Positions 1 through 64,000 of a stretch of 64,000 bases of DNA are shown in pieces (position 1 is the first letter of the stretch; every line of letters begins with the position of its first letter). The stretch covers positions 150,104,001-150,168,000 of the forward strand of contig CM059431.1 of assembly GCA_030390025.1 (NCBI GenBank), read 5' to 3'. Origin of the DNA: Squalus acanthias. Taxonomy: Eukaryota. A program made the translations under genes and the position numbers. A model generated the notes under the pieces. The model was not told the origin of the DNA. It ran no database searches and was given only the letters and a program-made list of their open reading frames with translations.

Positions 1-122
1 TGCCTTGATGGGTACAGCTCCAACAACACTCCAGATGATCGACATCACCCAGTACAAAGCAGCCTGTTTGATTGGCACCAAAACCAGGACCTTTAACATT
101 CACTCCCTCCATCGCCAGCGCA
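1..122 (+). mobile_element. Fragment of a second non-LTR retrotransposon family (LINE family B), ORF2 C-terminal region
   Basis: 'tttgattggcacc...tttaacattcactccctccatcgccagcgca' resembles the reverse complement of 49620-49690 (IGTSCTTLNIHSLHHWRTV) inside the LINE at 49255-50575. Confidence 0.6.
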
Positions 123-555
123 TCGGGAGAGAGAGAGATTTGGGGAGAGAGAGGGACGGGGAGAGATAAAAAGCAGAGAGAGAGAGACTGGTGAGACAGA
201 AGGAATTAGGTTGAGAGACAATGGGGAGGGGGTGAGAGTCTGTGGGAGAGAGAGACTGCAGAGATGAGAGAGACTGGGAGAGAGAAAGACTGGGGAGAGA
301 GCGACTGGAGAGAGAAGACTGGGGGAGAGAAAGACGGGGAGAGAGAGAGAGATTGGGGAGAGAGAGAGACTGGGGTGAAAGACTGAGAGACTTGGGAGAG
401 AGTGAGGGTCTGCTGAGAGAGAGAGAGAGACTAGAGGAGAGAGATTGGTGACAGATACGGGAGAGAGTGAAACTGGAGAGAGAAAGAGAATGTGGAGAGA
501 GACATAGTCGGAGAGAGATAGACTGGAGAGAGAGAGACTGGGGGAGAGAGAGAGA

Positions 556-1799
556 ATGTAACTGGTAGAATAGATAAGGGAGAACCAGTGGATGTGGTGT
601 ATTTGGACTTTCAGAAGGATTTCGATAAGGTCCCGCATAAGAGATTAGCGTGCAAAGTTAAAGCACATGGGATTGGGGGTGAGGTACTGATTTGGATAGA
701 GAACTGGTTGGCAGACAGGAAGCAAAGAGTTGGAATAACCGGTCTTTTTCCAAGTGGCAGGCAGTGACTAGTAGGCTACGACAGGGATCGGTGCTAGCAC
801 CCCAGCGATTCACAATATATATTAATGCTCTAGACGAGGGAACTAGATGTAATATCTCTGTTTGCAGACGACAGAAAACTGGGTGGGCGTGTGTGCTGTG
901 AGGAGGATGGAGAGAAACTCCAGTATGATTCGGACAGGTTGGGTGATTGGGCAGATGCATGGCAGATGCAGTATAATGTGGATAAATGCGAGGTTATCCA
1001 CTTTGGTGGCAAAAATAGGAAGACAGATTATTATCTGAACGGCAATAGATTGGGAAAAGGGGAAGTGCAACGAGACCTGGGTGTCCTTGCGAATCAGTCG
1101 CTGAAGGTAAGCATGCAGGTGCAGCAGCCGGTTAAGAAGGCAAATGGTATGTTGGCCTTCATAGCGAGAGGATTCGAGTAAAGGAGCAAGAATGTCTTGC
1201 TGCAGTTGTACAAGGCCTTGGTGAGACCACACCTTGAGAATTGTGTGCAGTTTTATCGACTTATCTGAGGAAGGATGTTCTTGCCATGGAGGGAGTGCAG
1301 CGAAGATTTACCAGACTTATACCTGGGATGGCAGGAATGAAATATAAATAGAGATTGGGTCGATTAGGCTTATATTCGCTAGAGTTTCGAAGAATAAGAG
1401 GGGATCTCATTGAAACTTATAAAATTATAACAGGACTAGACAGACTAGATGCAGGAAGGATGTTCCCGATGGCGGGGGAGTCTAGAACCAGAGGTCACTG
1501 TCTAAGGATAAGGGGTAAGCCATTTAGGACTGAGATGAGGAGGAATTTCTTTACCCAGAGATTGGTGAACCTGTGGAATTCTCTACCACAGAAGGCAGTT
1601 GAGGCCAATTCATTAAATATAATCAAGAAGGAGATAGATATATTTCTTAAGGCCAAACGGATCAAGGGATATGGGGAGAAAGCAGGAACAGGGTACTGAA
1701 TTTGGATGATCAGCCATGATCTCATTGAATGGCGGAGCAGGCTCGAGGGTCCGAATGGCTTACTCCTGCTCCTATCTTCTATGTTTGTATGCTTCTATG
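556..1799 (+). mobile_element. 5'-truncated, degenerate CR1 LINE (RT domain and 3' end)
   Basis: ORF pieces 'QGSVLAPQRFTIYINALD', 'WQMQYNVDKCEVIHFG' and 'LYSLEFRRIRGDLIETYKI...RRNFFTQR'. Ends in a CR1-type 'tcttctatgtttgtatg' tail. Confidence 0.92.
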
Positions 1800-2269
1800 A
1801 GATTGGGAGACAGTGTGAGAGAAAGGGAATGGAGAGAGTGAGACTGGGGAGAAGAGATAATGGGGAGAGAGAGACAGACTGTTGGAAAGAGAGACTGGAG
1901 AGAGATAAACTTGGGGAGAGAGACTGGGGATAGAGAGATTGGGGAGATAGAGACTGAGAGAGAGAGAGAGAATGGGGAAAGAGTGTGATTGTGGTAGAGA
2001 AATACTGGCGAGAGAGTGAGACTGGAGAGAGAGAGAGACTGGGGGAAAGGGAGAAACTGGGGCAGAGAGAGAGAGAGAGAGACTGGGGGAGAGAATGACT
2101 GGGAAGAGAGAGATAATAGGGATAAGGAGAGAGACTGTGCAAGAGAGAGACAGGGAGATAGAGAGAGAGAGAGCGATAGGAGAGAGACTAGAGAGAGAGA
2201 GAGAGAGAGAGAATGGAGAGAGAGAGAGACTAGGAGAGAGAGATAGAGACTTGAAGAGAGAGAGATCAT

Positions 2270-2597
2270 AACAACATAAGAAAATAAGAAATTAGAACAG
2301 GAGTAGGCCATACGGGGCCCCGACAATGCTCTGCCTTTCAATCAGATCATGGATGATCATCGATCTCAACTTTCTCGCCCGATCTCCATATCCCTTGATT
2401 CCCAAAGAATCCAAAATACTATCTATCTCAGCGTTCAATATACTCAAAGACTCAGCAGTCACAACCGTCTGGGCCAGAGAATTACAAAGATTCACAACAC
2501 TCTGACATAAGAAATTCATCATCATCCCGGTTTTAAATGGCTTACCCCTTATCCTGAGACTATGCGCACTAATTCTAGACACACATGCCAGGGGAAA
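2270..2597 (-). mobile_element. CR1 3'-end fragment
   Basis: Reverse tail 'aacataagaaaataagaa'; ORF 2292-2582 'HSLRIRGKPFKT...VVNLCNSL'. Confidence 0.88.
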
Positions 2598-5496
2598 GAA
2601 CTGGTAGAGAGAGAGAGAGAGAGACTTGGGGTGAGGGAGAGACTGGCACAGAGAGAGAGGCTAGGAGAGAGAGAGAGACTGGAGAGCGAGAGAGATACTG
2701 GAGAGAGAGAGACTGGGGTAGAGTGAGAGACTGGTGTGAGAGAGAGACAAGGGAGAGCGATTTGGGAGAGATAGAGAGAGAGACTGCGGGAGAGAAAGAC
2801 TGGAGAGAGAGAGTGACTGGGGGAGCGAGAGAGTCTGGGGAGAGAGACAGCGGAGAGAGAGAGACTGGAGATAGAGAGAGACTGAGGGTGGGAGAGGCTA
2901 GGGAGAGAGAGAGACTGGGGAGATAGACTAACTGGAGAGAGAGAAACTGGGGGAGAGAGAGACTGGGGAGAGAGATAGACTGGAGAGAGAGAGAGACTGA
3001 GCGAGAGAGAGAAGAGGGAGAGAGATACTATGGAGAGCAATATTGGGAGAGAGCGAGTGAGGATGGGATAGAGCGTGACTGCGGGGAGAGAGAGACTGTA
3101 GCGAGAGAGACTGGGGGAGAGAGAGACTGGGGAGAGGGAGACACTGGAGATCGAGAGAGACTGAGCGAGGGAGTGACTGGGGAGAGAGAGAGACTGGGGA
3201 GAGAGATAGGCTGGAGGAGATTGAGTCTGGGGGAGAGAGACGTAATTGGGAGAGATCGAAAGCAGACACAGAGAGACTGGTGAGAGAGATGGAATGGGGG
3301 AGAGAGACAATGGGGAGTTTGTGAGAGATTGTGGGAGAGAGAGTCTGCAGAGCGAGAAATACTAGCAGAGAGAGATAGAGAGACTGGGAAGATAGAGACT
3401 GTAGAGAGAAAGAATGGGGGAGAGAGAGAATGGGGATAGAGAGAGAGACTGGGGGTGAGAGACTGGGAGACTTGGGAGTATGAGAGAGGGACTGGGGAGA
3501 GCGAGACTGGGGAGAGAGAGAGACTGGAAATAGAGAGAGACTGGGCGAGGGAGTGATGGGGAGACAGAGAGACTGGGGGGAGGGAGAAGCTGGGTGAGAG
3601 TGAGACTGCGGGAGTGAGAGGTACTAGGGAGAGATCGAAAGCAGAGAGAGAGAGACCTGTAAGAGAGATAAAATGGGGGAGAGAGACAATGGAGAGAGTG
3701 TGAGAGACTGCTGGAGAGAGAGTCTGCAGAGAGAGAAAGACTGGCAGAGAGAGAGAGACTGAGGAGGGTGAGATACTGTAGAGAGAGAGACTGGGGAGAG
3801 GGAGACTGGGGAGAGAGAGAGACTGGGGGTGAGAGACTGCGAGAGTTGGGAGAGAGAGAGGGACTGGGGAGAGAGGGAGAGGCTGGGGAGAGGGAGACTG
3901 GAGAGAGAGAGAGACGGGGGTGAGATAATGGGAGATTTGGGAGAGAGAAAGGACTGGGGAGAGAGAGAGAGACTGGGGGAGAGAGAGACTGGAGAGAGTT
4001 TTTGGAGAGAGAGAGACTGGGGAGAGAGGGCGAATGGGGAGAGAGAGAGAGAGACTGTCGGAGAGAGTGGAGAGAGAGAGACTGGGAGAGAGGGACTGGG
4101 GAGAGAGTGAGAGACTGGGGGAGAGAGAGACTGGAGAGAGATTGGCGAGAGAGAGATTGGGGAGAGAGGGCGAATGGGGAGAGAGAGAGAGACTTTCGGA
4201 GAGAGAGATGAGAGTGGTGAGAGACAGAGAGAGAGTGGTGAGAGAGGGAAACTGGAGGAGAGTGAGACTGGGGGATTGAACGACTGTAGATTTAGAGAGT
4301 CTGCGGGAGAGAGAGCTTTGTCGAGAAAGAGGTACTAGGGCTGAGATAGAAAGCAGAGCGAGAGCGACTGGTGAGAGAAATGGAATTGTCGAGAGAGACA
4401 ATGGGGAGAGATTAAGATACTGTGGGAGAGATAATCTGCAAAGAGACAGTTACTGGGAGAGAGAGAGACTGAAGAGAGAGAGAGACGGGGAAGAGAGAGA
4501 CTGGGGGGGAGAGAGATTGGGGAGCGAGCGAGACTGGAGAGAAAGAAAGTCTGGAGAGAGAGCAACTGGAGTAGTGAGAGTAAGACTGGGGAGAGAGACT
4601 GGAGAGAGAGAGAGACTGGGGGAGACAGAGAGACTGCAGAGAGAGAGAATGGGGGAGAGAGAGAGAATGGGGAGAGAGGGAGACTGTGGGAGAGAAAGAG
4701 ACTGGAGAGAGAGAGTTTGGGGAAGAGAGAGAGAATGGGGAGAGAGAGAGACTGTGGGAGAGAAAGAGACTGGAGAGAGAGAGATTGGGGGAGAGAGAGA
4801 ATGGGGAGAGAGAGAGACTCTCGGAGAGAGAGAGACTGAAGAGAGAGAGAAACTGGGGGAGAGAGAGACTGGAGAGAGAGAGAGACGGGGAAGAGAGAGA
4901 CTGGGGAGAGAGAGAGATTGGGGAGCGAGCGAGACTGGAGAGAAAGAAAGTCTGGAGAGAGAGCAACTGGAGCAGTGAGAGTAAGACTGGGGAAAGAGAG
5001 TCTAATAGAGAGAGAGAGACTGGGGGAGAGAGATAGACTGCAGAGAGAGAGATTGGGGGAGAGAGATAATGGGGAGTGAGGGAGACTGTGGGAGAGAAAG
5101 AGACTGGAGAGAGAGAGATTGGGGGGAGAGAGAGAGAATGGGGAGAGAGGGAGACTGTGGGAGAGAAATAGACTGGAGAGAGAGATTGGGGGAGAGAGAG
5201 AGAATGGGGAGAGATAGAGACTGTCGGAGAGAGAGAGACTGAAGAGAGAGAGAAAATGGGGGAGAGGGAGACTGGTGAGAGAGAGAGAGAGAGACTCTGG
5301 GAGAGAGAGAGAATGGAGAGAGGGAGATTGTGGGAGAGAGAGAGAATGGGGAGAGAGACAGACTGTCGGAGAGAGAGAGACTGAAGGGAGAGAGAAACTG
5401 GGGGAGAGAGAGAGACTGGAGAGAGAAAGAGAGTCTGGGAGAGAGAGGCTGGAGAGAGAGTGAGACTGCGGAGAGAGAGAGATTTGGAAATTGAGT

Positions 5497-8400
5497 GAAC
5501 ATAAGAGCATGGGAAAATAATAAATAAGAACAGGAGTAGGCCATAAGGTCCCTCGAGACTGCACCGCCATTCAATGAGAACATGGCTGTTCATACATCTC
5601 AACTCCACATTCCCGCCCGATCAGCAATTATCTTGTTTCCCCTAGAGACCAACAATCCATCTAAATCAAAACTCAGCATTCACAGCCTTCTGGGGCAGAG
5701 AATTCAAAATTTTCACAACACTCAGTAAGAGTAGGGAAGTTGGTAAGAAAGGTGGAGGAGTAGCATTGTTAATCAAGGATAATTTAACAGCGGCAGAAAG
5801 GCAGTTCGAGGGGGATCTGCCGTCTGAGGTAATATGGGCTGAAGTTAGAAATAGGAAAGGAGCGGTCACGTTGTTAGGAGTTTTCTACAGGCCCCCAAAT
5901 AGTAATAAAGATGTGGAGGAAGAAATTGCAAAGCAGATTATCAATAGGTGTGGAGGTCACAGAGTAGTTGTCATGGGTGACTTCAACTTTCCAAATATTG
6001 ATTGGAACCTTTATAGGTCAAACAGTTCGGATGGGATAGTTTTTGCACAGTGTGTGCAGGAGGGTTTCCTGACACAATATGTGGATAGGCCGACAAGAGC
6101 TGGGGCCACGTTGGATTTGGTACTGGGTAATGAACCGGGCCAAGTGTTTGATTTGTATGTGGGAGAGCACTTTGGAGATCGTGACCACAATTCGGTAACT
6201 TTCACTATTGCAATGGAGAGGGATAGGGCCATACGGCAGGGCAGGGTTTATAATTGGGGGAGGGGTAATTATGATGCGATTAGGCAAGAATTAGGGAGTA
6301 TAAGATGGGAACAGAAACTATCAGGGAAAGGCAAAAACGAAAAGTGGAGCTTTTTCATGGAGCAATTACTGCGTGTCCTTGACAGTTATGTCCCTGTCAG
6401 GCAGGGAGGAAATGGCCGAGTGAGAGAACCATGGTTCACAAAAGAGGTTGAATGTCTAGTCAAGAGGAAAAAGGAAGCGTATGTAAGGATGAGAAAACAA
6501 GGTTCAGTTGGGTCGATTGAGGGGTACAAGGTAGCAAGGAATGAGCTAAAAAAAGAGCTTAGGAGAGCTAGGAGGGAGCATGAGAAGTCCTTGGCGGGTC
6601 GGATCAAGAAAAACCCCAAGGCTTTTTACTCTTATGTGAGAAATAAAAGAATGACCAGGGTGAGGGTAGGGCCGGTCAAGGACAGTAGTGGGAACTTGTG
6701 CATGGAGTCAGAAGAGATAGGAGAGGTGATGAATGAATACTTTTCGTCAGTGTTCACCGAGGAGAGGGGCCATGTTCTTGAGGATGAGAGTGTGATAAAG
6801 GTGGATAGGTTGGAGGTGGTAGATGTTCTGAGGGAAGATGTTTTAGCAATTTTGAAGAACCTGAGGGTCGATAAGTCCCCTGGGCCAGATGGGATATATC
6901 CTAGGATTCTTTGGGAGGCAAGGGAGGAGATTGCAGAGCCTCTGGCTTTGATCTTTGGGTCCTCACTGTCCACGGGGATGGTGCCAGAGGACTGGAGAGT
7001 GGCGAATGTTGTTCCTCTCTTGAAGAAAGGAAATAGGAATGACCCTGGTAATTATAGGCCGGTTAGTCTTACTTCGGTGGTTGGTAAGATAATGGAAAAG
7101 GTCCTGAGGGATAGGATTTATGACCATTTGGAAAGGGGCAACTTAATCAGGGATAGTCAACACGGATTCGTGAAGGGTAAGTCTTGCCTAACAAATTTGA
7201 TTGAATTCTTTGAGGAGGTAACTAAGTGTGTAGATGAAGGTAGAGCAGTTGATGTCATATACATGGATTTTAGTAAGGCGTTTGATAAGGTTCCCCATGT
7301 CGGCTCATGAAGAAAGTAAGGAGTTGTGGGATAGAGGGAATTTTGGCCGATTGGATAAGTAACTGGCTATCTCATAGAAGGCAGAGGGTGGTGGTGGGTG
7401 GAACATTTGCGGACTGGAGACCAGTTACCAGCGGTGTGCCACAGGGGTCGGTGCTGGGTCCTCTGCTGTTTGTGATTTTTATCAATGACTTGGAGGAGGG
7501 GACTGAAGGGTGGATCAGTAAATTTGCTGATGACACCAAGATTGGTGGAGTAGTGGATGAGGTGGAGGGCAGTTGTAGGCTGCAAAGAGACATTGATAGG
7601 ATGCAGAGCTGGGCCGAAAAATGGCAGATGGAATTTAACCCTGATAAGTGCGAGGTGATTCATTTTGGTAGGACAAATTTGAATAAGGATTACAGGGTCA
7701 ACGGCAGGGTTCTGAGGAACGTGGAGGAGCAGAGGGATCTGGGGGTTCATATCCACAGATCTCTGAAGTTTGCCACTCAAGTGGATAGAGCAGTAAAGAA
7801 GGCCTATGGTGTGTTGGCGTTTATTAACAGAGGGTTTGAGTTTAAGAACCGTGAGGTTATGCTGCAACTGTACAGGACCTTGGTGAGACCACATTTGGAA
7901 TATTGTGTGCAGTTCTGGTCACCTCACTATAGGAAGGACGTGGAAGCATTGGAAAGAGTGCAAAGGAGATTTACCAGGATGCTGCCTGGTTTGGGGGGGA
8001 GGTCTTATGAGGAAAGATTGAGGGAGTTAGGCTTTTCTCTTTAGAGCGGAGGAGGATGAGAGGCGACTTAATAGAGGTTTATAAGATGATGAGGGGGATA
8101 GATAGAGTGGATGTTCAGAGACTATTTCCTCGGGTAGAGGCAGCTGTTACAAGGGGGCATAACTATAAGGTGCATGGGGGGAGATATAGAAGGGATGTCC
8201 GAGGTAGATTCTTTACTCAGAGAGTGGTTGGGGTGTGGAATGGACTGCCTGCTGTGATAGTGGAGTCGGACACTTTAGGAACTTTCAAGCGGTTATTGGA
8301 TAAGCACATGAGCACACCAGAGTGATAGGGAGTGTGATAGCTTGATCTTGGTCTCGGACAATGCTCGGCACAACATCGAGTGCCGAAGGGCCTGTACTGT

Positions 8401-8528
8401 GCTGTACTGTTCTATGTATCTATGTATCTACTCTCTCTTATGAAATTCCTCCTAATCTGAGTCTTAAATGGCCTACACCTTATTTTGAGACTATGTGCCC
8501 CAGTTCGAGACACTCCAGCCAATGGAAA
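5497..8528 (-). mobile_element. CR1 3'-end fragment split in two (5497-5723 and 8436-8528) by the younger CR1 insertion
   Basis: Joining the halves restores the sequence seen uninterrupted at 9480-9600 ('cacaacactc'...'ttatgaaattcctcct'). Confidence 0.85.
5724..8430 (+). mobile_element. Young CR1 LINE, truncated within the APE endonuclease; ORF2 nearly intact with 1-bp frameshifts near 7299 and 8030
   Basis: ORFs 5766-7310 (YRPP, MGDFN, TLDLVL, DHNSV, KSPGPDG, NYRPVSLTS, QHGF, DFSKAFDKV), 7307-8044 (GVPQGSVLGP, FADD) and 8056-8325. Tail 'ttctatgtatctatgt'. Confidence 0.97.
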
Positions 8529-9262
8529 CGACTGGTACAGATAGCGAGACTGTGGGAGAGAGAGAGTCTGAAACAGAGAGAGAGGCAGGGGGAGAGAGTG
8601 AGAGAGCAAATGCGGGCGAGAGAGAGATACTGGAGCAGAGAGAGAGAGACTGAGGATGAGAGGGAGACTGGGGCAGAGCTAGAGAGAGACTGTGGAGAAA
8701 GAGAGGGAGGGGATAGAGAGAGTTAGACTGGGGAGAGAGAGAATGGGGAGAGAGAGAGAGATTGTGGGAGAGAGAGAGACTGGAGAGAGAGAGACTGGGG
8801 AGAGAGAGAATCGGGAGTGAGAGAGAGACTGCGGAGAGAGAGAATGGGGAGGGCAGAGAGAGACTGTCGCAGAGAGAGAGACTGGAGAGGAGGAAATAAT
8901 TGGGGAGAGAGAGGGACTGAGGTGAGAGAGAGACTGGGGTTTGGAGAGACTGGGGAGAGAGAGAGCCTGGGGAGAGAGAGACTGGAGAGAGTTACAGACT
9001 GGTGAAGTGAGAGAGACTGGGGAGAGAGAGAGACTGGAGAGAGGGACAGCCTGGGGAGAGAGAGAGAATGTTGAGAAAGAAAGACAGGGGGTTGGAGAGA
9101 AACTGGGAGAGATTTGGAGAGACTTGGGCCGAGAGAGAGACTGGGGGAGAGTGAGACTCGTTAGAGAGCGATTGTGAGAGAGAGAGACTGGAGATAGAGA
9201 GAGACTGAGGGAGAGAGAGAGACTGTGAGATAGAGAGAGAGAGAGACTCGGGAGAATGAAAG

Positions 9263-9600
9263 ATAATAAGAAGATAAGAAAATAAGAAATAAGAACTGGA
9301 GAAGGCCTTACGGCACCTCGAGACTGCTCCGCCATTCAATGAGACCATGGCTGATCATACACCTCAATTCCACTTGCCCGCCCGATCTCCAAATCACTTG
9401 TTTCCCCGAGAGTCCAAAAATCTATCTAACCCAGTCTTGAATATATTCAAAACTCAGCTTTCACAGCCGTATGGGGCAGAGAATTCCAAACATTCACCAC
9501 ACTCTGAGTTATGAAATTCCTCCTCATCTGAGTCTTAAATGGCCTACCCCTTATCCTGAGACTATGTGCCCTAGTTCTAGATACTCCATCTAAGGCAAAT
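9263..9600 (-). mobile_element. CR1 3'-end fragment, paralogous to the split copy at 5497-8528
   Basis: Shares 'ccgccattcaatgaga..catggctg..cataca' and the same truncation point. Confidence 0.88.
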
Positions 9601-11407
9601 AACTATTTGAGAGAGAGAGAGAGAATGGGGGAGAGAGAGAGTCCGGCAAAGAGAGAGAGACCAGAGGAGAGAGAGAAAGCGATTGGCGGCGAGCGAGAAA
9701 GAGTCGGGGATAGAGAGAGACCAGAGAGTGAGAGAGACGGGAGAGAGAGAGACTGGAGGTGAGTAAGACTGGAGAGAGAGAGAGACTGGCTGAGATTAAG
9801 AGACTGGGGAGAGAGAGACTGGTGAGAGTGAAACTGGGGGTGGCAGGGAGAAGGGGGAGAGAGAGAATGGATGTAAGAGAGACTGGAGAGAGAGAGAGTG
9901 ACGGGGTGCGATAAAGAGACAGAAGAGAGAGAGACTGGGGAGACTGAGATTGTTGAGACATGGAGACTGTGGAGAGAGAGACTGGAGATAGCGAGAGAAT
10001 GGGGGAGAGAGAGAGACTGGGGAGCGAGAAAGATTGGAGGAGAGAGAGAGAGTGGAGGGGAGATAGTGAGACTGGGGGAGAGAGAGAGAGACTGGGGGAG
10101 AGAGAGAGAGAGAGAGAGAGATACTGGGGAGAGAGAGAGACTGGGGAGAGAGAGAGAGAGACTGGCAGAGAGAGAAACTGGAGTTGAAGAGTGATGGGGA
10201 GAGAGAGACTGGGAGAGAGAGAGAAAGGGAAAAAAGAGAGACTGGGGAGAGAGTGAGACGGGGGGAGAGAGAGAGTGACCGGAGAGAGAGAGAGAGAGAC
10301 GGGGGGAGAGATTGAGACGGGGGAGCGAGAGAGACTTGGGAGAGAGAGACAGGACATAGAGACGGACAGGGGAGAGAGAGACTGGGGAGAGAGAGACTGG
10401 GGGAGAGAGATGGACTGGAGAGAGAGGAGATGGGGTTTAGAGAGAGACTGGGGATAGAGAGAGAGACTGGAGAGAGTTATTGACTGGGGGAGAGAAATAG
10501 ACTGGGGAGAGAGAGAGATTGGGGGAGAGAGAGAGATTGGGGAGGGAGAGAGACAGGGGTGAGATTGAGGTACTGGGAAGGGATACATTGGAGAGAGAGA
10601 GTGGGGCAGAGAGAGACTGGGGGAGAGTGAGGGAGACTGGGGGAGAGAGAAAATGGAGAGAGAGAGACTGGAGGAGAGAGAGAGACTGGAGGAGAGATAG
10701 TTAGACTGAGGATAGAGAGAGACTGGGGGAAAGAGATAGAGTCTGGGGAGAGAGATAGCGACTGGGGGTAGAGAGAGAGACTGGCGGAGGGAGAAACTGG
10801 AGATAGAGTTACTGTCGAGAGCGCGACTGGGAGAGAGAGAGAGACCTCGGAGATAGAAAGACTGGAGAGAGAGGGCCTGGGGGAGAGAGAGAGAGAGACT
10901 GGAGAAGAGAGAGAGAAACTGGGTGAATTGGAGACACTTGGGAGAGAGTGAGAGATTAGGGTGAGAGAGAGATTCGGCGAGAGAGAGATACTGGGGAGAG
11001 AGAGAGACTGGGGAGAGAGAAGACGGGTGCTAGAGAGAGACTGGAGAGAGAGTGATTGGGGAGAGAGAGAGAGACTGGAGAGAGAGAGTCTGGGGCCGAT
11101 AGCACAGACTGGGGGAGATATAAAGACTGGGGGTCAGAGAGACTGTGGGAGAGAGAGAGAGACTGGAGATTGAGAGAGACTGGGGAGTGAGAGGGACTGG
11201 AGATGGAGGAGACGGGGGCTAGAGAGAGACGGGAGAGAGAGAGAGTGACTGGGGGAGAGAGATGGACTGGGGAGAGAGAGAGATTGGGGGAGGGACAGAG
11301 ACTGGAGAGAGTGAGGGTCAGGGGGAGAGAGAGAGACTGGGGGTGAGAAAGACTAGTGAGAGAGAGATTGAGGGAGAGAGAGACTGGGGAGAGAGACTGC
11401 AGAGAGA

Positions 11408-12399
11408 ACATAAGAACATAAGAAATAGGAGCAGGAGTAGGCCAATCGGCCCCTCGAGCCTGCTCCGCCATTCAATAAGATCATGGCTGATCTGATCCTA
11501 ACCGCCAATCTACTATCTATCACAGAACCATCTCCTGCATCTAACAGAATTGCACACACGAAATAGGAGCAGAATCAGGCTACACGGTCCCTGCGCCCGC
11601 TCCACTACCCACAGGGCCATGACCGATCCGAACCTAGACTCATGTCCAAATTCCTGCCCGCTCCCCGTAACCCTTAATGCCCTTTACTTCTAGGAAACTG
11701 TCTATTTCTGTTTTAAATTTAATTAATCTTGTAGCTTCTACAGCTTTTTGTGGCAGCATATTCCATGGACCTGCCACCCTCTGAGTGAAGTAGTTCCTCC
11801 TCATCTCAGTTTTGAAAGAGCAGCCCCTTATTCTAAGACTATGTCCCCTAGTTCTAGTCTCAGCCGTCATCGGGAACATCCTCCCCGCATCCACCCGATC
11901 CAACCCCTTCACAATCTTATATGTTTCAATAAGATCGCCTCTCATTCTTCTGAACTCCAATGAGTAGAGTCCCAATCTACCCAACCTCTCCTCATATGAC
12001 CACCCCCTCATCCCCGGGATTAACCGAGTGAACCTTTTTTGCACTGCCTCGAGAGCAAGGATGTCTTTCCTTAAGTAACGACACCAAAACTGTATGGAGT
12101 ATTCCAGGTGCGGTCTCACCAATACCTTGTACAACTGAAGCAATACCTCCCTATTTTTATATTCTACCCCCCTAGCAATGAAAGTCAACATTCCATTTGC
12201 CTTCTTAATCACTTGCTGCACCTGCATACTAACCTTTTGAGTTTCGTGCACCAGGACCCCCAGATCCCTTTGCACTTCAGTACTCTCCAGTTTCTTGCCA
12301 TTAAGATAATAAATTGCTCTAGGATTTTTCCTGCCAAAGTGCATCACCTCACACTTTCCAGTGTTGTATTCCATCTGCCAAATCTCTGCCCACTTACTT
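11408..12399 (-). mobile_element. Young 5'-truncated CR1 with an intact 244-aa ORF2 C-terminus and a doubled 3' tail region
   Basis: ORF 11640-12374 (KCEVMHFG...RPHLEY...RRMRGDLIETYK...FTQRV). Tail 'aacataagaacataagaa' at 11408. Confidence 0.95.
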
Positions 12400-14827
12400 A
12401 GCGGGAGATTGGGTAGAGTGAGACTGGAGATAAAGAGATTTCGGGGTGGGAGAGAGAGTGGAGAGAGAGAGACTGCAGAGAGAGGGACTGGAGGAGAGTG
12501 AGAGATTGGGCGAGAGAGAGACTAGGAAAGAGAGATTGGGGAGAGAGAGACTGGGGAGAGAGAGAGACTGGAGAGAGAGAGAGAATCTGGCGGAGTGAAA
12601 GAGAGAATGGGTGAGAGAAATATAATGTGGGAGAGAGAGAGAGACTGGGAGAGAGAGAGAGAGAGAGAGAGACTGGTGGAGATGGAGGTACTGGGGAGTG
12701 AGTGTGAGTCTTGGGAGAGAGAGAGATTCGGCGAGAGTGAGACTGGGGAGAGAGATAGACTGAAGAGCGTGAGATTCTGGGGTAGAGATATAAATTGGGG
12801 GAGAGGGAGAGAGACTGGGGCTGAGAGAGACTGGGGGAAAGAGAGTGAGAGAGACTGGAGAGTGAGAGAGAGAAACTGGGTGAAGAGATGAGGGACTGGA
12901 GAGAGAGCAGACGGGGGTTATAGAGAGACTGCGGAGAGAGAGACTGGAGAGAGTAAATGACTGGGAGAGAGCGAGAGAGGCTGGGGGTGGGAGAGTGACA
13001 AGAAAGAGAGAGAGACGGGGGAGAGAGTGAGAGACTGGGGGAAGGGAGACAGGAGAGAGAGTGACTGGGGGAGAGAGTGACTGGGGGGTGAGTGATAGAC
13101 AGGCGGGGTGTGAGACTGGGGCAGAGAGAGAAAGACTGGAGAGAGTTAGAGACTGGTGAAGAGAGAGTGTGGTTGAGAGAGAGAGATGGGGGAGAGCGAA
13201 ACTGGGGGAGAGGGAGAGGGGTGTTGAGAGAGAGAGACTGGAGAAGAGATAGAGAAACTGGAGGAATTGGAGGCACTGGGGAGAGAGTGAGAGACTAGGG
13301 AGAGAGAGAGTTTTGGCGAGAGAGAGAGACGGGGAGAGAGAGAGACTGGAGAGAGAGAAGACGGGACTAGAGAGAGACTGGAGAGAGTGAGTGACTGGGG
13401 AGAGAGAGAGAGAGAGACAGGAGAGAGAGAGAGAGAAAGAGAGAGAGACTGGGGCCGAAAGTACAGACTGGGGGAGAGAGAGAGACTGGGGGTCAGAGAG
13501 ACTGTCGGAGAGAGAGAGAGAGACTGGAGATTGAGAGAGATTGGGGAGTGAGAGGGACTGGAGATGGAGGAGACGGGGGCTGGAGAGAGACGGGAGAGAG
13601 AGAGTGACTGGGGGAGTTGGATGGACTGGGGAGAGAGAGAGATTGGGGAAGGGAGAGAGACTGGAGAGAGTGAGGGTCAGGGGAGAGAGATAGACTGGGG
13701 TGAGAAAGACTAGTGAGAGAGAGATTGGGGGAGAGAGAGACTGGGGTGAGAGACAGAGAGAGAGAGAGGCTGCAGAGAGCGGGAGATTGGGGAGAGTGAG
13801 ACTGGTGAGACAGGGTGACTGGGGAGAGAGAGACTGGAGATAGAGAGATTCCGGGGGTGGGAGAGAGAGTGGAGAGAGAGAGACTGGAGAGAGAGAGAGA
13901 CTGGAGGAGAGGGAGAGATTGGGCGAGAGAGTGACTAGGCTGAGAGAGATTGGGGAGAGAGAAACGGGGAGAGAGAGAGACTGGAGAGAGAGAGAGAATC
14001 TGACGAAGTGAAAGAGAGACTGGGGGAGAGAAATATACTGGGGAGAGAGAAAGAGAATGTGGGAGAGAGAGAGAGACTGGGGGAGAGAGAGAGAATGACT
14101 GGGGGAGATGGAGGTACTGGGGAGAGAGTGTGAGACTTGGGAGAGAGATAGATTCGGCGAGTGAGAGCCTGGGGAGAGAGATAGACTAGAGAGAGTGAGA
14201 TTCTTGGGTAGAGAGCGATATTGGGGAAGAGGGAGAGAGACTGGGGCTGAGAGAGACTTGGGGAAATAGAGAGAGAGACTGGAGAGAGAAGAGAGAATCT
14301 GGGTGAAGAGATGAGGGACTGGAGAGAGAGCAGACGGGGGTTAGAGAGAGACTGCGGAGAGAGAGACTGGAGAGAGTAGATGACTGGGAGAGAGCGAGAG
14401 AGGCTGGGGGAGGGAGAGTGACTAGAAAGAGAGAGAGAGACGGGGGAGAGAGTGAGAGACTGGGGGAGAGGGAGACAGGAGATAGAGTAACAGCGGGAGA
14501 GAGTGACTGGGGAGTGAGTGGTAGACAGGCGGGGAGTGAGACGGGGCAGTGCGAGAAATACTGGAGAGAGTGAGAGACTGGTGAAGAGAGAGAGTGGTTG
14601 AGAGAGAGAGACGGGGGAGAGCGAAACAGGGGGAGAGAGAGAGAGTGGTTGAGAGAGAGAGACTGGGGGAGACAGAGACTGGGGTTGATAGAGGGTGACT
14701 GGGGAGAGAGAGAGACTGGGGGTGAGAAAGAGAGACTGGGTGTATTATATAGAGAAAGAGACTGGGGGTGAGAGAGCGATGCGGGGAGAGAGAGCTGGAC
14801 ACTCAGGGCGAGAGAGAGAGCGAGGCG

Positions 14828-15716
14828 GGAGGACGTTTCACATTCTCACCACTTTCTATTTCTAAATTGACGCTATAGGGAATAATCCATCATGAAATCT
14901 CTGAAAAAAAAAATATTTTTAAATATGCACAACACGCATCAGCAAAATAGCCCCACAAAATCAGCAACATTTCCATTTGAAGTTTCATCTCTGAACCAGA
15001 AGCTTACCAAACACGACTCCGGATCCAACCTGTCAATCACCGGATTGTGCACCGCTCACCGACAATTGGCTGTCGTGCAAGACCGGTCCGCACTGGATTG
15101 GCTGGTGCGGCTGTCAATCATCCGAGGCATCAAGTTGTGCGGGAAAATCCGCTGGCAACTTTTCACAGAGCAGCTTTTGGCGTTTGGAACTCTGACTGAA
15201 GTGAGCCAGCTTGCTGATATTCCACAGAAATCACCACCGCTGCTGCATTTTAATGGAGTTTCTCACCATCCCGCTGCCCGTCTGGTTAAATAAAATCATG
15301 TATTTATTTCTTTAAACTTTGTTTGGTAATGTGGCATTTTTTTCAAAATCCTTTCTCCATACTGCAAAAAATCAGAATTCCCTTGAAACCCTCCAACGTT
15401 TAAATCAGGCGAAATTATTTGGAGTTTTAAAATACGCTATTGGGAGCTGTGTTTGCGGTGGAGGAGCAGCCTGAGACTCACTGCCAGCATGGTTTGCCCA
15501 AGCGTCTCCTCCCTGGGCAGCAGTGTTCTCACTGGCAGCTCGCAGTACAAACCTCTGGCTTTTCACTCGCTTCCTTCACTGTGCATTTCTTACACTTGCA
15601 CAACCAGCCATTTGCTCTGAACCCACACTTTAGATCAAAACAACATAAGAAATAATAGCAGGAGTCGGTCATTTGGCCCTTCGAGCCTGCTCCACCATTC
15701 CATAAGATCATGGCTG
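14828..15716. repeat. Left arm of an inverted duplication (partner 42890-43760): promoter-like non-coding segment plus CR1 tail
   Basis: Translations match across strands, e.g. 15440-15655(+) vs 42948-43148(-) 'FAVEEQPETHCQHGLPKRLLPGQQCSHWQL'. Both arms abut GA/CT satellite on the same side. Confidence 0.92.
15030..15120 (-). promoter_or_regulatory. Two TGATTGACAG (PBX-PREP/MEIS type) decamers with CCAAT boxes
   Basis: CTGTCAATCA at 15030-15039 and 15111-15120; ATTGG at 15065-15069 and 15097-15101. Confidence 0.5.
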
Positions 15717-16188
15717 ATCTCGTACCTCATCTCCTTTCCTGCACTATCCCCATATCCCTTGATTCCCCTAATATTCAAAAATCTATCGCTCACTGTATTG
15801 CATAAACTCAACGACTGAGCCTCCACAGCTCTCTAGGGGAGAGAATTCCAAAGATTCACCACCCTCTGAGTGAAGAAATGTCTCATATCAGTCCTAAATG
15901 GCTGACCCCTTATTCTGAGACTGTGACCTTTGGTTCTGGTCTCCACAGCCAGGGGATACATCCTCCCAGCAATGCCCTGTCAAGCGCTATATGAATGTTG
16001 CATGTTTTATGAGATCACCTCTCATTCCAATAATCTCTACGAAACATAGTCCTAGTCTACTCAATCGTTCCTCATAGGTCAATGCCCCCATCCCAGGAAC
16101 CAGTCTGGTGAATCTTCGTTGCACTCCCTCTAAGGCAAGTATATCCATCATGAGGTAAGGAGACCAAAACTGTACACAATACTACAGG
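15641..16188 (-). mobile_element. CR1 3' fragment
   Basis: 'aacataagaaataatagcaggag' tail through 'accaaaactgtacacaatactacaggtg' (reverse of the EYCVQFW motif). Confidence 0.88.
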
Positions 16189-16440
16189 TGTCTCTGCTGG
16201 TGTCTTTCTGTTTCACAGTGCTCAGTTTCACCTATCTCTATCTCCCTCTGCTGGTATATCTCTGTAGCACAGCACTCAGTCTCACCTTTATCTATCTCCC
16301 TCTGCTGGGGTCTCTCTGTATCACAGTGCCCAGTCTCACCTTGATCTATTTCCCTCTGATGGTGTCTCTATGTATCACTGCTCACTCAGTTAAATACCTC
16401 TCCCTGCCCCCTCTGCTGGTGTCTCTCTATATTACTGCTC
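16189..16440 (+). repeat. 54-bp minisatellite, about 5 copies
   Basis: 'ctctg(c/a)tgg' recurs at 16192, 16246, 16300, 16354 and 16411. Confidence 0.8.
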
Positions 16441-16518
16441 CGTCTGCACTGTCCCATCAAATACATCCGGGGCAGGCATAGCACGAGTTAGATTCAGGGT
16501 AAGGCTCCCTCAACAGTC
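16440..16518 (-). repeat. Solo degenerate monomer of the 67-bp satellite
   Basis: 'cactgtcccatcaaatacatccggggcaggcatagcacgagttagattcagggtaaggctccctc' is the reverse complement of the unit arrayed at 44805-45790. Confidence 0.8.
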
Positions 16519-17395
16519 ATAGAATCACAGAAGCATAGAAATTTACAGCAAAGAAGGAGGCCATTCGGCCCATCGTGTCCGTGCTGCCGACAAAGAGCTA
16601 TCCACCTTAATTGAACTTTCCAACACTTGGTTCGTAGCCTTGTAGTTTATGGCGCTTCAAATGCATATCCAAGTACTTTTCAAAAGTGATGGGGTTCTCT
16701 GCCTCTACCACTCTTTCACACATTGAGGTCCAGACCCCCACCATTATCTGGGTGAAAACATTTCACCTTAACTCCCCCCTAAACTTCCGACCAATTAGGT
16801 TAAATCTATGCCCCCTTGGTGTTGACACTTCAGCTAAGGGAAATAGGTCCTTCATATCAACTCTATCTAGTGCCCTCATAATTATATACACCTCAATTAC
16901 GTCTCCCCTCAGCCTCCGCTGTTCCATTTGAAATAGAGGCACTGGAGAAGGTGGTAGAATCATTAGCAAGGATGATATTGGTTCTGAGAGGATATACTTA
17001 TCAGGAAAGGCTGAACAGGCTGTGCTCTTTTCACCCGAAAAAAAGAGAAGGCTGATGGGTGACCTGGTAGAGCTATTTAAGATTATGAAAAAGGGTGGTC
17101 TTGATGAAAATGTTTTCACTTGTGGAAGTCAAAATCTAGAGGCCATCAATATAAGATTGTCATTAGTAAATCCAATAGGGAATTCAGGAGAAACTTTCTG
17201 CTAGTGGTGAGAATGTGGAATTCGGTACCACAGGGAGTAGTTGAGGCGAATAACATAGATGCATTTAAGGAGAAGCTCGATAAACACATAAGGGAGAAAG
17301 GAATAGTTTATTGTGCAAATTAGTTTAGAAGAAGAGTGATGGGTGAGGCTTGAATGGAGCATAAACACCGGCACAGACCAGTTGGGCTGAAATCC
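16519..17395. mobile_element. Two CR1 3' fragments back to back (16519-16927 minus; 16930-17395 plus)
   Basis: ORFs 'EQRRLRGDVIEVYIIM...RGHRF' (-) and 'RRLMGDLVELFKIM', 'RGHQYKI...VVRMWNSVP' (+). Confidence 0.85.
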
Positions 17396-18199
17396 GATGC
17401 AGGTCCTTCTTCAGCTGGAGATCAAATGTCTGTTCTATAATTGTACAAACAGTAAACAGGCAGCTGTAAACGCTCCACTCTGCTATGTTAATGCAGACTA
17501 TAAGCAAATTGAAATGAGTTTATGTTAAATGAGCTAACACCTGCCTTAAAATGGTAGTCCCAGGACTGTCACACAAATATATTAAATCTTCATGGAAGAT
17601 TAACATCATTTTTAGACTGGAAACTGAAACCTGCCGTTTCACTTTAACTCAGGAACAGATCGCAATTTTACATCAATCTCTGATTTGACAGCACGTGTAC
17701 AGCATTCACCGTTGTTCTTCCTGACTCTAAACACAGCTGTAATGGAGGGTTCTGTTCCGTGCCTAGGAGCTCTGAACCATGGAAGAGAGCGGCTGGGACA
17801 CATTTCTTACACGCCTCAAGATTAAACCGCATGGGGATTTTGCTGTCAGTGAAGAGAGACGAGAAAGACCAAAGTGCCGTATGCCCCTCTCAGTGTGGAC
17901 TTGAAGGAATGTGTCCAAACTGAAGTTCTGTTCCCGCCGTGCGATCCTCCCCCCAGATTGTCCTTTCTGAGCTCCAGCCAGGTGATGCTAAACATCCAGG
18001 TGGGAAAGACGACAATCTACAATGATGTGTTTAAAACAAATGATTTATTTGAAATTTATACAGAATATTAAACTCCTGCCCAGTTACAGGGGTTTCTAAC
18101 ATCAGCAGAAACAAACCCCAACTGTCAGAGTGAACATTGTTCGGTCTTGGATGTGAGTAACAACAGCAATAACAGCAGAATCCAACCTCTGATGTCAGT

Positions 18200-18751
18200 T
18201 GTGTACTCGTTGTTGTGTTAGCTGGCTGCATGTAGAAATTAACCCCTCCCCACACTCAGAATAGGTGAACAGCCTCTCCCCAGTGTGAACTCGCTAGGGT
18301 CTCAGCAAGTTGTATGACTGAGTGAATCCATTTCCGCACACGGAGAAGGTGAACGGCCTCTCCAGTGTGAACCCGCTGGTGTGTCAGCAGTGTGGGTGAC
18401 TGAGTGAATCCCTTCCCACACACGGTGCAGCTGAACGGCCGCTCACCAGTGTGAACCCGCTGGTGTATCAGCAGGGTGGGTGACTGAGTGAATCCATTCC
18501 TACAAACGGAGCAGGTGAACGGACTCTCTCCAGTGTGACTGCACTTGTGTCTCGACAGGTCAGTGGGTCGGCTGAATCCTCGTTCAAACACAAAACACGT
18601 GCACGGTTTCTGCACACTGAGAGCGGTGCTTTTTGCTTCCATATTCAAAGGCTGCAGATATTCAGGACCCGATGAATCGATTGACTCTGTCAGATCTTGA
18701 CCTGATGTTTAGGTTGAGCTTCCTGACTGCAAATCTTCCTCCTCGAACACC
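18200..18751 (-). pseudogene. Decayed C2H2 (Kruppel-type) zinc-finger exon, about 4-5 fingers
   Basis: ORF 18256-18648 has HTGESPFTCSVC..GFTQSPTLLIHQRVHTGERPFSCTVCGKGF repeats. The first finger is degenerate and there is a frameshift near 18360 ('cacactggagaggccg' lacks an AG). Splice acceptor 'attttacag|g' at 18751. Confidence 0.85.
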
Positions 18752-18874
18752 CTGTAAAATTAATTTAAAACAGGAAAAAGGGAGCGTGAGAGTGAACCCA
18801 CAGAAGGCCAAGGGCATGTTGTGAAATTGAGCTTAATGAGTCTGGGAATGTGTGGGGTCGACACGAGAAAAAAA

Positions 18875-19350
18875 TGAACATGAAAGCTGCCGATTGTCAT
18901 AAAACTCAACTGGTTCACTAATGTCCTTCAGGGAAGGGAACCCGTCACCCGGTCAGGGCCCACACATGACTCTGGCCTCTATGGGAACAGAGACAGAAAG
19001 GTGGGAGTGGGCGAAGTCGAGGGACATTGTACATGTGCAACTTCACCAGAAATTTGACAGCACCTCCCAAATCAGCGACCTCCACCACCTAGAACACAAT
19101 GGCAGCAGGTGAATGGGAACACCATCACATCCAAGCTTCCATCCAAGTCACACACCATCCTGACTTAGAAGTATATCGCTGTTCCTTCATCGTCGCTGGG
19201 TCAAAATCCTGGAACTCCCTCCCTAACAGCACTGTGGGAGCACCTACACCACAAGGACTGCAGCGATTCAAGAAGGAGCACACCAGCACTTTCTTAAGGG
19301 CAATTATGGATGGGCAATAAATGCTGGCCTTGTCAGCGATGCCCACTTCC
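18875..19350 (+). mobile_element. SINE body fragment (18875-18985) followed by a LINE family B 3' end (19030-19350)
   Basis: 'gattgtcataaaactcaactggttcactaatgtcc' matches the SINE at 55322. ORF 'SFIVAGSKSWNSLP...LQRFKK' and tail 'aataaatgctggccttg'. Confidence 0.75.
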
Positions 19351-19721
19351 CAATAATTAATTACAAAAATCTGGACATGTAAAATGGATTATAAGCCTCG
19401 ACAGAAATACTTGTTACTAAAACAATAGCCTCTTACATTTTAGGGGCAGTGTCTGTTTAACAACCTAATCTCCCCAAGTATCTACCCCCTTTGCCACTCT
19501 CACATTCGAATTTGTTGGGCCCCACTGGGCTCAAAGGTACCCGGCGTTAAAACCAGCAGCTTCTCACCCATCTCCAGTCCAGCTCAAACTGATGCAACAA
19601 AAAAGACCTTCACGGGAGGCCAGGGACCGACTTCTGCATCCAACGCTCACCCTGGGGCAAACCGGCACTTAATTGGTCCGCCTGTGATTCCAGGCTCGGT
19701 TCTGCGAGCGACGCCTGCAAT

Positions 19722-19858
19722 AAAACAAATGCAAAATTCTGCAGAGGCTGGAAACCTGAAATAAAGAGAGAAAAGTGCTGCATATGCTGAGCAGATCATG
19801 CAGTATCTGTGGGGTGGGGGGTGGGGCGGCGGTGTCAGAGAGAGAAACAGAGTTAACG
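19722..19858. mobile_element. Short dispersed repeat resembling a Penelope-like element terminal repeat
   Basis: 'gctggaaa..tgaaat...tgct...agcag...gcagtatctgtgg...agagagaaacagagttaacg' also occurs at 29262-29400 (+) and 63720-63865 (-). Confidence 0.5.
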
Positions 19859-19959
19859 GCCTGAATTTTAATACTTTGGTAGGTTGGGGGCAAGCGGGGA
19901 GAGTCGCTGGTAAAACGGGGGGGAAACCCGGGAGAACGGGTTTCACACAGGCCCTGCCT

Positions 19960-21860
19960 CATTTAACGTCACCTGTGGTTCTTTTGCCAATCTCCTTAAA
20001 TCTGGGTCCTCCTGTTACAGACCCTTCTGCCTGTGGAAACAGTTTCTGCTTGTTTACTAATCTATTAAATCTCCTCTTAAACTTTTCCGCTCTAAGGAGA
20101 ACTACCCCAGCTTAATAACATAAGAAATAAGAGAAAGAGTAGACCATACATCTCCTTGATGCAGCTCCGACATGCAATAAGATGCTTCAGTTTATCCACA
20201 CAAACAAAGTCTCCCATCCCTGGTACCATTCTAGTAAATCTTCTCTGCACCCTCTCTAAGGCCTTGACATCCTTCCTAAAGTGTTGCGCACAGAATTGAA
20301 CACAATTCTCCAGCTGAGGATTAACCAGTATTTTATAAAGGTTTAGCAAGGCAAAATAACAAATAATGCTATTTCTGTGATGGGTATAGAAGGGCGAGGT
20401 TAATCCAATCAGTTGGATGTGTGAATGAGACCGTGAGCTGAAAGAAGTGCACTTGGAGTGGAGAGCATCGATCACGCAGTGTAACCAGGCGCAAACACTC
20501 CTGCACAGCCCCAGATATCACTTGTTTCGCACTTCGCACAGAAGACGTATATTAAATGGTTTAGTTTATGAATTAAATCATGCTTCTCGAATTGTATTTC
20601 TCAACTCAGATTCAAGGCCTCATTTATGTTCTTCTTCTGAGTCCCTGAACCTCATCTGGCAGCGTAATGTTGGCGAGTGGTGATCGATTGCCCTGGTAAC
20701 CAACAGGAAGAGACCTAAGAGGCCGGAAGGTCAAGGGAACAGTTTTTTTCAGCAACCAATCGCGGTGCTTGAGTCGGACAGTCAGGTGAGTCAGTGTGAA
20801 CCCTTGTTAAACAATTTATCGTTTAAAGGTTAAATTGAGATTTCGTTTGTCAAGGAAACAGTTTAACATTTGTTTGTATTGTGTTTTCCTGGATTTCCTA
20901 TTATGAGTTTCAGTCACTTCAGTGCCAAGTGGACCATAGAATCATAGAATGGTTACAGCACAGAAGGAGGCCATTCGGCCCGTCGATCCCGTGACGGCTC
21001 TTTGCAAGAGCACTTCAGCTAGTCCCACTCCCCCGCCCTTTCCCTCTAGTCCAGCATTTGTTTTCCTACTGTTGTTTATCCAATTCCCATTTGAAAGCCA
21101 CGATTGAATCTGGCTCCACCATCCTTTCAGGCAGTGCATTAGAGATAATAACCACTCGCTGCGTGAAAATGTGTTTCTTCATGTCGCCTATGGTTCTTTT
21201 GCCAATCAGCTTAAATCTGTGTCCTCTGGCTCTCGACGCATCCGCAAAGGGGACAGTTTCTCTCTATCTACTCTCTCCAGACCCCTCATGATTTGAAAAC
21301 ATCTATCAAATCTCCTATCAAGCTTCTCTGTTCTAAGGAGAATAACCCCAGCTTCTCTAGTCTAACCACGGAACTGAAGTCCCTCTTCCCTGGAATCATT
21401 CTCGTAAATCTTTTCTGCACCCTCGCTGAGGCCTCATCATCCTTCTTAAATTGCGGTGACCAGAATTGGACACAATACTCCAGTTGAGGCCGAAACAGTG
21501 CTTTGCCTCTATTTATGAAGCACATGATCCCATATGTGTTTTTTTTTACCGCATTCTCAACCTGCCCTGCCACATTCAACGATTTGTGCACATATATTTC
21601 GTATTCATGCTGGCACTGTTTCCTTTATCCCCCTGGCTTCACCTTCGCTGGCATTTCTGTTATGTGGCATTTTATCAAACGCCTTTTGGAAATCCATATA
21701 CACCATATCAACCTCATTGGCCTTATCAACCCTCTATGTTACCTCATCAAAAAACTCAATCACGTTAGTTAAACACGATTTGCCTTTAACAAATCAGTGC
21801 TGGGTTTCTTTCATTAATCCACACTTGTCCAAGTGACTGTTCTTTTTGTCATGGATTATC
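19960..21860 (-). mobile_element. CR1 fragments (19960-20350 and 20936-21860)
   Basis: ORFs 'PQLENCVQFCAQHFRKDVKALERVQRRF' and 'RPQLEYCVQFWSP...LFSLEQR'. Tail 'catagaatcatagaat' at 20936. Confidence 0.85.
20687..20792 (+). promoter_or_regulatory. Promoter-like motif cluster ending in a strong splice donor
   Basis: RFX X-box-like 'attgccctggtaac' at 20687-20700, ETS CCGGAA at 20723, CCAAT at 20756, 'CAG|GTGAGT' with GT at 20786. Confidence 0.35.
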
Positions 21861-22254
21861 GACCAGTTGTTTAAAGGTCATTCATTTCTCTCTTTCCATG
21901 TCGCTGTCAGTTAAAGGTACAGAGATTGATTTCCCCTCATTATGCATCTATTTGTAATATTGAGAGGGATACTGTCTCACCTTTCTGCATCTTTAGGAGT
22001 TAAAGTAAAATCCTTCCTGTTAGTAGTGAGACACATTTTGTACTGGGAGAGACGGCTGGTGGATTCAGATTGTAGAATTCTCATCCTCTTGTTCGAATCC
22101 CTTTATAGCCTCATCTCTCCCTATCTCTGTGACCGGAGGTGACAAGAGGGGAAAATGTGTACTCATCGTGCTGTTATGTCCTGGAATACACTTGCTGAAA
22201 GGCTGTGCTGATCCCCATGGTAGAAATGTTGACAGCTTGCTGTACACGCTCATA

Positions 22255-22527
22255 GCTCAGAATTACCACTTGGCAAGGTACTGGAGGGCAAACAGTGACA
22301 GGGGCCGAATCCCATCATCATGCAACACATTCAGTATAGGCTCGCAGCTCAGGATTACCAATTGGCAAGGTAGTGGAGGGCAAACAGTGACTGGGACCGA
22401 ACCCCACCATCACGCTGCAAATTCAGTATAGGCTCGCAGCTCAGAATTACCACTTGGCAAGGTACTAGAGGGCAATCAGTGACTGGGACCGAATCACACC
22501 ATTACGCAGCACCTTTAGTATAGGCTG
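22255..22527 (+). repeat. 92-bp tandem repeat, 3 copies
   Basis: 'gctcag(a/g)attacca.ttggcaaggta' at 22255, 22347 and 22439. Confidence 0.9.
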
Positions 22528-22561
22528 TTGCAATTATACAACAGGCAGTTCCACTCCAGAT

Positions 22562-22905
22562 AAGAAGAAATAAGAACGTAAGGAATAGGAGCAGGAGAAG
22601 GCCATTCGGCTCTTCAAGCTTGCGCCGCCATTTAATAAGATCATGGCTGATTTTCTACCTCACCAGCACTTTCCTGCACTGTCCCCATATCCCTTGATTC
22701 CCTTAATATCCAAAAATCTATCAATCTCTATCTTAAATATACTCAACGACTGAACCTCCATCGTCCTCTGGGGTCGAGATTTCCAAAGATTCATCACCCT
22801 CTGAGTGAAGAAATCTCGTCGGATTTCAGTCCTAAATGGCCGACCCCTTATTCTGAGACTATGACCTCTCGTTCTAGACTCCCCAGCCAGGGGAATCTAC
22901 TCTGT
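22562..22905 (-). mobile_element. CR1 3'-end fragment
   Basis: 'taagaacgtaaggaataggagcagg...ccccatatcccttgattccc...ccagccagggg'. Confidence 0.85.
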
Positions 22906-23199
22906 CAGATAAAGAAGGACCTCCAGCGTGTTTCCAGGAATACCCTATTTGATTGACTTATGCTTGTTGACACCGGGATTACTAAAATTACACGACCTAG
23001 AACATCTTCGGTAGTGCGATCCCGACAGTTACTCTGGGATCACTCCTGTACCGGAACCCCACCACTGAGCTTGCTGAAGGTTGTAGGTTCACGGAGCGGG
23101 GCCTCCGGGAGTGGACTGTAATAAAGCTGGGGTTCAGTATCCTGAAAATATATGGCGAGGAACCAGAGGAATTGTTATTACTCTTCCCCCGCCTCTTTC

Positions 23200-26100
23200 A
23201 ATCAGGCTCTCACCCTCTGTCATTCTAGTCCGGTTTGTCTCCCGCTCCCACTCCCCCATAAACCTCTCTTACACTGCTTCCCGCGCCAATCCTCCCCGTC
23301 TGCCCACTACCGTCTGACTCTCTCTTTGTCTTCCCAGAGCTCTCGGCCTGACTGGTCTGGAATTCCCGACTGTCTCCCCCGTCGGTCTCACCTCATTTGT
23401 CTCGCCCTGTCTGTTTATCTCTCTCTGCGTCAAATCCGACTGATTTTTTCTGTCTCCTCGTCTGGCTCACCCCGTCTGTCTGCCCTATCTGTCTCTCTCT
23501 TTGTCACCCACAATCTGACTCGACCTAGGCTCTCTCCAGACCTCTCCATCCCAATCGGTCTGTCTCCCCATATTGTCTGTCGCTGTCTATCTCCCACCAT
23601 ATGTCTCACTCTGTCCCCCTGTTGGTCTCTCTCTCTCTCTATCTCCCACCCTATGCCTCTCTCTCTGTCCCCCTGTTGGTCTCTCTCTCTCTCTCTATCT
23701 CCCACCCTATGTCTCACTCTGTCCCCCTGTTGGGCTCTCTCTCTATCTCCCACCGTATGTCTCTCTCTACCCCCTGTTGGTCTCTCTCTCTCTCCCACCG
23801 TATGTCTCTCTCTGTCCCCATGTTGGTCTCTCTCTCTTTCTCTCTCTCCCACCGTATGTCTCTTTCTGTCCCCCTGTTGGTCTATCTCTCTCTCTCTAAC
23901 TCTCACCCTATTTCACACTCTGTCCCCCTGTTGTTCTCTCTCGCTCTCTATCTCCCACCCTATGTCTCTCTCTGTACCCCTGTTGGTCTCTCTCTCTCGT
24001 ATCTCCCAACCTATGTTTCAATCTGTCCCCTTGTTGTTCTCTCTCTCTCTCTCTCCCACCGTATGTCGCTCTCTCTCCCCCTGTTGGTCTCTCTCTCACT
24101 CTCTCTCTCTCTCACACTATGTCTCTCTCTGTCCCCATGTTGATCTCTCTCTCTCTCTATCTCCCACCGTATTTCTCTCTCTGTCCCCCTGTTGGTCGCT
24201 CTCTCTCTAACTCCCACCGTATGTCTCTCTCTGTCCTCCTGTTGGTCTCTCTTTCACTCTCTCTCCCACCCTATGTCTCTCTCTGTCCCCATGTTGGTAT
24301 CTCTCTCTATCTCCCACCATATGTCTCTCTCTGTCCCCCTGTTGATCTCTCTCTTTCTATCTCCCACCCTATGTCTTTCTCTGTCCCCCTGTTGGTCTCT
24401 CTCTCTATCTATCTATCTCCCACCGTATATGTCTCTCTGTCACTCTGTTGGTCTCTCTCTCTATCTCCCACCGTATGTCTCTCTCTGTCCCCCTGTTGGT
24501 CTCTCTCTCTATCTCTATCTCCCACCCCATGTCTCACTCTATCCCCCTGTTGGTCTCTCTCTCTCTCTATCTCCCACCCTATTTCTCACTCTGTCCCGCT
24601 GTTGGTCACTCTCTATCTCCCACCGTATGTCTCACTCTGTCCCCCTGTTGGTCTCTCTCTCTCTCTCTCTCCCACCGTATGTCTCGCTCTCTGTTCCCCT
24701 CTTTGTCTCTCTCTCTCTCCCACGCTATGTCTCTCTCTCTCCTCCTGTTGATCTCTCTCTCTCTCTATCTACCACCCTATGTCTCTCTCTGTCCCCTTTT
24801 TGTTCTCGCTCTCTCTAACTCCCACCCTATGTCTATCTCTGTCCCCTTGTTCGTCTCTCTCTCTATCTTCCACCCTATGTTTCTCTCTGTCCCCTTGTTC
24901 ATCTCTCTCTCTGTCTCACACCGTATCTCTCTCTCTGTCCCCCTGTTGATCTCTCTCTGAATCCACCAGACATTCTCCTCCCCATCTCTCTCCCCGTTGC
25001 TATCTCTGAACATCTGACCTGTCCTCCTCGTCTGTCTCCACCCCATTTGTTACCATTGTCTGTCTCTCTCTCTGTCTACCCCCGTCTATAGCACTCTCCC
25101 TTTGCCTCCCCGTCTGTATCTCTCCCTCTGTCACCACAGTCTGTATCTCCCGTTTTTGTCTGTCTCTCAGTGTACCTCCCATTTGTCACGCCCATTTGTC
25201 TCCCACTATCTATCTTCCCCCGTCTGCCTCTATCCATCTCTCTCCTTCTCGATGTGTTTCCTCCCCACCCGGACTCTCGTTAACTCTCTAACCCACCCCC
25301 TGTCTCCTTCTATCTCTGTCCCCACCCCAACCCCGCCTTGTCAGTCACTCACACTGTCCTTTCTGGTTTGTCTCCCCCGATCTGTCACCCCGCTATCTGT
25401 CTCTCTCTGCTTGCACAGGACTATCTCCCCTGGTCTGTATCGCCCCGCCACCCTCATCTGTCTCTCTCTGTCTCTCCGGGTCTGTCTCCACTGGCCTTCC
25501 TCCCCTGGTCTGTCACCCCAGTCTGTCACCCCCCGTCTGTCTCTCTCTGTCTTCTCCGGTCTGCCTCGCCCGGTCATCCTCTCTCTGTCTCCTCCGGTCT
25601 TTCTCCACTAGTCTGTATCTGTCTGTCATACCTTCGCCTGTCTGCCCTGACTGTGTCACGGCGACTTTGCCACCCGCTCCCCCCCCCCACCTTCTGCTCC
25701 GTCTGTCTCTCACCATCTGTCTCCCCAATCTGCCGGTTTGTCTCTCTGTCTCCCCTGGTCTGTCTCTCTCTCTCACCTGCTCGCCTGTCTGCCCCGACTG
25801 TGTCACGCTGTCTTTCTCCCCACGCCCACCTTCCTCAACATCTGTCTCCCCCCGTCTGTCTTCCCCACCCCATCTGTCTCCCCTGCTCGGTCTGCACCCT
25901 TCTGTCTCAACCAGTCTGAATCCCCCAGTCTCACTCTTTCTGTCACCCACTTGCCTGTCTTCCCTGACTTTGTCATGCCGTATTTCTCTCTTCCACCTTC
26001 CTCTCTGTCTGGCTCGCTCCGTCTGTCCCCCCCCCCCCCATCTGTCTGTCTCTCTCTCTGCCTCCCCTCGTCTGTCTCCTCTGTCACGCATTTTCCTGTC

Positions 26101-26400
26101 TGCCCCGAATGTGTCATGCTGTCTTTCTACCACACCACCTTCCTCAGCGTCTGTCTCCGCCCATCTGTCACCCCGTCTGTCTCCACCCATCTGTCTCCCC
26201 CGTTCTGTCTCCCCTGGTCTGACACCCCCCCCCCCCCCCCCACCCGCCACAGTCTGTCTTCCCCTGTCTTTATCCCCCGGTCTGTATCCCCCAAAATATC
26301 TCCCCCAGACTGGCACCCACGGTCTTTCTCCACCGGACTCTCTCCCCTGTCTTGCTCTCTCTACCCGGCCATCTTTCTCCCCCGTTATTCTAGTGACGGG
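23200..26400 (+). repeat. Polypyrimidine low-complexity region containing a ~50-55-bp minisatellite (23585-24957)
   Basis: Unit 'ctctatctcccaccgtatgtctctctctgtccccctgttggtctct' with a variable (CT)n length, followed by degenerate 'ctgtctcccc' sequence. Confidence 0.9.
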
Positions 26401-26429
26401 CCTCCTCCTCTCCTAGTCGGGCTGCTTTC

Positions 26430-27030
26430 CATTGCCGCCCGATCCTACGGTAAACGGGCCACCTTCTGCCGGCGCTCCAGATTCTCGCGTCACGCCGCCA
26501 CTCCCCGACCTCGCTTCTGGCAAAAGGGAAACCTCAATGGCAGCAACCGAACGGCGCGAGAAGGCCAGAGAGCGCGAGAGAGAGCCACCATTTTTGTTCG
26601 GGGCTTCAGGGCCAGCATCCTTATGCGGAGCGTCTGAGCCGCCATCTTTGTTAGGGGCGACAGAGCCGCCATTTTTTGCGTAGATCAGTTTCCGCCATCA
26701 TTGTGAGGGGCGCCGCCGCAACCATCTTTGTTCCAGCGGGGCGTCTGATACGCCAACTTTGTTCGGCGCGCCCGTGCCGCTTTCTTTGTGCGTGGCGCCG
26801 TAGCCGCCATCTTTGTGCGGAGCGCCGGGGCCGCAATATTCGTGACGGCACCCGGGGCCGCCAGCTTTGTGCAGGGCGCCGGGGCCGCAATATTTGTGAC
26901 GGGCGCCTGGACCGCAACTTTGTGCGGGTCACCGGAGCCGCCATCTTTGTTATGTGAATTTCCCCGCCGGCGGGCGACTCGGGGTAGAACGGCTAGCCAC
27001 AATATCAGGCCCAGGGAGCTCTCAGGCTGC
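26430..27030 (-). promoter_or_regulatory. CpG island with a tandem ~27-29-bp array of YY1-type motifs
   Basis: Dense CpG. 'gccgccatcttt' and variants repeat about 14 times between 26580 and 26952. Confidence 0.65.
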
Positions 27031-27047
27031 AAAGTCTCCGCTTCACA

Positions 27048-27948
27048 TCATCCTTTAATGAATTTTACAATAAGAGTGAAGGGACATTTCCCCACATTCT
27101 ATAACTGCTCTCTGAATTTAGTCTGTGTCACGGCATAAATCCCAGTGTTTGTGCAGCAACTCAGCATCTGCAACAACAATCCCAATTCCCTTACATAAAA
27201 ACGTGCATAAACAGATTTAGACCCCAAATCCCTCATCCGGATCCATATATAATACATCATAATCACTGCCCACAACAGGATGAAATTGCCGGAGATAACA
27301 AGCAGTAAAATGATGGATTTCCTGCTGCTCTCCATCTCTGGGTCTTTGGGACTCTCCCTACTGCTGGGACCCCGGAGACTTCTGCGGGCTCTGCTGGACA
27401 ATAAAATGTGTCTGACGGTGAGAGCATTGAGCAGCAGAATCACGATAAATGTGACCCCGGGGTGAGAATATAATGAAGGAGCTCGATTGTCCCCCAGACC
27501 CATGAATACACAACATCCATTGTCACCTCACAAAACCAGGGGAGGTTCGCAAGCGGAAACCGATCTGTGAACATAAAATACCAGAAAATGTCCTTTGAAC
27601 CGCTTAGCACAGTCACTGTTCCCAGAACCACAGCCGCCGCATTCTCGGTGCAATATTTAGTTTTCAGCTTCTGGCGACAAATGGCCACTAATCGATCAAA
27701 AGTGAAAGTGACGCAGAACCAGACAGAACAGTCTGTGGCTGCATAAAGCAGGACGGCGTGGATATTACACACGGGGATGGACTCCACGAAACGAAACTGT
27801 TCCCTAAATACAATCGGAATCTGGCTCAATATCAGATCGAGGAGAAGGACCAGTAGATCCGCCGCTACCATTGCCACTAGGTAGCGAGTGACACATTTGG
27901 AGAGACCGCACTTTCCCCGAGACAGGATCACAATCGTAACTAAGTTCA
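27048..27948 (-). pseudogene. GPR139-like class A orphan GPCR, coding exon 2 (end of TM1 to C-terminus), disrupted as assembled
   Basis: Acceptor 'ttcccttcctcacag|TG AAC TTA' at 27948. Translation VNLVTIVILSRGKCGLS..YLVAMVAADLL..FTFDRLVAIC..PWFC..LLLNALTVRHIL..RKSIILLL..LSCCTNTGIY. 1-bp frameshift in the run at 27455-27458; TAG at 27099-27101 lies 16 codons before TGA at 27048. Confidence 0.88.
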
Positions 27949-29124
27949 CTGTGAGGAAGGGAAATAAACAGGGAAATTATACATCAGGCTGGGAGCAAGA
28001 GCAGCAGATAGAAGGAATTCTGGGAGAAATCTGCAACTCATCAGCGACATTCAATGATATAATCTAATTCTATTGCCCGTGTAGTTGAATACAGGGTTTA
28101 TTGTAAGAATAATCGGAAATGTATAGTGGAATTAAGAAATGAAACGGGGATAAATACAACATGAAAGTAACAGATGTTTGATCAATGAGAGATAAAATGG
28201 TAGATCTACCTTCAGCCCACCAGACAGAAGCACCACCCGAAGAACCAGTGACCCAAAGGACCAGAACCTCGGAGGAAGCCTTCGTGTCCCGGGATCAGTC
28301 AGCATTTGGAGCGGTGCAATTCGCTTCCCTGCCCCTGTGTTAGGGAGGGGGAAATCCCGCTTAGATTCCTGCTCCTGGTTAGAATATCCATTATATTTAG
28401 CACTGAAAATAAATGTAACGGCAAAATACAGTAACTGCAATCTTGGTGTGCAATAATTACAGGCAATTATATTTAAAATGCACGACTGTAATATGCAAGC
28501 GCTAAGATAATTAATACAATGGCACTGTAGTTATAAAGATAACTGGGCTGCAAGAAATGTTTTGAAGATTGAGCTTTCTATAGTTTTGTTGAAAGGCTCA
28601 AATTGTGGCTCATTGAACGGAAGATTTTACAAATAACATTGCAAGGAATAGATTCTGGATTAAAATATATAGTTATCATTGACCAGGTAATATCCCACTA
28701 AATGCTTGTATTAGCATCGTAATCAAGCGCCTCATCCCACAGTCAACGAGCCACCGAAGGCTTTCGTAAAGTATCTGAACACAAATGGAAGAGATTTTTC
28801 CTTGTATTTTTCACCTGTTGGTTTCCAAATTGTGCAGAGAATATTAGTCGAGAAAATATGAAATGATTTTCTTATCCTCAGTACTTCAGTTACAATCAGC
28901 TGGGATTGATTATCCTGCAGTACAGCAGGAGGCAATAGAGAATCACTCTGGTTCTCACTGAGAGATCCACTGAACTGTGACAGACAGGCACGGGACACAC
29001 TTGTAAATTCAAAACAAAATTGGTAATAAACGCATTGAAATATGGCTGACTGAACGTTTTTCGAGAATTTAAATTATCCGTGTAATCCTATTCTTACCAT
29101 CAGAAGCAGTATCACTAATGTAGA

Positions 29125-30502
29125 ACGAACTGGAGATGGGAGCAAACGAGACACTTACTGGAACTCAATGATTCGCGGATATTTCAGACATTTATAGATC
29201 AGTTTGTGATCTGTCAGGATTTGTTCCTGTGAATCTGTGTGAGTAACCATACCGACCATTCGTTGAAAACAAAAGCAAATTACTGAGGATGCTGGAAATC
29301 GAAAATAGAGCAGGAAATGTTTTAAATGCTCAGCAGGTCAGGCAGCATCTGTGGAGAGAGAGAGAGTTAACGTTTCAGGTCGATGACCTTTCGCCATTCA
29401 GTGAAAAGTCTCCTCAACCAAGACAACATTCTTCTGATCTGTTACAAATGTTCAGTGTAGATAGCAGAACGAAATTCGTTAAGCAAAGAGTCACGTGCAA
29501 TACTTTTTCTTGAGTTGCTTATACAACAATTGAATCTTGGTAATACCGTATCACCTTCAGAATCAATAGCCGACAGCAGTGCGCATGGGATGGAGAATGA
29601 CAAGGAGAGAAATACAGATAAACATGATTTATAGAATTCATAGCGGGATACAGAGACTTACCAGGAACACCAACAGTAGCGAGGATGTGCCAGTCTTTTT
29701 AAACAACTCTTGCATCAACAAAGATGCAAGAGCAGAGGGATCTGGGGGTTCATATCCACAGATCTCTGAAGGTTGCCACTCAAGTGGATAGAGCAGTAAA
29801 GAAGGCCTATGGTGTGTTGGCGTTTATTAACAGAGGGTTTGAGTTTAAGAACCGTGAGGTTATGCTGCAACTGTACAGGACCTTGGTGAGACCACATTTG
29901 GAATATTGTGTGCAGTTCTGGTCACCTCACTATAGGAAGGACGTGGAAGCATTGCAAAGAGTGCAAAGGAGATTTACCAGGATGCTGCCTGGTTTGGGGG
30001 GGAGGTCTTATGAGGAAAGATTGAGGGAGTTGGGGCTTTTCTCTTTAGAGCGGAGGAGGATGAGAGGCGACTTAATAGAGGTTTATAAGATGATGAGGGG
30101 GATAGATAGAGTGGATGTTCAGAGACTATTTCCTCGGGTAGAGGCAGCTGTTACAAGGGGGCATAACTATAAGGTGCATGGGGGGAGATATAGAAGGGAT
30201 GTCCGAGGTAGATTCTTTACTCAGAGAGTGGTTGGTGTGTGGAATGGACTGCCTGCTGTGATAGTGGAGTCGGACACTTTAGGAACTTTCAAGCGGTTAT
30301 TGGATAAGCACACGGAGCACACCAGAGTGATAGGGAGTGTGATAGCTTGATCTTGGTCTCGGACAATGCTCGGCACAACATCGAGGGCCGAAGGGCCTGC
30401 ACTGTGCTGTACTGTTCTATGTTCTATGTTAACTTGAAACACAGAATACCAGTAATCAATCAGTATACCACGGTAAATAGCAAGAATAATATTACAGTGT
30501 AA
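29125..30502 (-). repeat. Intron block of the minus-strand GPCR; inverted paralog of 63300-64000
   Basis: For example 'gcgaggatgtgccagtct.tttaaacaac', 'aaatagcaagaataatattacagtgtaa' and 'gcggatatttcagacattta' all match the reverse complement of 63300-64000. Confidence 0.9.
29728..30429 (+). mobile_element. Young 5'-truncated CR1, near-identical to the 3' part of 5724-8430
   Basis: ORF 29724-30350 repeats EQRDLGVHIHRSLK...FKRLLDKH almost exactly. Tail 'ttctatgttctatgtt'. Confidence 0.96.
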
Positions 30503-30504
30503 CA

Positions 30505-31582
30505 TGGGCCCAAAAATTAGTCCCGCGACGCGCGAGTACGCACTGTGTACTCTCGCGTATTCTGTCAACAATTGCCGGTTTTCCGCATGCACTGCGCATG
30601 CGCTGAAAACCGGCGCTTGGTTTTTGGAAAAGGGGGCGGTTCCTCGGTGCACCGCGTGCGCGCTACATGCTGCGCGCACGCTGTGCACTTAGTGCTTTGG
30701 ACGCGCAGGTAAGGACGGTAGATTTTAGAAATGAAAAAAGGAGGAGTAAGACCCACTTTTAACAAGGTAAGTAGTGAATTAAGTATTATTTTGAATTTTT
30801 TTAACATGTATATCTTTTTTAGAGACTTTAAAGACAGGTAAGTTTATTTTTATAACTTTTTAAAAGATTTTAAATTTTTTCAAAAATTTAATTTTTTATT
30901 TAAAATGGTTAATTTATTTAACTATTCTTATTTTATTAATGTGATGGTTTTAAAAAAAAAATAATTGAGGTTTAGCTGTTATTTTGGGGGTGTGTAAGAT
31001 TCATAGCTTTCACAGCACTCATGTGAAACTTATGAATGGAAGATGGTGTGCTGCCATTGGCTCTAACTGAGTCACGTGATCCCACAGCTCGCACGAATTC
31101 ACGACGCCGGTGGGATACGCAAGCACTGCCCAGCTGATGTCCAGAACATCAAGTTCGGACGAGCTGGGTCTGAAAAAGCCAACGCGGAGTGAGAGAACGC
31201 GGGGAAGCCTTACCCCCGCGTCAATACTCAGTCTTTAATTTGTGGGCCAGTATTAATGTGATGGCTTTTTTTTAAATGTAGTTGTGGTTTAGTTGTTCTT
31301 TTGGGGGTTTGTAGTATTCATAGCTTTGACAGCTCTTGCCGTCAAAACTATGAATGGAAGATGGCGTGCTGCCATTGGCTCTAACTGAATCACGTGATCC
31401 CAGAGCTCGCACGAACTAATTGCGCCTCTGGGTCACGCAAGCACTGCACGGTTCCAACAGAGAGAGCCTTTGAAACTAAAGTTCGTGTGGGGCCGGAGCA
31501 AAAACGTAGGCGCGGAGTGCGATATCGCGGGGAATCCTTACCCCAGTGTCAACCATACATGTTTAATTTCTGGGCCAGTATT
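30505..31582. mobile_element. Non-autonomous DNA transposon (MITE-like, probably Harbinger-related) with a tandemly duplicated right end
   Basis: Left end 'tgggcccaaaaatt' (30505). Inverted matches 'aatttgtgggcca' (31237-31249) and 'aatttctgggcca' (31565-31577). ~317-bp direct repeat starting at 30934 and 31251. Confidence 0.65.
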
Positions 31583-31799
31583 TCTCTAAATATGTGTGAT
31601 ATATTTATAGGCACATTTATTAATTGTTTTTGGAATCTTTCCTGGTTTCTCTCATTTCACCCTTGCGCACAGGGGGACGCTGTGACCCACCATGAGAAAG
31701 GGATTGAATGATGGGGATGTGGTGAACTACGGGGATCTCTGGTTTCCCTCATGCGTATCGGAGTCTGATGAGCTGGTCACAGACGGCCCATCCAGAAGG

Positions 31800-32937
31800 C
31801 CGATTGTCTCACTGCCTCCACACTCCCCCCTGTTCCTCTTGCTTCTCTTCCTCCGCCTCCTCGTCCTCCTCATCCTCGTCCTCTCCCTCGTCCTCCTGCT
31901 GAGGTGGTCCCGCAAAGCCTGCTGGCAAGGGCTGCGCTCTCATGAATACCAAATTGTGGAGCATGCAGCAGAACACCTCGAAATGGGATACCGGCTCAGC
32001 GTAGTACAGGAGGGCTCCTCCGGAGCGGCCAAGGCAGCAGAACCATTGCTTCAATAAGCCGAGGATCTGCTCGATGATGTTCCTGGTGGCAGCACGGCTC
32101 CCATTATATGAATGCTGAGCATGAATGTTGGAGTTGTGGAGAGGAGTCATTCGCAGGTGGAGAGCGGCTAGCCCTTGTCTCCGAGCGGCCAACCTGCAAC
32201 TTGACGTGATGGCTGAAAGAGTGCTGGCACACCGGTCTGGCGTTGGATGAAGGCAAAATGGCTGCAGCCAGGACTTGAGCATTGACATGGAGGATTCGCG
32301 GTATGTGATCGCACATCAAATGCACATTAAGTGATTGGTAGCCTTTGCTGTTACGGAAGATCTCAGGATTGTTATGCAGTGCTTGCAAAGCCACGTGGGT
32401 GCAGTCGATGGCGCCCTGCACCATGGGGAAACCCCCTCTCATGGCAAAGCAACATGCAAGCTCGTCATGCTTCTCTCTGGTGATCAGGAAGCCAATGTAA
32501 TCTTTTCTCCTGGTGTAGGGAGCCTCAGTTAGCTCCCGGATGCAGCGTTGAATGGCGAACTGTGCGATGTTAGCTATGTCTCCTGCTGCAGACTGGAAGG
32601 ATCCTCTGGCGAAGAAATTGAGGGCCACGGTGACCTTGACTGACACTGGGAGAACCGTGGTTGCCTTGGCTGAGGCTGGTGGTCTGGTTGCAGGAGGTGG
32701 GCGGAGTTCTGTGACCACCTCCTTGGTGAAACGAATTCTCCGAACACACTGCTCCTCGCCTAATTGAAGGTAGGAGCACTGATGTCGGAAGACCCTGGGA
32801 TGGTAAGGCCTCCGCTTGAGATCCCTGATAGCCCTCCTCCTCCTCCCTCTGCGCACATTGTCCCGTCTTTTTCGCTGCCTCCGCTCCCTCCGCCTTAGAT
32901 GCTGGAGTGCGAGCTCGACTGTCAGTACAGTCCCCAT
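31800..32937 (-). mobile_element. PIF/Harbinger (HARBI1-like) DDE transposase, frameshifted remnant
   Basis: ORF 32104-32937 'KVTVALNFFARGSFQ..GD..GFPMVQGAIDCTHV..FRNSKGYQSLNV..CD'. ORF 31809-32288 'MTPL..YN..TRNIIEQILGLLK..CCMLHN' followed by an acidic tail. Confidence 0.92.
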
Positions 32938-33317
32938 GACTTACAGCAAGTACTGCAGTTTGAAGCGCCTCAAAATTGATGAGGAAGTGTTTTACCTGCC
33001 GGAATACTCCCTGATACTAAATAAACTTGAAATAACTGAAGACAGCTCTTGCAGTTGCAGGAAGTAGCACACAGACACTCAAACTGGAAAACCCTGTCAG
33101 GGGCGAGTTTTTGGTGAGTATCACTTTAAATTTTATCGCTGGAGCCGGCATCCTGCACATTGTGGAGGAGTCCAACTCGCTTGGCATGCTGGGAGATGTA
33201 GCTCCGTTTTCGTCACAACAACACCCGGAGCAACATAGTTAATTAAATAAATCTGGAATAAAAAACTGGTATCAGTAATGGTGACATGAAACTATCGGAT
33301 TTTTATGAAATCCCCAT

Positions 33318-33900
33318 CTGATCATTGTCCATTGACCACTGGTTTAGATCGACATGAAAACGCCAGGTTCCTGCTCCTGATCACTATCCAGTGAACCCTG
33401 GTTATCGAGAGTGGAAATCAGACAGTACTTTTGCTCCTGATAACTGTCCAGTGGCACATGGTTTAGAGAGAGGTGAAACAGCCAGGGTTCCAGGAACTGA
33501 TCATTGTCCACTGGGCCCTGGTTTATAGAGAGTGGAAATTATCCAGTGTTCTTGCTCCTGATAATTTTCTGGTGACGCCTGGGTTTGGGCCTGTTTGATT
33601 GAGCCTCTGTTCCTGCTCCTGGTCACTTTCCAGTGACATCTGATTTAGAGAGTGTGGAAATTATAGAGGGTTCCTGCTCCTGATCATTGTCCAGGGACTT
33701 CTGTGTTGGAAATGGTGGGATTGAGCCAGGTTTCCTGCTCCTGAGCACTGTCCAGTGACCCCTGGTTTAGAGACTGGCGAAATTAGCCAGGGTTCCTGCT
33801 CCTGAGCACTGTCCAGTTAACTCTGATTTAGAGAGTGGGGAAATTAGCCAGGGTTCCTGCTCCTGATCAGTGTCCATTGTACCCTGTGTCCGAGAGAGTG
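33318..33900 (+). repeat. ~60-61-bp minisatellite, about 10 copies
   Basis: 'cctgctcctgatcactgtccagtgacccctggtttagagagtggaaattagccagggtt' variants near 33371, 33432, 33552, 33612, 33673, 33735, 33795 and 33856. Confidence 0.9.
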
Positions 33901-33902
33901 AG

Positions 33903-35268
33903 GAAATGTAACCCCACTATTTAAGAAATGAGGGAGAGTGAACACGAATGACTACAGATAACTTAGCCTGACATCAGTAGTAGGGAAAATGCTAGAATCT
34001 ATTATTAAGGACTTGATAACAGGGCACTTATAAAATAATAATGGTATTGGGCAGAGTCAATACGAATTCCTGAAAGGAAAATCGAGTTTGACAAATCTGT
34101 TCGATATTTTTGAGGTTGTAACTGGCAGAATAGATAAGGGGGAACCAGTGGATGTGATGTATTTGGATTTACTGAAATCATTCGATAAGTTGCCAAACAA
34201 GAGATTAATAAACTACATTAGGGCACATGGGATTGAAGGTAATATACTAGCATGGATTGAAGTTTGGTTAACGGACAGAAAACAGAGAGTAGGAATAAAC
34301 GGGTCATTTTAGGGCTGGCTGCTCTAACTACTGGGGATCTGCAAGAATAAGTGCTTGGGCCTCAGCTATTCCCAATCTACATCAATGATTTAGATAATGG
34401 GACCAAATGTAATATGTCCAAGATTGCTGATGATACAAAGCTGGGTTGGAATGTGTGTTGTGAGGATGACTCAACGAGGTTTCAAGGGAATATAGATCGG
34501 CTGAGTGAGTGGGCAAGTAATAAGTAAATGGAATATAATGTGGAGAAAGATGACGTTATCTATTTACATAGAAAAGCAGTGTATTTTTTTAAATGATGAG
34601 AGATTGGGAAATGTTTCTGCTCAAAGGCACCTGCGTGCCCTCGTGCACGAATCACTAAAAGTTACCATGCAGGTACAGCTAACAATTAGGAAAACAAATG
34701 GATGTTGAGCTTCACTACAATAGCATTTGAGTTTATGAGTACAGACGTATTACTGCAATTCTATAGTGCCCTGTTGAGATCACGCCTGGAGTATTGTTTT
34801 CAATTTTGGTCTCCTTACCAAAGGAAGGATACACTTGCCACAGAGGGAGTGCAACGAAAGTTCACCAGACTGATTCCTGTGATGGGGGGATTGTTCTATC
34901 AGAACTAGCCCTATATTCTCTCGAGTTTAAAAGAATGAGAGGTGATCTCATTGAAACATACACAATTCTTTCAGGGATTGACAGGGTAGATGCAGGGAGG
35001 ATGATTCCCATGGCTGGGGAGTCTAGAACCAGGCGTCACAGTCTCAGCATAAAGTGTCGGCCATTTAGGACTGAGATTAGGAGAGATTTCTTAACTCGGT
35101 GGATGGTGAATCTTTGGAATTCTCTACGCCAGATAGCTGTGGAGGCTTAGTCGTTGAGTATATTCAAGGCAGATATTGTTAGATTTTTTGAATATTAAGG
35201 TTATCAAGGGAGATGGTGATAGTGCAGGAAGATGGAGATTATTTGGAAGACCAGCCATGATCTTATTA
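33903..35268 (+). mobile_element. Degenerate CR1 (RT domain to 3' end)
   Basis: 'TNLFDIFEVVTGRIDKGEPVDVMYLD' and 'LYSLEFKRMRGDLIETY'. Confidence 0.9.
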
Positions 35269-35269
35269 A

Positions 35270-38130
35270 TAACATAAGAAATAAGAGCGGGAGTAAGCAA
35301 TACGGCCCCTAGAGCATGCTCCGCCATTCAATAAGATCATGGCTGATCTTCAGCATCAACTCCACTTTCCCGCCCGATCTCCATATCCCTTGATTCCCCT
35401 ACAGTCCAATAATCTATCTACCTGAGCCTTGAATATAATCAAAGACTTAGCATTCACAACCTTCTGGTGAAGACAATTCGAAAGATTCCCAACTCTCTCA
35501 GTGAAGAAATTCCTCCTCAACTCAGTCTTGAATGGCCTACCCCTTAACCTGAGAGTATGCCCCCCTAGTTCAGGACACTCCAACCAGGGGAAACAGCCAC
35601 TCAGCATCTATCCTGTCAAACACCTTCAGAATCTTGTATGTTTCAATGAGATCATCGCTCATTCTTCTAAACTCCAGAGCGTATAGGCCCATTCTACACA
35701 ATCTCTCTTCATAGGACAACCCTCTCACCCCAGGAATCAATCCAGTGAACCTTTGTTGCAACATCTTCAATGCAAGTATATCCTTCCTTAGATAAGGAGA
35801 CCAAAACTGTGCACAGTACTCCAGGTATGGTCTCACCAAGGCCTTGCCCAATTGTCGCAAGACTCCCTTACTCTTATACTCCAACTTCCTTAAAATAAAG
35901 GCCAACATGCCGTTTGCCACCCTTATTGCTTGCTGTACCTGCATGCTAGCTTTCTGTGTTCCTTGAACGAGGACACCCACCCAAATCTCTCTGAACAGCA
36001 ACTTTTGAAAGGTTCTCACCATTTAAAAATATTCTATTTTTCCTATTCTTCCAAAAAAAGTGAATTACCTCACCTTTCCCTACATTATAATCCATCTTCC
36101 ACCTTACTGCCCAATCTCTTAGCCTATCTATATACCTCTGCAGACTCATTGTGTTCTCGTCACAAATTACTGTCCCACCCAGCTTTTCATCATCAGCAAA
36201 TTTGGATACATTTCTCTCGGTCCCTTCATCTAGGTCATTAATATGATTGTAAATAGCTGAGGCCCCAACACTAATCCTTGTGGCACTTCCCTAGTTATAG
36301 CTTGTCAACCTGAAAAATATCCATTTATCTCTACTCTCTGTATTCTGTCCCATAACCAATCATCTATCCATGCTATTATATTGGCCCGAACCCTATGAGC
36401 CCTAATCTTGTGTAATAATATTTTATGTGGCACCTTATCGATTGTCTTTTGGAAATCGAAACACACTACATCCACTGGTTCCCCTTTATCTACCCTGCTA
36501 GTTACATCCCCAAACAAAACTAATACATTTTTCAAACACGATTCCCCTTTCATAAAACCATGTTGACTCAGCCTAATCTTTTCATGATTTTCTAAGTGAC
36601 TTGATGCCACTTCCTTAACAATGGATTCCAGCATTTTTCCGACGTCTGATGTCAGGCTAACTGGCCTGTAGTTCCCTGTTTTTTCTGTCCATTTTTTCTT
36701 GAGTAGCGTTGTTACATTTGCGACCATCCAATCCGCTGGGACTTTTCCAGAATCTAGGGAATTTTGGAAGATCAAAACCAATGCTTCCCCTATCTCTTCA
36801 GCCACCTCTTTTCGAACCCTGGGGTGTAGGCCGTCAGGTCCAGGGGATTTGCCGGCTTTTAGTCCCATAAGTTTCTCTAGCACTTTTACCCTACTTATAT
36901 TAATTACATTAAGTTCCTCACCCTGATTAGAAACGTGTTTCCCCACCATTTTTGGTATTCTTTTTGTGTCTTCTACTGTGAAGACAAATACAAAATATTT
37001 GTTTAACGTTCCTGCCATTTCCTTATTCTCCATACTAATTTATCCTGTCTCAGCCTCTAACGTAGTAACGTTTACATTTGCTACTCCTTTCCTTTTCACA
37101 TACTTGCAGAAACTCTATCAATCTGCTTTTATATGTCTTGCTCGTTTTCCCTCATTGTCTATTTTTTTCCCTTTTAATCAATTTTTTAGTCATCATTTGC
37201 TGGTTTCTGATACTCCCCCAGTCCTCAGGCTTATTATTATTATTTGCAACACTATAAGTTTCTTCTTTAAATCTAATACTATCCTTCACTTGTGTAGTTA
37301 ACCAAGGTTGGATCACTTTTCCAGTGTAGTTTTTGTTTCAGAATGGAATGTAGTTTTGAGAATTATGAAATATTTCTTTAAATGCTAGCCACTGCTTATT
37401 TACCGCCATACCTTTTAATCTACTTATCCAATATACCTTATCCAAATCGCCCCTCATACCTACTTAATTGGCCTTATTTAGGATTAAGACTCTAGTATCG
37501 GACTTAGGCAAGACACTCTCAAAATTAATGTAAAAATCTATTATATGATGAAAACTCTGCCCCAGAGGATCCTTTACTATTATGATTGCTAATTAACCCT
37601 TTCTCGTTACACAATACAAGTTCTAAAATAGCCTGTTCCTGATTGGTTCCATGACATTTTGTTTTAGGAAACTGTTCCGAATGCCATCCATGATCCTCCA
37701 GGCTACATTTGCTAATTTGATTTGTCCAGTCTATATGAAGAATAAAGTCCCCCAAAGTTATTGTAATACCTTTGTTGCAAGCTCCTGTTATTTCTTGATT
37801 AATATTCTTTCCAACTGTTTAGATACAGTTAGGGGGCCTATATACTACTCCTACCATGTTTTCTGCACCAATACTGATTCTACTTCCTGATCTTCCGAGC
37901 CGAGATCCTTTCTCGCTACTGTCCTTATGTCATCTTTATTATTAGGACTACTCTGACTCCTTTTCCATTCTGCCTATCTTTTCGAAACGTCAAGTGCCCT
38001 GGAATATTTAGTTCCCAACCTTGGCCACTTAGCAACAATGTCTCTGTAATGGCTATTAGATCAAACCCATTTATCGCTATTTCTGCCATTAGTTCGTCTA
38101 TCTTGTCACCAATGCTTCATGCATTCAGAT
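35270..38130 (-). mobile_element. Degenerate CR1 covering most of ORF2 (APE + RT), tail-to-tail with the previous copy
   Basis: ORFs 36305-37033 (KSPGPDG, NYRPVSLTS, QHGF), 35570-36022 and 37525-37755 (MGDF..IDW). Confidence 0.92.
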
Positions 38131-38498
38131 AAAGAGCAATTAAATATTTTTTTTAACATTATTCCCTGCTGTGACTTTATTCTCTGCTCCACTGCTACCA
38201 TTAAACTATCTGTCCTTTCCTGTCACACTCTGCTTATTTTTACCCAAGTCGCTACACTGGTCTATTGCCATGACCTTTCTCTTTGGATTTGTAAATTTCC
38301 CCTCATCTGACCCCTCTCCATATGTTTAGTTTAAAGCCCCAGCTACAGCCCTAGTTATTCAATTCGCCAGGACGCTATGGCTCAAGTAGTATTCCAGAGA
38401 TTATTATCCTTGTGGTGCTGCTTTTTAATTTGGATACTAGCGGCTTATAGATTCATAGTATCATCGAAAGTGACAGCCCCTACAACGTTCCCTACCTC

Positions 38499-41400
38499 CT
38501 AGAATCATAGAAAGTTACAGCACGGAAGGAGGCTATTTCGACCCATTGCGTCGGCATCGGCCAAAAAAGAGCTATCCAGCCTAATCCCACTTCCCAGCTC
38601 TTGATCCGTAGCCCTGCAGGTTAGAGCATCGCAAGTGCACATCCAAGTACTTTTTAAATGTGATTAGGGTTCCTGCCTCTACCACCCTATCAGGCAGTGA
38701 GTTCCAGACCCACACAACACTCTGGGTGAAGAAATTTCCCCTCAAATCCCCTCTAAAATTTCCCCCAATTACTTTAAATGTGTGCCCCCTGATTTTGGAC
38801 CACTCTGCTAAGGGAAATAGGTCGTTTCTATCCACTTTATCTAGGCACCTCATAATTTGATACACATCAATTTGGTCTCCTCTCTGCCTCCTCTGTTCCA
38901 AGGAAAACAAATCCAGCTCATCCAGTCTTTCCTCATGTCCAATTCTCCACTCCCGGCAACAAACTTGTAAATCTCCTCTGTACCCTCACTAGTGCAATCA
39001 CATCTTTCGAGTAATGTGGCCACCAGAACTGAACGCAGTCCTCTAGCTGTGGCCTAACTAGTGCATAACCCCGCTGCTCTTGTTTTCTATTCCACGGCTA
39101 ATAAAGGCAAGCATTCGATATGCCCTCTTAACCACCTTAAGTACTTGTCCTGCTACCTTCAGGGATCTGTGGACATGCACTCCAAGGTCCCTTTGTTCCT
39201 CTACACTAATCAGTGTCCTACCATTTAATGTGTATTCCCTTTCCTTGATTGCCCTCCACAAAAACATTACCTCACACTTCTCCGGTTAAATTCCATTTGC
39301 CACTGTTCTGCCCACCTGACCAATTTTTTGACATCTTCCTGCATTCTGCAGCTTCCTTCTTCAGTATCAAAAACATAGCCGATTTTAGTATCATCTACAT
39401 ACTTCTTAATCATACCACTATATTCAAGGCAAGATCGTTGATATATAGCAAAAAAAGCAAGGGACCTAGTATTGTACCCTGCAGAACCCCACTGGAAAAA
39501 GCCTTCCAGTCACAAAAACACATATCAACCATTACCCTCTGCTTCCTCTCTCCGAGCCAGTTTTGAATCCAACTTGACAGTTGGCCCTGGATCCCATGGG
39601 CTTTTAACTTCGTGACAGTTCTGCCATTTGCAAACTTATCAAAAACCTTGCTAAATTCTATAGACTGTACATCAACCACACTACCTTTATCTGCCCTCCA
39701 TGTTACCTCCTCAAAATATTCAATCATATTTGTCAGACACGACCTTCCCTTGACAAATCCGTGCTGAATTTCCTTGATTAATCCGTGACTTTCTAAATGA
39801 AGTTTTATCCTGTCCTTCAGAATTATTTCCAATAATGTTCCCACTACCGAGGTTAGGCTGACTGGCCAGTAATTACTCGGTCTATTCTTTTCAACCTTTT
39901 TAAACAAGGGTACCACATTAGCAGTCTTCCAGTACTCTGGCACCACACCTGAGGACAGAGTGGATTGAAAAACGATTATCAGGGACTCTGCTATTTCTTC
40001 TTTTGCTTCGCTGAACAGCCTGGTATTCATTTCATCCGGGCCTGGGGATTTATCCACCTTTAAAGCTGCTAAACCCTTTAATACTTCCTCTCTCACTATG
40101 TTTATTTCATCTAATATTTCACACTCCTCCCCTCGCCCCCGATAGCAATGTCTGTTCGCCCCTCTCCTTTGTGAAAACAGACGCAAAATATTCATTAAGA
40201 AGCCTACCGAAGCCTCCCCCCTCCAGACACAGATTACCCACATGATCTCTATTGGCCCCACCCTTTCTTTAGTTATCGTCTTACTCTTAACATATTTATA
40301 AAACATCTTTGGGTTTTCCTTGATTTTACTTGCCAAGAATTTTCATGCTCTCTCTTTGCTTCCCTAATATCATTTTCAATTGCACCCCTGCACTTTCTGT
40401 ACTCCTCTAAAGAATCTGGAGCATTTAACCCTCAGTATCTGTCATACACCTGCTTTTTTTCATTATCCTACACTATATGTCTCGAGACATCCAGGGGGCT
40501 CTAGATTTGTTAGTCCCATCTTTTTTCTTTAATGGCACATGCTTGGTCTGAACCCTGCGGATCTCCTTGAATGCCTCCCACTGCTCTGTCACTGATGTAC
40601 CTTCAATTAGCTGTTTCCAGTCCACTATGGCTAAATCCCCTCTGAGCTTAGCAAAATTTGCTTTTCCCCAATTTAGAATTTTTATTCCTGGTCTATCCTT
40701 GCCCTTTTCCATAACTACCTTAGATCTAACAGAATTATGGTCTCTAGCATCAAAATGCTCCCCCATCTGATAAATCTTCTACCTGCCCAGCTTCATTCCC
40801 TTAATGAATGTCCAGAACCGCCCCATACCTTATTGGGCTTGCTACATACAGGCTAAAAAAGTTCTCCTGGATGGATTTTAGGAATTCCGCACTCTCCATA
40901 CCCTTCACACTAATTTTATCCCAGTTAATATTGGGGTAGTTGAAATCCCCGACTATTACTGCCCTATATTTTTTTTAACTTCTCAGAAATTTGTCCACAT
41001 TTTTTTTCTTCTATCTCCCTCTCACTGCTTGGGAGTCTGTCGTACACTCCCAGCAGTGTAAACCCCCCATTTTTGTTTTTCAATTCGACCCATATGGCCT
41101 CGTTTGATGACCCCTCCAACTTATCATCCCTCCTCCATCTGTAATATTTTATAAATATATACCGCGACCCCCCGAAACCCACCACACGCCCCGTCCCATT
41201 TTACCTTCCTCTCTATCCCGTCTGAAAATCCTGTAATCAGGAATGTTGAGCTGCCATACCAGACCCTCTTTCAGCCACGTCTCTCTAATAGCTATAATAT
41301 CATCGTCCCAAGTATCTAGCTGTGTCTTTAGCTCATCTGTTCGCTATAGTCCTTGCATTGAAGTACATATCATTTAGTACAGGCAAACCTCCTCGTTCAC

Positions 41401-42720
41401 TAGTATCTAGCTCTTGATTCCTCTGTCCTTCCAATTTATTTTCTACGTTTCTGTTTTCCAATTCCAGTTTGTCTTCCCTCCCTATTGACTCTATATTAGG
41501 TTCCCATCTCCCTGCCAAGCTAGATTAAACAGTCCCCAACTGCACTAGCAAAGCCTCCCGCGAGGATATTGGTCCCGATCCCGTTGAGGTGCAACCCGTC
41601 TGGCTTTTAGAGGTCCCACCTCCCCCAGAAAATGTTCCACTTCCTTAGGAATCTAAAGCCGTCCCTCCTACACCATCTCTCCAGCCACGCATTCATCTGC
41701 TTTATCTTCACATTTCTGAAATCACTAGCACGTGTCACTGGTAATAATCCAGAGATTACTAACTTTGGGGTACTGCTTTTAAAACTATTTCCTATCTCCC
41801 TAAACCCTGCCTGCAAGACCTCATCCCTCTTCCTACCTATGTCGTTGGTACCGATATGGACTGCGACCGCTGACTGTTCACCTTCCCCCCCTCAGAATGA
41901 ACTGCAGCCGTTCAGTGACATGCTTGACCCTGGAACCATGGAGGCAAAATACCATCCTAGAGTAACGCCTGCGGTCGCAGAAACACCTGTCTGCTGCCCT
42001 AAATATTGAATCCCGATCACAATTGCTCTCCCTCTCCTCTTCCTCCCCCTCTTCCACATCCCCCCCCCCCCCCCCCGCCGCCTGTGCAGCTGAACCTTCC
42101 ATGGTGCTGTGGACTTGGCTCTGGCTGCACTCCCCAGATGAACCATTGCCCTCACCAGTGCTCAGCACTGAATACTAGTTGGTGAGCAAGATGGGCTCTG
42201 GGGATTCCTGCACTAACTGGTTGGTCCGCCACTTCTGTCTGACTGTCACCCATTCCCTCTCTGCTTGCAAATTCTTAAACTGCGGGGTGACCACCTCCCG
42301 AGATGTGCTATCCAGTTAGCTCTCAGCCTCACGGAGGCACAGCAGTGACTGCAGCCGCCGCTCAAGCTCCGTAACCCGGTGCTCGAGCTGCTGTATCTGG
42401 CGACACTACCCGCACAAGTGGTCGTCCAGAACAATGGTGTTTGTCCAGGACTCCCCACATGGCACAGGATGTGCATTCCACGGGTGTGAGCTGCACTGCC
42501 ATACCTCGAATTAACCTCTAATTTACTAACCTAGCTGGAATAAATTAAAAAAACTTTAAGAAAGTCAAATAAAAACACTTAGCAGATACTCATCAATCAA
42601 CTCCCTCCCCTTTTGCCGACGTCACTTTTGACTTCTGACTTCACTCTTTGAAAATTCTGCCGGTGCTGAGTTGGTGCCGCCGCCGCCTCGCCGCTCCCCC
42701 CAGCTCCGCACTGCTGCTGC
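38499..42720 (-). mobile_element. Near full-length decayed CR1: 5' UTR, ORF1 (Cys motif + SGNH esterase-like), ORF2 (APE + RT), 3' tail
   Basis: ORF1 ATG at 42502 (MAVQLTPVECTSCAMW) and 'LVISGLLPV..MNAWLERWCRRDGFRFL..W..FWGR'. ORF2 pieces 40964-41185, 40473-40766, 39410-40336 and 38581-38910. Confidence 0.9.
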
Positions 42721-42889
42721 TGTGGGGCAAATTAAAGAAACAACCGCCCAACGTGGGGCTCAAACCCAAGACCGGGAGATGATAGAATGTCATGATTTAA
42801 TGACTGAGCTAGCCGGGGATTACTGCAAACTGCCCTCTCTAACTCGCTCAGCAGAACCTCATTCTTAGTTCTACCTATGTCCTTGGTAC

Positions 42890-43760
42890 CTGGCGGAGCA
42901 GACGCGAAGGACCAAATGGCCGACTCCTGCTTCTATTTCTTATGTGCTTATGTTCGTAAGTGCGGGGTCAGAGCAAATGGCTTTCTGTGCAAGTGTAAGA
43001 AATGCAGAGTGATGGAAGCGAGGGAAAAGCCAGAGATTTCTACTGGGAGCTGCCAGTGAGAACACTGCTGCCCAGGGAGCAGCCGCTTGGGCAAACCATG
43101 CTGGCAGTGAGTCTCAGGCTGTTCCTCCACCGCAAACCCAGCTCCCAAAAGCAGATTTTAAACTTTTCTGCTGATTTAAACTTTGGAAGGTTTCAAAGGA
43201 ATTCTGATGTTTGCAGTGAGGAGAAAGGATTGTTCATAAAATGCCACGTTCAAAAAACAAAGTTTAAAGAAACAAATATAAGATGTTTTTAACCAGTCGG
43301 GCAGCGGGTTGGTGAGAAATTCGATTAAAATGCAGCAGCGCTGGTGATTTCTGTGCATCATCAGCCAGCTGGCTCACTTCAGTCAGAGTTGCAAACGTCA
43401 ACAGCTGCTCTGTGAAAAGTTGCCAGTGGATTTTACCGGCGAACTTGATGCAGCGGGTGATTGACAGCCACACCGGCCAATCGAATGCGGACCGGACTTG
43501 AAGTTCAGCCAGTGGCTTTTGCGATGGGCGGAGCACAGTCCAGTGATTGACAGTTCGGATCGGGAGCGACTGTTTGTGAAGCTTCAGGTTCTGGGACCAA
43601 ATTTCAAAAGGAAATGTTGCTGATTTTGTGGGGATATTTTGATGAAGTGCGTTGTGGATATTTAAATATATATTTAAATTTGCAGAAATCTCATGATATA
43701 TTCTTCCCTATAGCGTCAATTTACAAATAAAACGTGGTGCAAATGTGAAACCACCCTGCC
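42890..43760. repeat. Right arm of the inverted duplication (partner 14828-15716)
   Basis: Reverse-complement similarity throughout. TGATTGACAG at 43458 and 43544, CCAAT at 43477, GGGCGG near 43526. Confidence 0.92.
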
Positions 43761-44395
43761 TCTCTCTCTTCCCCAGTCTCTCTCTCACTCCCCAGTCTCT
43801 CTCTCTCTCTCTCTCTCCCCCAGTCTCTCTTTCTCTCTCTCTCTATCTCTCCCCTAGTGGCTCTCTCCTCCATTCTCTCTCTCTCCCCAGTCTCTCTCTC
43901 TCCCCCCAGTCTCTCTTTCTCTCTCTGTCTATCTCTCCCCTAGTGTCTCTCTCCTCCATTCTCTCTCTCTCCCTCAGTCTCTCTCTCTCACTCTCTTGCT
44001 CTCCCATCCCCAGTCTCTCTCTCCCACAGTCTCTATCTCTCCCGTCTCTCTCTCTCCCCAGTCTTTGTCTCTTCCCTGAGAGAGAGTGAGTGAGTGAGGC
44101 AGAGACTGAGAAAGTGAGGCAGAAACTGAGAGAGATTGAGTCAGAGAATGAGAAAGAGTGAGAGATAGGGTGACGGAGATAGAGGAGAGATCGATGGAGA
44201 TAGATAGGGGAGAGAATATTAGATATAGATAGAGAGAGAGATAGGGGAAGACAGAGATAGAGGAGAGATAAATGGAGATAGAGAGAAGTGATATTAGATA
44301 TAGTTAGGGAGAGAGAGAGTGTGACAGAAATAAAGGGGAGGTCGATGATAGCAGAAAAACACGGAGTGAGAAGCAGATTATAGACAGAGGGAGAT
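43760..44395. repeat. CT-rich copy of the GA satellite (43760-44078) switching abruptly to GA-rich sequence
   Basis: 'ctctccccagtctctctc' units (reverse of the 125-14825 array), then 'gagagagtgag...gagatag'. Confidence 0.85.
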
Positions 44396-44804
44396 GTGTT
44401 TCTCTCTTGTTTTTTAAGAAATTATGTGTGTTGTGGGCCCTTTGAGCTGTTAATGTTCTTTGACAGCATGTGTTTTATTACTGGGTGTGATGCCAGATCA
44501 TTTAACTCCAATAATGACAAAGAGCTGAGCTGTTGCCAAGAAAACCGAAGCCATTATTTGGCAGGTCAGTAGAGTTGTTCCAGGACGAAAGTGGATTAAT
44601 TTAATACACTGGGAATACAGAAGGAGGAATTGATATCCGACGGAGTGACTGGAGCACAGCATCCCAGGCAGGGGCATCACTGAGAGTGTGAGGAGGGAGT
44701 GATCATTGGGAAATGTCCAAGGCTCCCTCTCCGGCCTGTGCCGAGTTAGCCTGAACTCACACCCGGTGTGATAATGAACACCACATACACAGAGAATTGG
44801 ACAT

Positions 44805-45790
44805 TGCAGAGGCTGCTTTACTCTATATCTAACCCATGCTGTATCTGCCCTAGAAGTGTTTGATGGGGCATTGTAGAGAGCGCTTCGCGTTGTATCTAAC
44901 CCGTGCTGTACCTGTCTGGGAGTGTTTGATGGGACAGTGGAGAGGGAGCTTTACTCTGTAGCTAACCCGTGCTGTACTTGCCCTGGGAGTGTTTAATGGG
45001 ACAGTGTAGAGGGAGCTTTAATCAGTATCTAACCCAACTGTACTTGCCCTGGGAGTGTTTAATGGGACAATGTAGAGGGAGCTTTACTCTGTATCTAACC
45101 CGGGCTGTACTTGGCCTGGGAGTGTTTGATGGGACAGTGTAGAGAGCGCTCCGCGCTGTATCTGACCCGGGCTGTACATGCCCTGGGAGTGTTTGATGGG
45201 ACAGTGTAAATGTAGCTTTAATCTGAATCTACCCCGTGCTGTACTTGCCCTGGGAGTGTTTCATTGGACAGTGTAGAGGGAGATTTACTCTGCATCTAAC
45301 CCGTGCTCTACCTGCCCTGGGAGAGTTTGATGGGACTGTGAAGAGGGAGCTTTGCTCTGTATCTAACCCATGCTGTACCTGCCCTGGGAGTGTTTGATTG
45401 GACAGTGTAGAAGGAGCTTTACTCTGTATCTAACACGTACTGTACTTGCCCTGGGAGTGTTTGATGGGACAGTGTAGATAGAGATTTACACTCTATCTAA
45501 GACGTGCTCTCCATGCCCTGGGTGTGTTCTATGGGCAGTGTAGAGGGAGCTTTACTCTGTATCTAACACGTTCTGTACCTGCCCTTGGAGTGTTTGATGG
45601 GACAGTGCAGATAGAGTTTACTCTCTTTCTAATCCTTGCTAAATTTTCCCTGGGAGTATTTAAAAGGACGGTGTAGATGGTGTTTGACTTTGTAACTACC
45701 CAGTGCTGTTCATGCACGTAGAGTGTTTGATGGGACAGTGTAGATTGAGCTTGACTCTGTATCTAACCCCGTGCTGTACCCGCCGGGGAA
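44805..45790 (+). repeat. 67-bp satellite, about 15 copies
   Basis: Unit 'ctttactctgtatctaacccgtgctgtacttgccctgggagtgtttgatgggacagtgtagagggag'; period of 67 between 44949 and 45016. Confidence 0.95.
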
Positions 45791-46114
45791 GCAGTTTAAA
45801 CAAAGATGATTGTCATTCCCCATGCTTCACTTTGCATAGCATTAATCTGAGACAGTGTTTGTGTTGGTCAGTCCTGTTATTACAAAACCCTTCCTGTTCA
45901 CCCTGTTAGTTTTTTTTTCTCTCGCTGGGGTCCGCGTTCCTCGGGCAGTTCCTTCACGGGTCAGTGCTGAGTGTTGCTATTGAATTGTGGGAGGTGTAAG
46001 GGTTTCTCTCTGAACCTGTGAGATTCGTGTGGCTCTGTGCAGCCTGGATGCTGGTGCGGGTTTAGGCCTTGTTGCCTGTTCTGGTCTCCAGCCAGTCTGG
46101 GAGCACTAGACACC

Positions 46115-47585
46115 TGTGAGTGGTTCGACCCACTCGCCCTTACGGTTCTGACACTGGACTTAGATGCGAGAGCAGTAATGGAGATAAAACTCAGATAGAC
46201 CCGGTTGAATGGTACGAAATGGAAAATCTTTATTGCATATTATTCAAGATTACGAAATACATATCATAAGCACAGATTAATGACAGTACAATCTTACAAG
46301 CAGTTATGTAACTAATTTCAGGGAAATGAGGAACGAACGACACATCGTAAATGGGGGCACACATTACAATTATCCTTAAAACTTGAACCCTCCCCTATCA
46401 ATATCTGCTCTAAACTAGACTTGTAGGATCGACACTCATGCTCACCACTCGTGATAACTCGGAGAATTCCGAAAGCTCTGATCGGATGTTTTTCCACCGC
46501 AGCACCTGATCACCCACGTGTCGATCAGGGGTCTCTGTACCCCACTTGTTTACTCGTTTCTGCTCCGGCTAGCAGGCTGGAACGTCTGCTGTCATGAAGA
46601 TCTGTGTTGTCCTCGGAGTTCCGATACTACTCAAAGAAGAGTATTCCTGTGCCCTCGCACTGATGCGATAGAATTCGAAGAATAGTCTTCCTGGCTGTTC
46701 TGTAAAATTCAAAAGATGGTCTTCCTGGGCAAGGAAAGTGTCTATTCGACCTACAGGCGCGGTCGGAGCTTACTGACCGTGGCGATACGTATGGTGTTCT
46801 TCTCTTCTCATCTCATCTCATCTCATCTCATCTCATCTCATCTCGGGCCTTCGGTTCCAACACCGTTTACCGACTTCTCGGGATGGTGCGCCGATTTCAA
46901 GGCTTCACAGCCCAGTTCCACACAGATCTTCGCGGCACGCCACGAGGTAGATCCGGGCGGATCGTAAAGTTCAACAGTCTTTTGAAAAGAGACACGAGGC
47001 AAGCAGGAACAAGATGGCGAGTCAAGAGCAGCCACGAGGATAAACGTCAGCTGGATAAGAGGATAAGAGAGAGATGGACGGTTGGAGCTTGCAGTTATAG
47101 TGCAAAATCTTCCTTTTTCCCGCTCAACCTTAATGTCTTTTCTTTTGTTAGGCTTTGGCGCTCAAATTTCTTGTATAGGGTGATCTCCGTTTTAATGGGT
47201 TTCGGGGATACTCGTAATTGTCTGAGTACCTGTTAATACTTTTCCCATTGTTTAATCGGTCGGTGTTCTCCCTGGAGGGGTTTTGGGGCTTCCAAATGTT
47301 TTCTGTAACCACCCGCTAACGGCTCTCTCATCGTAGAGTCGTTGGGATTTTGCATATTAATGTCTTTGGATGGGTTCTTGATTACTTGGTACAATAGCCC
47401 TTATTCACACCCGGGGAACCGATTTCAGTATTTATGTGTATACTGCAAACCCATGATGTCTCGTGTATTATCTTAAATGTGCTTAGTCTTGATCGATCTT
47501 GCACAAATGTTTATTGGAACGCCATCTTGTCTGCCTATCGAAAGGTCTAGAATGTTCTGCCACGAGGCGTGGCGGCCACTTTACA
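46115..47585 (-). mobile_element. Candidate solo LTR
   Basis: Minus strand begins TGTAAAG (47585) and has a YY1-like motif (~47520), CTATAA (47095-47100), AATAAA (46229-46234) and a ..CA end (46115). No exact TSD found. (TCTCA)n at 46806-46844. Confidence 0.35.
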
Positions 47586-48444
47586 GGCTGCTTGTGTCCA
47601 CTTTGAAAACCTGACAGCATTCTGCTGAAATAAAGCTGTTTGAACGAAACTATGTGTTTTCTCCTTATTTATAAAATCGCGATATATTGTGAATTCTACA
47701 GTGGCATCACGGTCAGTCACTATTCTGATTTCCGCTTCCATAACATCGGCCGTCTCCGCCCCTGCCTGAGCTCATCCTCTGCTGAAACCGCATCCATGTC
47801 TTTTTTAGGTCCTGACACGATATCCTGAGGAAAAAATAGATATTAATAATGTAATTGGAGTGCAATTAATGATTTTTAATTCATTTATTGAAACCAGGCA
47901 AGGTCTGTTTTCAGAGCGGGGTGTCATGCTCCGCTAAACATATTACCTAGAATGTACAGCACATAAACAGGCCATTCAGCCCAACAGCTCCATGCCGGTG
48001 TTTATGATCCACACGAACCTCCTCCCAAACCTCTTCATCTTACACTATCAGGATTACCTTCTATTACTTTCTCTTTCATGTGTTTATCACGCTTCCCCTT
48101 AATTGGATCAATGCCATTCACCTCATCCAATCTCTGTTGTATCGAGTTCTACATTCTCATATCTCTCTGGGTAAAGAGGTTTCTCCTGAATTCTTTATTC
48201 AATTTTTTGGTGACTATCTTATATTCATCGCCCCTATTTTCGGTCTCGTAAATATGTCATAATTTTTGTTTTTTAAACTCTATGATAATATTTGTTAGCA
48301 CTTCTTGTCTCACCAGTACATTGTGTATGCTTTTCCGCTGTCGACTTTATCAAAGTACAAGAAACGATTACAATCCGGCTCAAAAACTGCAGGACGTCGA
48401 TTCTAAACATGAGACAAGGATTCAATGCCTTCTGTTATCAGAGA

Positions 48445-51285
48445 ATCACAGAATCATACAGCACAGAAGCAGGCCATTCAGTCCATCGAGCCTGTGCCGG
48501 CTCTTTGAAAGAGCTATTCAATTAGTTCCCCTCCCCTGTTCTTTCCCCATAGTCCTGCAAGTCCCTCACTTCCAGTATTGATCCCGTTCCCTTTTGAAAG
48601 TTATTGTTCAATCTGCTTCTATCACCTTTTCAGGCAGTGCATTCCCGATCATAACAACTCGCTGCGTCGATCAAATTCTCCTCATCATCACTGTGATTAT
48701 TTTCCCAATTATCATATATCTGTGTCTTCTGGTTACCGGCCCTTCTGCCAGTAGAAATATTTCCTCCTTATTTACTCTATCAAACCCGTCATAATTTTGA
48801 ACATCATCAGTATATCTCCCTTTTATATTGCGGGATCGCTGGAGAACAATTCCAGCTTCTCTTGTCTCTCCGCATAAGTTAAGTCCCTCATCCTTGAAAA
48901 CGTTCCACTAAATCTGTTGTGTGCCCACTCCAGGACCTTGACATCCTTCCTAAAGCTGCCAAGAATTGGACACAACACTCCAGCCGGGGCCTAACCAGAG
49001 ATTTATGAAGGCTCAGCATACATTCCTTGCTCCTGTTCCCTGCCTCTATTGATCAATCTAAGGTTTCCATGCGTTTTTTTAACAATCTTGTCAACTTGTC
49101 CTGCCATCTTCAAAGGCTTGTGTACGTAAACTCCCAGGTGTCCTTTTCCTGCACCCCCTTTAAAATTGTACAATTTCGTTTGTATTGCCGCTACACATTT
49201 TCCTCCAAGATTTATCCTTCACACCTCTCTTAATTAAATTTCACCTGTCTTTTTTCATTTTCATTAATTCCTGGGATGTGGCCTTTGCTGGCACGGCCAG
49301 CAATTATTGTCCATCTCTAATTGCCCTTGAGAAGGTGGAGTTGAGACAATTTCTTGAAATTCTGCAGTCCGTGAGGCGAAGATTCTCCCACAGGGCTGTT
49401 ACGGAGAGAGTTGCAGGTTTTTCACCCAGCGACGATGAAGGAACGGCGATATATTTCCAAGGCAGGAAGGTGTGTGACTTGGAAGGAAACTTGCAGGTGG
49501 TGATGTTTCCATGCGCCTGCTGCCCTTGCCCTTCTAGGTAGTAGACTTCGCGGATTTGGTAGGCGCTTTTGAAGAAGCCTTGGCGAGTTGCTGCCGTGCG
49601 TCTTGTAGCTGGTACACACTGCAGCCACGGTACGCCAGTGGTGTAGGGAGTGAATATTTAAGGTGGTGCATGAGGTTCCAATCAAAGCTGGTGCTTAGTC
49701 CTGCATGATGTCGAGCTTCTTGAGAGTTTTTGGACCTTCACTCATCCAGACAAATTGAGAGTATTCCATCACACTCCTGACTTGTGCCTTGTAGATGGTG
49801 GAAAGGCTATGGGTTGACAGCAGGTGAGACAGTCACGTCATAATATCTAGTTCTGACCCACTCTTGTAGCCACAGTTTTTATGTGGCTGGTCCCGTTAAG
49901 TTTCTGTTGAATGATGATTCTCAGGATATTGATGGTGGGGGATTTGGCGATGGTAATTGAATTGAATGTCAAGGGGAGGTGGCTCTTGTTGCAGATCATC
50001 ATTGACTGGCACTTGTGTGGTGCGAGTGTTACTTGCCACTTATTAGCCCAAGCCTGAAAGTCGTCCAGTTCTTGCTGCATGCGGGCACGGACTGCTTCTT
50101 TATCTGATGAGTTGCGTATTGAAGTGAACACTGGAATCGTAAGCGAACATCCCGAGTTCTGACCTTATGATGGAGGGAAGGTTATTGATGGAGCAGCTGA
50201 AGGTGGTTGGGTCTCGGACACTGCCCTGAGGAACACATGCTGCGTTGCTCTGTGGCTGTGATGATTGGCCTGCAACAACCTTTGTGCTAGGTATGACTCG
50301 TGCCAGTGGAGAGCAACCCCCCTGATTCCCATTGACTTCAATTTTACGAGGTCCCTTTGATGTCACTCTCAGTCAAATGCTGCCTTGAATTCAAGGGCAG
50401 CCATTCTTACCTCACCTCTGGAATTCAGCTCCTTTGTCCATGTTTGGACCAAGGCGGTAATGAGATCAGGAGCTGAGTGGTCCGGTTGGAACTCAAACTG
50501 AGCGTCGTTGAGCAAGTTATTGTTGAGTAAATGCCACTCAATAGCACTGTCGACGACACCTTTTATCACTTTTATCATTTTACCAGTCTATGTCCTACTG
50601 AAGCCAACTACTATCCCTCTCAGTGTTTACTATATTTCCGAGTTTCAGGTCATCAGCAAACTTGAAATTATGCTCTTCATATATATATATAGGTCTATAT
50701 CATTAATATCTATCAAAAAAAACTGTGGTCCTAATAGCGAACCCTGGGGGACACCATTGTATATTTCCCTCCAGTCTGAAAAACAAAAAGTCACCACTAC
50801 TCTCTGTTTTCTGTACATTAGACAATCTCAGATCCCCGCTGACATTGTTCCTTTGATTCTAACATGTTTATTGAATGGCACTTTATCAAATGCCTGTTTT
50901 AAAGTCCACATGCACAACATGAACCGCACAACGCTCATGAACCCACTTCGTTAATTCATCAAACAAGTCAATCAAGATTGTCAGACGCATTTTGCCGTTA
51001 ACATATCTGTGCTGGTTGTCACTTATTAATCCATGTTTTTTCCTAGTGACAGATATTTTTTCCGGGAATATGGCCTCCAGAGGTTTCCCCACAACATTCG
51101 CTAGGCTGACTCGCCTGTAGTTATTGGATTTATCATTCTCTCCTTTTTTAAACAGGATGTAACACCTGCAACCCTACAATTCTCTGGCACCAGTCCCATA
51201 TTCAAGGAGGATTGAAGGATTCTGGAAAATTTTTGCGCTATTTCCATCATTCCTTCCCTCAGCAACCCTCATACATCCCAATCGG
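48445..51285 (-). mobile_element. Old CR1 (48445-49250 and 50575-51285) interrupted by LINE family B
   Basis: Tail 'atcacagaatcatacagcac'; RT motifs 'SDNQHRYVNGK..LTILIDLFDELT' on the far side of the insert. Confidence 0.8.
49255..50575 (-). mobile_element. LINE family B (CR1/L2-group, distinct from the main CR1), RT domain and 3' end
   Basis: ORFs 'NNLLNDAQFEF..HSAPD..AALEFKAAFD', 'VPQGSVRDP..INNL..MFAYD' and 'WANKWQVTLAPHKCQ'. Confidence 0.85.
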
Positions 51286-51612
51286 ACTGCAGAAATGTTC
51301 TCCTTTACTGTGGTACAAAGCGTGCGTGATTGAAAGGGGCTAACTGAAGCTGTTTGCTCACTGACTGGATTTAATGTCAGTCTCCATGGGTTAACTGAAG
51401 CTGTCCTTTCAGTGAATGTAATAAATGTCAGTCTCCATGGACACTAATTGCATCAATGCAGTGTTTCCTTCTTCTATTAATAAGGGATTCAATTCAATAT
51501 GTTATCACATAGTGTCAGTGAGAGCATTACCACCGGCACTAACAGGGATCAGCGCGCTGCTCCACAGAGAGGGAGTCGGAATCTAAGAACAATAGATTGG
51601 AATGTTAAAGCA

Positions 51613-51793
51613 ATGGATCAGAATCTGAGAACAGTAGATTGGAATGTTACAACAATGGGCAAGAGTTTCAGCTGGGATATTATCTATCTTTCTGCATCTT
51701 ATGATAGATTATCATTTAGTTCCCGGTTCTATTTCGCACTAAAGATTGTTCAATACTTTTACTACCCGCTCCTTGCTGCTGTTGGTGTTCCTG
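51613..51793 (+). CDS. GPR139-like class A orphan GPCR, coding exon 1 (N-terminus and start of TM1); exon 2 outside the window
   Basis: MDQNLRTVDWNVTTMGKSFSW...IVQYFYYPLLAAVGVP-G|GTAAGT, with an N-glycosylation sequon (NVT). The phase-1 donor at 51794 fits the phase of the exon-2 acceptor type seen at 27948 (G+TG = Val of GVPVN). An upstream in-frame ATG exists at 51499. Confidence 0.85.
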
Positions 51794-52019
51794 GTAAGTC
51801 TGTCTCTCCAGCTATTCTATTAACCATGTTTAACTGCATTACTGTTCTTGTCATTTACTCTCCCCTCCTTGTTGTTTTTGTTGTTCCCGGTAAGTCTCTG
51901 TATCCAACTCTTAACTCTGCAAACATTTGCTAACTGCATTAATGCTCTTGTAATTTACTCTCTCATCTTTGCCCTGTTAAGTCTCGATATCCAGCAATTA
52001 GATCTGTAATCCTCTGACT

Positions 52020-52320
52020 CACCACCTCCACAATTTCACCCGTCTCCGCCCCGTCTCAACCATTCTGCTGCATTAACCCCATTTGTTAAATCCAGAACCG
52101 ACTATTCCAATGCTTTCCTGGCCGGCCTCCCAGTTACAAGCCTCCATAAACTAGAGCTCATCCAAAACTCTGCTGTCCATATCCTAACACGCATCATGTC
52201 CCGTTAACGCATCAGTCATGTGTTCGCTGACCTAGATATGCACCCGATCTTGCAACACCTCGAGCTTAATAGTCTCCTCCTTGTGTTCATATCCCACCAT
52301 GGCCTCACCCCTCCAAATTA
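52020..52320 (+). mobile_element. L2-type LINE fragment (related pieces at ~47720-47790 + and ~55960-56100 -)
   Basis: 'gactattccaatgctttcctggccggcctccc...aaactagagctcatccaaaactctgctg' encodes a DYSNA.LAGLP..KLELIQNSA motif typical of the L2 ORF2 C-terminus. Confidence 0.7.
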
Positions 52321-52904
52321 GTCCAATTCCCGTGCTCTTTTCCCATAGTACTGAACATTAGAAACATAGAAACTAGGAGCAGGATTGTTCCCCTTCAAGT
52401 ATTTATCCAATTCCCCTTTTGAAGGTAATTTATTTTCCTCTGTAAATCTCCCAGTTTTTCAGTCGTTATTTTTATTTCTCTATTGCTCTTTATCTCTCTC
52501 CCTCCTCTCTCTGTCTCTCTTTTGTTTCGTGCTCATAGAATCATAAAATGCTGCAGCACAGAATGAGGCCATTCGACCCATCGTATTCTTGCCGTCCCTT
52601 TGAAAGAGCTGTCTAATTAGCCTAATCTTTAGCCAGAGCCCAGTAAAAATGCACCCTTCAACTAAGAATCGAATTCCCTGTCGAAACTATATAATTTGCT
52701 TGCATCACGTTCTCAGACAATTCCTTCCAGATCACAACAACTCACTGCATAAAGAAAACTCCCCTCATATCTTCTCTGTTTTTTTTTGCAAATTACCCTA
52801 AATCTGTGAACGCTGGTTTCCCATCATTTTGCCACTGGAAACAGTTTCGACTTATGCTCTCGATCAAAACCCATCATGATTTTTATCATCATTACTAAAT
52901 CTCC

Positions 52905-55005
52905 CATTATGTTAAAGGACAAAGATAGAACATGTGTATAAGTTCTCAATTGCACAAAGGTTAATTTTACTAAGCTGCGATGTAATTCAGCAAAAGTGGA
53001 TTGGAAACAGTTACTTTAAGGGAAATCAGTGGCAGCAGTGTGAAGCATTCAAGAAGGTGGTAGTGAGGGTTCGGAGCAAATATGTTTCCACAAAGAATTA
53101 GGATGAAAATCCAATTCTAGAGTCCCCTGGATGTCAAGGAAAATACAGATTAAGATAAGAAGAAAAAGGGAAGCAAATGACAGATACCGGGTGCTCAATA
53201 CTACAGACAGCCCAGAGGAGTGTAGAAAGTGCAGGGGTGAAATTAAAAATGAAATTAGGAAGGCAAAGAAAGGGCATGAAAAATATTGCCAAGGTGATTT
53301 TGTGACTGGAAGACTGTTTCCACTGCGAATCCGCAGAGCTCCGTTGTAGGTCCCCTGCCTTTTGTTGTATATACGAATGATCAATATTTCAATGCTGAGG
53401 CCTTGATTAAGAAGTTTGTAGATGATACAAAAATTGGCCGTGTGATTGATAGTGAGGAAGATAGTTGTAAACTGCAGAAAGATATCAATGGATTGGTCAG
53501 ATGGGCATAAAAGTGGCAAATGGAATTCAATCCAGAGAAGTGTGAGGTGATGCATTTGGGAAGGGTTAACAAGGCAAGGGATACACAATAAATGCTAGGT
53601 TAATGAGAAGTGCAGAGGAACAGAGGGAACTTGGAGTGCATGTCCGCAGATCCCTAAAAGTAGAAGGACATGTAGATGGGGAGGTTAAGAAGGCATATGG
53701 GATTATTTGCTTTATTTGCCGAGGCATAGAACATAAGAGCAGGGAAGTTATGCTGGAACTGTATAAAACACGTTAGTTCAAAGCTAAGAATACTGCATAC
53801 ATTTCTGGTCACCACATTACAGGAAAGATGTGACTTCACTCGATAGTTTACAGAGGAGAATCACGAGGATGTTGCCAGGACTGGAGAATTTTAGCGATGA
53901 GGAAATATTGGATAGGCTGGGGCTGTTACTTTGGTACAGAGGAGGCTGAGCGGAGATTTAATGAAGAAGTATAAATTTATGAGCGGCATCGATAGAGTGG
54001 ATAGACAGCATCAATTTCTCTGAGCAGAGCGGTCAATAATCAGCAGGCATAGTGTTAAATGTAATTGGTAGATGGATTAGTGGGGAGATGAGGAGATTTT
54101 TTTTCACCCAGATGGCGGAGCTGCAAAGTTGGATTAGGCTGGATAGCTGTTTCAATCGACGCACACACGATGAGCCGAATGGCCTACTTCTGTGCCGAAA
54201 ATTTCTATGATTCCATCTTTCTGTTTCTTAACCTTACCTGCTCTAAAATGAACAATCCCTGCTTCGCCAGTCTCTCCACGTAACTGACGTCCCAGATCGC
54301 TGGAAAATTTCTTGTAAATCCCTACACCTTCTCTAATCATTGACATGCTTCCCAAAGTGTGGCGCCCAGAATTGGCCACAAAGCTCCAGCTGGGGCTTAA
54401 CCAGTGATTTATAAAATATTAGCATTTCATCCTGGATTTTGTTACATTGTGTCTCTGTTTGTAAACCCAAGGACTCAGTATGTTCTTTTAATTGCCGTTG
54501 TATCTTGTCCTGCCACCTTCACAGATTTGTGTAAGTACAGCCCAGGTCACACTGATCGTACATGCGCTTTAAAATTGTACCATTTAGTTTAAATTGCCTT
54601 GCTCATATCTCCTACCAAACTGTATCACTTCACCCTTCTCTGTGTTAAATTGTATCTGCCATGCATCTGCCCATCACACCAGTCTGTCTGTGTCCTCTTC
54701 AAGAATGTTGCTACACTTCTGATTGTTTATTAACATTGCTGACATTGCTGACATCAGCAAGCTTTTAAATTATGCGTTGAATACCCACGTCTGTGGCATT
54801 CACGTACAGGAAAAGAGCAATGCCCCCAACAAGGACCCCTGGTGAACAACACTGTATACTTCCATCCAGTCTGAAAAACAACCGTTTACCACTACTCTCT
54901 GCATTCTGTCACTTAGCCAAAATCCGAGCCAGGTTGCCACTGCCGCTTTAATCACTTGGACTTCAATTTTGTTTTCATGTGATACTTCATCAAACACCTT
55001 TTGAA
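52905..55005. mobile_element. Two decayed CR1 copies: plus 52905-54190 (internally deleted near 53293) and minus 54225-55005
   Basis: CR1 motifs 'aagtttgtagatgatacaaaaattgg', 'aagtgtgaggtgatgcattt' and ORF 'MQRVVVNGCFSDW..VHQGSLLG'. Confidence 0.82.
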
Positions 55006-55321
55006 AGGATAGCGAAATTGGGAAAGTATGGGCAGTGGCAATCAGAGAATCATAGAATTGGTGAACCAAGTTGTGTTGACGCCCCGCTCTGATCACAGGC
55101 CTCATTCCCATTTTATTGTTTGTTTTAATTTATTCTCAGGATATTGTAAAGCTTTCAAGGCAGGTATTACTTGCCCATTACTAAATACCCATGAGAAAAT
55201 GGTGGACTTTCATCTTGAACCACTGCAGTCCGTGTAGTGAAGGTGCCCCCACAAAACGGTTAGGGAAGGAATTTTATGCTTTTGATCCAGTGACGATGAA
55301 GGAATGGCGATATGTTTGAAG

Positions 55322-55720
55322 GGTACGGTAGCATAGTAGTTATGTTGCTGGACTAGTAAACCAGATACCTGGACAAATGATCCAAGGTCCACCAGCTGGG
55401 GAATTTAAATTAAATTAATTAAACAATTCAGGAAGAAAAAGCGATTGTTGATAATGGTGAGCATGACACTACCAGATTGTCATAAAACCAATCTGGTTCA
55501 CTAATGGTATTTAGGGAAGAAAACCTGCTGTCCTTATTCATTCTGGACGAAATGTGACTCCAGACCCACAGCAAAGTGCTTGAGTATTAACTGCTCCTCT
55601 GAAATGCCCTAGCAAGCCTCTCAGTTGTATACGCTGGCTCATCATAACCTTATCAATGTCAGTTAGTGAAGTGAATTAAATGCTGGCCTTGCCAGCGACG
55701 CCCACATCCCAAGAATGATC
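55322..55720 (+). mobile_element. tRNA-type SINE sharing its 3' tail with LINE family B
   Basis: Head 'ggtagcatagtagttatgttgctggactagtaa', body 'gattgtcataaaccaatctggttcactaatg', tail 'taaatgctggccttgccagcgacgcccacatccc'. Confidence 0.72.
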
Positions 55721-56281
55721 TGTTTAAGTCCATTTCTGGATGCTGTGTGAGTTGAAGGGAGTAATTGGAGGTGATGGTCTTTTGAACTACAGTCTGACCG
55801 AATTCTACCCCCTCGCCTGTGCCTCCTCCCTCGAATGCCATTTGTAGGAATCCAGCTGCAGCCCTGCGGGTGAAAGGTACTTACGGTTAAATACTAAACA
55901 GAAACAATGTATCGTTTGGCATTTTAGGGATACAAGTCATTTACTGGACCCTTGGCAATGATTTGGGGCTGAACACGAGGATGAAAATCTTAAAATCGAG
56001 GCATTGCCGATCCGTGAGACAATTTAAGTCAGCGAGCACAGGGGTGCTGGGTGAACGGGACTTGGTGCGAGTTATGAAAAGGACAGCAGAATTTTGGATC
56101 AGAAAGAAATTATTGTTATTAATTTTAGATATAACGTTATATCTCCGCACCACTGAAGCATCTGTCACGAAAGATAACAAATGACACTGAATGGGTTCAA
56201 GCTGACACTTTGAGAGGCAAATTCTAAGCCCAATTCGTCAACACGCTGTGACATTTGATATGTGCCGAATTCGGAAGACAA

Positions 56282-57842
56282 GGGCCGAGAAATTCGTCTC
56301 TGGCGGCTGCGCTAAATTTGTGCTGCCGCTAAACGGGCGGTATTGGATCATAAGAACATAAGAATTAGGAGCAGCAGGAGACCATTTGGCCCTTCGACCC
56401 TGCTCCGCCATTCAATTTGATCATGGCTGATCTTGTATCTCATCTCCACTTTCTTACACTATCTCCATATCCCTTGATTGCCTTAATATTCAAAAATCTA
56501 TCGAACTCTGTCTTGAATATACTCAACGTCTGATCCTCCACAGCCCTCTGGGATAGTGAATTCCAAAATTCACCATCCTCTGAGTGAATAAATGTACCTC
56601 ATCTAAATTCTAATTGGACGAAAACTTATTCTGAGACTGTGACCCCTGGGTCTAGATTTCCCAGCCAGGGGAAACATACTCTGTGCATCTACCCTGCCAA
56701 ACCCTTTAAGAAATGTGCGTGTTTCAATGAGATCACCTGTCATTCTTCTAAACTCTAGAGAATATAGGCGTAGTTTACTCAATCACTCCTCATAGGTCAA
56801 TCCCCAATCCCAGGAACCTGTCTGGTGAACCTTCTTTGAACTCCATCAATGACAAGTATATCCTTCATTAGTTAAGAAGACCAAAACTGCACACAACATT
56901 CCAGGTATGGTCTCGCCAGGGCTCTATATAATTGCCGTATGACGTCTTTACTCTTATACAGGAATCCTCTTGTTTTCAAGGCAACATACCGTTTGCTTTC
57001 CTAAATGGTTGCTGTACCTTCATGTTAACTTTCAGTGATTCGTTTACAAGGACACCCAGGTCCCTCTGAACAGCAACATTTCCCAATCTCACACCATTTC
57101 AAAAATGCTCTGCATTTCAAATTTTCCTACCAAAGTGGATAACATCATATTTCTCCACGTTGTATTCTATTTGCCATGTTCTTGTCCAATCACTTAGCCT
57201 ATATATATCCCCTTGAAGCCTTTTTGCATCCTCCTCACAACTTACATTCCCACACAGCTTTGAATTACCAGCAAACATGGATATAATACATTTGGTCCCC
57301 TTATCCAAATCATTGACGCAGATTATTAATAGCTGAGGCCAAGCACTAATCCTTGCGGTTCCCCAATAATTACAGCCTGGCAACAGGACATTGACCCGTT
57401 TATTCTTACAATTTGATTTCTGTCCGTTAACCAATCCTGAATCCAGGCTAGTATATTATCCCCAATCTAATCAGAATTAATTTGTTTAATAATCTTTTGT
57501 TTGGCACTTTATCGAATGCCTTCTGAAAATCCAAATACACCGCATCCATGGTCCCCTTATCTATACCGCTAGTTACAATCTCAAGATCTGTCAAACACAA
57601 TTTCTCTTTTATAAATCCGTTTTTACGCTAGCCAATTCTATTATAATATTCAAAGTGCCCTGTTATGAAGTCCTTAATAATAGATTCAAGCATTTCCCTA
57701 ATACTGATGTCAGGCTAACTGGTCAGTAGCTCCCGTTTTCTCTCTCACTCCTTTCTTAAATAGTGGGGTTACATCTGTTACCTTCGTTACACGCAGCTTC
57801 TGATATTGAGTTCCACCGCAGTCAATTAAGGATTTCTAGGCC
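56282..57842. mobile_element. MITE-like element (GGCC.AGAAAT TIRs) carrying a nested minus-strand CR1 (56348-57785)
   Basis: 'gggccgagaaatt' at 56282 and 'gatttctaggcc' at 57831-57842 flank a CR1 with tail 'cataagaacataagaa' and RT motifs (ORF 57117-57434). Confidence 0.7.
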
Positions 57843-58039
57843 AAGGTCTTCAATTCTTAACACCAATATTCCAGCAGAGGTTTCTCCGTAACTCTTTGAA
57901 GCCACTTTTTTGTCAAAGAACTAGTCTCAGTAATCCTGCAACATCAGCACCCCTGTGGTCCCAAACCGCATGGTTCACTTTTAAAAAAAAACAAAATCCA
58001 TTCCGGATCTTCTTAACATTCAATGGACATCTAAACAAG

Positions 58040-59625
58040 AGGGAGGAGCCACAGCCAGTGTCACAGAAACATTCATAATGGCTTTTTAAAGAGACTACCA
58101 GTAAAACAGGTTTTCTAAAGAGACAAGACCAGTCAGGCTTTTTAAAGAGAGAGCACCAGCGACACAGGCTTTTTAATGGACAGAACACTTCAAACAGGCT
58201 GTGTTAAGAGACAGGACCAGTCACACGGGCGCTTTAAGGAGACAGGACCAGTCACACAGCCTTTTTAAAGAGAGAGGAGCAGTCACACATGCTTTTAAAA
58301 GAGACTGGACCTGTCTCTCAATAATTTTAACAGAAAAGTCGAATCACACATGGTATTTAAAGAAAAAGAACCGGTGACACAGGCTTTCATAGAATCATAG
58401 AATGGTTACAGCAGGGATGAAGAAAATTCGGACCGTCGAGCCCACGTCGGCTCTCTGCAAAAGCACGTAAGCTAGTCCCACTCCCCCGCTGTTTCCCTCT
58501 GCATTATTTTCATTCAGGTACTTATCTAACTCCCTTTTGAAACCATTGATTAAGCCCGCCTTCACCAGCATTTTAGGCAGTGAATTCCAGATCCTAACCA
58601 CTCCTTGCGTAAAAAGTTTTTTTTTCTGATGTCTCCTTTGGTTCTTTTGCCAATCACCTTAAATCTGTGTCCTCTGGTCCTCGACCATTTGCCAATGGGA
58701 ACAGTTTATCTCTATCTGTTCTGTCCAGACCCATTGTGATTTGAACACCGCTATCAAATCTCCTCTCAAACTTTTCTGCTCCAAGGAGAACAACGCCAGC
58801 TTCTCCAATCTATCTACGTACCTGAAGTCCCCTATCCCTGGAATCATTCTCGTAAATCTTTTTTGCACCCTCTCAAAGGTCTTCACATCCATCCTGAAGT
58901 GCGGTGCAAAGAATTGGACACAATAAGCCAGTTGAGGCCAAACCAGTGTTTTATACTTGTTCATTATAATTTCCACGCTTTTGTACTCTATACCTCTATC
59001 CATGAAGCACAGGATCCTGTAAGCTTTTTTAACTGCTCTCTCAAACAGTCCGGCCAACTTTAATGATTTGTGCACATATAATCCGTCGGTCTCTCTGTTC
59101 ATGCATCCCCTTTAGGATTGTATGCTTTAGTTTATATTTCCTCTCCTCATTCTTTCTACCAAGATGTATCACTTCGCTTTTTTCTGCGTTAAATTTAATC
59201 TGCCACCTGCCCGCCCATTCCACAAGCCTATCTATTTCCTCTTGAATTCTATCGCTATCCTACTCTCTGTTTACTATACTTTTGAAAGACACAGGACCAG
59301 TCACACAGATTTTTTAATGACATAATCAGACATACAGGATTATTAAACAGACAGAACCAGTCACACAGATTTTTAAAGAACCAGCACTAGTCAGACAGGC
59401 TTTATAAAGAGACATGACCAGTCACACAGGCTTTGAAAGAATCAACACGAGTAACACAGGCTTTTAAAGAGACATAATCAGTCACACAGACTTTTCAAAG
59501 ATACATGGCCAGTCACTCAGGCTTTTTAAACAGACAAGACCAGTCATTCAGGCTTATTAAACAGACATGACCAATGTCACAGGTTTTTAAATGATAAAGG
59601 ACCAGTTACACAGGCTTTTCAAAGA
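58040..59625 (+). repeat. ~31-33-bp minisatellite split by a minus-strand CR1 (58388-59280)
   Basis: 'ttttaaagagacaggaccagtcacacaggc' units on both sides of the CR1 (ORF 58659-59102). Confidence 0.88.
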
Positions 59626-59647
59626 GAAAAAAATGACATAAGCAAAA

Positions 59648-59714
59648 GGGCCGAGAAATTCCTTCTCGGGCGACGGCACATAACAGCTTTTTTATTATCG
59701 GAAATTCTAGGCCC
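59648..59714. mobile_element. Minimal ~67-bp TIR element of the same MITE family
   Basis: 'gggccgagaaatt'...'aattctaggccc'. Confidence 0.55.
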
Positions 59715-59834
59715 CCATATCTGTCCTTACAGATTATTGGACCATTAATGTTCGTTCACAAATTCTAATCTGGTCCTGAATATGACCCCTTTCAAGCTGC
59801 TTATTTTGCAGACTATTAATTTTAATATGTTTAA

Positions 59835-60280
59835 TTCATGGATGTTGGAAATGCTGGCAATTCCAGCCAATCACTAATTGTCCTTGAGGAGGTGATGCTC
59901 TAATAATACCTTGAACCGCTGCAGTCCTTGTGGTGAAGATACTGCCCAGAGTCTCACTTTTGTACAACTGAGTGTCTTGCCAGGCCATTTCAGAGTGCAG
60001 GGCCGTGTCAGAGTGCAATTAAGATTCTACCGCATATGTGCAGCCCAACTAAGGATGGCAGGTTTCCATCCTTAAAGAATGTTATCGAACCAGTTGGCTT
60101 TTTTCTTGACAATCCTGTAGTTTCATGATCTGCATTACTGATACTAGATTTTAATTCCAAATGTATTTAATTAATTGATTTTAACTTCCCCAGCTGTCGA
60201 GGTGGGATTGAACTCAAGTCTCATAGTTTATTACTCCATGTCTCTGGGTTACTGGTCCAGTAACATAAACACGATGCTGA
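59835..60280 (-). mobile_element. LINE B tail and a second copy of the 55322-type SINE
   Basis: Reverse matches 'acaactgag..cttgccaggccatttcagag', 'gaaccagttgg....ttgacaatcc' and 'ttactggtccagtaacataa'. Confidence 0.65.
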
Positions 60281-60817
60281 TGTATTTGGTGTCTACAGAT
60301 AGTAACCCATAACACTATTGACTTCTAGGTGTTTGAGATGCTTTAGGGATTCAGGAGGTGAGTTTCTCACCGCAGAATATCCAGCCTCTGACCTGCTGTA
60401 GCAGCCAAGGCATTCATGTGGCTGGTCTAGTTGATTTTCCGATCAATGTCGACCACTCGGTTTTTGATGGTGGAGGGTTTGGTGATTGCAATGCCAATGA
60501 CTGTCAAGTATAAATTATCTCTTGCTGGATGTGGTCATCGTCGGGCGCTTGTGTGGAGAGAATTTATCTTTAATGACACCAGGGATGTGGGATTTCAGTT
60601 ATGTGGAGAAACTGGAGAAGCAGGGATTCTTCGCCGTGGAGCAGCGAATTCTAGGGGGAGATTGAATACAAGTGCTCAAAATGTTGAGTGTTTATAAACA
60701 ATAATTAAAGAGAAACTGTTTCCACTGGCTGACCTGTCATTACCAAAAGGACGAACCCCGATCACGCAATGAGATAATCTGGAATGAGCTCTCTGAAAGG
60801 CAGCTGGAAGCAAATTC

Positions 60818-62812
60818 AATCGGTTCAGTAGGTAGCAAACTCGCTTCTGAGTCAGAAGGTTGTGGGTTCAAATCCCATTCCAGCGACGTTAGTCCAAAGA
60901 TCGAGGCTGAAACTCCCGTGCAGTACTGAGGAAGCACGGCATTGTCAGTGGGGCCGTAAGAAGGGTGCGCTGAACTGTCGGAGGGTCAGTACTGATAGAC
61001 CACTGCACTCTCGGAGGATCAGTACTGAGCGAGCGCTGCACTGTCGCAGGGTCAGTACTGAGCGAGCGCTGCACTGTCGGAGGGTCAGTACTGAGGGAGC
61101 GCTACACGGTCGGAGGTTCAGTACTGAGGGTGCGCTGCACTGTCGGAGGGTCAGTAGTGAGAGAGCGCTGCAGTGTCGGAGTGTCAGTACTGAGGGAGCG
61201 CTACACTGTCGGATGTTCAGTATTGAGCGAACGCTGCACTGTCGGAGGGTCAGTACTGAGCGAGCGCTGCACTGTCGGAGGATCAGTACTGAGCGAGCGC
61301 TGCACTGTCGGAGGGTCAGTACTGAGGGAGCGCTACACGGTCGGAGGTTCAGTACTGAGGGTGCGCTGCACTGTCGGAGGGTCAGTAGTGAGAGAGCGCT
61401 GCAGTGTCGGAGTGTCAGTACTGAGGGAGCGCTACACTGTCGGAGGATCAGTACTGAGCGAGCGCTGCACTGTCGGAGGGTCAGTACTGAGGGAGCGCTA
61501 CACGGTCGGAGGTTCAGTACTGAGGGTGCGCTGCACTGTCGGAGGGTCAGTAGTGAGAGAGCGCTGCAGTGTCGGAGTGTCAGTACTGAGGGAGCGCTAC
61601 ACTGTCGGATGTTCAGTATTGAGCGAACGCTGCACTGTCGGAGGGTCAGTACTGAGCGAGCGCTGCACTGTCGGAGGATCAGTACTGAGCGAGCGCTGCA
61701 CTGTCGGAGGGTCAGTACTGAGGGAGCGCTACACGGTCGGAGGTTCAGTACTGAGGGTGCGCTGCACTGTCGGAGGGTCAGTAGTGAGAGAGCGCTGCAG
61801 TGTCGGAGTGTCAGTACTGAGGGAGCGCTACACTGTCGGATGTTCAGTATTGAGCGAACGCTGCACTGTCGGAGGGTCAGTACTGAGCGAGCGCTGCACT
61901 GTCGGAGGTTCAGTATTGAGGGAGCGCTATGCTGCCGGAGGGGCAGTACTGAGGGAGCGCTGCACTGACGGAGGGTCAGTACGGATCGAGCGCTGCACTG
62001 TCGGAGGGTCAGTACGGAGCGAGTGCTGCACTGTCGGAGGATCAGTACTAAGGGTGCGCTGCACTGTCGGAGGTTCAGTACTGAGCGGGTGCTGCACTGT
62101 CGGAGGTTCAGTACTGAGGGAGGGCTACACTGCCGGAGGTTCAGTACTGAGGGAGAGCTGCACTGTCGGAGGTTAGGTACTGAGGGTGCGCTGCACTGTC
62201 AGAGGGGCAGTGCTGAGGGAACGCTGCACTGTCAAATGGACAGTATTGAGGGAGAACTGTATTGTCGAAGGGGCAAAAGTGAGTGAGCGCTGCACTTTCG
62301 GAGGTGCAGAATTGAGGGAGCCCTGCACTGTCGGAACGGCAGTGCTGTGGGAACGCTGCACTTTCGGATGGTCAGTACTGAGGGGGAACTGTATTGTCGA
62401 AGGGGAAAAACTGAGCGGGCGCTGCACTGTTGGAGTTGCACTATTGAGGGAGCGCTGCCCTGTCGGAAGTGCAATACTGTTGGAGTACTGTCTTGTCGGA
62501 GAGGCCTTCTTTCGGATGCGATTTTAAACCAAAGCCATGTCTGCTCTCTCTCAGCTGGAAGTAAATGATCCGAGGGCACCATTCGAAGAAGACCAGCGGG
62601 GTTTTCCCCAGTGTTCTGGCCAATATTTATCTCAATCAACATCACTAAAACAGATGACCTGGTCGTTATTGCAATGCTGTTTGTGGCAACTTGCTGTGCA
62701 CAAACTGGATGCCTTGTTTCCTACAGTACAACACTGACTTCACTTCAAAAGTACTTCGTTGGCTGTGCAGTGCTTTTGGGATATCCCAAGTTCGTGAAAG
62801 GCGCTCTTTCTT
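60818..62812 (+). mobile_element. tRNA-headed SINE with a Deu-domain-like core, expanded by an internal satellite
   Basis: Head with A/B boxes ('cggttcagtagg', 'ggttcaaatccc'). After the array: 'ctttcggatgcgattttaaaccaaag..gatccgagggcacc..ccccagtgttctggccaat' (Deu-domain-like, from memory of the AmnSINE1/SacSINE1 consensus) and an L2-like tail 'gcttttgggat..gtgaaaggcgct'. Confidence 0.72.
60918..62500 (+). repeat. 33-bp satellite (~45-48 units) with higher-order repeat structure
   Basis: Unit 'gcactgtcggagggtcagtactgagcgagcgct'; diagnostic variant 'cacggtcgga' at 61105, 61336, 61501 and 61732. Confidence 0.95.
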
Positions 62813-62924
62813 AGCAGTAAGTTTCAAAAGGTAATTCGATATCTAATAGAAAAGGAGACATTTTCAGGACTATGAGGAAACTGTTTAATTGTTCACTACC
62901 ATTCACGAAAGGTTTATGACTGCT

Positions 62925-63230
62925 TTGAAATAATCTGATCGGTTGCCTGAAGATGTGCTGATTCATCAGCAGAATGATGTCGGTAGATAGTAATCAGCAG
63001 GAAGTTACCTTGCCCATGTCTGAATGGAAGCCGCGATACTTCATTATGTCCGTAAGCAAATTTGAAGCCTCGCAGGATCTCTCCCAGTCGACTGTATATC
63101 CATGTGCCCCCACATTTGGTGAGTCTGTACTGCCGGTGGAACAGGATATGCCCTGAGATGGTGATGGAGGAGTCGGGAATGTTGACTGATAGGAATGGTT
63201 CTGTGACTTTGATTGTGCGTGAATGCAATG
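62925..63230 (-). mobile_element. LINE APE-endonuclease fragment (probably family B)
   Basis: 'TEPFLS..PDSSITISGHILFHRQYR..GG..GNFLLITIYR' APE-like motifs. Confidence 0.7.
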
Positions 63231-63239
63231 TTTCCAGAG

Positions 63240-64000
63240 CGTTTCTATCCCCTTCTTGCTGCTGTTAGTGTTTCTTGTAAGTATTTATATCCAGTTATTA
63301 ATTATATAGATCACATTACACTGTAATATTATTCTTGCTATTTCTCGTTCTTTACTCAGTTATTAATGGTATCGTGTGTTTCAAGTTGTTGCATTTTGTT
63401 AATGCAAGAGTTGTTGTTTAAATAGACTGGCACATCCTCGCTGCTATTGGTGATACTGGCAAGTCTCTGTATCCAACGATTAATTATATAAATCATGTTT
63501 TATTGTATTACTGTTCTTGTCATAATCCATACCATCCCCACTGCTGTCGGCTGTTGATTCTGAAGGTGATACTGTGTTACCAAGATTATTTTTTTCTGTA
63601 TTCAACTCACGAAATGATATTGGACGATACTCTTTGCTAAACGAATTTCGTTCTACTATCTGCACTGAACATTTATAACAGATCAGCAGAATATTGTCTT
63701 GATTGAGGAGAGTTTTCAGCAAATGGCGGAAGAACATCACCCTGTAACGTTAACTCTCTCTCTCTCTCCACAGATGATTTCTGACCTGTTGAGTATTTAA
63801 AGCATTTTCAATTCTTTTTTCAGATTTTCCAGCAACCGCAGAAATTTGCTTTTGTTTTCAGCGAATGCTCGGTATGTTTACTGACACAGTGTCACAGGAA
63901 CAAATCCTGACAGATCACACCCACATCTTTAAATGTCTGAAATATCCGCTAATCATTCAGTTCCAGTCAGTGTCTCCTTTCCCACCATATACAGCTCTGC
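63240..64000 (+). repeat. 3' part of intron 1 of the plus-strand GPCR: degenerate exon-1/donor units and block paralogous to 29125-30502
   Basis: 'ccccttcttgctgctgttagtgtttctt|gtaagt' (~63250-63283) and 'cctcgctgctattggtgatactg|gcaagtctctgtatcc' (~63436-63475) resemble 51765-51810. Confidence 0.85.

What the first reader, a model, noticed from the sequence alone, without database searches (positions are those of the whole stretch)
27048..64000. One GPCR exon 1 lying between two oppositely oriented intron/exon-2 modules
Seen: a GPR139-like exon 2 on the minus strand (27048-27948); its upstream intron block (29125-30502) recurs inverted at 63300-64000; the only recognisable exon 1 is on the plus strand at 51613-51793. 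I could not find a minus-strand exon 1 between 30.5 and 51 kb. Inference: a second exon 2 should begin roughly 1-1.5 kb beyond the right edge. The simplest explanation is an old inverted duplication that left an orphan exon 2. The speculative alternative is that inverting the 30.5-63.3 kb segment would attach the same promoter/exon 1 to the other receptor body, i.e. an inversion-based receptor switch or polymorphism in an expanded chondrichthyan GPCR family. The arms are visibly diverged, which argues against frequent somatic flipping.
Basis: partly seen in the sequence, partly recalled or inferred. Interest (0 to 1): 0.72.

Follow-up and report, generated by a model that had tools for sequence, protein, structure and literature searches.

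The report
Headless broken shark receptor gene copy
The two 'inverted arms' are the shared start of an intron in two copies of a large shark receptor family, and the copy that lacks its first exon is also broken, so this looks like ordinary gene birth and death, not a DNA-flipping switch.

Summary
The coordinates hold. There is a 7-TM exon 2 on the minus strand (27048-27948), one complete exon 1 (51613-51793, +) and an inverted block (29127-30502 against 63316-63997).

The switch reading fails on four counts:
(1) The minus exon 2 has a 1-nt frameshift near 27455-27460 and a stop at 27099. It departs from 14 of 153 conserved columns, against a homologue median of 4.
(2) The arms are 85% identical with a longest perfect run of 28 nt. 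One arm is split by a young CR1-type insertion, and no convincing recombination signal was found.
(3) The block is not a private pair. Public contigs show further copies of it and of the whole intron, and other inverted repeat pairs of similar size lie in the window.
(4) The block is the start of intron 1, made of ~90-nt copies of the exon-1 end and donor. The minus copy stops at 30502-30507, where a transposon-like element begins about 34-39 nt short of the donor position seen in paralogues.

Best reading: a 5'-truncated, decaying pseudogene facing a plus-strand paralogue whose exon 2 probably starts near 65.2 kb (not testable here). The family is a large shark GPR139-like expansion (1393 proteins). 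Ordinary.

The parts
27048..27948 (-). Exon 2 of a GPR139-like 7-TM receptor pseudogene; 1-nt frameshift near 27455-27460, premature TAG at 27099-27101, 16 codons before the normal stop at 27048-27050
   Evidence: 125 of 126 proteins hit it in two frames; 14 of 153 conserved columns differ; 3 of 113 homologues have as many; paralogous contigs carry one extra base at 27454-27457
27949..29126 (-). 3' part of intron 1 of the pseudogene; single-copy in the window but covered by paralogous contigs
   Evidence: (no self-hit), tables 3 and 8
29127..29729 (-). Arm, main part: 5' part of intron 1, with a donor unit (GTAAGT at 29661) and a highly repeated segment at about 29230-29490 (SINE-like, by recall)
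   Evidence: (table 2)
29730..30430 (+). 701-nt CR1-type LINE 3' fragment inserted in the minus arm; 691 of 701 bases identical to the CR1 copy near 7730-8430, so young
   Evidence: joint 29729->30431 in 3 contigs of X1 and 4 of X5
30431..30502 (-). Arm, first part: sequence just downstream of a lost exon-1 end/donor unit
   Evidence: table 5c joint 30507->29656 with 28 letters of donor-unit sequence between
30507..31578 (.). Highly repeated MITE-like element with imperfect terminal inverted repeats (30507 vs 31237-31250 and 31565-31578); sits where the exon-1 donor and upstream sequence of the minus gene would be
   Evidence: (very high depth from 30537, loose ends before 30507 in X19 and X20)
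31809..32940 (-). Broken PIF/Harbinger-type DDE transposase
   Evidence: (DDE_Tnp_4, E 0.0075 and 0.00014, both below the curated cut-off)
51337..51612 (+). Probable promoter and 5' UTR of the plus gene (51-bp duplication at 51337-51440, TATA-like word at 51474); function inferred
51613..51793 (+). The only complete exon 1 (60 codons + 1 nt; DWNVTT repeats and first half of TM1); GTAAGT donor at 51794
   Evidence: 86 of 126 proteins hit it, up to 65% identity
51794..52010 (+). Tandem ~90-96-nt copies of the exon-1 end and donor; second donor at 51890, in frame
52010..63240 (.). LINE fragments and satellites (72% covered by self-hits; 33-bp array at 60921-62467); no receptor exon
63243..63458 (+). 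Two further exon-1 end/donor units; donors degenerate (T|GTAAGT at 63277, G|GCAAGT at 63459); no long exon 1 or promoter upstream
63316..63997 (+). Plus arm: 5' part of intron 1, cut by the window edge; exon 2 predicted near 65,176 (inferred, not seen)

Best explanation
Two paralogues of a large two-exon shark GPR139-like receptor family lie in opposite orientation. All copies share a recognisable intron 1, so any two oppositely oriented copies give 'inverted arms' (shown: further copies exist). The minus copy has no exon 1 or promoter in the window (shown). Its homology ends at a MITE/Harbinger block, so loss at or beside that insertion is the likely cause (inferred; a 5'-truncated duplication is equally possible). 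It then decayed by a frameshift, an early stop, changes at conserved residues and a late CR1 insertion (lesions shown; their order inferred). The plus gene probably splices exon 1 (51613-51793) over an intron of about 13.4 kb, swollen by repeats, to an exon 2 near 65.2 kb (inferred). No DNA inversion is needed or indicated.
For: Frameshift and stop; 14 of 153 conserved columns changed against a median of 4 in 113 homologues. Family size 1393 of 2389 candidates at E<=1e-3; the 120 listed all carry shark or ray source names. Contigs of 4 of 4 runs cover all 30 bins of 27000-30900. Of 8 variant letters listed in the arm, 3 match neither arm. Joints show copies without the CR1 piece, copies with tandem donor units (back 63 and 80 nt), and a copy whose donor lies about 34 nt upstream of 30507 with letters that differ from the plus arm (the plus arm has 39 nt from donor to the point matching 30502). 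Arms 85% identical, longest perfect run 28 nt, against 134-232 bp in mouse cells and 300-500 bp in human meiosis (PMC2583991, passages). Of 5 inverted pairs of at least 300 nt flanking exon 1, 4 are LINE pairs; another 83% / 501-nt pair flanks the minus exon 2.
Against: Exon 2 beyond 64 kb was not seen. The frameshift is a single base and was not confirmed in reads of this exact copy, since one search gave contigs only, so an assembly error is possible. The stop lies only 16 codons from the end, after the last helix, and may not inactivate alone. 5 of the 8 arm variants match the plus arm, so part of the contig signal may come from that copy. The same review notes NAHR through matches under 50 bp at alpha-globin, so rare recombination is not impossible. 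Orientation was not tested in long reads.
Confidence: 0.85

Rival explanations
1. Three gene remnants. The unit at 63243-63277 is the decapitated exon 1 of a separate plus-strand gene, and exon 1 at 51613 lost its own exon 2. It is then an orphan too, or has been captured by the next body downstream. This is a variant of the best reading and is also ordinary.
For: After its donor units, the intron behind 51794 (52000-53500) does not resemble either arm (scores 25 and 29 against shuffle maxima 30 and 27). The unit at 63277 sits at the same distance from the arm start as the donor in a paralogous contig.
Against: No promoter or long exon 1 lies upstream of 63243. Donor units occur as tandem arrays in the window and in paralogous contigs, so one array split by 11 kb of repeats explains it as well.
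Confidence: 0.3
2. One ancient, fixed inversion by recombination between two opposite paralogues moved exon 1 from the minus body to the plus body. The abandoned body then decayed.
For: The geometry allows it: exon 1 lies between the arms and its phase fits the minus exon 2. P0009, 80% identical to the first exon-2 piece, has an exon 1 of the same type.
Against: One exon 1 is missing in either orientation, so a loss is needed anyway and the inversion adds a step. The arms differ along their whole length. The family is too uniform to pair this exon 1 with either body.
Confidence: 0.08
3. A live inversion switch or inversion polymorphism lets one promoter and exon 1 drive either of two receptor bodies.
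For: Geometry and matching exon phase only.
Against: Second body frameshifted and degenerate. Arms 85% identical, 28-nt longest match, one arm split by CR1. No RSS-like site near the arms. Arm sequence is multi-copy.
Confidence: 0.02

Closest known systems
Shark proteins annotated 'probable G-protein coupled receptor 139' (e.g. XP_067832456.1 and XP_067833419.1, Heptranchias perlo)
   Same: Exon 2 up to 74% identical over its length; exon 1 up to 65% identical with the same DWNVTT repeats; same junction position in TM1.
   Different: The minus copy is frameshifted and has no exon 1. No listed protein exceeds 80% identity. The name is an automatic best-hit label.
Human GPR139 (PDB 7vug, 9m42)
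   Same: Best solved-structure match for the family profile (E 2e-15) and for P0009 (E 2.4e-11).
   Different: A distant match only (44 bits over about 300 residues). The shark family has over a thousand database members, and orthology and ligand were not tested.
Birth-and-death evolution of clustered GPCR families such as olfactory and vomeronasal receptors (recalled, not tested)
   Same: Many paralogues in mixed orientation, pseudogenes, truncated copies, repeat-rich spacers.
   Different: Two-exon genes with a conserved intron, which makes inverted paralogues look like invertible cassettes.
NAHR inversions between inverted low-copy repeats (PMC2583991, passages read)
   Same: Inverted homologous blocks flank a segment.
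   Different: Arms are about 0.7 kb, 85% identical, with a 28-nt longest perfect run, far below the quoted efficient lengths.
Programmed inversion switches: Salmonella Hin, E. coli fim, Mu Gin, inversional V(D)J joining (recalled)
   Same: One promoter or 5' part could in principle be joined to two bodies.
   Different: No conserved recombination sites, no recombinase found in the window, and the second body is broken.

Membership tests
Shark GPR139-like rhodopsin-class expansion | 7tm_1 domain and high identity to family members | tested here: met
Shark GPR139-like rhodopsin-class expansion | Exon junction in TM1, phase 1 | tested here: met
Shark GPR139-like rhodopsin-class expansion | Intact reading frame in the minus copy (functional member) | tested here: not met
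   frameshift near 27455-27460 and TAG at 27099 in this assembly
Shark GPR139-like rhodopsin-class expansion | Intact exon 2 for the plus gene | not testable with these tools
   beyond the window edge; no genome held
True GPR139 orthologues | Orthology by tree and synteny | not tested
   only a distant best hit
NAHR-driven recurrent inversion | Inverted homologous repeats flanking the segment | tested here: met
NAHR-driven recurrent inversion | Uninterrupted identity of roughly 130-500 bp | tested here: not met
   longest run 28 nt; thresholds from PMC2583991
NAHR-driven recurrent inversion | Both orientations present in reads or haplotypes | tested here: inconclusive
   contigs only, one arm only, 15 joint rows shown and 89 not shown
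Programmed inversion switch | Recombinase sites at the arms (RSS heptamer-12/23-nonamer tested; motif recalled) | tested here: not met
   one weak match in 64 kb, at 46039, 3 mismatches; other recombinase sites not tested
Programmed inversion switch | Two functional alternative bodies | tested here: not met
   minus body broken; plus body unseen
PIF/Harbinger transposon (30507-33230) | DDE_Tnp_4 transposase, terminal inverted repeats, 3-nt target duplication | tested here: inconclusive
   Pfam hits below cut-off; imperfect TIR-like ends around 30507-31578 only, no clear target duplication

The most novel reading that the evidence does not exclude
In some individuals or cells the minus exon 2 is intact (the frameshift being an assembly error or one allele), and the 30.5-63.3 kb segment occurs in both orientations. 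One promoter and exon 1 would then be joined to either of two receptor bodies: receptor choice by DNA inversion in a vertebrate GPCR family.
Probability: 0.02. Interest if true: 0.9.

Novelty: new member of a known kind. Interest (0 to 1): 0.13.

Why it matters
As found, it matters little: one more truncated pseudogene in a large receptor cluster. It is a useful caution for this scan, because the family keeps a recognisable intron 1 and any two opposite copies will mimic an invertible cassette. The family itself may deserve study: it has over a thousand database proteins from sharks and rays, and seven literature searches listed no paper whose title or abstract opening describes the expansion. 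That is a separate question from this finding. A real inversion switch would be a new way of choosing a GPCR in vertebrates.

Tried and rejected
No whole genome is held, so the window could not be extended.

The look-up of sequencing runs: no RNA holder listed; this is no evidence on expression. X19 and X20 are only guessed to be RNA and cover intron and exon alike, so nothing is concluded on transcription. No strand-change joint appears among the 15 joint rows shown, with 89 more not shown; only one arm was laid, as contigs, so this is not a test of inversion. Summed depth was not used as copy number.

Scans of metagenome and viral contigs with alignment A2 gave 40 and 36 pattern matches, none confirmed, so no paralogous genomic locus could be read whole. 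Rfam found nothing in 26000-64000. The frames upstream of 63243 gave no credible Pfam hit and no homologue among 40 candidates; that 400-nt stretch is unidentified.

tblastn hits of family proteins elsewhere in the window (42.3, 49.7, 51.2 kb and LINE regions) came from 1-3 proteins each with atypical N-termini and were rejected as repeat-derived parts of automatic gene models. A minus-strand exon 1 on the far side of the transposon block was looked for and not found.

Earlier-findings look-ups gave nothing. Paper searches on the family listed nothing on it; passages of PMC6504862 and PMC12294341 do not treat it; one search listed nothing. The library lacks most subscription journals, and no supplements were read.
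Full report
Observation. The minus-strand exon at 27048-27948 follows a pyrimidine tract and CAG, and its two pieces match Pfam 7tm_1 at E 5e-8 and 5.8e-5. The plus-strand exon at 51613-51793 is 181 nt, ends in phase 1 at GTAAGT and encodes a 60-residue N-terminus with DWNVTT repeats. The inverted homology is real but comes in two pieces: 29127-29729 against 63997-63389 (83.4%, 610 columns) and 30431-30502 against 63387-63316 (84.7%, 72 columns). It runs to within three bases of the window end, so it is cut by the edge. Collinearity puts a plus-strand acceptor near 65,176. This could not be checked, as no genome is held.

Family. The first exon-2 piece finds 1393 proteins at E<=0.001 among 2389 candidates. 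The 120 listed come from Heptranchias, Heterodontus, Pristiophorus, Pristis and Carcharodon, most named 'probable G-protein coupled receptor 139', at 70-80% identity. Exon 1 finds 6 proteins among 14 candidates, 5 with the same name, and hits 86 of the 126 fetched proteins. Human GPR139 is the best solved-structure match but a distant one. An earlier finding of this scan (e1-7939187; an AI note, not evidence) reports hundreds of members in the same genome.

Only one complete exon 1. An HMM from 95 canonical exon-1 tails (110 of 126 proteins could be split at the junction; 15 with atypical tails were dropped) scores 83 bits at 51643-51792. The next scores are 9.1 at 63243-63275 and 7.1 at 51826-51888; the short-tail model gives 6.8 at 29686-29663 on the minus strand. 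Exon 1, its promoter and the sequence upstream of 63300 align to minus 30503-51200 no better than 12 shuffles do. No other exon 2 lies in the window.

What the arm is. The arm begins with copies of the last codons of exon 1 plus the donor. Such units lie at 51794, 51890, about 51980, 63277, 63459 and minus 29661, and five of them are 67-82% identical to each other. The arm is therefore the 5' part of intron 1. The minus arm stops at 30502, 39 nt downstream of where the unit-A donor lies in the plus arm. At 30507 a highly repeated element with imperfect terminal inverted repeats begins, followed by a broken DDE_Tnp_4-like frame at 31809-32940. A contig in run X1 joins 30507 through 28 letters of donor-unit sequence to an exon-end unit (table 5c), and those letters differ from the plus arm (compared by eye). 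So at least one further copy keeps the donor that the minus gene has lost.

The arm is multi-copy. Contigs of all 4 runs laid cover all 30 bins of 27000-30900 at 80% likeness or more. At intron sites outside the arm, which are single-copy in the window, tens of contigs carry other letters, for example 53 and 28 contigs at 28328. Listed pieces bridge exon 2 and the intron. Of 8 variant letters listed inside the arm, 5 equal the plus arm and 3 equal neither arm. Three contigs in X1 and four in X5 skip 29730-30430, and others show tandem donor units. Contigs are short and their number is not a copy number; X1 may be the source sample and is not independent.

The minus exon 2 is broken. It changes frame near 27455-27460, where paralogous contigs carry one more base, and it has TAG at 27099-27101. 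Read with X at the break, it differs at 14 of 153 columns that are at least 90% conserved among 113 homologues (13 of 126 were left out by length or motif; one of the 14 is the break itself). The median is 4, and 3 of 113 reach 14 or more. This points to lost constraint beyond one possible assembly error, but the frameshift was not confirmed in reads of this copy. The CR1-type piece in its intron is 691 of 701 identical to another copy in the window, far younger than the split between the arms (K2P 0.17).

Could it flip? The arms match at 511 of 601 aligned bases, with a longest perfect run of 28 nt. PMC2583991 (passages read) gives a 20-fold fall in recombination when the run drops from 232 to 134 bp in mouse cells, and 300-500 bp for human meiosis. 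It also notes events through matches under 50 bp at alpha-globin. These are mammalian figures. One weak RSS-like match exists in the window, at 46039 (motif recalled). The pair is not special here: 4 of 5 inverted pairs of 300 nt or more that flank exon 1 are LINE pairs at 70-77%, and a 501-nt pair at 82.8% flanks the minus exon 2. Flipping would join exon 1 to a frameshifted body.

Mechanism. Shown: two opposite paralogous intron starts, one complete exon 1, a headless and damaged minus copy, a transposon-like block at its truncation point, and further family copies. Inferred: loss of the minus gene's exon 1 and promoter at or beside that block, or a truncated duplication; decay afterwards; and splicing of the plus exon 1 across about 13.4 kb to an exon 2 near 65.2 kb. 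Whether the 63277 unit belongs to the same gene as exon 1 or to a second, decapitated gene is open (about 30% for the latter) and does not change the verdict.

Novelty. This is a new pseudogene member of a known kind of cluster. Seven searches (listings only, plus passages of PMC6504862 and PMC12294341) showed no paper on this shark expansion. The library is limited, so this is not proof of absence, and it does not raise the interest of this locus. Interest 0.13; live switch 0.02.

Noticed in passing
window 51794-51890 (+): The second donor unit lies 96 nt after the exon-1 donor, in frame and without a stop, so using it would add 32 codons with a repeated half of TM1. Its peptide matches the N-terminus of the Heptranchias model P0020 at 11 of 15 residues, so such units may be old and could act as alternative donors or short first exons.
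   Followed up: partly
window 44800-51340: No 26-bp satellite array was found upstream of this promoter, unlike the cassette described in earlier finding e1-7939187; a 67-bp array lies at 44799-45779. A 52-bp array lies at 23586-24958, downstream of the minus exon 2.
   Followed up: partly
window 5646-8430 (+): Long CR1-type LINE with endonuclease and reverse transcriptase in two frames, one frameshift near 7300; same young family as the piece at 29730-30430.
   Followed up: partly
window 18200-18705 (-): C2H2 zinc-finger array fragment, 84-bp period, apparently broken.
   Followed up: no
window 14850-15350 and 43238-43736: Inverted pair of an unidentified repeat of about 500 nt, 82.8% identical, no credible Pfam match.
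   Followed up: partly
window 45800-47974: 2.2-kb stretch with no second copy in the window, containing a (TCTCA)n run and an AATAAA near its right end; possibly an LTR-type insertion (guess); its longest frame has no Pfam match.
   Followed up: partly
window 62840-63240: Unidentified sequence directly upstream of the 63243 unit; two minus frames of 116 and 96 codons without homologue or credible Pfam match.
   Followed up: yes
window 1-15000: Mostly degenerate TC-rich arrays alternating with CR1 3' fragments.
   Followed up: no
window 27809 (table 4): Some paralogous contigs in X1 and X5 lack one base here relative to the window, so other family copies are probably frameshifted too.
   Followed up: no
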